Positions 1 to 64,000 of a DNA stretch of 64,000 nucleotides are shown here, piece after piece. The stretch covers positions 19,980,628 through 20,044,627 of the forward strand of contig OZ037767.1 of NCBI GenBank assembly GCA_964035545.1, in the 5' to 3' direction. Positions within the stretch are counted from its first letter, which is position 1; each line of letters opens with the position of its first letter. Under the pieces are notes generated by a model. That model was not told the origin of the DNA, did not search any database, and worked only from the letters and a program-made list of their open reading frames with translations. Source of the stretch: Bugula neritina (Eukaryota > Animalia > Bryozoa). A program made the position numbers and the translations under genes.

Positions 1-746
1 CTCCGGACTAAATTTCCACCCAGGTCCTTCAGGCAGTACGTAGTCAACGTTATCATAAGAAATGACTGATTCCAATCCCTTGATAACTCGACCAATGGTA
101 GCTCGGTTGGAGAATGGACACAAGTGTTGGCCATAAAGATGATACCTACCAGCTTCTGGTTGGAAAGGTGTACTACCATCTTCTGCAAAATAACTGCAGG
201 TTCAAAAACAGGTTTATTCCCATTGACACTAATGCAAGCAACTGCATCCCTGTCAAAACGCATCTGCTAACATACTGAATACACTTTCAAGGTGTGCACA
301 ACTTCACATAAGAACATGACATTTATTAAAATATTTGATATGTTTTGCCTTTATAACTTTATTTGATTTTATAAAAAACGCTAGGAATAATACGTATATA
401 CTTGGAAATCTAAATGCAACAAGGAAAATTAGAAAGAGCTTAATATATATTAAATTAATATCACAATACCAACGTTGCTTGCATACATTGTAGCCACTCA
501 CATTGAACTATAGTTTCAGTTCAGTAGCCACTCATTCTGTGCGAATACTGATAAGTGTGTCAAAACTACACTAAATAAATTTTGACATAAACAATAAACA
601 TAAATAATTTGCATTAGAAAGTTAGATTTCTTGAATAACATATTTTAGAAAGCATATAATGATGATACTATACGATACATACGTTTCACCCAATCAAAGA
701 ATCCTTTAATTGTTCCATCTTCTTCAAGGACAGTTTTCGTTGCCAT
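1..746 (-). CDS. Glutathionyl-hydroquinone reductase-like GST (YqjG/Ecm4, Xi-class), 5' part; gene continues beyond window start
   Basis: Exons 746-683 (ATG) and 182-1 joined by a GT-AG phase-1 intron give MATKTVLEEDGTIKGFFDWVKQDGSTPFQPEAGRYHLYGQHLCPFSNRATIGRVIKGLESVISYDNVDYVLPEGPGWKFSPE. This matches the GHR signature F.xE.GRYHLY...CP..xR..I.R.xKGLE..IS. Not in the ORF track. Confidence 0.85.
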
Positions 747-859
747 GGTAACTCTGTTCAAACAAAATTGTGGACATGTTATGATTTTATCAATATTAAC
801 ATTGTGATAGAACTTTTAGCTAAAAAATTACATAAAATTCTTTGAGTCAGAAAATGCTA

Positions 860-994
860 ATAGTGCTATAGTAATAGTGGTAGGAGTGGTGGTGATAGTA
901 GCACTACTAGTACTACTAGTAGTAGTAGTACTACTACTACTAGTAGTAGTAGTAGCAGGAGAAGCAGCAGCAGCAGTAGTAGTACTGTAGTACT

Positions 995-1036
<42 letters not shown>

Positions 1037-1320
1037 TAGTAGTACTGTAGTAGTAGTCGTAGTAGTACTAGTAGTAGTACTGCAGTAGTAGTAGTAGTAG
1101 TAGTAGTAGTAATAGCAGTAGTAGTAGTAGTAATACTGATAAGTGATAATAGTTCAGTAGTACTAACTGAGTGATTGAGTGATACTAGTAGTAGTTGAGA
1201 CTTGAGCAGTACTAATAGTAACAGAGTGGATGTGGTTAAGTATGAACACTTCAGTTAGTCAACTCCTCTGGTAGTAATACTCTAACAGTAACACTAATAG
1301 TAATACTAATAAGTAATAAT
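860..1320. repeat. (AGT/TAG)n microsatellite / low-complexity tract
   Basis: Long imperfect agtagtagt run with short cag interruptions. Confidence 0.95.
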
Positions 1321-2859
1321 AATTGATTACTCCGGCTGGCTGACACAAGCGAGGTAAACTGCACACTCCTGATAGGGATAAAGTAATTGTGAAATTTTAG
1401 AGAGCCTGTGCTTATAAATGTTGATTAGAGTGGCTGATATGAAGCTATATATAGTTTATCTATAAGCTACTGGGAATGCGAAAAAATAGCTGCATCATGC
1501 ATGCCTTTTGTTCCTCAATAATAACCATAGCCGTCGATCCTACCAGTAGAATTCCTGCAAAATAAGAGGGTATTTGTTACGCCACTCTCTGCACGCTACC
1601 TTCAGATGAATTGGCATTGAAAATTAATTATCTCGCCGATAAGCATTAAAAGGCTAGAAGTTATCCGGTCAAAAGGCGCTGTAAAACATGACGTAAGCAA
1701 ATTCTTTTGAAGTTACCAATTAGTTTATTATCGTTGCCCTTAATGTCTCTAAGAGGCATCTAGTTATTATTAACCAAAAGCAGTGTCAAACAAATTGAGT
1801 ATAAGGCATAAGCTACATATAACTTGGACTCTCAAAGTTCTTTGCAGTATAACATGAAGATTTCAAGTCTGAATAGCAAATCAGTGCTTTATAGAAGATA
1901 ATTGCTCACAAGTTTTAACCCAAATCAGAGTTCAATGATCGAATCAGACTGCTGGAAATTTAGTCACCAATAGAATTGTTCCTTCAGCCTGACCAAAATG
2001 AAACATTGTAAAATAACTTTGGCCAATAAAAGTGAAATAACCAGATAAAAAGCACAGTTAAAGATGCATAACTGAACTATATGCACCAATGACACTGTTG
2101 CAAAACCTTTTCGCAGTGTGCATTTAGCATTATTTTTGGTCATATAAAACTTGCACACAAATCCACCCAGTGCTTTGCTTGAACCAGGGTTTTTTTGCTC
2201 AGTATTATAGAGCTAATGTGCAGTATACTGTTTTTATTTTTAAGTAATGTAATACAAGCGTAGAAACAATTATAAAACCCAGTTTTGAGAGATGTTCTCT
2301 TCTGTTAGATTCAAGCTATATCTAGATCTATAGGTCAAGGTTTCTACTAGCTTATATGCTGCAATCCTCTGCAAGCGTGTATAAATACTCGTATAGTAAC
2401 AATCTCTTTGTTAGGTAATGATAATTATAGATTTTGCGCTGTAGGTTTACAGCATGACTATTTTATTTTCAACAGGATGTTTTAAGGAGTGTCTGCTGAA
2501 ACCAATACTGTGAGAAAACTCTGTATCTCGCCAGTGAATTTATAAACAAAATGTAATAAACACTCTTAACGCATATATAGCCATATACTATTTAGAATAT
2601 GGCATATGGACTTGCTAAATGCTTATATTAATCCACAAGTTGAATAATTATGTTGGGTTGATTTAAATTTATTGAGCCTCAAATTTATTATATATTGGTT
2701 GTTTTGTGTTACTTGTAGCCTTCATATGGTGAAATGTGGCTTAACTGTAAAATCAGCAGATTAGCGAAAAGGTAACTTGACTAAAAGGCCAAGAGTCAAC
2801 TTATTTGCACCAGCTGAATGTTGGGAAACTTGATGTATTCAATACCAATTACAGTGTTG

Positions 2860-2965
2860 TTGAGTAGTACTAGTAGTAGTTGAGTAGTACTAGTAGTACT
2901 AGTAGTACTAGTAGTAGTAGTATTAGTATTAGTAGTAGTAGTAGTAGTAGCTAAGTAGTACTAGC
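2860..2965. repeat. (AGT)n microsatellite
   Basis: agtagtactagtagt tandem run. Confidence 0.9.
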
Positions 2966-3746
2966 AGGTAAGAGCACTTGAGGTGGCCAGCTCTACCCTA
3001 GAACAGATGACCTCCACTGACTGCAGGTTAAAGTGAAGGCCTTGATCCACAAGGCACAGCTAAACATGCGCTTATAATATAGGTTGATTATATTGACCAC
3101 TATATGAAGTCCTGTTGTAACCACTATTGGTCAGAAAATCTCCATGAAACCGTAAAAATATGCATAGATTTGAATCCCACAGATAGAATTTCTTTAAAAT
3201 AAGTGGACATTCAATGAAAAACCCCTAGATGATTAACGCAATTATAATCAATTCGCATTGAAAATGAATTGCATCGAATGATTAAGTGTATTTTTTAAAG
3301 ATAGAACTTTATCAAGCGTCAGAATTTTGATATCTTAAAAATTCATCTGTCTCAGAACTTGACAACTATTGCTTTTGAAAATGAACATGCTAACTATTCT
3401 GGAAAAGAAACGTGATTTCAAGCACCAATTACTATCTTCGTTAATATATTATGCAGCTGGCTCAGTGCCAACAATTAAAAAAGAAAGAATCAAAATATTA
3501 GTCTAAAAAATTTAGAAATCAAAGAAGCACCAATTTATAGAATAGATCCCATGGTAATGTGTGACTGAGCACTAGGCCTGCATACATAAAAATAGGCATA
3601 CAAATAACTATTGCATTATTAAGATTGAAAATAAAAGAAACTAATAAAAATTTCAGCAAACTGATAATGATATCTAGTTAGAAGGAGAAAATAAGTGATA
3701 TTATAGTGTAATCTAGAGAGGTTATGCTAGTGTCTACAGGTCATCA

Positions 3747-6700
3747 CTAAGACATGGCAAACTCGTGTGCCGCGGCATATCTTCCATACACATAGTGATA
3801 GAGTTGTCTCTCCACGTCAATTAGCAGCGAGCTTGCGCCCAGCCTAAATAGTTTGGGGGTGAGCCACTCGTCTCCCAACTCCTCCTTCATCAGCGAAAGC
3901 CAAACACAAGCTTCCTTTGCTGAGCGAATGCCACCAGCTGGTTTAAATCCAACCTACAGAATAAACCAATCACAATAGCTCACTCTCAAAATAGACCAAT
4001 CACAATCGCTCACTCTCAAAATAGACCAATCACAATCGCTCACTCTCAAAATAAACCAATAACAACCCGACTGGGAGGCTAGCATGTTCAAGCAGGTCAG
4101 TTGGCTAACCAACACTGGTTACCAATAGTCTGAACAAAGTAACTCGGAACCAACTGGTTATCTTCAAATCGGAAGTGATCAGCCAAGATGTTGGTGTATT
4201 GCCATATTTTACAATTAGAGGCTTGATTAGGAAAGTTGAAAACATATCAAAACTTTGTGAACTTTTAGAGTTTTCTTTCCCACAACTGAATGGACTAAGT
4301 TTATATGGAATATACAGAACCAGCTTCCATTACACTTTTGTTGTCAAGTTTCAGAAAACAATATGAGTCAACAGAAAGTCTGACTCAAAGGCAAGGATCT
4401 GTCAAAGGTGAAAGGCCAAAGCACACAACAAAAGGAATGAACATAATAAAGCTGTGTGAAAAGATGCACTGACACAGCATATGCCTTTCAGTATTTATAT
4501 TTTGGGTAATTAGGTGAACAGAATTGGAGATGCTAAACATTAGTCCCGTATATGACTACCAGGCACTAGGGCTACTAAATTAAGACTATGGAGACAAACT
4601 AAGACACACGCAATATCAGATGTTGAAGTGAAAGGGTTGTCTTACCTTGTATCCTGTTCTCTTGTAGTACTCCCTGATGGCTCTGACCATGACTAGACCC
4701 ACAGGAAGGATAGCATTTACACCTTCCTTGCCGGTAGACGTCTTGATGAAGTCGGCACCTGTAAAGAGACAGCATAAGTGTGAGTACAGTGAGTAGAGAG
4801 GTAAGTACAGTGAGTAGAGAGGTAAGTACAGTGAGTAGAGAGGTAAGTACAGTGAGTAGAGAGGTAAGTACAGTGAGTAGAGAGGTAAGTACAGTGAGTA
4901 GTGAGATAAGTAAATACAACTTACCAGCCATCATACACACCATGCTTGCTTTGTAGACATTAGCCATAGTTCCACATTCTCCAGTAGCTAATATAGTCTT
5001 CATATGGGCCTCTCCACATGCCTCCCTCATTTGCTGCACTTCTTCATATATGCCTGGTATCAGGTATATGAATATATTACACAGCAATATATTATACACA
5101 CTGTATACTATACACACTGTATACTATACACACTGTATACTATACACACTGTATACTATACACACTGTATACTATACACACTGTATACTATACACACTGT
5201 ATACTATATACAATGTACATTATACACACTGTACACTATACACACTGTATACTATACCGTATACTATACATATTGTATACTATACACACTGCATACTATA
5301 CACGCTGTATACTATACACACTGCATACTATACACACTGTATACTATACACACTGCATACTATACACACTGTATACTATACACACTGTATCTTATATACG
5401 CTGTATACTATACATACTGTAGCCTATACTACACTGCACACTATACTGTATACTGACCTTGCCAGTTACCAGAAAGCACATATGCTCGGTTTATCACGAT
5501 ATCTATCTCTGTAGCTCCTTCCTTCACAGCATAAGTTATCTCAGCCAGTCTGGTTTGGAGAGGAGTTTGTCCTGCAGGGAACCCTGTTGCGACTTTTCAA
5601 CATATAAATATACATCATTAGTATTACACAGTGAGTATATCACTAGTATTACAGGGTGAGTATATCATTAGTATTACAGGGTGAGTGTATCATTAGTATT
5701 ACAGGGTGAGTGTATCATTAGTATTACAGGGTGAATATATCATTAGTATTACACAGCAAGTATATAATTAGTATTACACAGTGATTATATCACTAGTATT
5801 ACACAGCGAGTATAATGTTAATATTACACAGCGGGTAGACTGGGATTTCTATATTTACCAGATGCGATGGGTATGGCAGACCCCCCACACTCTTTCAGAC
5901 TCTGCTTAACTTCACCAACTCTACTAGGATACACGCACACTGCCCCACAGGTTATGCCGAGCTGTTTTACTCCCAACGCCTCCACTAAGTCTGCTCTGAT
6001 GGGATTCTTAGCCTATAGCCAAAGTTCCAAAGACATATAAACTTTAGAGTGCATTGTAAAAATTGAAAATCGGGTCACTTTACCTAATTTATTACACACT
6101 CGACATTTCCAGGTTTTAGCTGTTTTTCACATTTTAGCTTCTAGCTTATATGGTCTTTTCCCTAAACTAATAAAATATTAATACAACTAAATAATCAAGG
6201 TTCTTTGAAATTTTGCTATATTTTCAATGTTTTTTTTTCTAGTTTTTCAAGTGAATTGGGATATATGGACTGTGATGAAAAAACCATCATGATCCATACA
6301 TATGTATATACTTAGCTCATAATATAACAATGACGTTGCACTTTAATGTTGCAGGACCCCATATAGTAAATTGTGAGCCAAATTTTATTGTAGTCCTAAC
6401 TTGCTGATGTGTATTAAATACAGTATGACCCTATTACGTTCCCTAACACATATACAAGTTTGGCCTGTCTCATGAGACAAGCCCATATAGAACAATGTGT
6501 ATAGACTACAATGACTTCTAGAGACAGTAAGTGTAGAATGCAATGATCTCTTAGTAGATAAAACACAACCTTATAACAAAGTCTCTGCACATTCACCACA
6601 GTATCGTCTCCAGCCAGTGTGGTCAAATCTATACAAGCTGCAGCCTTTAACAACCAAGCAGCCTAAAATATATCGATATAATGATCATACAAGCGTACTA

Positions 6701-8556
6701 TATGGCATCATGAAAGTGTATTACTGTATCGTGTATGCATTGTGATATTGGGTGTGTCTTCTGCATTTTCAGAGCTCACTAACTCTTGATAACAATCAGT
6801 AAATTTGGGAAAATTTTAACAGCAACTTTTTAGTAAATGTAAAATAGTTTTGCCTCCACAGGGATTCGAACCCAAGACGTTTGGCTTGCATACAGGTGTG
6901 CTAACCATTACACCAGGGGACTACTGAGTAACCGCAGCACTACAGTAAACATATCATTCAAATCTATATTTTAGTTTAACAACTTCTTCAAATTGTTGCT
7001 ACCATCATTTTTGTATCACTATAAAATGTTTACAATTGCGAGTTTCAGCGAAACAAGCCACCATGGAAGCCGTGGTGACACACACACTTAGGCAGCGACA
7101 TCTTTGTGGCTGAAACATTTGGCTACCTGCAAAACAATTGGTGGATTCAAGAGTAGCATTCTGTGTTACAAAGATATGTGCTAGTTTTTTAACTAAATAC
7201 ATAGCTCATACATTACTCAGTTAATCACAAAAAGCAAATTTCAGGAAAATTAAGTTTAGCCAAATGTTGCTAATTGTGCAAACCAAATAACTGGTTTTAA
7301 AACTTTTTTATAGAAATGTCCAATTGTGGACAGACTTTGACTCGAGCACTAAAACTTTGCCGAACAATTTAGTGTAATAATAATCGTGATTAAAATGAGA
7401 CAATGTGATCCACCGGGTGTTTGGTAGGTATGCAACCAGCCCACTCAGCTCAATTTATAACTTATAAGCACATAAAGAAACTCTATTTCACCTGCCATTT
7501 CTTTTTAACACAACGCCTGGTGCCCAATGTATCTGCCCTAGCCTTGACAGCAGATAAGTTCACTTTCACGTCTTTAATCCAGCTTTCATCTAAAACACAG
7601 ACACAGTAATAACTTGTGAAACCTGCAAATTTTATGGTTATAAAAACAAGCAATATATTGAGGCACATGCAAAAAAAATAACTGTTCAAGAAAGTAAGTT
7701 TATACAGTAGTAGTCAAGATTCATCTATGGTTAGCATTGGTCGATAACCATGCCGTATAAAACTGCCACCTGTTGCAATACTCATGTTCAAACACTAAAA
7801 TGATTATGAAACTCACAGCCAAAATCTATAATAAACATCAGTTAAAATGTCTTTGTGTATCAATTTTTAATGAAAACTGGGTATGATGCTTTAGAAAAGA
7901 CAACAGAATTTATTTTAAGTCTACACTCCAAGCCTAAAACTAAAAATAAAAGTAAGCCGTAAGGGCAAAGCTAAATGCTGTGCCTAAACTTGAAGCAAAT
8001 ACTGTCACTAAGACTACCACTACCAGTATCAGCACAACATAAGGTTTAACTGCATAACTAACACTAACAGTAACTTAAGTTTAACTGTTCAAATTTTAAT
8101 CATTGACTTAAAGTTACTGCTACTATTACATTACTATTAGTATTAGTATTACTATTAGTATTAGTATTACTATTAGTAATAGCTACTATTACTGAGTATT
8201 AGTAATGGTGACTAACTTCTAAATGTAAATCTAAAGGCATGACTTAAGTTTAAGTTATAGTCAGTGTGAGTGTCACTTAGGCCTATAGTTATAGTTAAAA
8301 TTTTTGGTATGTTATTACTCTTATAGTTAGTCATCATTATCTTATTTTTAAAATCAAATAATGAAATTAAAATTGAATTTTCTTTTAAATCTAAATTTTA
8401 ATTAAATAATTTACTAAATTATTTAGTTTTAATTCAATCTGAATCTTATTTTTAAATTTTACTTTTAGTCTTACAGTTACAGGTACTCTAAGTCTATGAA
8501 AACATAGTGATAATATAGAACTTACTCCAGTTAACACCACCATTTCTTTCGGACAT
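3747..8556 (-). CDS. DERA: Deoxyribose-phosphate aldolase, complete, 8 exons, 319 aa
   Basis: Exons 8556-8526, 7589-7492, 6662-6570, 6012-5859, 5592-5458, 5053-4925, 4758-4646, 3953-3747; all GT-AG, phases consistent, total 960 nt. Motifs IDLTTLAGDDT, AVCVYP, VATGFPAGQ, EIDIVINR, HMKTILATGE, ADFIKTSTGK, GFKPAGGIRS, LFRLGASSLL. Confidence 0.97.
3958..4045. repeat. 30-bp tandem repeat x3 in last DERA intron
   Basis: aaaatagaccaatcacaatcgctcactctc unit. Confidence 0.9.
4779..4905. repeat. 21-bp minisatellite (~6 copies) in DERA intron 6
   Basis: gtaagtacagtgagtagagag unit; source of the spurious LTSLLTV repeat ORF. Confidence 0.95.
5092..5455. repeat. 16-bp minisatellite in DERA intron 5
   Basis: ctgtatactatacaca unit, about 20 copies. 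Confidence 0.95.
5612..5832. repeat. 23-bp minisatellite in DERA intron 4
   Basis: atcattagtattacagggtgagt unit, about 9 copies. Confidence 0.93.
6851..6922 (-). mobile_element. tRNA-derived SINE head or tRNA pseudogene in DERA intron 2
   Basis: Minus strand reads ...ctggtgtaatggttagcac...gggttcgaatccctgtggaggca: Pol III A box (TGGTGTAATGG) and B box (GGTTCGAATCC). Acceptor and anticodon stems pair poorly. Confidence 0.65.
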
Positions 8557-8559
8557 ATT

Positions 8560-8900
8560 TAAAAGTATTATTAGCTGCCACCATAAATTAAAATTGACCT
8601 ATAAGAATATGCAACACATCAAGTTCAAGCCGATTTTGCACGCGACATTACTTCTGCAGAACGATGCAGGAAACTTTATAGTAATCTGCATTTTTGGCGA
8701 ATTACACTACACCCCATCCTTGTATTTGGCGATAGTTTTACAACATTTCTTTTTCCGCTACGCATGCGTAAGTACAATAGTTTACATGTTACTAAACAGC
8801 TTAGAGAGGTGCAAGACTGCGTCGGTGTGAGCAAATTAATTTTGCTCGCAGTTTTACAACCCAGATTGTTTATAAAAAATAAACGAAGTTAAATTTATAG
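8560..8900. promoter_or_regulatory. Putative bidirectional promoter between DERA and STK33
   Basis: Locally CpG-richer segment directly upstream of the DERA ATG, flanked on both sides by very AT-rich tracts. Perfect palindrome TACGCATGCGTA at 8759-8770 (NRF1-like core). Confidence 0.5.
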
Positions 8901-9831
8901 TTTATAAGTAATAGTTGTATGTATAATTTGTGTAACATAAAAAACTAAAGCACGTTTACTCAAATTATTGCAGTACAAATTATTACTTTAGGCTCAGCTA
9001 TTGCTAAAAGTAAAAGTAACAGTAACACTAACAGCAACTCTGTAAGTGTAACATTTATGTTTAACAACTCGTTGAAGTTGAAATAATACAAATAATATAA
9101 ACTTGATGGTATGAATTATTGTTATAAATAAATTATAGTAATAAAGTTGAAATAGATAAAGTATTAGTTGATTAGATATAAAGGCTATCTTACTTTCAAA
9201 TTGAAACTACTTTAACTAAGTTTATCACTTGTGGCTTCACAATTACTACTAGTGTTACTATTGGTATTACTCTATCTTACTCTTAGGCTTAATTATTAAA
9301 ATTCTTAATTAGACCATGTTTATGTTGAAATTAAAGTTGATGATCAACTTTAGGTTTAGTTCAGCTTTTACTTTAAAAAGTTTCTTTTTATGAAATAATA
9401 AGTAATATCAATTAATTATTGACTCAATTGATTTTATTTCTCTCAAAGCTTTAAAATTTCCCTGACATACAAATGCTTTAAAATTCCAGTCTTAGTATAA
9501 ATGTGTTTTAGTAGAATGCATTATTGTGAAGAAATCACATTTTAATCATTATAAGAATTATATTATGATGAGGATTACCAAATGAACATGTTTTTCATTT
9601 TGGCAAAATAGATGTTTAATTTTAGGATGCCAAAAGTTTTGAACACAAGTTCCAGAATTTTAATAAGTAGCTATAAAACAAATATTGCTGTCATATAGTT
9701 GTAAGGCTAAAGCATAAAATATTTTTGGTAAATATACATTCAGCGAAATTTAATGTAATTTTTATTTGCTATTATTTTCAAAACATTTTCATTTGTTGTT
9801 TGAGCAAATTATAATTGCCACTCTTTTTTAG

Positions 9832-9922
9832 TCTCACAAGAATGAAATCAAAGATGTGACTGCAATGTGAACTAATTCAGATGAGTTGCTTCTTTTCATC
9901 ATTCTGAGAGTTTCGATTTCCG
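9832..9922 (+). other. Candidate non-coding 5' UTR exon of STK33
   Basis: Pyrimidine tract + AG at 9830-9831 and strong donor CG|GTAAGT at 9922/9923; contains a short uORF (ATG AAA TCA AAG ATG TGA). Confidence 0.4.
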
Positions 9923-12900
9923 GTAAGTGTGTTTCAACGTTGAAGTGGTATTACATTTCAAAGTAAGTATGATAGATATGCCAGTGAATTGGAGTGAAAT
10001 AAACATCTACTTGTGGGTTCTTATTTGCATATGTATCTCTCTGTAAAGTTGTTGGATAATTATTATGTTTTTGGACTACTATCACAACTAAATGTATATG
10101 TAACTAAGACTATTAGTAAGTCTATAAGAGTGGGGCTAAGACTATCATTAACTTTAATCTGTAGTCAAAACTTAGTGACTAGAACTATGAGTATGAGTAA
10201 CTGTGACTCAGTTAGTCAAACATCATAATCATGCAATTACGTAACATTTAGCTCAAAATCTTACTAGGAAATGTATTACCGTGGTGTTCATATGTGCATA
10301 ATGATAGTCTAAAATGCTGATATTTCTTCAACAAATGGATATAATATTGTATTTAGATCTTGCATATATTATATTTAGATCCCGCCACAAGGGAGTGTTG
10401 TAACTATGTTAACATCTTAATTTGTATTGAAAATTAATTGTTATACTTCCATGATGCAGGCATTTTATCATAGCTATTATAATATGTATTATGTAAATAC
10501 TAGTATTATCCTGTTGAAATTGTAAACATAAAATCACAATGTGATGTTGTAATCTGCTCATAAGGTATAGTTGCTATTTTATTAGAGCAGCGTTTCTATT
10601 TGAGACTAAGATAGCAGTATATCATGCAAGATAAGAGTATAACATTTGGATGTTGTAGACCTGCATGGTTATGTTATTAGTTCATAGTTACTTTTGATTG
10701 CTAGCTAGTTTATAGCGTTCCCAGCTAAAAGATGAATTTAATATACACTGTGCTTAACTTTACAGAAATAGTTATGCAATTAATCTATTTGGAACCAGTA
10801 CCATGCTACCCTATCGTTAGCCTACACTAATATCAGTGGCAGTGTTAATAACTGTTGCATATATTAATGCTTCACTGTAATGGTGATTTGGTGATGTAAT
10901 CCATTGCAAATATAAGTTCTAATTTAATTTTTCATAAGAATAAAAGCTGCTTGTCAAACAACTTCACAACAATGAAGAACTTAATACCTATGAAGAAAAT
11001 CACCACCTTGAGTATATGCTGCCAATACTGCTGCTGTCAGCTAATTATTTATGATGTGGTGGCATAACTACACAGTGTAAAAGAAAGCATTTGTTTACAT
11101 TAAAAACACAAACGTCTGCTAACACACAATAAAAATATTCAGTTTCAGCATGTTTTAGTTTGATAAAACAATTACTATACTAAATGTGGTAATACAAATA
11201 TTGATGAAAATATTCAGTTGCCGTATTTCTTCGTGTTGCAGACTAAAGATGTTCAAACTTGTAATGTTAACAATCAATAATCAATCAATAGCTGTGTGTG
11301 CTATTCTGTATTTTAATTTACTGGGAATTTATTTGTCTTATAATGCCAAGTTTCATTGTGGGAAAGTAGGCTTAAGACTCTCTTCTATTCTTCTTCAGTA
11401 GGGATTTTGCAATCGCTCAGGTAGGCAGTACGAGTATTTCACTCACTTCTAAAAATGTTATTGTTTGACCTTGAATTTTCTTCAGGCTAACTGGAAGTAT
11501 AATGTAAATTGTTGCTAGGTGAGAAAAATTAATAAAACTTGTTTGCTTTTAAGATAAAACAATTTTAATTTTGAAGTAAATCCTCTGCGAGTTTTAGGGA
11601 AACCAAAGCGTCGTAATTTTAAGGGAAGTGAAGTAGTCAAAAAAATTGACGTTTACGAAAAATTGTTTGTTGCTTTTTAAATCTTTATTTTAGTTTCCAG
11701 TATTGACAAAGCTTAAGTGCAAGTGGCATCAAGTCAAAATATAACTTGGCCCAACATAATAAAGATTTATGGCAAATTTAACGGTTTGTGCATGTAAAAT
11801 CAAATTGTTCTTAAAGTTTCATGGCTGCCTTCAGTTTCTTTATCCAGACTTTTTGAGTAAGAAGTTGCTATCAACAATTATATTGAATATTATGTTGCTC
11901 ATGTATTATATGATCTCTTATATGAACACCAAATTCACTGCTGGTATATTTCTTAAATAGTGTTGATAGACGAGATGGGAATTAATTAAAAAACAGACTC
12001 TAATATCCTTGCTTCTAAATGCTGAGATGTTCAATCCAGGTGTTAGAATTATATGCTGTAGTATGCCACAACTCAAATATTACTTGTACACTGCTTAAAT
12101 CCATTTTATATTGTCTCTACATGTGCAGTATGTGTGAAAATTAGGCAATAGTCATACAGACTAGTTACAATGGTTTGTTTGTTATGTAGTATGCAATGTG
12201 CTTGCATGGGGGCTGCAGTCCGCTATGGGATATTTTCCCAATAATACATTGTATCACCTTTTTTCACTGCAGCAAGCTCTCTTACTATGCCACATTAGGC
12301 CCCTTTGTCGTGTTACACAACACTAACAATTAATGGTTTGATATGCTGCGTAATATTGACAAGGTTTTATTATTGCTAAAAATTATTTTAATTTATTTGA
12401 AACAAATTACAAGTGACCTCATGGTGAAATGATCCTTCACAAGCTTTGTTTGAAATGTAAAGCAAACCAAATATTGGATCTGTTGTTCTAATTCTATAGG
12501 CATGTTTTTAAAACAACTGCTGTTACATAAATTCAATAGCACCTAGACTCTCACAATTGAATTGAGTTTATTGAATCTTTGTGGACTTATTACAACAGCT
12601 TTTAATCAAATTTATTCTCCTTTCAACTGGTAGAAACATTCTTTTTTGTTAGCTCACTGTTATTCTTATCGCCTGTCAAACTCGGAGTAGATTACATTGT
12701 ACCGTGACTTGTATACTCGTGTATTCACACTTCACGTTCACCTCACCAACATATTGTTTCCCTAAGCTTCACAATCTAATCTACCTTCCACCAACTTCTC
12801 TGTCATAGTTCTTGAATTCCTGTGACAAGGGGACCAATTATGTAATAGAATTTTTACCACTCGGTATTTTGACTAATTGGATTATATTGACACAACACTG

Positions 12901-13659
12901 TACAAGGTGATAGGAAGTTCCATATTATAGGTAAGTTAGAACTCAGTCTTTTGAAAATCAAATTGTTTTGGGAGGGGAAGTTTATACTTGCATGGCATGA
13001 GTATTTCTACTATATTTTATTTGAACCCAGGTTATTAAGAAGCTATGTCAATGCGTTGATGTACAGATTGTATGGTTGTAGTGATTGTGTATATCATATA
13101 CTTGGTACAAGCTGCAGGTTGTCTTATCATTTTAACACAAGTACTATATTACCTACTTGGTGACAAAAGGTTTCTAAATATTTGCCTTTGCAACTATTTA
13201 CTGTGATAATGAAACTATTCAGGTCTGCCAAAAGTTGGTACTTCTATCTGAAATAGACTTTACCATTTTCAGTGAGTTGGTGAAATAATTATTAGTCTAA
13301 ACCTGTGAACTCTAACTGGCTGAGCCATCAGAACTGAGGCTATACCCCATTCCTATTCGATACATAACTTAAAACTTTTAAGTAAAAACAGCCACAGAAA
13401 TTCTTGGTCATGGTGCCATTTTATGGTGGCTCATCTCATCTGTATTATTTTTTCATATAAGCGAGCCTTTAGTAAGCAAACCTTGCAAACCACACCTTCC
13501 CTCTGTTGTGTTTCTGTAAACTGAATACAGGTTAAACCTTGTTCATAGGCATACTAACAGTTATCAGTGTTCTATTGGTACCTAATGTAGAATTGCTAGC
13601 ATCTGTGTTGTGCATGACAATCTTGGTGTTGTAGCGATTATCTCCCCGTAATTCTAACC

Positions 13660-21498
<7,839 letters not shown>

Positions 21499-22767
21499 TG
21501 GAGAAGCCATGCCAGCAAAGTATGTACAAGTTATCTGCTGACACAAAGAGTTCCAAACAGCAGTCCCATGGAGAAAGTGGAACTGTAGAATGAATTGTAG
21601 ATATTTTTTATTTGGTTTTGAAGATGCGAACTCAAATGCTATATTTGATAGACTTGTGGATTTTCATTGTCATTGCTGGGCTTTGAAATGCAACAGATCA
21701 AGTCTAGATTCAATGCCTGTTTTTGGTGATGATGTTTTCTAGGCCAGATGTATACTATTAAACTTTTCGTTTAGCTATCATCCAAAGTGAGTCAAAAGAC
21801 AGTTTAGTACTTTAACCTGTGAAATAGCTTGCAAAAATATTTATTGGTTTTATTCTCAAAATAGCACAGCTGTAGAAATAATTAATGGGCAGTATTGCTA
21901 TACCCTTACCAGATTCTATCCTTTATCTTAGGCTAATATTTTACCACTAAGTTTGCTGATTTGTGCAATGATGGAACACATGACATATTTTTGTATATAA
22001 ATTTATTCCCTAAAGATATGGTATTGTAGTGAGTTTTTATGGAATTATATATTTTTCAAACAACCACTGTGGCAAAAATTTGTCTCCAGTGTACAGTATG
22101 CAACAGAATGACGCAAATCTCTTTTAACTTCCCAGTTTGTTTTCTCCATTGTTATGATCCTCATTCAAAGGTTTCACCCTAACGGTATATTTTTCCAGCA
22201 TTTGCGTTATTACTACAAAATATTTTTTTGTAAATAAATAAATTTATAAACAAAAACTCTTTAAAATGTTATTGCTAAAAATTTTCAAAAGATTTTTATA
22301 GTTATTGCACTTTTGTTTTTACCTGCTAGCAGGTAGAATAGTATAAGCATCTCAGTCTAAGAAACAAACTTCTATCACAATATTTATTTATAGTTAAGTA
22401 ATGACTAGTGTGGTTGTGATAACTATTTTTAATACACCCAAAATAATCAATTAACTAGCTATACCAATGTGCATGCATCAGATTGCATAGTTAGTCCTGC
22501 ATATAGCAATATAGGTGATGGTAGAAGAAGGCAGTTTTTCATTGTTTGTCCTATTGTCTCTGTCATTATTGCAGTTAGAGTTGCTAGTATTTAATATCAA
22601 GCTATGTATTGTCTTTAACTATATGTATACTAATTGTGGAGGAGCTAACTATGTTGTAGTGGTAATTTAATAATTACATCTAGTGGCTAACTTTGGCTGG
22701 CATACGATATTGGCTGTGTGCATAATATGCAATATTATTGCTATAATCTATATGGACTTCAGACTGT

Positions 22768-23230
22768 CATTGTCGTACCAGCAGACGCAGCCATATCAAT
22801 AAGCTGAATAGATAAATAGACATATTTACATTTAGTATTGCAACAGCTTGACTTTACTCCTTACAATTTGAATTACATAATCATTAATGATTAAGATTAT
22901 AAATACATATCTCTGCTCTCTAGAAAGCAGAGTTTGACGACCTGCAGTAATATAGTTATATTGGTGAGTGTGGTGTATGTGTGGCTTGAAAGAAAATGAA
23001 AAGTATAAAAGGGAGTGTGTATGAGAAAGGGAGAGGAGAGATAGAGTGAATGAACAGATTAAAGATTGTGCAGAATGCATTAAGCTATATGAGTGAGTGC
23101 TAGCCCCAGGAGTCTACAGCGGAGTACACACAAATAAATACCCCTACAGACTGGCGGGAGCTGGAGTCACCTCGAGGCCAAGCCAAGCGACCCGTGCCTG
23201 TATGCTGAACTCGAGCTCACCTGAAGGCTA
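22768..23230 (+). mobile_element. Possible solo LTR
   Basis: TG...CA candidate ends, TATAAAAG at ~23004, GA-rich tract, AATAAA at ~23133. No clear TSD. Confidence 0.35.
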
Positions 23231-24437
23231 CAACCCAATTATATTATTCGGTGAGTTGCAATAGCTACAAGCAGCATATCCCAATATAATAACTAATTAG
23301 TGTTTAACCTCATTCTGTCCACTGTTACACGCACTACTAAGGACACTAGAGAAAAATACTAATACTATAACATTAACTACCTATATAACTTGGAGTTTAC
23401 TTATAAGAAAAACTATATCACGTTATTACCATGTACATGGAATCACAGCCAAATAAAATAATTACCTTATGTAATTTCTAAACCTAACATATCACCTTTT
23501 ATTGAGTTATCAGTCGCTGAAAACAAAATTTATTTAAACATATTCACCTTAAAAAAAACTGTTCTTGCTCATACACGTAGATTCACACAAGAAGCAATAA
23601 TATTTCCATTGCGAAAGGATACGTTAAAAAGCGGAAGCAGATATTTAAGACGACATCCGGACGAACTAAGGCCTCCATCCGTTCAAAGCGTGCTGCATGC
23701 GATTACAAGACAAAGAAAAGATCCCGGTAAAACAGTTTTTAAATATCTATCTAGCTGTTAGTATTATTATTTCTACTACCCATGCGTAGCTAAAATTGGT
23801 ACAATCGTTTCTATTACTATAAGTATGTATAACTGATAATCACAATATTAATACAATTGACGTGTAGGTATTGGTAATCATAATCATAATCATAATCATT
23901 ATGATTATGATTATGATAATCGTAATATAATAATCATAATGACTAATCACTTATCAGTCTAATGTACTTGTCTGTGTAATTTTCATTTTGTTTTTCACTG
24001 ATTTCGCTAGTAACTAATTATTGATTATTATTGTCTATTAGTATTACTATTAGTATTACTATTAGACTTATTGATTATATTTCAGCGTGAGTTTCTACAA
24101 CTACTTACTAACTATAAATTACAGTTACTACTTAGGTACTAGTGGTGATTTCGCTAGTAACTATTACTGTATTAGTATTACTATTAGTATTAGTATTACT
24201 AATTACTATTACTATAAGTAAAACTATTCGTATTACATTTACTATTATACTTCACTTACTCTTACTCTTAGTGATTACTAATTAATATTATTATTAGATT
24301 TCAGTTTAAGTTTCTACGACTACTTGAGTACTAGTACTACTAGTCCTAGTAGTAGTACTGCTACGTCTACTACTGAACCTAAAGGCTAGAGTACTACTGC
24401 TATTAGTATTACTACTAGAGTACTACTAATACTAATA

Positions 24438-25290
24438 GTTTGTTTGTTTGTTTTGTTAGAACCTTTAGACCCCTATATATGGGGAAGTGAAGGTTTTCAG
24501 ACCTGTGATTGTTGATTACTACAAGTCTTATGATCTTAAATCTCGTGAAGTGCGATGGACAAAACTGTTGTGCAGAAAACTGTTACTCGCAGCAAGAGCA
24601 GGTGGTAACTCTTTGGTGGCAGTCTGGACATTAGTTTTGGAATCACAGGCCACAAGTTTATCAAAGGACTTGGCTAATGACGAGTGAGCAGAGTTTCACA
24701 AGATTCTTGAAAATAACTTAATCGTAGATGTTTTCCTTCTCTGTTTAAGCGGCATTAGTTTTAACTGCTTTAGTTTCTCACACTATCTTGACGTCCTTTC
24801 ATATTGCAAATAAATCGCACGGCCTTTCTTTGCACCTGTTCAAGATGTTCAACCTGTCTATCCAGATAAGGGTCCCATATTTCCGCTGCATAATCCATAA
24901 TAGATCTGCAAAAGGTTATGTAAGCAATTAGTTCAACTTTTTCTGGGACTTTATACAGGGCACTTTTCATCATTCCTAATTTTTGGCTGGCTTTAGATGT
25001 AATGTTATCAATGTGCTCGTCCCACTTAAGGTTGTTACTGATTGTAACTCCCAGATATTTGAAGGAGTCAACGCACTTTAGATTCTTGTTATAAAGACTA
25101 TAATTAGATGGAACCTCACTGGTATTTTTGTTTTTACGCATACAGAATTTAGTTATGTAGCACTTATCAATGTTGAATTGCATTTGGTTGCTAGTGGCCC
25201 ACTCTGCTAATTTATTGATATCAGATTGAAAACTTATTTGGTCACCATTGTTCCTTATAGTCATATAAGCCAGGGCATCATCAGCAATAG
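24438..25290 (-). mobile_element. 3' fragment of an L2/CR1-group LINE (RT C-terminus, (CAAA)n tail)
   Basis: ADDALAY...LAEWATSNQMQFNIDKC...YLGVTISNNLKWDEHI...YAAEIWDPY...LEQVQRKAVRF; gtttgtttgttt at 24438-24455 is a simple-repeat tail. Confidence 0.85.
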
Positions 25291-25479
25291 TAATATTAAT
25301 ACTTAATAATAGTAATAATAAAATACTATTGTCATGGTATTGTTTGGATTGTTTTTCTTTATAAGTCGTATTCTTTTTTTTGTGTTCTGTCGATTTGATT
25401 ATGATTATGAATTAGGCAAGTGCAAAAATACAATTAAGGATTAAATTGTAAATATATTAGGAAACTCAGCATTTGCATG

Positions 25480-26750
25480 TGCTCTTGTGTGCGAAGGTCA
25501 ATGGTAGTGAGTACGAAACTCCCAGTCAAAACCTGGTAGGTTTTTGGCACCGCTAACAAAATGTGGTCTGTAGGATATTTCATACAGATCTCTTCTAGAG
25601 TGTTAGAGAGCGTCTCTCATAGCAGCCCACAATTAGTTTCTTCCAAGTTCTGATAAAGGATTATTGAAGGCTATCTCAGACGCTCTGTGTTTTTGGTCAA
25701 CTGCAATATATATTCTAGATTACTTTTGAGTTGTAGTCAAATATCTGATGGCTTTTATTGTACTATCAATGTAGGCTTCTTTGATGCAAACAATGTCTAT
25801 CATGGGCTACGAAATAGAGTTCAACTGTTTTGCACTTCAGGGATCTGGTGTTCATGTGTTGAAGAGTCTTTTTTTCGTTACATGGTGTTTATGCCAGGTC
25901 TTTTTTTAACTGGCATATCTTTACAGTCTCCCGAAGTTTTACTTTGGATCTTCTGAGTAGTTTCGTCATTCTCGTTCATTTGTTTGATTTGCTCTTTCAG
26001 TTTGTTCTGCTGGTCTCATTAATCTAACCTAAGCACATAATCTAACCTCGCTACCATTCTTGACAATAAGTCAGTCTCATTTTCTGACAAACTATCTATT
26101 TAGCAGGAACTTTATCTTGCAAATTTATTGGTAATTGACGGACTAGCTGTACTACTGGCTGAATATTAGTAGGTCTTGAACTATGTTCTCTCTATGAAGT
26201 TTTCCCAGGACTCAGTTGAGTCACCGAAGAATGATGGTAAGCTATCTAGGTTTGGTGCTACGCTAGTTATTATTTGAGTATGGAATGGGTTAATAGTGGG
26301 TATGCTGCAGAAAGGTCGTCGTTGGTATGAAGGGACTTGTAATGTGGGTGTCATATGTGATTGGGTTGTCAAGCCATGATGTGTAATCATAAGGCTGTGT
26401 GTAGGGCCAGTCGACGTGTTGCTATTTATGCAGTCCCGTCATAGTTCAGGTGTTGAGTGAGTTTCAGAACTTCACTATTTCCTCTTTTGAGGTGGGTGTG
26501 TGTAATGTCGTTTCGTATCTTGTGCCTGTATCGTAGGATGTTGGAGTCAAGTTGGACATGGTGGTTGTTGCTGGCCATGGGATGTCAGTAGGGTCAGATA
26601 GGACAGTTAAAGTTGGAGTAGTTGTCATGGGAGGTTGTGTGATGGTGTCAAGAAAGCTTGTTGTAGGAGGGGGAGATGAGGTTGGTTCTCCTGAGGTAGC
26701 CAATTGTTGTTATCGGGTTATGCTTCGTATCACTGGCCTCTTAGGCTCTT
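25480..26750 (-). mobile_element. Degraded gypsy-type gag region
   Basis: LPSFFGDSTESWENFIER capsid-like motif (26181-26390) and a broken CCHC knuckle (FC*RCQKP...) near 25530-25570. Confidence 0.55.
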
Positions 26751-27750
26751 ACTACTCATACAATATGTGTGCTTGTTTATTGATTGTTATGTTTAAAAAT
26801 TATTGGTACAGGTATACTTCAAGTATGTTTGTGTGTGTAATTGCTTTGTAATCAGTCACTGTTGTAATTAGTAATATAATTAATTAGCTATCTAACAATA
26901 AGCTGGAACAAAGTGGGCTTTCTGTTCTAGTAAGATAATGTAATTAATTAACACCACTATGATTATCCGTGGTAATTTGTAATTACCTTGGGAATGTGGA
27001 AATTAGATGGTATGTTTTTCTAATTATGCCAGTTAGTGAAACGACAGTTTCTTTTCCTAATACATTGCTGATGGAGAAGGCAATTCCTCTTCTTTATCAG
27101 CTGTAATATTGAAATAAATTTCCTGCTTTTTTAATGAAGGTAATTATTAAAATTTGAGTATTAGATAGTTAATTGCAGTGAAATTTCAAATTTGGCCAAA
27201 CTGCATTTTTGACGGAAAACCAGGAAGGTATAAACGCATCATGAGACACCTGCTATAAACCAAAATATATTCATTTTGTCAATAGAATTAGTAAACAAAA
27301 TACATTACCTCCAACAAACAAGTTAGTTAAAGACAGAGCAACTAAAAACATTCTCTGCAACCTTGACATAACTGATACTCTGTATGTTTAGGGCAAACTC
27401 TTCTCTCCAGTTTTTTGTCTTGTATTCTGAGTCAGAGATGGTCATCTTATGGTGGTAATCGTAGAGCAAACAATAGCTAGTTTGTTCCTACTGTCACAAT
27501 TATCACTATGAGACCAGCTGGTGATTTGTTTCCCTGAGACCCAGTCATAAAACCAAAACGCTAAAAATTTTATTAGGTGAATTACTAAGATATTAACCAA
27601 GAAATGGATATTTGAAGTATTTTTATGAGTTGGGTTTACCATCAACTAGAATGTTGAATATTGTGTATATGTGAGTTTTGCCCACACTTTGATCACAAAG
27701 TAAAGTTAGACACAATAAGATACAGCATTGTGATTGTTAGCTGTACATTC

Positions 27751-28261
27751 CTATACGGTGTGGTAGGCTGTGAAGCATTTTCTATTCTCTGTAAAGCATA
27801 GTCTCACATCGCATTCCATGCACACTTTACTTGTGAGTTTACAGTGAGTTTTACTGGCCAGTGTGCAACTTCATCTACGGCAGTCTCTCTGGATTATTTT
27901 CGGTTGTACAAGTGAAGGAATAAGATCATGAGCTGGTTAACCAGCTTTCCTTCTTTCTGTTTTTGCCAATCCTTCAGCCACTATCGCTTGGAACCTATGT
28001 CTGTTGAGCATTTTTATTTCCGATAGGCCAAGTAGTGCGTAATCTCTTCTCAATAGGTTCAAGGAGTTCGCAAAGCCATTCAATTGGAAGTGCCAGAACA
28101 AATAAATGTATCACCTCCAGCTTTCATCAGAAGCCTGTACCGAGCAGAAAATTTATCTAGGAAGTCGATGCCACCCATGTGCTTGTTATAGGGACCAACA
28201 ATTGCTGGCATGGGTACATCAGCTTGATTTTTTACCACCTCCATCGTTTCGCTACCCCTCT
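27751..28261 (-). mobile_element. piggyBac transposase C-terminal relic
   Basis: VPMPAIVGPYNKHMGGIDFLD (third catalytic D motif) and Cys-rich tail CMECDVRLCFTENRKCFTAYH*. Confidence 0.88.
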
Positions 28262-30890
28262 TCAGACTCGTGACCAATTTCTGTAGAAAGTAATGTCACT
28301 TGTTCTCGTAAGTTCTCTGGCCCACCTGTGAGCTTCTGGGACGTCCCGATGACTCAAGAGCCCTTTCCCTTCATTTGAAAGATCTAGCTTCTCCCTCCAG
28401 ATGTTGACTATACTTTCCTTTGATGAAACAATCTTTCCTGCAACAACAGGCGCGGCCAAGTCTCTTAGCTCAAGTAACACTCCTACCCTGGAGCCATGAG
28501 TCTACACATCCTCTGATGTTTGAGCATTGGTATTAGAAGTTTAAGGGCCGGCACTCCAAGCCCTTCGTCCTCAATGTCGACGTGTAGGACCACGCTCGAA
28601 CACTGCTCCATGACCTTGAGCCATCTCTTCACTGATGAGCGAATTAGGTAATCTAATGCACTCAACGGCTTGGAGGATGGCTCAAGTAGTACCAATTGAT
28701 GGTAAAACTTCGGCACAAAGTGCTCTCTTGAAAGGAATAATCTTTGTTGAGGCTTTAGTGGCGCTCGAGACAGCCTCTCTAACCCGATGGTAATCTCCTT
28801 CCTAGAGTTTGACCCCTTAAATTTCACACCAACCTGGGCGCCCGGATACCAGTAAGTATCCGTAATGGGTACAGCCGGCACCTCGACCCCATCCACCGCC
28901 AAAAAAGGTTTGCTGTCTGAGTACCACTTGCCTTTCCTTGCTCCAATACTTATTGTTGCACTTTTACTTGGGTTTGCTACAAACCCCGCTCTACTTAACT
29001 CATTAATTAAAAGCTCTGTGTTGACGCCCAGACCCTCTTTACTTTCATCAGAAAGGACAATGTCATCAGCGAAAGCCATGTAGGTAATCGCCAGGTCAAT
29101 TACAGTGTTGAACAGGTGCACGAACATATAGTCCCCCTGCTTGATTCTTCTCTTTGATGTTATGCTTTCAGACAATGTATCCCCGGGCACCAGTCTCGTA
29201 CTACTCATTCAATAAAACTTCGAAAAGTACTTAACCAAATGTTTTGAGATACCTAGCCGCTTACAAGCTGTCCAAAGTGCACCGTGTCTAATGCTGTCGA
29301 AAGCCTTGCGCATGTCCAGAAATGCTAGACGGAGGTACCGACACTTTGATTAAGCATCACTAATGCATTTCTGCAAGAGTAAAGAATTAAAAAAAATTTC
29401 ATCACCCTACCGAAATCCTTTCTGACAGTGAGAGATTGGAAGCAAACATTCCAACCTCCCTCCCAAGATACTGTGATAGAGTCATAAAAAGACAGAACCC
29501 ACCGTAATGGGCCTGTGCTGACTCGGATCAGCAGTATCCGGGGCCTTCGGTTTGGGAGTAGTCCTCCCCTCGCATATTCTGGGTGGAACAGAACCTAGGT
29601 GAAACCAGAGGTTGAAAAGAGAGGCGAGTTCCTTCACCTTGTTGTTCTTGAGCATCCGCCACGTCAAGCTATCCAGTCCCGGTGCCCCACTACTCTTCTG
29701 AGAAAGGTATTTAACTACCTCCTCTTCCGAGATGGGGTCCATAAGACCGTCTAGCCTGACTTGGGGATCGTTGTACTCCGGCGCATCGATTGGAAAATTT
29801 TCTCTCCAGCAGTTTGGTCTAAGACTCCTCTGCGCCTTCAAGGATAGAATCCTTGAGTTCAAGGCTATCCTGAAGAATACCACTCATGAGACGCTTGGGG
29901 TCTCGGCAGAACATCTTCAGTACTCATTTAAAGAGACGTCGACGTCTGCGATGACTCGGAGGAGTCATCGAGGGAGCCCCAAGGTCTCCATCCTGCCTGA
30001 TGGCACCACCGGAGCTGGTTTTCCGAACTGCTGGAAAGAGCCTCTCCAGCGATGTGTCGAGCACATTTTGATCTATGGCGACATTTTCGTCTGTGATCTC
30101 ATCTCCGAAAATGAGAGACTCTTGTGTCTCTTGATGGCGAATAATTTTTCCTTGACTTGAGATTCGATGAGTCTTCAACTGATTGCGTTTCGGGCATATT
30201 ATCGGCTCTAGCCTATTCTTCAGCAAGTAGCTAAGAATATCTTACTTTTTTATTCCTTTGTCTTTTGATCTATTTAACTGTATACTCAGGAAAGCATTTT
30301 TCCAGCTCCTGAGTAATATGCTTTACTCCTTGCAGTTTAAGTTTCACCTCCTCTCTAGCCAGTTTCATCAGCATTCCGTCGTCCCATTTTAACTTTTTTT
30401 ACTTTTTTTCCAGCTTCTACCTGATGTTAACGCTCCTCGCGAGTTCTCCTCAAATGTAGAGAGAGACCACGTAATGAGCTATATGCTGTACCACATGGGG
30501 TGCACTGGTAGAAAGTGCAAATTTGACAGATCCCAGGTCTGTCTGAGCCCCAATCTGAGTACTTTGAAAATTCAACAAAATTCTCCACTATATCCCGATC
30601 CGTCCCGGTCGAACAACTACAGTTGCCTAACTGCTGCTCTGGGCACACACCTGCATCGACAGAGGTACAAACCCCAGTGGGGGTTTCGTTACGCCTATGT
30701 TTTGCTGGCATATCCTCTGGATTAAGAACCTCAGTTCTAAAAGAAAAAGAAAAAAAGGCAAACTGAGGTAATGCACTATTAGCCGCTGGAAAAAGGCCAG
30801 CGTTTCCGACTCTCACCACGAGGAGGTCATGCCATCTCACAGCGGCAATGTCGATTGCTTCCTGGTTTTTTATAATTATATGATTCTCGA
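28262..30890 (-). mobile_element. R2 non-LTR retrotransposon, lineage A copy 1 (5' UTR, ZnF, Myb, RT; frameshifted, 3'-truncated)
   Basis: CCHH finger, Myb-like region, GAPGLD, QHRPITV, IKQGD, MAFADD, LSRAPLKPQQR; HDV-like ribozyme core upstream. Confidence 0.9.
30771..30835 (-). ncRNA. HDV-like ribozyme core in R2 5' UTR (P1 5' strand missing)
   Basis: Minus strand GCAUG-ACC-UCCUCGU-GGU-GAGAGUC-GG-AAA-CGCUGG-ccuuuuu-CCAGCG-GCUAA-UAGUGC gives P2 (with one bulge), P3/L3, P1 3' strand, P1.1 GG, P4 and J4/2 with the catalytic C. Confidence 0.8.
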
Positions 30891-31373
30891 CCACTCTTTT
30901 TCATGGCTTTCTCCTCGCTGAGTTGACATTCTGCCATACTGTTTGAACGCTCCGTGCCAGTGTAAAAATATTTTTATTGTGCAGGTTATCAGTCTTACTG
31001 CGATGCCCTATACACAATGATCAAGATGAAGAATTGGTTTAGTCACATTATAGACCATGGACTCTGTGTAGTCTTCTGTGTAGACATACATAAGTGTTAC
31101 CCTTGTATTTACAGACAGAAAAACAACTATAGGAAATATCAACCAATTGTAAGAGTTCGAGAAATTTAGGAAAAGTGGAAATCTGCCATTCCTTGGTTTA
31201 GGCTAACAGTTACATCTGCTGCAGATACAACATCTACTTCTACATCTCTCATTTCTTCTGCAAAACAAACTTCAAATAATATGATAATGTCCTATATAAA
31301 AATCTGATATGGTTAGTGAAAATGCATTTTACGATTTAGATATGAATTCACACTGCTCCTGTTTGAACAGCTA

Positions 31374-32705
31374 TTTTTTTTTAAACGCGTGTCTTCCCTC
31401 TATCCGAGGGAAGGAACAGGTTCATTAAACCATTTTGATGTCAACCCATGGCTGAGAGGCTTTTGGAAAAAGGGATTTTTACCGGCCTGTCTTTCAGGGG
31501 TAATAACTGAAAAAATTTTAGAAAATATATGACAATGTAAATTGTCCTACCAGTCAATCTCCTCGATCTCATTCAATGTCACTGTCGATTTATTCCACAT
31601 GTCGTAGATATAAACTCCATACTGCATTGTTCGCAATGACAGTATTGGTAGCTCTCTTATACTGATGAAATCCTTACAGAATTTTGCACTTTTCTCGCAT
31701 ATTGCTCTCCTCCAATTCATGATGAATCCTGCTATCGACACCTTCTTCTTTTGACTTACTTCTTTTGCAAATGTCCATACCTTTTCCACGTTGTACTTAT
31801 CCACTTTGCCTTTATAGGGTACTTTCAGAGCCACATGATCAGAGACGATGACTATGTCTAGCACCTTCACCTCGTCTGAGACTTCGTGCCAGTACACTAT
31901 GTCTGGTTTGAGCAACCCTGACGCGTCTCTGATATGTGGCTCCGAATGCACCCCAAACCCTTGTTTTTCTAACCTGTTACATAAATATTCTACTATGGTG
32001 TTGTGCCTGTGTACACGTGGTCCGTGTGATCGTGGGCATGTTTGTAATATGTGACTGAGTGTGTGTGGGGTGTTGATACATACTGGGCAAAAAGCCGAAA
32101 CACCTTTATTTATTCTATTCCTTAGCGAGTTGGTTACTAGTGTTTTATATCTTAGGTGATTAATTCTAATATAATCCTGTCCGCTCAATATTCTTGTTGG
32201 CTCTCGTGTCCATCGGTGTGCTTGTGGTACCTTATCATGCTCAGCCAGGCCTTTTCCATCGGTTGTATTTATCATCTTTTCCTTCCATAGGTTTTCTTCC
32301 TCTTTTTTTGTTCCCTATGCTCTTTCCCATGATCCTGGGCGGCGCTAGCTCCTTTGGTTCAATAACAGCATCGACTAACGGGTCTCCGTAACCTGTCAAG
32401 CGAGCAATTCTCTCAAATCTCAACCTCCTGATTGTGTATCTGAATGATGGAATCCCTAGTCCTCCCGTGTTAACCGGTGCGTAAAAATTTGCACTGGCAA
32501 AATGAATATGCACCTTCAACCATTTCTTACATTCTGCTCGCACTATATAATCTAGATGCGTCAGTACTTCTCCAGTTGGAGGCGATAAGATGAGTGCGTG
32601 ATAGTATTTAGGTAATAAAAAGGTTCTTGGTAAAAATAGCCTTTGTTGCGGCTTGAGGGGTGCTTTTGATAGTTTCTTTACAGATGACTCCAAACTCTTC
32701 AACAT
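31374..32705 (-). mobile_element. R2 3' half (thumb, CCHC knuckle, restriction-like endonuclease, 3' UTR, poly-A)
   Basis: KAPLKPQQR, GGLGIP, CPVC...HILQTC, RHN, EPHI...KPDIV...D...KVDKY; A9 tail at 31374-31382. Confidence 0.9.
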
Positions 32706-33299
32706 TTAGAAATATGATATAATACAATTCTGCTTTAATATGCTCAAGGGAAATTGCATGATGTCTGCGCCAGGATGGCCATAGATCCCAGTTGCACATA
32801 AACAAGAGCCTTAAGATGTCACCAACTAACTTGATTGAGCATGGATCTGAACCAGTAAAATTGCTATCCTCTGCCTACATAGCTACATAAACCACGAACA
32901 CCACCTCCTGTCGAAGTCTCTTTCAAAACCTACAAAGTTATAACTTGAAAGATACAACCTCAAAATCAACCTCATTGCCATAAAGCCAGGTTTCAGTTTC
33001 GCGCATGAAAATGAATGCTGATACTAGAAAAAAATAATTGAAACTCATCAAAGTTGCGTTTAATTTTTTTGACATTTTATTTTGAGTATATGTAGATATG
33101 GATGATCTACAGTGCTTACTAAATGGACCCTTTTTAGAAGTCCCCAATATCTCCCTAACAATTAAAAGTTGTGTCCTGCCAAAGTAAAATATAAATAAAC
33201 TTCAACGCATTTTTGTTTTATTTGTTGCTTAGCAATGCTGAGGTGCCACTTCAGCATTTCGGAGTAACCAAAGCCACAAAAATGTTTTCAAGTTTTTTG

Positions 33300-33400
33300 T
33301 CACTTTTTCCTTCGCTTAGACTTGCACATTTTAGCATAGTGTCCAACTTTACACAGCGTGCTCATTTGTAGTATTTAGCAGAACTTGTTCCTCCCTGTGA
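33300..33400 (-). mobile_element. Gag zinc-knuckle remnant (LTR retrotransposon)
   Basis: Minus strand encodes CKVGHYAKMCKSK. Confidence 0.45.
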
Positions 33401-35599
33401 TTAACAACCACATCGGCCTCATAGGGTACCATTATTTTGCTTAACATTGTTACTCCTAAAGTTGTTGTGTTTCTGGAACTTGGTAAAGTCGTATTCTGTA
33501 GGAGGATTAAACCGCCATAACAAAAAAATTCACTTTAATCATGTAAACTAGAATAGTTATTAGCTATTAACTTCAACTCAACACGTACTGGTACTTTGAT
33601 ATGTAACGAGTATATAGTAGTCTTTTTTATATGTCCTTCACTGTCGAACTCCAGTGGTAGACTAATTCTACGCCGGAAACTCGCCTACATATACAATCTA
33701 AAAATTGAAGCAAATAATGGAGCTCCGAAAATCGATATCTTCTGACTTTTGGTCAAAGATTGGCTCACAGTACACAAAAGAAAAACTGGAGAGGTAAAAG
33801 CAAACAGTCAATTATGCCAAGGGTGTAACAGTTCAAGCAAACAGAAACTACTTCATTGCAATTACAGAATATGTTGTAAATATATCTCCCAAAATTTACC
33901 AGAATATAATACAAGTGGATTTTTTCGACTCAATTCCACATTTTTTTTAAATTGAGATGAGTCTGCTCCTCCTGGCATATTTCTTCAGTTGTTTCACTTC
34001 ACTTTGTTGTGATGAAATTATTCACATTTTTGTTTTTTGTTCTATGTCTTACTTCATAGACATTTTTTTCTCAAATGCAAGCTAGACAATTAGCTTGATA
34101 TAATTATCATTAAAAATTTAGGGGAGGCACTATTGTCAGGTGCTCTGCATAACCTAGCCAGCCTGCAGCAGCAACCCACCTCAATGAGCAATATTGTAAT
34201 TAAGATTCTCCATATTACACTGAATAACAAACGCCATGTTAATAAAAATTAAACATGTGTGCTGTGATAAGTTAAGCAGGTGTAGCAATTATTGTAAACA
34301 TACTTATAGTTTAAATACAAATACAAAACTAACTATACATGCACATATATGAATGCATATGCACTGTAAAAGCAAAAAGGAATTCTTTTCATTTCGTGAA
34401 AAATCTTGGGATTTCGTTCTTTAGCCCTGTCATACTCGATCTAAACTTTTGACTCGAGTTTTCTGAAGCAGCATTGACTTTTTTAGCAACTTGGTGATCT
34501 ACTTTGTACATGTATTATTATAGATATATTACCAGACATTTTACACCAAATATTGTGTCTTTTGGCAAGAAATTATTATTGGATCCCTCAACAACTCTGT
34601 GATATTTCGTTTGATAACTTTCTGAAAGTCTTAAACTGTTCAACAGATTTTCATTCTGTCACCTGCAGTATGACAAACTATTTAGATTGACTCTTCTGGA
34701 TTTTACCGTTTACCTTTTCCACCTTTTACTCCATTCTAGCCATGTTTCTAGCAAGAAGACAAGCTCATCTGGAAGACTGAGCTAGAACTTGCTGTTAGTC
34801 AACTCTAAGGCTATTTTTCGAATGAAAATATATTGAAAGTTGAAACTGAAAAAAGTCACAATTATTTATTTTATTTTGCAGTGGCTACCTTGTTGTGCTA
34901 TCTTGTGGAAACTGCTTTTTGTGTATTTATGCCTCCCCCCCCCCCCCCCCAGTAAGACAATGTAGTTATACAAATAGTCTGGAGAAGGCAACTTCATAGT
35001 AGCAAGTATTACAACGCCCATTGTTCCAAAGTGCATAATCTGCACCAATCAATTCTGCTTACTTGAAGCTTGACTTCACCAATGGATTTGTGTTCACTTG
35101 CTCATCAGTCAAGTTTTTTACTCTGTACATCAGCTATTACCATATTTTGCGGTGAGTGCGAGATATATTTTATTCCTATCGCACGGGTCATGCTATGAAC
35201 TTTTGGCCACATTTTATAAATCTGCTGAATGATAATGAAGTTTTTTCACCCTCAACTATGGTTTCTCGATTTCATAGCATATCGAACTCTTCTGCTAGTC
35301 TATTTTTAATCGTAGTGTTTTAGTTTTCTCAAATTTATAACAAAAGCTGTAGTAAAATGTCATCTTAGCATCTGCAAATATTGTGGAAATTCAAATATCA
35401 AACACATAAAAGATAATAAATTTGAATATTTCTGTCTTACTGGTTTTTGAGTGCAAAAAAGTGCCGAAACGTGAATTTGCTGCGGAATCTGAGGCCAACT
35501 TCGGTTTGTCTGCCGTACAGTTTCTAAATATAATTAATCTTCTTAATACATTTTCACTTTTTGTAGTACCAAAAACTTGCAGCATATTTCTAGGCAACT

Positions 35600-36430
35600 C
35601 AATCATATGACAAGATCTTGCGAAACAAATATCTTCTGATTGTTTTAAATGAAGAATGGCCTGACCCTTTCAAATTTATTTGGATGCCTGCACCTAGGCA
35701 TATAACCAAAATAGCTGCATGTCCATCCATAGTTATACACAGAATCGGCAAACCATGGTGATGGTGTGTTTCAAGCATATGAAGTAGTAGCTCTTGTAAC
35801 GTTTGAAGCAGAAACTTGTAATAAAATAATATGCAACTAGAGCTTTCCATGAGTGACCATTTTGAACCAGTCAACATTAAAATTAGCACTTCAGTTACTT
35901 CTCTCCCAACTTCTGTTGGACCATAGTCTAAATTGGAATAACCAAGGTTAGGCAGCAGCTAAATCAACGTCGAAAACACTTTGACAGCAGCATTCAGCAT
36001 TAGTATTATAACAATGAAAAATGTATTACAATTATCAACACCAAATTAATAAACACTTCAAAAAAATATTTTTCAATAAACCTGCTAAGTGCAATGTTGT
36101 GGTTGATCTGCTTTTTTTGCAGATAGACCGGCTACAACAGCTTTGTTTATGTTTGGTTTACAATCTACAACTTGGAGCCATTTATGTAAAACATCAGCCA
36201 CTCCACATACATATGTGTAAATACATAAATAACTAATAGCATAAACTACGCTCATTGAAAAGAAATATCAGAGAAGTCCAACCCTTACCTTCTCAGTGAC
36301 CGGGAAGAAGGCAAGGTAATGTCAACTGTAAGAAGTTGATAGGTTTTTGATGAGTAATGGTGCAGTCAAGTGCAAGCTTTTTCACACACAGACTGAGTAT
36401 TTGCCACTTTTGAAAGTTAATGTATCTCCT
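35600..36430 (-). mobile_element. P-element/THAP9-like transposase relic (intron-containing)
   Basis: LHHYSSKTYQLL...LPSSRSLR (36288-36427, bounded by AG and GT), TEVLILMLTG / SWKALVAYYF and LCITMDG motifs in shifted frames. Confidence 0.7.
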
Positions 36431-37099
36431 GAAAAACCTGTAAATTTAGCAATCAGTTTTTCACAACGCTCGACACTTTGATAAACAATAATTATGATTA
36501 TGAAATAATTATAGTAGTTTGGAATCCGCCTAGCTTTTTTTCAATTCGTCATTGGTCAGATGTTTTTATTAAAACAGGTCAATGCATTCCTCCATTTTTA
36601 TTTTTGATCTTTTCTCACATTTTTGATCTTTTCTCTCATCTTAGCACTGACTCTACTGTGGGACGCCGTGGTTCACCAATTTCCTTCCTGCAAGGACAGC
36701 TTCTTCGGTGGTGTCCTTCGCTGTCACATCCCCAATAATCAGGGAAAACCTTCAACAGTAGCAGTTCTGGCCATTCGGCTACCTTCAACTGTTGGAGGCG
36801 ATTTACCTCGGCCAGCTGCTCTTTGACTAAACCTGCTGTCAAGCCTGATTCAACAGCTGCTGAAGTCGATGTGGTGGCGGCCACATAATTGAGTGTAGCT
36901 GAGTTAAATATTGGCGGTATGTTTTCTTCCTCCACCTGATGAGCATTCACTCCTGGCTGCATTGTCAGTTTGGAAATAAACATTTCCTAGCCGAAGGGCT
37001 CTCTCCATGAAATCAACATCCACGACCATTTTATCACTTTCTCACTTGTGCTATTGAAAAATACACCCTCAAAAAATACGCTATAGTAATCTATAGTAA

Positions 37100-37430
37100 C
37101 AATAACATGTGACCCATTTGGCAGTGGTCTGAGCAAATCAGCACTCAAAAATTACCATGGCTTACGTGGCATTTTAGTCATTGACAAGGGTTCTGGTGGG
37201 TTTGGTAGGCTTAATTTACAGTCAGCACAATTTCCGCAAAGTTTCTCAAACTCGTCATCCATTTTAGGCCACCACACTTTAGACCTACGTCTTCGTTTTG
37301 TTTTCACTGTGCCGTGATGCCCTTCATGTGCTAATTTCAGCACATGTTCTCTAAGTGTAACTGGTATTACTATCCTACTACCTCTGAGTAACCCGCCACT
37401 TTCACTTAAATCGATTTGCTGCATTTGATT
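37100..37430 (-). mobile_element. Gypsy integrase zinc-binding (H2C2) fragment
   Basis: LLRGSRIVIP..LREHVLKLAHEGHHG...VWWPKMD...CADC...PRKPW. Confidence 0.85.
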
Positions 37431-40344
37431 TTAATGATTCTAACACATTTCAAATTTCTTTGCCTAAACTAGAATTAGCTACCATACCATTCTAATTAAT
37501 AGCTATTGGAACTACCTCTAACATTCTGCCTAGCCTAATCATCTGCTGCTACTTCAGCGATGCTGTTTACTTTGTGGTTGAACCTCAGTGGTCGCCTAAG
37601 CACTGGTTGAGCAACTGGTGTTACTGTTTTATCTATGTGGAACTTTTTTTCACTCGTATGATTTTTGTCACACCTTAACGAAGTTTTGGAAACTTTCTAA
37701 AAATTTTTCGCTGATTTTAACCACTTACATTAGAGATGTTGCCACAAAAGACAAAAGATATAAATCTGTGGCTGTTTTACTACTGTATCTAGTAAAACTT
37801 ACAGATGATTTTAATGCAGCTTCTTTAACAATGCAATCTACCGTTTTGGCCCGGTATAAAAAGATTCGAATCTATGTTCTCTTCAATTGTTTCCATAGCA
37901 AAATAAAATTTACCATATTTTCATACGAAATAATTCTATCTGCGTAAGCTTGAAATATATAAAACTTTGCAAGTTATAACATTTTTTACAGAAATAATAT
38001 ATCATATTATTTATGTTGCCATGAAACCAGCCATAACCATGAAATATGCAGGGCTAAACTGTACTCAAATTACATAATACCATATAGCCCAGCTGGCTTA
38101 TACCTGTACAGTTTCATATTGCCATCTATATGAATCTTATGGGCAGATTCTTGGCAACATGGGCATTGGAATGCATTGCAAAGTGAGTTTGGATAACAGG
38201 ACTCTGTTTTACGCCATTCAGGAGTAAAATATGCCTCTGAAATCAATGAAAAGTGATCCATCAGCTGTTACTGGCCACAACGCCAGTTTTGTTACATCGG
38301 TCCAGTGGTTCACCATTTTCCACTGGCAACACGGGCATGTCATCAATGTTATTGATACTTACTGTGATCCTTTGAAAATAACAGCATTTAGGTAAGAAAT
38401 TGTGGAATGGCAAAAAACTAGACCCTATTTCTTGAGTTTTACTAATCGCAACAAAAACAGGTTATAGACAAGGTTTTATCTAAAAATCATGATAGCAATC
38501 ATATTTATTTATGTAAAGAAATAATAAAACACACTTGGAAAGAAAACCATTCTTCTCACTTTATAATTATTCCATAGTAGCACCAATATTTTTACTCATC
38601 TAGATTACAATTTTTCTAGTGCAATTATGTAATTAATAAATTGGTCTCTCAAAGTGAATAATGTCTATATTTTACACAACACAGTTACTGGTACAACACA
38701 ACAATAATCATGAAACTAGCGTATCAGTCAACACCACAAACTGTCTATCATTGTTTTCATTACAAAAGACTGATGCACAGAAATTAACCAATCAAGTTGT
38801 AGTATCAATCTGGTTAGCATGACCTGTGTGCATGATTAGTCAAGTTGCAGCCCACAAATTACAAATATGAAACAGCTTTAGATACATCAACAGCCTATGA
38901 ATATGCATTTTCGTAAGATGCTCAGTATTGAGTAATAGGGAAATCTACAGACGAAATGCAATAATTTGTGTGATTAAGAAGGCGGCACATTGTAAGATTG
39001 GCTATAAAGACCGTTGACAATACAAATTAAAAGCTGTTCCACAATTTGAAAATCTTCAGTTCTTTCTGGTACATAGCAAAATAAAATTTACCATATTTTC
39101 ATAAGAAATAACCCTATCGGCCTAAACTTGAAATATATAAAACTTTGTAAGGTATAACAGTTCAACATTTTTACAGAGATAGCATATTATTTTTGTTGCC
39201 ATGAAACGGCGATAGCTATAAAATATGCAGAGCTAAACTGCACTCAAATTCCATAATACGATACCTCCCAGCTGGTTTGTACCTATTCAGTTTCATGTTT
39301 CCATCTATATGACTTGTATGGGCAGATTCTTGGCAACATGGACATTGGAATGCATTGCAAAGTGAGTTTAGATAACAGGACTCTGCTTTACGCCATTCAG
39401 AAGCAAAATATGCTGCTGAAATCAATGAAAAGTGATCCATCAGCTGTTACTGGCCACAACGCCAGTTTTGTCAGCTCTGTCCAGTGCTTCACAATTTTCC
39501 ACTGAAAACACGGGCATGTCATCAATGTTATTGATACTAACTGTAATCCTTAAAAAAGCAGCATTTAGGTAAGAAATTGTGGAATAGCAAACTGTCTATC
39601 ATTGTTTTCATTACAAAAAAGCTGATGCACAGAAATTAACGAATCAAGTTGTAGTATCAATCTGGTTATCATGACCTGTGTGCATGATCACTCAAGTTAC
39701 AGCCCACAAATTACAAATATGAAACAGCTTTAGATACACCAACAGCCTATGACTTTGCATTTTCATAAAAGATACTCAGTAATGAGAAATTTACAGACCA
39801 AAAGCAATAGTTTGTGTGATAAAAAGGTGACAAATTATAGGATTGGCTATAAAGACCATTGTCAATAAAAATTAAAAGTTGTTCTGCTACTGTAAAATCT
39901 TCAGTTCTCTCTGGTACATAGAAAAATAAAATTTACCATGTTTTTATAAGAAATAATTCTAACTGCTTAAACTTGAAATATATAGAACTTTGTAAGGTAT
40001 AATGGTTCAACATTTTTACAGAAATAGTATATCGTATTATTTGTGTTGCCATGAAACGGCCATAACCATAAAATATGCAGACCTAAACTGCACTCAAATT
40101 ACATAATACGATACCACCCAGCTGACTTGTACCTGTAAAGTTTCATATTCCCATGTATATGAATTGTATGGGCAGATTCTTAGCAATACGGACATTGGAA
40201 TGCATTGCAAAGTGAGTTTAGATAACAGGACTCTGCTTTACGCCATTCAATAATAACATATGCTGCTGAAATCAATAAAAAGTGATCCATCAGCTGTTAC
40301 TGGCCACAATGCCAGTTTTGTCAAATCTGTCCAGTGCTTCACAA

Positions 40345-40630
40345 TTTTTCAACAAAGGCGATCCACAAGTTCCTCCCTCTCTTCTTTGCATCCTCAATAC
40401 AACTCCGAAGTATCAGAGCATTCATGAATATTCCGTCTCCTTTGCGGAAGCCCTTTTGTCTCTTTGAAATAGGTAAGAGCCTCTCTAATCTTCTTCCCAG
40501 TATGCTATGCAACACCCTAGCAAAAACTGAGTTAACCGTGATTGTCTGAATTCGCTAGGGTCCTGCGTGCCTACAACCTTAGGTACTAGGGTTGTCCTTC
40601 CCTCGCAGATAGCTGACGGCATTTTTCCTG
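40345..40630 (-). mobile_element. R2 RT fragment related to the 56.5-57.9 kb copy
   Basis: GKMPSAICEGRTTLVPKVVGTQDPSEFR and, after a frameshift, QKGFRKGDGIFMNALIL. Confidence 0.85.
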
Positions 40631-40639
40631 TTCCTGCTG

Positions 40640-41400
40640 CGATTTTTAGGCTAACCTCCCTTATGCACGTAGTTGTATTACCATCCAAAATTGTCGCAAT
40701 TTTTGGCGCAGAACTATATTTTTCTTCCAACAAGTGAACATTTGAGCTGACTACAGATTGCTGGCACCCATCATCAACCAATGATTTGAATGTTGCACTA
40801 TGTATTAGAAGATTTATCATAGAAATAAGCGTCTCTAATGCTGTGATGCTGGGTGACAGTCTATCTCTTTTGTTATTGGCACCATCACGAGAAATGCAAC
40901 CCAACCCTAAGCAAATAAAGCACTTTGACCTTTTTTTTTACATCTTGTCTTCTACCAGCACAAATGTCGAACATGGCCCTTTTTTGCTCACAACTTCAAG
41001 CAACTCCAACCTACTGACAATCACTGACAGTTTTAAACTCATGGCTACATCAGCTGGTAGCCCAGACACAAAAGCGCACCTCAGCAGAGAATCTGCATTT
41101 TTCTGTCCCATCAAGCAAACCAACCCTATCAAATATGCACTCACCTTCCATCAGAGTTCTGCCTTTCAATTGCTCATATGATGAGAAGGCATCAATACTA
41201 AAAGCTTTTCAGTTTTTTTATAGTCTGCCTTCACCTTTGCACTCAGCTGCTGATAAACTGCAAAAGCAGGCCCTGCTAGGAACAGAGGCAGTAATTTCAA
41301 TATATTCGCTGACCCTCCCTGTAGCTCTGCCACCAGCTCCAATTTCTCAATCCACACAAAGAACTCTCTACTCACGTTTTGATCTTCATAGTTTTTTTTA
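40640..41400 (-). mobile_element. Gypsy-type gag/retropepsin relic
   Basis: FFVWIEKLELVA...LPLFLAGPAFAVYQQL gag-like segment; LVDDGCQQS resembles the protease D(S/T)G motif. Confidence 0.6.
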
Positions 41401-43079
41401 TTATATCCGAGTATTTAAAACTTTTAGCCATTGTGCCAAATTAGCTTGTAATTATTGAATTGATTTTTCAAAGTGAATAATATCTATATTTTACACAACA
41501 CAGTTACTAGTACAGCACAACAATAGTCATAAAATTGGCGTATCAGTCAACACCACCAACTGTCTATCATCGTTTTTATAACAGAAGACTTATGCACAAA
41601 AATTAACCGATCAAGTTGTAGTATCTATCTCGTTAGCATGACCTGTGTGCATGATCAGTCAAGTTACAGCCCACAAATTACAAATATGAATCAACTTTAG
41701 ATACATTAACAGATTATAAGTTTGCCTTTTCATAAGATACTCAGTATTGAGTAATAGGGAAATCTACAGACGAAATGCAATAATTTGTGTGATTAAGAAG
41801 GCGGCACATTGTAAGATTGGCTATAAAGACCGTTGACAATACAAATTAAAAGCTGTTCCACAATTTGAAAATCTTCAGTTCTTTCTGGTACATAGCAAAA
41901 TAAAATTTGCCATATTTTCATAAGAAATAATTCTATCGGCCTAAACTTGAAATATATAAAACTTTGTAAGGTATAACAGTTCAACATTTTTACAGAAATA
42001 GTATATCATATTATTTTTGTTGCCATGAAACGGCGATAACCATAAAATATGCAGAGCTAAACTGCACTCAAATTCCATAATACGATACCTCCCAGCTGGT
42101 TTGTACCTATTCAGTTTCATGTTTCCATCTATATGACTTGTATGGGCAGATTCTTGGCAACATAGATATTGGAATGCATTGCAAAGTGAGTTTAGATAAC
42201 AGGACTCTGCTTTACGCCATTCAGAAATAAAATATGCTGCTAAAATCAATAAAAAATGATCCATCAGCTGTTACTGGCCACAGCGCCAGTTTTGTCAAAT
42301 CCTTCCAGTGCTTCACAATTTTCCACTGGCAACACCGGCATTTCAGCAATATTATTGATACTGACTGTAATCCTTTAAGGAAAAAAATCGCAGAATTTAG
42401 GTAAGAAATTGTGGAATGGGAAAAAAAATTAACCTTATTTCTTGGGTTTTACTAATCACAAAAACAGGTTATAGACAGGGTTTTATTTAAAAATCATGAT
42501 AGCAATCATATTTTATCCATGGCCACAAACAATGGAATACACCTGGAAAAAAAAACATTCTTCACACTTTAAAATTATTCGATAGTAGCACCAATATTTC
42601 TACCCACTTAGATTACAAGTTATCTAGTTTGATTACAAATATGAAACAGCTTTAGATACACCAACAGCCTATAAATTGGCATTTTCATAAAATATGCTCA
42701 GTATTGAGTAGTAGAGAAATTTACAGACCAAAAGCAATGATTTGTGTGATAACGCATGTGACACATTATGAAATAGGCTAAAAAGACCATTGACAATACA
42801 AATTAAAAGTTGTACCGCAGCTTTCAAATCTTCTTCAGTTCTATCTGGTAGTAATATGATGGATAGTTGAAATATAACCCAAAAAGACACTAGCTTGTAC
42901 TAAAGATAATACCAATATGTGGAAGATGAACTTTATATTAGGCAAAATACTATTTAGTATTGAAATAACATCCAAGTTAATTGGTAACCCAGTTGTTAGA
43001 TCACTGTTGCAGCTCAGACAGTTGTAGATAAGCACTTAGCATAGCCATTAAAACATACCCAGTAACCTTAGCAGTATGT

Positions 43080-44060
43080 GCAGCACGCTTCATATCAGCA
43101 TCAAAACAACCAATCATGTTCAACTGTTTATCACTGCCATAAGCATACAAAGCCTCGCTTATTTACTTCAGCGTATTTTTGTCCCTAATTCTATTATATG
43201 CAGGCGAGTTTATGATACTGTTATATGTTCCTGCGTCAATTGAAAATGGAATAATCTCACCTAAAACAGTCACTCCACATTTTACTATTTCCAATTTTTC
43301 CTTCACAGCGAACGTATCCTCCTTTATCTCTTCTACTTTTCCCACTGGATAGTTGTGCTTTTAAAGCTTGGACCTGGCAAAATATTTTTTCCTGTTGCAG
43401 TCTTGCATGTTCTATCTTTTGCTGGACAACTGTTACTACTCGACATATGTATGGTTTTAGAGCACATGTAGCAAAATGCTTGACTCTTGCTATTATTCTC
43501 GCTATGCTTAGGTCTTGCTCCACTATTGACCTATTTCTCACGATTGAACAGTTTCCGGTTCACTGTTGAACTTCACACAGCCCATTTTCTCATCAACTCC
43601 AACTTGCAGTGCAACATCTTTCACCGCTTGTAGCTTGGATTGCTCTTATGCTGCCATAGCAGTTATTTTCTCTCTAATTATCTTGTTTTGCACCTATATT
43701 ATAAAGTTTTCAAGCAAATTGTCATGTAGAAAATTTCCAAAATCACATGATATAGCTTGTGCTCTCTCACTGAATCATTTGGTGATTTCTTGACTTCTCT
43801 AAACTTTGCCCTCAACCATTTTACTTGTCACTGTACCATAGTCTCTCTTTAGCTGTTGTATTAGATCGTCATAGCTAACATCCTGTGGCATTACTGTCGA
43901 TTCCGAGTCTGTCAAGTCTCATGTTGACTTTCTGAAAGTCTCATATAATCAGTACTTGCTTCTTCAATTTATCATCTGTATTTTTGTACGAGAAAATAAC
44001 TTTTTAACCTCTGCGTGTAATGTTCTACCTTTCCATTAAACTTTAGTATGGATCCAGTAG
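43080..44060 (-). mobile_element. Gypsy-type gag-protease relic
   Basis: IPFSIDAGTYNSII protease-like motif (43163-43345); Cys/His knuckle remnants upstream. Confidence 0.55.
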
Positions 44061-44099
44061 CCATTTAAAAATCTTGAGCTGCCATTATTTTATTATCAT

Positions 44100-46365
44100 C
44101 GACGCCGGTTTTATGTTGAAGGCCTGACACCTCCTTAGCGAATTTACGTACGGGGTCGATGTCGTATTTTTTAACCCTATCCTGATATGGTACTCTGAGT
44201 TTCACATTGTCTGATGTAATGCCAATATCTAAAATCCTGACTAGGTCTGAATTTTCTTTCTGTCAATATAGAAGATCGGGTTTTAGAAGCCCTCTCTCGG
44301 TCCTAATGTGAGGTTCCCACAATACTTCATATCCCAACTCCATCAATCTTTTTTGCGCAAATTCACATACTTTATTATGCCGCTGTATTCTTGGGCTATG
44401 AGATCTGGGGCACACCTGAAGAATGTGTCCGAGTGTATGAGGTCTATCGGGGCACACTGGACAGAAGATGCTTGCCTGGCGGCACATCCTATGCTTCAGC
44501 TGTCCGGTTAGGAGAAGATTATAGCGTAAATGGTTTACACGTATAAAATCCCTCCCCGACAGGATCCTAGTTGGTTCTCTAGCCCACCTGTGGGCTTCCG
44601 GGACGTCCCGATGGTTCAGGAGCCCTTTCCCATCTACTGAAAGGTCCAGTTTCTTTCTCCAGATGTCGACTAAACTATCCTTGGTTGAAATAGTCTTTTT
44701 TGCAATTACAGGCGCGGCCAAATCTTTTAGTTCTAACAACACACTTACCGTGGGGTCATCGGAGTCTGTGAGTCTGCACATCCTCTGATGTTTTAGCATT
44801 GGAATTAGATATTTAAGGGACGGCACCCCAAGCCCTCCGTCCTTAATGCTAGCGTATGGAAACGCGCTGGACACTGCTGCTTGACTTTGAGCCATTTTTT
44901 CACCGATGAGCGTATATGGTAGTCCAATGCACTTAGCGACTTGAAAGATGGCTCAAGTAATACCAATTGATGATAAAACTTGGGCAAAAAGTGCTCCCTC
45001 AAAAGAAATAATCTCTGCTGTGGCTTTAGTGGCGCTCGAGACGGCCTCTCTAGTCCGATGGTGATCTCTTTCCTAGGGTTTGACTCCTCTAGCTTCACAC
45101 CGACTTGGGCGCCTAGATAGCGGTAAGTATCCGTGATGGATACAGCCGGCACCTCGACCCCGTCCACTGCCAAAAACGGCTTGCTGTCCGAGAACCACTT
45201 GCCTCTTCTTGCACCAATGCTAATAGTGGCACTCTTACTTGGGTTTGCTTCAAACCCTGCTTTCCCTAACTCACTAATTAGAAGCTCTGTATTGACACCC
45301 AGGCCCTCCTTACTTTCGTCAAAAAGGACAATGTCATCAGCGAAAGCCATGTATGTGACTCTGTCGTCACCGATCTTATACCCAATGTTACTGTTGAGTT
45401 TTTGGACGCAAAAATCAATTACAGCATTGAACAGGTGCACTGACATAGGGTCACCTTGCTTGATCCCTCTCTTAGATGTTATACTACCAGACAATGTGTC
45501 CCCGGGCACCAGTTTCATACTACTCCTTGAGTAAAATTTTGAGTAGTACCCAACTAAATGATCTGGGACACCCAGCCGCTTACAAGCAGTCCATAGTGCA
45601 CTGTGTCCAACGCTGTCAAAGACTTTGCGCATATTCAGAAATGCAAGTCGGAGGCTTCGACATTTGAATCTAGCATCACTAATGCATTTCTGCAGGAGTA
45701 TAGAATTAAAGTAAATTCCATCCACCTGTCTCTTGATGGCGACTAGTTCCTCCTTGATTTTGAGATTTAGTGAATCTTCGACTGGTTGCGTTTCGGGCAT
45801 ATTGTCGGCTCTAGCATATTCTTCAGCAAGTAGCTCAGAATATCTGACCTTTTTATTTCTCTGACCCTTGATCGCTTCAATTGTGTCCTCAGGAAAGCAT
45901 ACCTGCAGTTCCTGATTGATATGCTGTACTCCTTGCTGTCGAAGCTTCACCTCCTCTCTAGCCAATCTTATCAACATTCCGTCGTCCCATCTCAACTTCC
46001 TCACCTCTCTTCCAGCCTCTCCCTGATAACGTTCTTCGTGGGTTCTCCTAAAGTGGAGAGAGAGTCCACGCAGGGAGCTATACGCTGAGCCACATGGGGT
46101 GCACTGGTAGAAAGTGCATACTTGACAGATGAAAGGTCTGTCAGCGCCCCAATCTGAATACTTTGGAACTTCGACAAAATTAATCGCTGTGTTCCTGTTC
46201 GTTCTGGTCAAACAACTACAGTTGCCACACTGCTGCAGTGGGCACACATCTGAGTCAACAGAGGTAGAAGCCCCAGTGGGGGTTTCGTTACGCCTGGTTT
46301 TTGGTGGCATGTCCTCTGGAATGAAAAATCTCGGTTCTAAAAAGAAAAGGAGAAAAAGGCGAACT
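44100..46365 (-). mobile_element. R2 lineage A copy 2 (ZnF, Myb, internally deleted RT, REL)
   Basis: ORFs 44805-46310 and 44263-44895: CCHH, RWDDGMLIRLAREE Myb, GIKQGDPMS, MAFADD, CPVC..HILQVC, RHN, KPDL. Clearly homologous to 28.3-30.9 kb. Confidence 0.92.
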
Positions 46366-49300
46366 AATTCGTGACGCCATTAATTTGCTGATACTTTGGA
46401 TGAAACGACGATTTATTGTACTAGGCGTTGGTCAACCTGTACGCTCCTATAATCACGGTACTCCTAGGCTAATGGAAGGCCCAGTCGCCTTCTCAGTAGA
46501 TTCAGCGTCGAAGAAAGCAGTGTACCGGGTGCCTGTTCCCACTAGTGCAACGGGGAGGCAGAACGGACCTCCGGATCACACCCAATTTCATGCATCTAAT
46601 GCTCCACCCGGAGCGCGCGCATATGTAACCGTTGGGTGATCACGTCTCCTTTTGGGCACTTTTTCGCCTCAGCTTGGCGTTGGGCTACGTGCTCAGCAAG
46701 CCCTTTCCACTCTTGACAAAGAGCTTCATCTCACACGGGGTGCGCGATGCAAGAGCATAGCTGGGGATAACCAACGCCCCACGCATATCCACATGGGCAG
46801 ATGCGCCGGGTCTGGACCCCCAGAATCTTCCGCCACTATCCTCCTCCATAGTTTGTCCACATGCGCCAGATTAACCATCCACCTGACAGAGTGCGTAGTG
46901 AGATGATGACAAAATCACATACAGTGAAACCTATCGCCCGCAGAAAACCCGCGCTTGCTAGGCTCACTGCTCCTCTCCAGTTGAGGATCGTACTTCCAAA
47001 TTGCCAGGTGGCCTCTTCGCACAATCCTCTGCACCATTGACGAATCTCCGGGCAGTCATAATACCTGATATTTTCTTGATAGGCCCTATCGGGATCCCAT
47101 CCATCTCCCGTGATGGCAACATCACACACAATTGCTTGGTCACCCCTCCAAGCCACAAGATCAGGTTTGTGAAAAGTCTGATGGTAAGGGATGATTGGTT
47201 CCTCTAGCACGGAGAAACGTAATCTGCGCAACCTTTCAGAGACATACTTGGCCACGTGGTTGTGCCGTTTAATACGTGACCCATGTGAGCGAGAGCAAGT
47301 TTGTAGTATATGACCTAGTGTGGCCGTATGGTTTGGGCCACAGGTCAAACATTTGTCTGAGTGATCGCGATCTATCCGATGCTTCCTGCTCGGCGTAACT
47401 ACAAGGTTCGCTCTCAAGAGAGTTCCCCTTACATACTCTGCACCACTGACAAGTTCGACACTGTCGGATAAGACCCGAGCATGAGCTTTTGGTACTAGGT
47501 TGTGGTGGACCAGGCCACAACCACCCGCCGACTCATGGAGTTTCTCCTCCCAGCTTTTGACTCTAGGCGGCACCCTTTGATCCAGGGCATTTGACCTATT
47601 CAGAGATTGAACTCGACCCGAGCGTAGGAACGCAAAATTGCGTTCCCCACCGACTTTCGTGAAGGAGCCAATGGGAAACACTATCCTCGTACCTCATGAA
47701 CTGCCGAAGCCTTCTCTTGCATAGTTCATGAATTTCCAGGAATGAGGGGATATTTGATCCGCCACTCTTACTGCAGGCGTGGAACAAGCCCTTCGGTGAG
47801 CTGTGTGGTAGGTGTAACCACCTCGACACAGCTCTCCGCCCCAAAACATCTAGTCTCACGAGTAGGCTCTTCGTGGGATCCCCCAAGACAAGGCTGTGAG
47901 TGAGCCTTGGCAGCAGATGCGTTCTAAGGATCTTCATGCGTTGCTGAAGTTCAAGTGGTGCAGAAGAAATATTCTGCAACCACTTCGTGATGGATTCGGT
48001 ACAAGCGCTATACAGCTCCCTCCTCTCATCACGCCTAGAAGTACCGACACGAATGCCAAGGTACTTATAGGTCTCCCCAGCAGCGAGCGATGGTCTGGCT
48101 TGATCCTTGACGCTTAGAATGGATGGGTGAACCACCCACCTCCTGCCTGCTTTTTGCTTATAGACACTAATGTCCACAGGGGCGCACTTCCTTGGGTTCA
48201 CCTCCAAACCTACCCTACCCTACTGAGATGCTCGGTGTACGCAGTAAGAAGCCTCTGCAAATTCCGTGAGTTCTCAGCAAGAAGAACTACGTCGTCCGCA
48301 AAAGCCATGTGGTTTACTCTGACTTCCCCGTTTAACTCAACTCCCAGGGAAGAGTCTAGTTTCTTGACACAACTGTCAATGACAAGATTGAACAAGAAAC
48401 AACTGAGAGGGTCACCCTGCTTAACACCCTGTCGTACCTGGATCGGATCGCAAGCATGTTCGCGTGTAGGTAATCGACTAGGGGAGCAGGGACACCCGCA
48501 CTAGGCAAGACGTTGAAGATCGAAGCATGACTCACAGAGTCAAACGCCTTTTTAACATCTACATAGCAAACACTAAGAAGGCGCAACTTAGCTGGATCAT
48601 TGCGCTCTCTAATGATTGCTTGTAGCAGAGAGACATTGGTACCCACACCGTCACCTGGCCTAAAGCCCCTTGGCATTTCGGAGATCAGAACAAAGTTCTC
48701 GAATCTCCGAGCCAATATCCTGTGGTAGAGTCTGGTGAGACAGCTAGTGACAGTAATGGGCCAGAAGGCTGCCGGGTCATTACTACCCTGTACCTTAGGT
48801 ATCAGGGTAGTAAGCCCTTCCTTTAATGCTGTTGGCGCACGCGTCACTGCCATCCAGATGTTGAACAAACAGGCTAGGCGCTCACTGGCAACCCCTTTGA
48901 CCTGACTTCAGGACAACCTATCCGGACCCACTACGCCCTTAACGCCTCTGAGAGCTCGTGTAACTTCATCAGATGTAATGATACACCAATGTATCCTGTT
49001 CGCTTCCTTTGCTGAGCAACTCCCGCCAGAATGGCAAGACGTCCTTAAGTGCAGGGCCTTTCGTTGAACACCTCCAAGTATCATCCATGACTTTTTTGAC
49101 TGTCTTGCTACAGTCATCTTTATAACTCTTTTGGAGCTTCGCGTACTCGCGGCGTTTTCGCAGCTTTCCGCTCAGCCCCTCCAGAGATACTGTCTTCGGT
49201 GTTCGTTTGAAAGTTTGAGGTGTTGTCCTGGCAGGAAACAACACCCTCTGCAACAAATCCACAGCACCCTGTGGATTGTTCTCCAGTTGAGGCTTGATGG

Positions 49301-49900
49301 TTTGGGCATCAATCTTGCCATTAGTCCACTCAGCTAGGAACTTGAGGTCTAGCCTATCGAGTCTCTCACTCTTCCACTCATTCTGGCCTACGGTGAAGGG
49401 CCTGTCTTCTACTACCATGCTACTCGCTCCCACAGAGTTAGTATCCTTTGCAAGCCTAGTATCATTAAGCATTTGGTTGAAGATGTCATACCGTGCTCTT
49501 GCTTTAATCGCTTCTGCGGATCTGTTTGGGTGCCTCACATGCAAAGCTCTTTACAGCTGTGCTTTGACTGGGTAAGCTAGTTCTAATTCTACCCAGTCGT
49601 AGGCTAAATCGACTAATTCATACCTTTTCCAAACAGTCCGGTTCTTGCCCTCTTCTACAACCTCCTGCTCTCGCCCAACTTTCTGAGAATACCACTCCGT
49701 GTGCACGCTTCTCTGATGTTGTGAACATCCTACTTTGGAAGGATAGCGGTTTGTACACTCAGGATATCTGCAGAGCCACTTTGGCACGCAAGCACATGAG
49801 TACATGCGCGAGGTTCCCGCCATCTCTTCCCCACACTCATCGCACCGGCCCCGGTGGTGGTGTTGTTGTTGTTGTGTCTGGTGTTTTTGATACTTGAAAA
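46366..49900 (-). mobile_element. Near full-length degraded R2-type element, lineage C
   Basis: N-terminal CRYPEC...HQRSVH finger, Myb-like region, RT (FWPITV, DVKKAFDSVSH, VKQGDPLS, MAFADD), CLTC..HILQTC, RHN, KPDL..D endonuclease, ~470-nt 3' UTR. Many frameshifts. Confidence 0.88.
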
Positions 49901-50529
49901 AGGGTTTCGACTCAGCAACTCTCCTGCGCCTCTTGGTGCTACAACTTCCCTTTTCCTAAACGCAACTTTGACTGTCCTTTGTTGATTGTCACATCCTTTC
50001 TTTTGCCGGTCCCTGCTGTTATAATCAAGTATCTGTGATTTGTGTTGAACAACCTCACACTGCCGAAGTAGGCTCAAATCAATACTTTTGTTAGGCATGA
50101 CACCTGTATAGCTCAAATAACAACTAAATAAAAGCTCACCTGGTGAGGAGCCATTGCTCCAAAAGCGCATCTCAATATGCATGCAGCATGAACTACAGCA
50201 TATACACATGCTTTAATTTGCGGTAAAACGAGTTCTGTGGATGCCTTCCTGACTACATTGATATATTTTTCCTGAATTTTGAGAAGAGAAAGTTATAAAA
50301 AAATTTCTGGTCTGGAACTTCAAACTATGTAAAAGCTTGTATTTCCTTCTGCTCTAACCACTTAGCCTAATTTCTGCTGACTTTTGGTGGAATGGAAACC
50401 TTTATTTCATGATCACAGACGGGTTCAAGTTTAAATAGAATTCGTACTATTCTAAACTGCAATTCCTCGCCTGTGTTTTCCTGTTCTACTGTTTGAAGTT
50501 ACTTTTGTATTCTCCATTTTAGGCATATT

Positions 50530-53190
50530 GTAGAGGATTTTTATGGTGAGACGAGTGATCTAACGTTGCCTCTACACAACTACTTGTGAGGGTTATTGTG
50601 ATAAATGTATGACTGTTTTAACGGTGATAAATAATTCAAACTGGAAACTAACTAAATTCCCGCTGTACGCAGGCTTGAAGTTGACCTTTGCGCAGTTGGC
50701 CTCTAAACAAAATAATAATTTCAAGTTGAAAAAATCAAAGTGAGACTGACAGCTGACAAATCTTAACTTTTCTTGACAGCTCCATAGATAGTAGCCACAT
50801 CGCCCGATTGTAGTTGCAATGTTGCTACTTTGTCGCAGTTCGTTCTGCCTGATCCAGCTTTTACCGGTGAGGCAGAAGAAGATAATTCTTCCACCGGCAC
50901 TACAGAAGAAGATAATTCATCTGTTGTTGAACTCTAAGGCAGATCCGTTTTTTTACAAATTTCTGGCTGACCGATTGGATTTATCTCTGAGAAATTTTCT
51001 GTATCTACTAGATCAGCAGAAGATTCTAGTTTTGTTACCACTAGAGTTGAAAGATGATCCAAACTCTTAGCACAGCGAGGTCAGGCGGTGATGAGCTATC
51101 TGATACATCACTGCCAGCAACAAGTTCTGCTTTAGTAAGCCCCCCCCATCTCGAACGTCCATCTACCGGCATTGCTTGCAATGATAGCAAGTCCTTCTGC
51201 TGAGACCATCAGTATTTCCATGGTGTATTCCCTTCCAATGTTAAATTTTGTATTGGAATTCTCCTAAGAACTCCAGCTACTTTGCTACTTGACATGAAAG
51301 TTCTTTCCTATGGTGCAGCCACAGCAAAGATGCATGATTAGTTCGAATTAGAAATTCTCAGCCATATAAATAAGGTCGAAAGTGCTTTACACACTTAATT
51401 ACAGCCAGAAGCTCTCGTCTGGTAACACGGTAATTACGTTCTAGTGGGGTGAATGTCTTACTATAATAGGATATCTATTGTTCTCCATTTTGAATCTTGG
51501 ACAAGACTCCACCAACACCGTCTGCGTCAAGAATATAGAAAGCTTAGGAACAGGGTATCCAAGCACGTGTGAGGCTACAAGAAATATTTTCAAACTATTA
51601 AATGTTTGTTTCCAATCTCGAGTTCAGCAAAAAAAATGGATGGAGATGTGAGGCGATTCAGTGGACTCACTAAAGATGAGCAATTCGGAACATATTGATG
51701 GTAATAGCCCGCTATTCCAAGGAATGGTCTCAGCCCTCAAACATATTTTGGAATAGGCTACTCACAAACATTTTTAATTTTTTCTGGGTTAGTAGACACA
51801 CCATCAAAACTATGTGCCCCAAATATTTTATTTTCTCTTTGAAAAACTCACATTTACTTGGCTTCAACTTGAAGCCAGCAGCTTGTAGGCGTTCAAAGAC
51901 TACACGTAACCTCTTAACTTGGGAGGCTAAACTATGATATCATCCAAATACAGCATAAGTGTTTTCCAATGTTAATCTCTCTTTACGGTTTCCATTAGAC
52001 GCCTAAAACAAGCTGGGACAGAAGCAAAACCAAATGGCAACAAACGTCATTACCACAACCCATTTCTAGTTGTGAAAGATGATTTATGTTGAGCATCTGC
52101 ATCAAGAGGAAGTTGCCAATATCCTGATATTAAATCTAAAGTACTAAACACTTTGCTTCCTGCTAACGAACCGGCTTTTCAGGGCCTGGCAAACTAACTC
52201 AAGGGTACTCCCTCTGCCACAATCGGTTGCTGCCCCTTCCAAAGCACCAATAAGGTGCAACAGAGCTTCTGCATCTGTCCATCCATTAGCCTCCTTTATT
52301 TTTTGAAATTGCTGGAGATACAACTCAACATCTCAGCCATCAAATTTCTGTAATCTGAAGTTATATCTCCTACCTCCACCTACTCGCAGTAAGTCAACTA
52401 ATCTATCCAATTGATTTCCTTTGAACTAGAGATGGAGTTTTTTGAAGTCTACCAGGAGGCATTATGAGAGAAATGCAAAGTAAAATTTAAAATATTCAAT
52501 TTAAAAAAACAAGAATCATATAACAACTTATCTTCAATAACCAATCCCACTGCTGCCACCAGTCTAGAGGATTTTTTTGGTAAAGCGAGTGATCTAACCT
52601 TGCCTCTACACAACTATTTATGGAGGGTATTGTGATGAGTGTATGACTACTGTTTTAACGGGGATAATCTGTCAAATACAGTATCAACTGGAGACAGCAA
52701 GAAAAGATTATTCTCTTGCTGCCACAACCTGCCTTTATTTATACCAGCCTACAATATAAAACTGGTTATGACGGAGATAAGCAGTTACAAACCAGGCAAC
52801 CGCAACTAGTAATGAATAATTAGTTACTTGCAACCAATAACTACACTGAGATTAACAGTGTAAGTTATTGTCAACCTTGGACTAATTATAAAAGCGGTGA
52901 GCAATTATAATTAGACAACCTCCTAGTAGACTGAATATTGCTGTAGGTTGAGTGTATTTCTGTGTTTTTAGTTATCACAATCAATTTACCATTGCATGTT
53001 CAGGTTATGTAAAAACAAAACTCACTTGGATATGCTTATGAGCATTTTGTTATCGGTAATTGAAAACACGACCACGCTCAAGTAACTCAAACTAGAAATT
53101 AACTAAATTTCAGGCTTGAAGTTGACTTTTACGCAGTTAGTCTCTAAACAAAATAATAACTCTTAATTGTAAAACTCAAAGTGACAGCAA
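50530..53190 (-). mobile_element. Internally deleted gypsy LTR retrotransposon with two diverged LTR-like repeats
   Basis: Direct repeats ~50530-50755 and ~52562-53190; PBS-like TGGTGGCAGCAG at ~52550-52561 (minus); RT FSTLDLISGYWQ..PFG and RNaseH remnants at 51300-52170. Confidence 0.75.
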
Positions 53191-53941
53191 ATACAATTTA
53201 ATCTAAATTTTATAATTATAAAAAACCTATAAAAAGTAAATAAGATATATATATATAAAGACAAATCCATGACAATATTTTGCTCATGCTGATATTGGCA
53301 GTTTAATCTTAATTTTTTTATAAAATTAAACTATTAGTCATTTTATTGTTGATCGGTTAAGCTACTGGTGATAGAATACATTCAAATCCTACTTAAAAGG
53401 ATGCATAGTTGACCTCTATGCAATGGATAGAATGTGATGTATTGCTCGTGACTTGAAAGCTAGTGAAAAAATGTTACGGAACTAAATTGAATTGTGTTGG
53501 GGTTCTTTCTTGTGCATGCTAACTGTACGACAACTTCACATTTTTGTTTTATTCTGGTATCATGAGACAGTACTACATTCATTATAAAGCAGGTAGTTAC
53601 TTCAATATAAAATGCTGCTTTGGTAAAATCTCTAACCATACTGATAGGATATGAATAAAGTTTAGAAAAGCAATTGCGATTTTTATGAAATTTTTTACCT
53701 AGAGAAAAATGTTTCTACACTCTGTATTTTAGCGTTATCTCTAATGCAATACTTAAAAGTGTATTTTTTGGCGAAGTAAGATGAAGTAAACAGCTTGACT
53801 ATTTTGCTCTATATTTTCAATTTACTTCAACTTAATTTTGACTAACGATAGGATCCTTAGATAGTTAATAGTGATCCCTAAGCATCATATTTATAAAGTT
53901 TGTTTATAACCAGTAACATTGATTGTGTTGGTGTTGTAGTC

Positions 53942-56900
53942 ATGGGGGTACGCTTACACTTTGCTAGGAATAAAACCACAGCACAGGAAATTATTCAGTC
54001 AGTTGAGCCAGAAAATAGAAAAGACCTTCTTTTATATATTGACAATAATCAACGCACAGCCTTACACGCAGCGGTTACTCATGGCAGAATTGATGTAGTG
54101 GAGTACCTCTGTAATTTTTTTCCCAAGAACAATGAATTAATATTAAAGAAGGATTGCTATGGATCGACTGCTTTACACTATGCTGAAGACGGCGAAGTTG
54201 CAAGAATACTTGTTGAATCAGTTACTCCAAATAAGCAAAGAGTTTTAGTATTTTCTGCTGACGATGATGACTGTACAGCTTTGCATAGGGCAGCCTTATT
54301 TGGTAGGAAAAACGTTGTACAGTATCTATGTAATTTATATACAATCAAGGATGAATTGATACTCAAAAAGTATAGTGTAGGTGGTACAGCATTGCACTGT
54401 GCTGAAAATAAAGAAATTGCAAAACTCCTTGTAGAATCACTTGTGCAAGAAAAGCAAAGAGAATTGCTGTTATCTGCTGACGAAGATCATTGGACAGCAT
54501 TGCATAGTGCCGCTCACTCTGGCAAAACAGACATAGTAGAATATTTTTGTAGCTTGCAACAAATTTCGGAAATGGTAGTGATGAAGGCTGACGATGGTAG
54601 GACTGCACTTCATCATGCTGACAATAAAAAGATAGCAGCACTATTGATAGGGTCTGTTGCACCAGAAGATCAAAGCAGTTTTGTATTTGCTGCTGACAAG
54701 TCTCTGAATGTAGCTGTGCATACAGCTGCTCATGCTTGTAGAACTGATGTCGTGAAATACTTTTGTCACCTTTTCTCTGATGAAATAATATATATGACAG
54801 AAATTGACGGTTGGACCACTCTACACTGTGCTGGAAATCGTGACATAGCTGAGTTTCTTGTAGAGTCAGTGTCACCAAATGAACGGCGCAGCTTTATATT
54901 GTCGACTGAAAAAGACGGTTTCACACCATTGCACACAGCCTCAATACTAGGAAAGGCTGATGTGGTGGGATACCTGTGCAGTGTCTTTCAAACTAATTAT
55001 GACCTAATATTTGCACAATCAGCTAACCGGTATACAGCGTTACATGTTTCACATAACAGACAAGTTGTTGAAAACATTTTCAGTTATGCAGGGTCTCCTT
55101 TGGTAAAAGTTATCCTGGCAGTAGAGGACGATAAAGGTAACACGCCTATTCTATCACTGACTAGGTTTGGGCGATACGATGCTTTGGCAAAGCTTTTGGA
55201 GTATGTGGAAGAAGATGCTGACCCATCCACTTTATTCATTCATTTACAAAAGCACAATAAACTTAATCAGAATATTTTACATCTAGCAGCTTTATCGCCA
55301 TCTCTCAAAGAGTTATATGATGTGTTACAAGATTACCTTCCCGGGATAGATATGAAAAGTATGATGTCTTCTGATATATATAACAACACCCCTATTCACT
55401 ATGTTGCTGCCAAATATGACACTGCAGTATTTACAGATTTCATGCTGCATCTTCCTTTGTCAAAAAGACAGCGTATCGCAAACTCACCAAACATGCAGCT
55501 CACTAACTGTAGAATGATTATTAATCAGAAAGCCTTTAAAGAGCCATTTTACATTCATGATGTGCTTTGTGATGAAGCAACAAATACCTTAGTATCCAGG
55601 TTTGCTGATGTCCATTTGCTCTTTAACGAAGATTGGGAACAGAAATTTCAGCAAACGAATGAAATCTACGTGTATGATGAAAATATTCTCAAAGTGCTAA
55701 AATATTCTCTGAACGAATACTCACTCTTGGATGCTGCTTACATCACATCACACACTTTGTTCTCTTTGGCGGTCGACGAGCAAAAGTCTATACAGTTTTA
55801 TGAAAAGCAGAAAAGCAAAGTAAGAATACTGTTTCTATTGGTATTTTAGTAATGTTGGTTGTGCCCCTCTTTTGTGGTATAAAAAGTTTTACGCTTAGAT
55901 GCTGCAAGCTTCTAACTGAAATTAAAATAAAACCTTTATTTCTGATTTTTATTATCACTGGGTGTCAAAGTATTTTCAATTTTATTTTATAGTTGGTATG
56001 TGCTTATTGGTGCACTCATACTGAACTGGGTAAAGCAAAACAGAAACTGTGATGTAGAGAACTAGTAAATAAATTTTCCTTACTAGTGTAATCCAAGCGT
56101 CGATTGTTTTTTGGAGCAGCTTGGTATTAAAATAAAGGCCATCGCCTTTTTTAAGCCCTTCTGGCGATCGTAGGGAAGTTTGTTTGCAAAGCGCTCATCG
56201 AGAATACAATGGTATAGTCTGCGAAAAGTAGCGGTTACAGTGATTGGTCTAAATTCTCCTGGATCAGTGGTGCCAATGACCTTTGGTATAAGTTTAGTAA
56301 TTCCCTTGGGTATGCTTGATGGTGACATACCGATTACCAGCCACAGGTTACAACATGAGACGAGTAGTGTCATGTTTATTTTCTTAAGATCTTTCCATGT
56401 GTATCCATCTAAGCCCGGGAAACCTTTGTTCTTTTTTCCTAAAACATCTTCAATTTCTGTTGGTGTGATTGGTTGCAATAGTTCATTATAAACATGCTGC
56501 GCTTCTAGATGTCGGTTGTCAGCTGTTTACCTATCCTCAAATCAATGACTGCAACTCTCAGGTTTCTCCCCTTCTTTTTTGCGTCCGTAATGCATCTCTG
56601 AAGAATCAAAGCGTTCATGAATATTCCATCTCCCTTACGGAATCCTTTCTGCCTTTGTGAGATAGGCAAGAGTCGCTCTAGCCTATTACCCAGAATGCTG
56701 TGGAACAACCTAGTGAAGACAGAACACACAGTAAAGGGTCTGTATTCACTAGGGTCCTGTGTATCCACAACTTTTGGAACCAGAGTTGTCCTACCTTCAC
56801 ATATAGTTGATGGCGTTTTTCCACACAGGAGCCACAGATTAAAGAACGAGGCTAGTTCCTCAGCTTTGGTGTTATTCTTCAATTTTTTCCATGTGAACCC

Positions 56901-59900
56901 GTCTGGGCCTGGTGCTCCCTTGTTCTTGACTGCAAGCGCTTGTTCTACTTCTTGGGCTACTATCGGCGCCAGTAGCTCGTTTAGTTGTGGATGCTTTTCA
57001 CTACATCTAGGCATAGTTTCATCAGGGGGTCCCCTCCCTAGAAGCCCCTCCCAATACGCTTCCGCGCCTTCCGGTAGACACCCATTGCTCTGCCCTAGTG
57101 TACCCAACAAAATTTGGTCCACTAGTCTTCCTGGATCTTTTCTAAATAGTTGTTGTGCCTTTCTATACATTCTTCTACATGTCTGGTTTTTACCCACCAG
57201 AATTCCCTCTGGGATGTTCTTCTTGTTCGTTTGTTGCTTCAGGGGGGGAAACCTCCTGATGAAAGTTCTGTCTAGATACTCCTGTGTAAGTTCAAGTGGT
57301 AGGTAATTTTCATTACCGGATATGTGGGTCTCATTGATCGCTTCCTTCAGGGCTTTTCTATAATCTCCTTGCTCATCGTGGGAAGGTGATGCACTTGCCA
57401 TCTCTTTATTCTGTTCGCTTTCCCTCTCCTCTAGTATTTCTTTGTACCTTGCATTTTTGTTTCTTACTCCTTTGATTGCTTCTATGGTGTGTTCCCTAAA
57501 TTTTTCCTGCAGACGAATGTTTATGTTAGATCTTCCTTCCTTTTCAAGCTGCACCTCTTCCCTGGCTAGTTGTATGAGCATCCCATTAGTCCATCTTACC
57601 TTCCTAGCTCCAGTCTTTGCTTCCTCGTGATGGTATCTTTCCGTGTGAGATCTCCTTAGATGCTGTGATAGCCCTGCTAACTTACCATACGCTGACTTAC
57701 ATATTACACATTGGTGGAAACCACAGATCGTACATAGCCATGGTTGTTCATTCTTCCATTCCGCGTATTTATTTATTTTTACCATTGATATCCTTTTATC
57801 TGTTCTGGTAATACACTTTACATTACCGCATTGTTCTAGCGGGCAATCCCCTTGATCACCAGTGGTAGTGGCCTCAGTGGAGGCTGCTTGTCGCCTAGTA
57901 ACTGGCATATCCACTGGGTTTAGAACTAACGATGTTGAAGCTAGTTAAGTGCTTTTAGTCGTCTGTTAGAATAACTATGTTCCTCCAGTAGGCTTCGGCC
58001 GTAGGTGGAATTGAGGCCTCCTCATCCTCATAAGTGCCAGAGATAATCTGTTGAGTGATTATCTTCGGATCCGATTTTAAACCATTTTGCACTTTCTCTA
58101 ATATATCTTTTCTCCTACCCGATGTCACCTTTTTTCTTTGATGTATCACTTTCATACCTTTTATTGGTGTTCCTTTACTGGGGAAGTTTGATTCAAATAC
58201 TTCATCTATAAAATTTTGGCATCCAATTAAAGTTTTAGGGTCTGTCAATAATACCATTTTACTACACATTAAGTCAAAGTCGATGTACCTTAGTATGAGT
58301 TTGAAGTCCGTATTTAGTGCCCCTTATCGAGTTGGAGTGTTGTTAGAGTCTTCTTCGTTTGTAGATGTCAACCTACCTCCACTTTCTTCTTTTCGGATGT
58401 TGTCCAGAATTTCTTTATACTGTGGATTCTTGTTCCTCACTCCCTTGATCTGCTCTATTGTATACATAGGTAGTTTGGTTTGTATACGTTGGTTGATGTT
58501 TCTTGCTCCTTCGAATTCTTTCTCCCATCTGGCTACCTCTGATAGGGTTTCGTAGTTTCATCGTTGCTTCTTTACAATTGGCACAGCTGCATGATAGAGT
58601 TCACTGTGTGCTCTCCTGAGATGGAGCGAGAGTCCTGCCTGTTTTCCGAATGTGTGTTTACATACAGAGCATGTAAACTGACCACAGCTTTCACACCTTA
58701 CAGGCATCGAGTCCTTGAACGAAATATACTGCATCAGGTGGTACGTTTCTGTTGATTTGCAAACCGGATTTGCACAAATTATATTAACTGCACCGCTATA
58801 TGTGAGCGGTGCCTGTGGTCGAAGGTTTGTCGCCATGTTAGGACAAAACTGGCCTGATGGTAAGCCGACTTATCACAATCCAGAGACAATACTCTGGAAG
58901 GTGATAAAGAGAGATGCAGGTTATCCTGGCCGTCAGTCATCTGTCCTCCGTTAGCCACTGGGAAGGTGTCCCAGGGTTACCGACTCTCACCACTAGGAGG
59001 TGGAGGTACAACCTTTGATGCAAGGATATAGCTGTGATCAGCAGCTATATCAGTTGACTCTAGCTTTATAATGAAAGTTATGTAACTTCTCTTGCACCCA
59101 TTAAGTTTCACAATCTCTGCACAATAATATTGCATAAGTTTTTTGTCTATCATTTGGGACAATGTACAAAATTTGTTAAATGCACATCTTGGTTACTTTG
59201 TGCTCAAATGAAAACTCAGAACTGCTTTAAAAAGATTTGCTTTCGAGTATGTACAATCTCTTTGTGATTACTTTTCATTAGGCACTAAACAGGGAAGAAG
59301 ATTCTATTTCAGTCTTCATAGACATTGGAAAAGTAGATGAGCCAATACACACATCTGTACAAAATTCACTCAATACTATGGATCTGCCTGAATATAATGG
59401 TAAACCTAAGGTATAGATGGCACTCAAGTTGCTTATAAAGAGAGAAATTTGAAGTTACCCAATGACTGCAAATGTCGAAAGTAACTTAAGCATTTTGCAC
59501 TTTTCTTGTAAAAACGCAGCCCTGGCATAGCACATGTATTAAGCAGCGTTATTGATGATGTCTTAAATGGCATGTGATCATGATTGCTGCTCTAGTGCTT
59601 TCGAAATATTGTTGACATTTGTAAGTCCATCATAGCTTTTCTAAAGCCCTTGTCAGAATTCTTACTAGAGATGTGACTATAAATGATTATACTTATAATT
59701 ATGCATTTGTTTAGCAGAAATTGATAGCTCCTAAAACTCGCTTTCTTATATTTCATCTAATTAAGTATAAATAATCTTTTTCTCTGTGTTTCTCCACATT
59801 TTATTGTCTATGCAGTTCACTTTCTTCTTGTCTGTATTTCAAAGAGTAAGTATCTTTCTTTTGATATTGTGTAGATTTAAGCTACCATAATATCTTTATC

Positions 59901-62285
59901 TAAATTTGAATATATGACTATATACACTCATCAATCTGCCATGCATCATCTTTTTTCCTGTAGATAGCGGTCTTGCAAAGTTACAAGGCAGATCCAATAT
60001 TGAATGTTAGACCACCAGGCCCCGATTACGCTATTATTTCCGTACAGTATCATGTACAGGATTATAACAGGTAACTCACTGGCACTAAGCTGCAATGTAG
60101 CAGAGGCTTTAGCCAAGAAGGCACAAAATTAGTTTAGCAATTTTGATTTATTTAGCTTAATAGTTTGAAAGTTTTAAACCTACTCTTTTCTTTTAATTTA
60201 GCTACACTTTTTTGAAACTTGACTTGTTTTCGTTGGCTCTTTAACTTCAACTCATCATTGCACCAGACAGTTAGTGCATTTTAATTTACAGGAAATCGTT
60301 ACCGGAAGTCAGACTATACCCTTCAGTAAATGCTCTAGTGACCGACTTGAGTCATGATTCTCATGTACAGAGGGTGGATGTAAACTCTACATTAAACAAG
60401 AGGTACTTCAGAGATGACACCGAATTATTGGTATCTTCTAAGACAATTACTGGTGAAGTCAGTGGGCTGACTAAAATGACAACTAGATTAGCTGATGATG
60501 AAATGGGTAGATTATTTTACAGCGCAGTTGATAAACCAAGTAGTAGGACTAGTGGACCAGCTAGTAGTAGGACTAGTGGGCCAGCTAGTAGTAGGACCAG
60601 TTGGCCAGCTAGCAGTAGGGCTAGTGGGCCAGCTAGTAGTTGGACTAGCGGATCAGCTAGTAGTAGGACCAGTGGACCAGCTAGTAGTAGGGCTAGTGGG
60701 TCAGCTAGTAGTAGAACTAGTGGGCGAGCTAGTAGTAGGACTAGTGGACCTGCTGATATTACGAATCGAGGACTAGATGATATCTGTATCGGTAAAAGTC
60801 AAACCCTTATAAGTGGAAGCAGCAGGGGAAAGGCTCTAATAATTTGTAATAACTTGAAGTTATTAGCTGAGGCCACAGAGCACGACAAAAACATCTCACA
60901 AAGCCGGAAAGAAACTCTGCCAATTGCTCAGAAGGTTCTGGCCGACCATTTGGGGCTTCGTGTAAGTTGATTACTGGTTGCAATGGGATAAATACAGAAC
61001 TTTTTAAAAAACATTCAAACTAGTTACCTGCTTTGATCAAATTAAAAGTAGATGGCTGCATTAATGTGGCTAGTTATTGTCCACAGCATTTCTTTTTTAT
61101 TATTGTCAAGTGAAATAAGTGGTTATTGGGATTCTAACTTTGTCCTATTTTTTACAGGTGGAAGTCAAACAAGATTTGACAGCTCAAGAAATTCTCAGTT
61201 CAATTTTAAGTTTCTGTGACTCAAATAAACACGGATTGATGGCTGCTTTAGTTATTCTATCTCATGGTAAAGACGGGATGATTTATGGCAGCGATAAAAC
61301 GTCTAACTGTTCTATCCAGGATGTGATAAATTCATTTAACTCAGGATATGTAAAAGACATTCCAAAGGTAGGCGGTACTACCATAGTTTTGTGTGTACTA
61401 AATCAGTAGTTCACCGTTTACTTTCTAATAAATAATCTCTAGTTGTTGTGTTTAGTTTAAACTAGGTTTGTGCCTAATCGATGCGGTCTGGAGTATTCCC
61501 CTTGGGTCAATATGGTTTCCTGTTGTGCGTTTTAGTTGATGTTCCTGTGCTGCTGCAGAGGAGACATCTCTGCTATATACAACAGGGCTCCTCACAGCTT
61601 CGAGTCTAGTAACGAGTTTCCCTGGCCAGACAATGAGGTGAAACTTCTATATAAGCCAGCAGAGCATCCACTACCTACCTCAGAGAGAGGCCAGGAATGG
61701 AGTAGACAGACCCTCTCACCTCTCCAGCTTCCTCTGAACTGTTATGTGTGTTTCACCACTTTACCTGATAGCAGGTATGCCCTGCTTGTTTCATAACATC
61801 TGAATAAACAGCCTGACTTAAACTTGTATATTTGATTTTACTTTCAGCCCTTTTGGGTAGTCAAATTTTGAGCTAAAGTCAAGCTTACTTGTTGGAAGAA
61901 AGTTATTTGGGTTGATTTTTGTATGACTTGTACCTTTTCTTATTATTCAAAGATGTTTTCTTTCAATTTTAGATCTAAAGCTGGTAAGTTTTTCAAGTAC
62001 TTTTCTGATCATCTCTCTCAACTCACCACATGTGAATCTCATCAAGTGACTGCAAAGGAAGGCAGAACCAACACATCAACAGCTCACTTTCCATCTGACA
62101 TGTCTCATGGTGGGCTTTCAGTTACTCGCTCAGTTGTTCACAGAGTAGAGCTGGTGGATTTGCTCACTGATGCAGCTGGAATACTCAGAGAAAATTCACA
62201 GTCCAAACAATGCTTTAATTTGTGTTACGCTATCAACAAAAACAGTAAAGCCATTGTGGTTGATATCCTACCTTCTGCTATGTAG
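53942..62285 (+). CDS. Ankyrin-repeat + caspase-like (peptidase C14) fusion protein, 6 coding exons, 1138 aa
   Basis: Exons 53942-55819, 59964-60070, 60292-60961, 61158-61367, 61536-61774, 61973-62285; all GT-AG with phases 0,2,0,0,2 and no internal stop (3417 nt). N-terminal TALH/TPLH ankyrin repeats; C-terminal RGKALIICNN, QDLTAQEI, ILSHG, IPKLMFLCCCRG. Confidence 0.82.
56534..57975 (-). mobile_element. R2 lineage F 5' half, uninterrupted ORF of ~460 aa, 3'-truncated in RT
   Basis: ORF 56505-57914: CCHH finger, RWTNGMLIQLAREE Myb, GAPGPDG, YRPFTV, RQKGF..DG, LRVAVID. Confidence 0.9.
58945..59006 (-). ncRNA. HDV-like ribozyme core in R2 lineage E 5' UTR (P1 5' strand missing)
   Basis: CCUCC-ACC-UCCUAGU-GGU-GAGAGUC-GG-UAA-CCCUGGGA-caccu-UCCCAGUGG-CUAA-C-GGAGG: perfect P2 (CCUCC/GGAGG), P3, P4 and J4/2 CUAA. 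Confidence 0.85.
60537..60752 (+). repeat. Coding 24-bp repeat giving (ASSRTSGP)x~8 linker
   Basis: gctagtagtaggactagtggacca unit in frame within exon 3 of the ANK-caspase gene. Confidence 0.9.
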
Positions 62286-62981
62286 ATGATATGACATTTT
62301 TTGATATGGAGTAATTTATTTATTTATAATAGGATAGGTTTTGCAATTAGATCGGTGTAGATGTATTTCTATTGTACATTTATAATGTACTTTCGGTAGC
62401 CTATATAAATAGGTATATAAATAACTTTGTTCTTATATTGGAATTTTTAACAATACTCCTTTTCCTATAAATTGTGAAGTGCATCTGAAACTAACTGAAT
62501 AAATTTGATCAGTTGTAATCATTCAGTTTGATGGGCAGGTTGTTTTTCAAGCGATGTTTTCTCTCATCAGTTTCCTGTTGTGTTGGTACCAAAATTAAAA
62601 CTTGCATTTTGATTGACAGTAAAATATATTATGGATATCATTGCAGTAAGAACAACTACAAAATTTGACAGTGGCTCGACCAAAGTGACTTTAGCAGCTA
62701 ATTGCTTACAAAAATAACATTAATTGAAATAACCATGAATATATTATATTATAGCATACTCAGGACATCATCAACTATATCATCAACTATAATAGAGATT
62801 GGTTTCTAGAGTTGTCTAAAGCCTTAGATAAAATTCTGTCATATGTGTGAGCAAAAAATTCATGTTAATAGCATCTAATTACTACTTTATATAATAATGT
62901 TGGGCTCTGTTGCTCATCTCCATAGTTTGCAGTGAATCGGAGCAAGCATTCATTGAGCAGACAATTACTACAAGGTTTATA

Positions 62982-63092
62982 TCACGTCCACATTTGATTC
63001 TGTTGCCACATGATCAATGTGGACTCGTCGGATGCCTCTATCTCGTTGTGCATATGAATCAATCCCTCGCCACCCGACACTATGAGTGATGC
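62982..63092 (-). CDS. Probable last exon of a minus-strand gene entering from beyond the window (JIP3/ARHGEF10/17-like beta-propeller tail)
   Basis: Acceptor tctttcacag then ASLIVSGGEGLIHMHNEIEASDESTLIMWQQNQMWT*; resembles the LVxSGGEG...LIxWQ tail. Confidence 0.5.
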   Translation of the reverse strand, partial: ASLIVSGGEGLIHMHNEIEASDESTLIMWQQNQMWT

Positions 63093-63587
63093 CTGTGAAA
63101 GACAATAATACATGCATACAATAAAAGACAGTAATACATACATACTATCTAGCACCATAGTATACAATACAGTATAAATAGAATGGGGGGGGCTGGTAGA
63201 GTGAAAATAGCATAAAACTCCTTTGGCTAAATTAAAAATCTACAAACACTGGGTACATTACATTTTTAAGTTATTAAGTACATTAACCCCAAGGCCCAAA
63301 GCAAAATTATAACTCAACTGTGAGAATACCAAAACTTTTAGCTTTTTTGAATTTATTATTTATAACAGCTCAATAAAGGGAGCCAAAATAGCTTTTTATC
63401 AAAGGTGATGGGACGAGGAGCAAACTATAAAGCAGATGTGAGTATATTGACATAACAAAGCTATGTATGGTTGTTTGTTAATAAAGTAGCATTTCCCATA
63501 CTACCTTGTATACAACACTATGTTTCTACAACAAATATACATGCCAAATCATGTACCAACAATATTAGTAAATATATATATGAAAGA

Positions 63588-63790
63588 AGGAGCAGTGGTC
63601 TAGGGGTTTATAGCGCTGGCATATTACACTCAAAACCATGGATTTAATCTCCAGTAAAGGCAATTGGTGATGTTAGGAAGAGCATCCAGTCATAATTGCT
63701 CTTGTACCATAATTGCTCCTATGAATAAATCCTTAGTCCGCTTTAAAAAACAACCCATTCTAGATCAGGGTTTCTCACAGTGACTATAAA
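63588..63790 (+). mobile_element. Degenerate tRNA-derived SINE
   Basis: A-box-like gtggtctaggg, decayed B box, followed by a ttaggaagagcatccagtc segment typical of metazoan SINE central domains. Confidence 0.45.
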
Positions 63791-64000
63791 CTTGCGTGAG
63801 TTATTAGTAATACATACGAAGCATGTGTGATTTTATACAAAACTGCATTCAGTAGAGACTAGAGATAATGTTTGGTCACTTATAGTTAATATTTTGTATA
63901 TCATACAGGATGTGGACTGTAAATAGAAACTAAACTTTTTTGGAATTAAAGTACTTCTACAAACACAAGCTAACAATTTGAAAACATTTACTAGATAATA

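Follow-up and report, generated by a model that had tools for sequence, protein, structure and literature searches.

How does a 29-kb gap between two plus-strand genes come to be packed with dead transposon fragments, every orientable one of which lies on the minus strand? The gap belongs to a 64,000-nucleotide stretch of a Bugula assembly (GCA_964035545.1, contig OZ037767.1), which we call the window and whose positions are used throughout. The initial annotation of this stretch had described a strictly uni-oriented patchwork of transposable elements (TEs), about 35 kb long, and had proposed it as a candidate piRNA cluster of the Drosophila flamenco kind. We, therefore, delimited the pile of fragments, recounted its insertions, compared it with B. 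neritina contig VXIV02001490.1 and with look-alike loci of the same genome, and weighed the explanations for its single direction.

Flanking Genes and Limits of the Pile

The pile proper extends from 24.4 to 53.3 kb, between a plus-strand kinase gene on its 5' side and a plus-strand ankyrin-caspase gene on its 3' side. In the upstream gene (13717-20022, +), eight exons encode a CaMK-like Ser/Thr kinase domain, which corresponds to aa ~15-315 of homologues of 440-530 aa; Pfam Pkinase is found on two of the exons, and the homologues were placed exon by exon with tblastn, the exons being left unjoined. Its conserved part stops by ~20 kb, about 4 kb ahead of the pile, and in the intervening 20-24.4 kb, a candidate region for the start of a transcript, there is nothing but the tail of the gene and simple repeats.

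On the other side, an intact 650-aa ORF (53942-55846, +; Pfam Ank families, E 4e-44) forms an ankyrin-repeat coding exon, the product of which is 94-95% identical to the Bugula proteins P0001 and P0022; the exon is also colinear with a contig from run SRR4020084. Its ATG at 53942 is preceded, 3 bp upstream, by a plausible splice acceptor (ttgtag), so that an upstream non-coding exon is possible. The downstream exons of this gene (59282-62046, +), on which EB796_009038 (P0022) was placed exon by exon, include a caspase exon at 61119-61406 (Pfam Peptidase_C14), and the alignment of the B. neritina protein P0022, after covering 55352-55822, resumes at 59282-59413. The stretch from 53.9 to 59.0 kb is an exon and an intron of the plus-strand ankyrin-caspase gene, not cluster. 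As this exon and a block of R2 sequence in the following intron (56094-59101) lie inside the ~35-kb patchwork initially proposed, the pile has to end at 53.3 kb; the TE relics of the longer interval are indeed all on the minus strand, but it also contains the intact plus-strand ankyrin ORF. A single giant kinase-ankyrin-caspase gene with the pile as one of its introns is unlikely, the ankyrin homologues having no kinase domain and the kinase domain being complete by ~20 kb.

Composition of the Pile

About 77% of 24.4-53.3 kb is TE-derived, and at least eight lineages are recognisable: a LINE, three LTR elements, a P relic, a possible piggyBac relic, a tandemised unknown repeat, and four R2 lineages. 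The three LTR elements make up ~5.6 kb and the R2 pieces ~9.6 kb of the 29 kb.

The leftmost piece (24438-25411, −), recognised by blastn to the element L012, is the 3' fragment of a LINE-like element; it has an open frame of 213 aa and shares 94-95% identity with a copy at C3:28.88 Mb. It gave no PDB or Pfam match, and its Atlas feature matches to RVT_1-associated clusters (score 0.93) are to be taken as a lead only. A microsatellite at 23875-24428 may be the tail of this fragment. Then come the 5' non-coding part and gag start of an LTR retrotransposon of L011 type (26189-27178, −; blastn to L011 3550-4520 reversed, running into the gag ORF, at 75% identity) and a possible piggyBac transposase relic (28119-28232, −). 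The piggyBac piece of the initial annotation comes down to this minus-strand relic of 38 aa, a weak tblastn match (E ~6e-5) to three piggyBac copies of the genome. An old P-element/THAP9-like transposase relic (35440-36264, −) carries Pfam TNP-like_RNaseH_N, has a tblastn E-value of 3.5e-16 and 70-78% identity to other copies, and is common to the window and B. neritina.

Two pieces of an L006-type gypsy element, the integrase side at 37018-37784 (−) and the gag side at 43029-44118 (−, present in B. neritina), both identified by blastn and tblastn, belong to one and the same insertion; they are split by a 5.2-kb tandem array, and the paralogue L019 is unbroken at that point. The array (37785-43028, no strand assigned), nested in the gypsy element, consists of about five copies of an 851-bp unit arranged as direct repeats in self-blastn. 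A short Cys-rich motif ending in DGNMKL, which recurs with the 851-bp unit and reads on the minus strand, is all that we found behind the KDZ transposon of the initial annotation, and neither Pfam nor tblastn backs that assignment. None of the 20 Pfam KDZ candidates of the genome falls in the window, tblastn with a KDZ-domain ORF from the same genome was null, and the Atlas search reached at most 0.79. Also inside the array is an R2B-like fragment (40345-40628, −). A seemingly plus-strand gypsy piece at 40626-41543 was discarded, its match being to the DNA that flanks a young LTR element at C4:14.50 Mb and not to the element itself, so that no direction can be assigned to it. The last piece of the pile is a single L007-type gypsy element (50531-53275, −; blastn, tblastn and self-blastn) that is internally deleted and retains LTR remnants at either end; its B. 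neritina counterpart is more complete.

R2 Elements outside rDNA

R2 is a non-LTR retrotransposon specific to rDNA, where it inhabits the 28S rRNA genes. The window holds 12 of the ~34 R2-type matches of the 216-Mb genome, in four diverged lineages, a local excess that fits a trap. Their identity was established with phmmer against Bombyx R2Bm (PDB 8gh6/8ibw): the window pieces gave E-values from 1e-29 to 1e-53, compared with 9e-99 for the reference copy L001; among them are 44808-46379 (E 1e-52) and 56508-57944 (E 6e-29). As in R2Bm, an N-terminal zinc-finger/Myb region, the reverse transcriptase (RT) and a C-terminal region can be aligned.

The first lineage A copy (28304-30820, −) covers the protein from its N-terminus up to ~aa 607, lacks its 3' end, and shares 78% identity with the copy on C8. 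It is followed by a 3' piece of lineage B (31381-32699, −) that comprises aa 439-708, the 3' UTR and an A-tail and shows 96-98% identity with other copies; after the A-tail only TAGCT of the 28S target remains here, as against a full target in the copy of L008. The second lineage A copy (44125-46365, −) has lost 0.7 kb internally, keeps an open frame of 524 aa, and abuts the 5' end of the gypsy element; head-to-tail with it stands a lineage D copy (46640-49856, −), colinear over aa ~111-708 and frameshifted, and both are absent from B. neritina. The block at 56094-59101 (−) is an antisense insertion in the ankyrin-caspase intron, outside the pile locus: the 5' part of a lineage C copy (56094-56541 and 57977-59015) encloses a co-directional 5' piece of lineage B (56534-57975). 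This block stands in place of 18 bp of the B. neritina intron, which measures 472 bp there and 3.46 kb here. Its left junction (56094) is spanned by an independent DNA contig, which confirms the assembly at that point; in the one public run found to contain this DNA, a DNA run of roughly 115x, the R2B piece is at multi-copy depth. The alternative already raised in the initial annotation, a long intron purged of sense insertions, matches what is seen at this block, the only one placed between exons of a plus-strand gene. A search of 58945-59015 for an HDV-like ribozyme returned no Rfam match at E<=0.1.

Unlike R2 at its 28S site, the copies in the window lie outside rDNA without a 28S flank, are truncated at either end, belong to four lineages, and are nested co-directionally. 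A search of the window for LSU rRNA was negative both at the Rfam gathering score and at E<=0.1, and the 20-nt 28S target pattern was not detected with up to 3 mismatches allowed; elsewhere in the genome, in the copy at C9:1.47 Mb, the canonical 28S target comes after an A-tail. A decayed rDNA array as the source of the common R2 orientation was rejected, as no rRNA remnant is present and two of the R2 sites are occupied by sequence other than rDNA in B. neritina.

One Direction, Fewer Events

That all detectable TE coding relics of 24.4-59.0 kb lie on the minus strand was borne out by every approach. We ran a Pfam scan that treats both strands alike, covering all stop-free segments of 55 aa or more in this interval: the 89 minus-strand segments gave eight TE-domain matches (RVT_1 six times, Integrase_H2C2 and TNP-like RNaseH once each), and the 86 plus-strand segments, excluding the ankyrin ORF, gave none. 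Searching with TE ORFs taken from other copies of the same genome yielded ~100 tblastn matches, all minus and all within 28.3-58.8 kb, with none in 1-24 kb or in 59-64 kb. Finally, a blastn of the window against itself revealed 26 direct and no inverted internal repeats.

The statistics attached to this bias are another matter. One has to keep in mind that the 17 independent pieces counted initially come from only ~9-11 insertion events, the six gypsy pieces being three LTR elements and the seven R2 pieces three or four blocks, arranged head-to-tail or as R2 inside R2. The chance of 1.5e-5 given for a common direction becomes, with 9-11 events, a two-sided p of ~0.004-0.001, before any correction for the 3375 windows scanned. 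As the R2 blocks resemble chimeric single events and the same order of pieces recurs in other R2-bearing piles, the count of independent events is itself uncertain, and could be as low as 6 (p ~0.03). The pieces are 70% to 98% identical to other genomic copies, and they thus differ widely in age, which implies that one direction was maintained over a long time.

Comparison with B. neritina and with Look-Alike Loci

Contig VXIV02001490.1 of B. neritina is colinear with the window over the compared span, 34.3-64 kb, at 81-91% identity. The old pieces (the P relic, both gypsy elements and the tandem array) are shared, all minus; two R2 blocks (R2A copy 2 with R2D, and 56094-59101) are missing from the contig, and both are minus as well. 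The two blocks are lineage-specific gains made in the same direction, which adds support to a cluster architecture. Over this 34.3-64 kb span (the contig ends before the left third), the position has been kept in the sister species while the TE content turns over. The annotation of B. neritina has no plus-strand gene model over the pile.

Within the genome, the pieces follow one another in the same order, R2, then an LTR piece, then a P relic, at the loci C8:5.17 Mb and C3:21.49 Mb. A plain segmental duplication of the pile was rejected: the look-alikes (L002/L003, L004/L005 and L019) differ in their junctions and have very unequal identities.

Discussion

We consider 24.4-53.3 kb to be, on its most likely reading, an intergenic transposon trap, and a candidate one-strand piRNA source locus, an interpretation that we favour while giving it somewhat less than an even chance. 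On this reading, Pol II would begin to transcribe the plus strand within the 3' region of the kinase gene or shortly after it (~20-24 kb) and continue across the pile, and the RNA would be processed into piRNAs that are antisense to the elements caught there. Oppositely directed insertions would have been lost because they would yield useless sense piRNAs or terminate the transcript. For the pile, we infer the transcript, its promoter, the piRNAs and the selection; the architecture, TE-dense and with its insertions on one strand, fits a one-strand cluster. Piwi-domain genes are found at ~4-7 loci of the genome, including a tandem set on C2 (AGO and PIWI clades counted together), and PIWI1 and PIWI2 are reported from Bryozoa (PMC11114477).

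Two other explanations have to be weighed against the piRNA source locus. Since the TEs run antisense to the genes on either side, selection by host transcription would account for their direction just as simply: the pile would lie in, or under read-through of, a plus-strand unit, and selection would purge sense TEs, with their splice sites, promoters and terminators, without any piRNAs. Such a unit might belong to the kinase gene, extended at its 3' end, or to the ankyrin-caspase gene, as a long 5' intron running from a distal first exon, which the acceptor 3 bp before the ankyrin ATG would permit, and the process is seen next door, where the R2 block sits antisense within an intron. All TEs being antisense to two co-directional genes, with one block intronic, also recalls the antisense TE bias known from introns of animal genes. 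Yet that bias is as a rule moderate, short of 100%, and weak where DNA-transposon relics are concerned, and here it is complete; no known exon or host transcript spans 24.4-53.3 kb, no plus-strand exon was found there, the conserved kinase part is over well before the pile, and the B. neritina annotation offers no gene model to bridge it. A kinase-ankyrin fusion across the pile is, as seen above, unlikely, and the plus strand of the pile is not depleted of poly(A) hexamers (45 AATAAA/ATTAAA on the plus strand vs 43 on the minus), a point that counts against the piRNA reading as well. We regard filtering by host transcription alone as unlikely.

The pile might otherwise be an ordinary TE graveyard, picked out among 3375 windows, in which a few independent events were coupled mechanically: chimeric R2 cDNAs formed by template jumps of the reverse transcriptase, nested insertion, tandem amplification, or an old duplication of a composite would each impose a common direction. 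Several R2 pieces are 3'-truncated or internal, unlike ordinary target-primed insertions, and are joined head-to-tail or one inside the other; every multi-match R2 locus of the genome is internally co-oriented; the 5.2-kb array is a local amplification; and the piece order repeated at C8 and C3 suggests shared ancestry or coupled insertion. With six effective events, a p of ~0.03 is unremarkable among thousands of windows. Even so, a conservative count still leaves an unrelated LINE, three LTR families, the P relic and no fewer than three R2 blocks, of differing ages, in one direction, and the two gains that postdate the divergence from B. neritina also lie on the minus strand. The look-alike loci, with their differing junctions and identities, are not plain duplicates. 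Moreover, RT neighbours in the genome show no strong general coupling of direction, 9 pairs within 60 kb being co-directional and 5 opposed in what is a small sample, the 150 best-scoring RT matches. On balance, we hold the graveyard to be unlikely too, though somewhat less so than filtering by host transcription.

How does the candidate piRNA locus compare with known ones? What defines a unistrand cluster is a population of 1U-biased piRNAs of 24-32 nt that map to one strand only, together with one long Pol II precursor that is transcribed from a promoter at one end. Flam-like clusters of Drosophila extend over 227-1085 kb and are enriched in antisense gypsy/ERV elements (PMC10643416), and FlaHMM predicts such unistrand clusters from strand bias (PMC11400887). 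Like them, the pile is a TE-dense locus beside a gene, with nested and truncated copies inserted opposite to the putative transcription, and its position is conserved between related species while its content changes. Unlike them, it is dominated by R2 fragments and spans 29 kb and not hundreds of kb. In Drosophila, small-RNA data also show that antisense TE insertions in host transcripts serve as piRNA sources (PMC13226689; bioRxiv 10.1101/2025.07.28.667215); the R2 block at 56.1-59.1 kb, antisense in an intron of an expressed-looking gene, and the pile, directly downstream of a plus-strand gene, are similarly placed, a likeness of geometry only.

In the literature searched, we found neither a small-RNA study of a bryozoan nor a description of a bryozoan piRNA cluster. 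A wider proposition, which we put forward as doubtful, is that Bugula carries a whole set of small (17-35 kb), strictly one-directional traps that would act as unistrand piRNA loci, the first clusters in Bryozoa, and that the present one would specialise in catching, outside rDNA, chimeric cDNA fragments from several rDNA-specific R2 lineages, and so supply the host with antisense guides against elements otherwise hidden in the rRNA genes.

Should the pile prove silent, it would teach caution, as a complete bias in ~10 insertions would then be possible without piRNAs, and strand-bias predictors would need genome-wide baselines. In either case, four R2 lineages heaped outside rDNA, co-oriented and partly chimeric, bear on how site-specific retrotransposons reach ectopic sites. 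If small RNAs confirm the locus, one-strand, TE-antisense piRNA clusters would not be confined to flies and would also exist in a lophotrochozoan phylum for which no clusters have been described; at ~30 kb, this would be a compact form of cluster, easy to dissect, and its recognition would open a sequence-based route to such loci in many new invertebrate genomes.

Direction and Limits of the TE Pile

The TE relics of the window (C3:19,980,628–20,044,627) all point to the minus strand, as the initial annotation had stated, and this holds with Pfam on both strands, with tblastn, and with self-blastn. In the strand-symmetric Pfam test, which took all stop-free segments of at least 55 aa in 24.3–59.1 kb, none of the 86 plus-strand segments (ankyrin ORF excluded) carried a TE domain; among the 89 minus-strand segments, RVT_1 was hit six times, and Integrase_H2C2 and a P-element-type RNase H domain once each. 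Using as tblastn queries the genome's own TE open frames, taken from other copies of the window repeats, we obtained about 100 matches in the window, all on the minus strand, with none in 1–24 kb or 59–64 kb; self-blastn of the window returned 26 direct repeats and no inverted one.

The one-direction stretch (the pile) was nevertheless overstated when first drawn at 24438–59011, which includes a host gene. An intact ankyrin-repeat ORF (650 aa) lies on the plus strand at 53897–55846, with an ATG at 53942, and over its last quarter it shares 94% identity with EB796_009038, a caspase-domain protein of B. neritina. The latter maps on the plus strand to 55352–55822, 59282–59413, 59964–60071, 60290–60964, 61152–61779, and 61966–62046, with Peptidase_C14 (Pfam) in exon 61119–61406. 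This ankyrin-caspase gene spans 53942–62046 on the plus strand, and one of its coding exons contains a 24-bp tandem repeat (60539–60754). Because EB796_009038 maps on both sides of it (55352–55822, then 59282–59413), the block of R2 lineages C and B at 56094–59101 must have inserted, in antisense, within one of the introns of this plus-strand gene. The first intron measures 472 bp in B. neritina versus 3.46 kb in the window, where it is enlarged by the possibly chimeric R2 insertion; in place of the 3.0-kb block, B. neritina has 18 bp, and the left junction of the block is spanned by an independent short-read DNA contig. Upstream of the pile, eight kinase-domain exons of a CaMK-like kinase gene lie on the plus strand at 13717–20022; the intron immediately preceding exon 18567 holds a 100-bp tandem repeat (18201–18551, 3.5 copies, 93% matches). 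Exons were mapped individually and not joined into gene models. The pile proper is 24.4–53.3 kb, flanked by these two plus-strand genes.

Number of Independent Events

The 17 independent pieces counted initially come down to 9–11 independent, orientable events. The six gypsy-type pieces reduce to three LTR elements: those at 37018–37784 and 43029–44118 form a single element interrupted by a 5.2-kb insert, as its paralogue at C3:21.49 Mb is continuous across the 37784/43029 break; 50531–53275 is one element of which both LTRs leave remnants; and the third is the piece at 26189–27178. The insert (37785–43028) consists of about five tandem units of 851 bp, each with a Cys-rich motif ending in DGNMKL on the minus strand; several units also occur at the orthologous site in B. 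neritina. The proposed KDZ transposon, drawn from a short motif in this unit, is not supported: Pfam, tblastn, and Atlas searches all came back empty. The possible piggyBac relic is 38 aa long. With 9–11 events pointing one way, the two-sided p is about 0.004–0.001, in a window picked from 3375, in place of the earlier 1.5e-5. Elsewhere, at C4:14495001–14508000 (loci L021 and L009), an LTR element with two 100% identical 345-bp LTRs interrupts another copy of the repeat found at 40626–41675 in the window.

R2 Pieces in the Window and the Genome

R2 identity is solid: against the solved Bombyx R2 protein, pieces from the window reach E values of 1e-52 and 6e-29, while the E value of a reference copy is 9e-99. 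The seven pieces belong to four lineages (A–D) sharing only 30–55% amino-acid identity, but they are grouped in blocks, all on the minus strand. The first R2A copy (28304–30820) adjoins a 3' piece of R2B (31381–32699); the second (44125–46365) stands head-to-tail with R2D (46640–49856); and the 5' part of R2C (56094–56541 and 57977–59015), uninterrupted in another copy at C7:12.78 Mb, is split by a 5' piece of R2B (56534–57975) nested in the same direction. For an HDV-like ribozyme considered at the R2C 5' end (58945–59015), Rfam returned nothing at E ≤ 0.1. Ordinary target-primed insertion retains the R2 3' end; as several window pieces are without it, the R2 blocks may be single chimeric events. 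After the A-tail at 31381, only TAGCT of the 28S target remains, and no rRNA remnant was found anywhere in the window.

Across the assembly (216 Mb, 321 contigs), an R2 protein used as query gave about 34 R2-type matches at about a dozen loci, 12 of them in the window, and every locus with multiple matches is co-oriented internally. The R2B copy at C9:1.47 Mb (L008, C9:1469001–1476000) has the canonical 28S target behind its terminal A-tail, so this region carries rDNA-type sequence. Three other co-oriented R2-bearing piles exist (C3:19.72, C3:21.49, and C8:5.17 Mb). R2, an LTR piece, and a P relic follow one another in this order and in one direction at C3:21489243–21492494 (L019) and C8:5167001–5184000 (L004/L005/L020), with other junctions than in the window pile and very unequal identities (70% to 96%). 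The patchwork at C3:19714001–19732000 (L002/L003), 250 kb upstream of the window, has an R2D copy interrupted by nested R2B pieces; R2D in the window is uninterrupted.

Comparison with B. neritina

Window proteins are 94–95% identical to those of Bugula neritina and non-coding DNA is 81–91% identical, which points to a bryozoan near, yet distinct from, the sequenced B. neritina. The comparison contig (VXIV02001490.1) has its end at the equivalent of window 34315 and is colinear from there through the window end; it has the P relic and the tandem units as well as both gypsy elements, and all its TE-protein matches are on the minus strand. As these old pieces are common to both, the pile is older than the split. 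Missing from B. neritina are 56094–59101 and 44118–49866 (second R2A and R2D), the latter replaced by 1.1 kb of unrelated sequence; the window lineage has gained at least two R2 blocks since the split, both in the direction of the pile.

A Candidate piRNA Source Locus

The only public run containing the window DNA is a DNA run (about 115x), and our literature search found no bryozoan small-RNA study. Piwi-domain genes, which may be of the AGO or PIWI clade, occur at several loci: four tandem plus-strand copies within 43 kb at C2:12874319–12917145, and others at C4:9.39 Mb, C2:7.08 Mb, and on C216. Together with the report of PIWI1 and PIWI2 from Bryozoa (PMC11114477), they make a piRNA pathway plausible in the host. 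The pile resembles the flam-like clusters of Drosophila (PMC10643416) in strand bias, nesting, and conserved position with turnover of content, but is about 10 times smaller and R2-rich where those are gypsy-rich. Poly(A) hexamers are not depleted on the plus strand of the pile.

Two other readings have to be weighed. Chance combined with mechanical coupling of insertions, to which we give a rather low probability, would fit the nested and possibly chimeric R2 blocks; among the best 150 RT matches, neighbours within 60 kb share their direction in nine pairs and oppose in five, a small sample that hints at no strong general coupling. Filtering of orientation by host transcription, for which we see somewhat less room still, would fit the antisense block in the ankyrin-caspase intron. 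If some 10 events are independent, a one-strand cluster makes the complete bias far more probable than chance or a moderate antisense bias in introns does; if coupling brings them down to about six, all three readings come close, and our weights therefore derive from both cases, the remainder going to causes we have not thought of. We tentatively favour, at somewhat below even probability, the reading of 24.4–53.3 kb as a candidate one-strand piRNA source locus, a reasonable hypothesis on sequence grounds.

Follow-up and report, generated by a model that had tools for sequence, protein, structure and literature searches.

A one-strand transposon nest in Bugula neritina enriched in R2 fossils outside the rDNA

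R2 is the textbook site-specific retrotransposon, normally rDNA-specific and now in development as a gene-insertion tool. Its 5' HDV-like ribozyme serves excision from the 28S co-transcript, and target-primed insertion does not produce 3'-truncated copies. Bibillo and Eickbush, in work of 2002 and 2004, reportedly observed template jumping by the R2 reverse transcriptase (RT), the described jumps running end-to-end, and Morrish and colleagues are said to have described endonuclease-independent LINE insertion at DNA breaks in 2002.

Copies of R2 outside the rDNA have been found in five Drosophila species (Stage & Eickbush 2009, PMC2718515). R2NS families, which are without target specificity, occur in a planarian and a liver fluke, with some copies >98% identical to their consensus (Kojima et al. 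2016, PMC5035012), and non-site-specific R2 homologues are present in sponges (PMC13188248). Drosophila R2 piRNAs are strongly antisense; their source was stated to be unclear, and the authors proposed that they derive from damaged, TE-rich pieces of rDNA that lie in heterochromatin beyond the rDNA cluster (bioRxiv 10.1101/2025.04.30.651568).

The locus described here lies in a 64-kb window (the whole stretch of DNA that was analyzed) and partly resembles each of these systems. Its R2 pieces match the R2Bm type (the "D" architecture with a single zinc finger) in having a single ORF that encodes an N-terminal CCHH and Myb region, an RT of R2 type, and a C-terminal CCHC and PD-D-K endonuclease; a candidate 5' HDV-like ribozyme motif may be a further common trait. 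They also nest in the R2 protein tree, with a clade member and a sister element at the canonical 28S site. Unlike R2Bm-type elements, the seven pieces all lie outside 28S, each is broken or truncated (in several cases at the 3' end), and no intact master was seen in the assembly. As among the Drosophila non-rDNA copies and R2NS, R2-clade copies lie outside 28S, often incomplete and with non-28S flanks. Here, however, several deep lineages are stacked in the same orientation within 31 kb and include R2-in-R2 chimeras, divergence from the only 28S-resident copy is 15-19% rather than 1-2%, and recent bursts like those of R2NS are not evident. Tens of kilobases of nested fragmentary transposons from several families, in one orientation and downstream of an opposite-strand gene, recall a uni-strand (flamenco-type) piRNA cluster, although the content is unusually dominated by a normally rDNA-specific element and any promoter, through-transcription, or piRNA output here would be putative. 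Template jumping and endonuclease-independent insertion have in common with this locus co-oriented chimeras of different RNA templates, junction microhomology, and 3'-truncated inserts that lack both poly(A) and target duplications. In contrast to the described R2 jumps, the putative switches here are internal, and both come back to the original template 0-78 bp from the point of departure.

The nest and its seven R2 pieces

From 28.3 to 59.1 kb, the window holds a nest of dead transposon fragments that all lie on one strand. Seven fossil R2 pieces make up ~42% of this 31-kb zone and belong to four R2-clade lineages that diverged long ago. Host genes on the plus strand border the nest on either side, and part of it may lie inside them. 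Pfam matches on the plus strand mark an upstream gene with protein-kinase exons (13618..14966; weak, below gathering score), a host-type ankyrin-repeat ORF of 650 aa (53897..55846), and a caspase-domain exon (61119-61406); R2 delta and the beta 5' part lie between the latter two. A profile HMM of 60 full-length R2-type proteins (1005 positions, given below as hmm positions) matches the window on the minus strand only, opposite to the flanking host genes, and finds nothing in the 64 kb beyond the seven pieces. Boundaries drawn at the DNA level agree within ~100 bp with those of an earlier note on this stretch, whose seven R2 pieces are thus borne out.

Alpha copy 1 (28301..30900, minus strand like all that follow; HMM match 28301-30395, hmm 47-797) keeps its 5' end and ribozyme motif, is 3'-truncated at about hmm 797, and is broken over at least five reading-frame fragments; its nucleotide identity is 78-81% to alpha copy 2 and 78% to a copy at C8:5.17 Mb. 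The beta 3' part (31366..32699; HMM match 31577-32699, hmm 620-1000) is 5'-truncated at hmm 620, retains an intact CCHC and restriction-like endonuclease region and a 3' UTR, ends in A9 followed by TAGCT, and is 96-98% identical to a copy at C9:0.317 Mb. An internal fragment, beta2 (40349..40634; HMM match 40351-40634, hmm 334-428), shares 92% of its nucleotides with a full-length R2 on L043 and 75-77% with beta. Alpha copy 2 (44116..46379; HMM match 44116-46121, hmm 5-118 and 397-943) has a 524-aa open frame and no ribozyme, with hmm 119-396 deleted internally, and its 3' truncation at about hmm 943 directly abuts a Gypsy fragment. Between its 5' end and the 3' end of gamma lies a 260-bp spacer (46380..46639), which matches none of the sequences compared, rDNA included, and whose predicted fold is no better than that of shuffles. 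Gamma itself (46640..49956; HMM match 46851-49781, hmm 8-996) is of near-full coding length, yet it is split into at least six frame fragments; it ends in ...GGAGACGTGA without poly(A) and is 88-94% identical to copies at C3:19.72 Mb.

The beta 5' part (56534..57975; HMM match 56535-57722, hmm 7-431) has a 479-aa open frame, begins within the ribozyme motif, and is missing the 3' half of the element. It interrupts delta, whose RT start (56098..56541; HMM match 56149-56520, hmm 272-397) is cut off at 56098 and whose 5' half and 5' UTR occupy 57977..59102 (HMM match 57976-58695, hmm 3-264). The two delta parts are contiguous in uninterrupted copies on L024 and L019, and the 5' boundary is common to a copy on L037 with different flanks. 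Two head-to-tail pairs, beta 3' part to alpha copy 1 and gamma to alpha copy 2, are separated by unrelated spacers of 260-470 bp.

The DNA between the R2 pieces is made up of Gypsy-type, P-like, and dispersed-repeat sequence. One Gypsy/Ty3-type element is represented by a gag-proximal part at 43029..44118 and a pol part at 37018..37784; the former has 80% nucleotide identity to a relative on L040, whose 1306-aa ORF contains gag, RT, RNase H, and integrase domains. The 5.2-kb insert that splits this element comprises repeats related at ~82-92% and the R2 piece at 40349..40634. A second, more diverged LTR-retroelement pol fragment lies at 51316..52368 (tblastn E 1.7e-23), and a P-element-like (TNP/THAP9-type) transposase fragment lies at 35461..36631. 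The minus strand of the nest holds seven R2 pieces, two LTR-element fragments, one P-like fragment, and one repeat ORF (two-sided sign test for co-orientation ~0.002, ~10 independent pieces being assumed). Between 28 and 54 kb, all 2-kb bins have a negative GC skew, and most have a negative AT skew as well.

R2 identity and lineages

The seven pieces are R2 by descent and ectopic by location. The top matches among solved structures (PDB phmmer) are always R2 proteins, with R2Bm at E values of 8e-53, 5e-29, 2e-22, and 4e-17; LINE-1 is matched in two of these searches only, at about 1e-5 to 1e-6. The earlier note allowed that the families might fall outside the R2 clade, and a phylogeny places all of them among 150 R2-type proteins, in a tree built without the named non-R2 RLE outgroups R4, NeSL, and Utopia. 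The tree supports four lineages, alpha, beta (with beta2 as a sub-branch), gamma, and delta, with amino-acid identities of 34-59% between lineages and 73-97% within them. The N-terminal regions of all four are present and mutually different, as had been claimed. A single CCHH zinc-finger motif is found in alpha copy 2, beta, and delta; it was not found in gamma, where it is probably mutated. Residues 63-172 of alpha copy 2 align with R2Bm 107-217, the N-terminal DNA-binding region. At the other end, alignment of the beta 3' piece with R2Bm 864-1090 shows conservation of the aligned C..C..H..C and KPD..D..K residues, gamma aligns with R2Bm 865-1101 (the CCHC and restriction-like endonuclease region), and the remaining pieces lack this region.

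Candidate HDV-like ribozyme motifs occur on the minus strand at the 5' end of alpha copy 1 (30769..30846; Rfam RF02682, 26.4 bits) and in the delta 5' UTR (58942..59022; Rfam RF01787, 23.4 bits), both scoring below gathering and the latter lying ~80 nt within the element. The motif core CCTCC..GTGGYGAGAGTCGG..GGCTAA is invariant in an alignment of alpha, beta, beta2, delta, and a genuine 28S-resident R2. Compensatory changes affect 5 of the 12 predicted pairs, mostly in one stem, in a model that leaves out the nested pseudoknot.

rDNA and the R2 census of the assembly

Nothing in the window resembles 28S, 18S, ITS, or IGS sequence: no rRNA family scores above threshold, the 28S target 20-mer is not found with up to 3 mismatches allowed, and blastn with the 28S locus and two 10-kb rDNA stretches yields zero matches. 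The earlier statement that rDNA is missing thus stands, and the rDNA array is on another contig, about 13 Mb-equivalents of assembly away. A 28S flank (canonical site TTAAGG/TAGCC) was found at 0 of the 7 R2 pieces. The beta 3' junction in the window, A9 and TAGCT, can be set against 28S TAGCTAAATG at a beta-clade copy at C9:1.47 Mb, which occupies the canonical AAGG/TAGC site of a 28S pseudogene off the rDNA array; the 28S-like tag is 4-5 nt at the beta 3' junction and 10 nt elsewhere. The 28S site region is uninterrupted in all 19 of its other assembled copies. The sister of delta is a metagenomic R2, P0002 (L044/L045), with a 28S 5' junction. Relatives at 28S, which the earlier note had suggested looking for, therefore exist for beta and delta, but no intact R2 copy was found in the assembly, where open frames reach 637-747 aa at most. 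In the assembly, alpha, gamma, and delta have no copy in 28S. The ends of gamma and delta show no 28S similarity, and unrelated non-28S sequence flanks two 5' and two 3' ends of delta and two 3' ends of gamma at different loci.

A uniform spread of R2 across the 216-Mb assembly would put ~0.01 tblastn rows in the window; instead, 9 of the 32 R2-type rows (~28%; E up to ~3e-10) fall within it, an enrichment of about 1000-fold. The earlier note had named dispersal at similar density across the genome as an outcome against its proposal; the concentration seen in the window is far above chance. Only 1 of ~18 R2 loci, the pseudogene copy, is in 28S. With every other locus outside 28S and intact gamma and delta ends in non-28S flanks, the premise that these elements are strictly site-specific is not supported by what survives here. 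Each R2 family has 2-6 copies or fragments. Nucleotide identity within families is 68-94% for alpha, gamma, and delta, beta alone reaches 96-98%, and several pieces are 12-22% diverged from their nearest copies. The locus holds every R2 lineage detected in the assembly, opposite in strand to the flanking host genes, in line with the proposal that it samples the R2 diversity of the host in antisense. Every other R2 locus examined is a co-oriented mixed transposon nest, and the one-strand layout recurs in two other clusters, at C3:19.72 Mb and C8:5.17 Mb. Contigs of one DNA run, which cannot prove absence, contain no extra alpha copy at ≥90% identity. Because rDNA units with R2 inserts are often under-represented in assemblies, active masters residing in 28S may have escaped notice.

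Chimeras, origin, and possible small-RNA output

Within the window, the beta 5' part is inserted in delta with zero delta loss and with TTTGAG microhomology at the 3' junction. A second chimera, at C3:19.72 Mb, has beta within gamma, with 78 bp replaced and microhomology at both ends. These chimeras point to a putative R2-specific clustering route, either RT template switching or cDNA/homeologous recombination, both of which would preserve orientation and leave microhomology at the junctions. The special capture route proposed earlier gains from the beta fragments nested in delta and gamma, but such a route accounts for nested pieces only.

Our main reading, to which we give slightly better than even chances, is that the locus is a general strand-polarized transposon nest enriched in ectopic R2 fossils and no dedicated anti-R2 device. 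We infer that the R2 pieces would have arrived as ectopic copies, through rare off-target or endonuclease-independent retrotransposition. Some may have joined pre-existing R2 copies by template switching or by cDNA/homeologous recombination between co-expressed lineages, and deletions and nested insertions would later have eroded them. R2, Gypsy, and P-like fragments would persist if the genome retains insertions in co-oriented nests antisense to neighboring genes. This reading leaves the two head-to-tail pairs unaccounted for. Moreover, a generic nest should sample by abundance, yet R2, with 2-6 copies per family, makes up 42% of the zone, and something R2-specific or selective is therefore needed.

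Such selection is the substance of the first alternative, a dedicated memory against R2 as the earlier note had it: rare ectopic insertions would be kept because antisense transcripts silence each lineage. We consider this unlikely but not negligible. The four lineages lying antisense to plus-strand genes, the roughly 1000-fold enrichment, the same one-strand layout at C3:19.72 Mb and C8:5.17 Mb, and the strongly antisense R2 piRNAs of Drosophila (bioRxiv 10.1101/2025.04.30.651568) all speak for it. However, the two Gypsy-type elements and the P-like transposase fragment share the strand of the R2 pieces, the other R2 loci are likewise mixed nests, no intact R2 that would need silencing was found in the assembly, and the 12-22% divergence of several pieces from their nearest copies marks them as old.

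Alternatively, alpha, gamma, and delta may have lost 28S specificity, as R2NS did, and survive in nests as dispersed low-copy LINEs with nothing R2-specific about the locus. Their absence from 28S and their intact ends in unrelated flanks at different loci fit this account, as do the precedents in planarian and liver fluke (PMC5035012) and sponges (PMC13188248). We nevertheless find it rather improbable: copy numbers are tiny, near-identical recent copies are missing, unlike in R2NS, and alpha and delta appear to keep the 5' HDV-like ribozyme motif. Dispersed families would also not leave 28% of their remains in 64 kb, and R2-in-R2 nesting, seen twice, is unexpected under random insertion. A decayed remnant of a translocated rDNA array piece, in which adjacent 28S genes each carried R2, would explain the shared orientation, as tandem units yield co-oriented R2s, and could appeal to the off-array pseudogene at C9:1.47 Mb and the TAGCT at the beta 3' junction, but it is largely refuted and very improbable, as rDNA similarity is absent although R2 sequence just as old or older is readily recognized, the flanks of intact R2 ends are unrelated, and Gypsy-type, P-like, and dispersed-repeat sequence fills the space between the pieces.

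Under our main reading, transcription of the plus strand would give antisense RNA against four R2 lineages and other families, and a putative role as a piRNA source, general rather than R2-dedicated, is plausible. A bolder and doubtful extension is that this interval and the clusters at C3:19.72 Mb and C8:5.17 Mb form a transcribed uni-strand piRNA source that keeps a record of R2 lineages both extinct and living and provides antisense R2 piRNAs. It would be fed by an R2-specific route, with R2 cDNAs joining R2 sequence already in place through template switching or homeologous recombination, and a first capture would thereby seed further ones.

The development of R2 as a gene-insertion tool gives its off-target landing practical interest, and the locus shows at the sequence level what ectopic R2 products can look like: inserts truncated at the 3' end, inserts with microhomology junctions, and inter-lineage chimeras. 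A secondary 28S-like target elsewhere in the genome is possible. The locus is also a candidate answer to the question raised in flies of where antisense R2 piRNAs originate and, if small RNAs were shown to arise from it, would provide a natural system for host memory against an element normally confined to rDNA.

R2 identity and lineages of the seven pieces

We built a profile of 1005 positions from 60 full-length R2-type proteins, gathered using an R2 ORF of this genome, and scanned the window with it in six frames. Matches are exclusively on the minus strand and confined to the seven places that the earlier note had named, here designated alpha1 (28301-30900), the beta 3' piece (31366-32699), piece 3 (40349-40634), alpha2 (44116-46379), gamma (46640-49956), the beta 5' piece (56534-57975), and delta (56098-56541 and 57977-59102). 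In PDB searches, the top match of every piece tested is an R2 protein, with R2Bm at E values of 8e-53, 5e-29, 2e-22, and 4e-17, whereas LINE-1 ORF2, a match in two of the searches, reaches about 1e-5 to 1e-6. One CCHH finger is present in each of alpha2, beta, and delta, the alpha2 N-terminus aligns to the finger/Myb region of R2Bm, and the beta 3' piece retains the endonuclease motifs CCHC and KPD..D..K. Alpha2 also keeps a 524-codon open frame (44808-46379, minus strand) even though an internal deletion has taken some 280 profile positions from the part between Myb region and RT. Such an ORF is long for a fossil, and a recent deletion or constraint could be the cause.

A maximum-likelihood tree was constructed on profile columns 300 to 900, for which the fragments of each broken copy were aligned one by one, breaks were left as gaps, and zero residues were added. 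Its four supported groups, alpha, beta, gamma, and delta, sustain the claim of at least four R2 lineages; amino acid identity is 34 to 59% between groups and 73 to 97% within them. Piece 3 falls in the beta group, on a sub-branch designated beta2.

The R2 identity of the references was set by 28S junctions on their contigs. The sole 28S-resident R2 copy in the assembly (216 Mb, 321 contigs) belongs to the beta clade and lies on contig C9 at 1.47 Mb (C9:1466000-1475999). It is 5'-truncated and occupies the canonical site in a 28S pseudogene fragment off the rDNA array, with an A18 tail, a 28-bp target deletion, and the junction ...GCGTTT(A)18|TAGCTAAATGCC. The pseudogene is 88 to 95% identical to functional 28S and is adjoined by spacer-type tandem repeats. 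The sister of delta is the reference protein P0002, and two marine-metagenome contigs with this protein show the 5' junction ...CTCTTAAGG(TAGC)|. The beta-clade copy in 28S and the 28S junction of the delta sister thus identify the window pieces as R2 by descent.

Alpha1 and delta have weak HDV-like ribozyme matches at their 5' ends. The core of this motif is unchanged in alpha, beta, beta2, delta, and a genuine 28S-resident R2, with compensatory changes in one stem. Two delta copies, that in the window (57977-59102, minus strand) and one in another stretch of the assembly (L037:2488-2729), have about 80 nt in common upstream of the motif. A ribozyme cutting at its own 5' end would strip these ~80 nt from the RNA. 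Possible explanations are cleavage at a site still further upstream, an inactive ribozyme, or a DNA-level relationship between the two delta copies.

R2 copies across the genome

The window occupies positions 19980628-20044627 of contig C3, whereas the rDNA array is located at C6:7.12-7.27 Mb, and three more 28S copies are on contig C135. The window itself is free of rDNA, as the earlier note had held: an Rfam scan at the gathering threshold, a search for the 28S target 20-mer with up to 3 mismatches, and blastn queries from the 28S locus and from two 10-kb stretches of rDNA came back empty, which largely rules out an rDNA relic. The note also asked whether intact relatives sit in 28S; the 19 other assembled 28S copies across the R2 site are all uninterrupted, and the lone resident is the truncated copy in the pseudogene.

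The assembly holds about 18 R2 loci, with just 2 to 6 copies or fragments per family, amounting to roughly 0.03% of the genome. No intact R2 occurs among these loci, where the longest open frames span 637 to 747 amino acids. The window contributes 9 of the 32 R2-type protein rows of the assembly, and about 13 kb of the 31-kb interval from 28.3 to 59.1 kb is R2. Further clusters lie on the minus strand at C3:19.717-19.729 Mb (three gamma fragments with a beta and an alpha-like copy), on the plus strand at C8:5.169-5.181 Mb (two beta copies with one alpha), and at C3:21.37 Mb. At C3:21.374-21.378 Mb, an APE-type LINE (Exo_endo_phos and RVT_1; L019:8432-10000 and L037:1-1521) sits in the same orientation inside a delta copy and parts its N-terminus from its RT.

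A possible secondary R2 target outside rDNA was observed on C8 (...ATCACTAA|TAAGCCAAAG...). Two 5'-truncated beta copies (L032:3042-5317 and 7278-9703; C8:5.175-5.182 Mb) and a full-length beta2-type R2 on a JGI metagenome contig (L043:1-5922), 92% identical to piece 3 in nucleotides, all sit at one flank nucleotide, identical in every case (...GGGTAATCACTAA|). Identity is 88 to 92% in the flanks but only about 71% in the R2 bodies. Downstream, the flank begins with TAAGCCAAAG and resembles the 28S sequence TAGCCAAATG; the DNA directly beside the R2 copies does not belong to a high-copy repeat of this genome.

Ends, joins, and proposed insertion route

Intact R2 ends adjoin unrelated, non-28S DNA. 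The delta 5' ends of the window and L037 share the start base but have different flanks, and flanks likewise differ between the delta 3' ends of L019 and L022 and between the gamma 3' ends of the window and L021. Ahead of the most complete beta copy, a 21-bp tandem repeat (CACCACAGAGCATGGTTACAC-like; L018:4600-4718, C9:0.3157 Mb), not 28S, lies directly against the ribozyme. The 3' end of beta departs from this pattern: it is A9 followed by TAGCT in the window, and at C8 it is followed by TAAGCCAAAG, compared with TAGCCAAATG in 28S. The endonuclease may thus have kept some of its preference, or short tags may have come from a co-transcript. Alpha1, alpha2, delta, piece 3, and the beta 5' piece lack 3' ends and are therefore not simple target-primed products.

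Relative to the uninterrupted copies in L024 and L019, the delta element of the window accommodates the beta 5' fragment with zero loss, and the 3' join shows TTTGAG microhomology. In a second case, at C3:19.72 Mb, 78 bp of gamma have given way to another beta fragment; both joins show microhomology, and the 3' one is near in-register. Both nested fragments are oriented as their host element. Two insertions of a rare element into so small an R2 share of the genome cannot be chance, and we infer that the joins would reflect either cDNA/homeologous recombination or an RT that switched templates among R2 RNAs expressed together. In two places, 260 to 470 bp separate the intact 3' end of another lineage from an alpha 5' end downstream of it; the gamma-alpha2 spacer has no match among the compared sequences and folds no better than its shuffles.

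Simple segmental duplication is rejected as an origin of the cluster: what the window has in common with the locus at C3:19.72 Mb is R2 sequence alone, not flanks, and alpha1 and alpha2 are 78 to 81% identical with different truncations.

The surrounding nest and its interpretation

Beyond R2, the 28.3-59.1 kb interval is made up of remains of further transposons on the R2 strand, including a Gypsy-type element split by a 5.2-kb insert containing piece 3, a second LTR-element pol fragment, and a P-like transposase fragment, all minus. Inside the Gypsy-type element, about 5 kb of mutually similar repeats (37880-42850; blastn pieces of 0.2 to 1 kb, 82 to 92% identical) embed piece 3 and another repeat ORF. 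Dispersed repeats extend from about 22.6 kb onward. All 2-kb bins between 28 and 54 kb have a negative GC skew, and in most bins the AT skew is negative as well.

Most of the 21 window ORFs outside the R2 pieces have no Pfam match. Host-type coding signals are on the plus strand throughout, with weak kinase exons (13.6-15.0 kb), a single-exon ankyrin-repeat ORF of 650 amino acids (53897-55846), and, downstream of it, a caspase-domain exon (61119-61406). The delta and beta 5' pair sits between the ankyrin ORF and the caspase exon and may be intronic.

In its layout, the nest resembles a flamenco-type piRNA source. Contigs from two sequence runs show only DNA-type coverage and, in another sample, a gamma copy with 93% similarity. 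In Drosophila, the source of strongly antisense R2 piRNAs has been called unclear, and the proposed source is damaged, TE-rich fragments of rDNA that lie in heterochromatin outside the rDNA cluster (bioRxiv 10.1101/2025.04.30.651568). The suggestion that the locus is a dedicated anti-R2 memory loses ground because its content is mixed, all other R2 loci examined are co-oriented mixed transposon nests too, and intact R2 is apparently absent. Its premise of a site-specific element is also weakened, since nearly all surviving copies are ectopic; R2 outside rDNA (PMC2718515) and R2 families without specificity (PMC5035012) are documented. What is still unusual is the extent of R2 enrichment at this locus, together with the R2-in-R2 joins.
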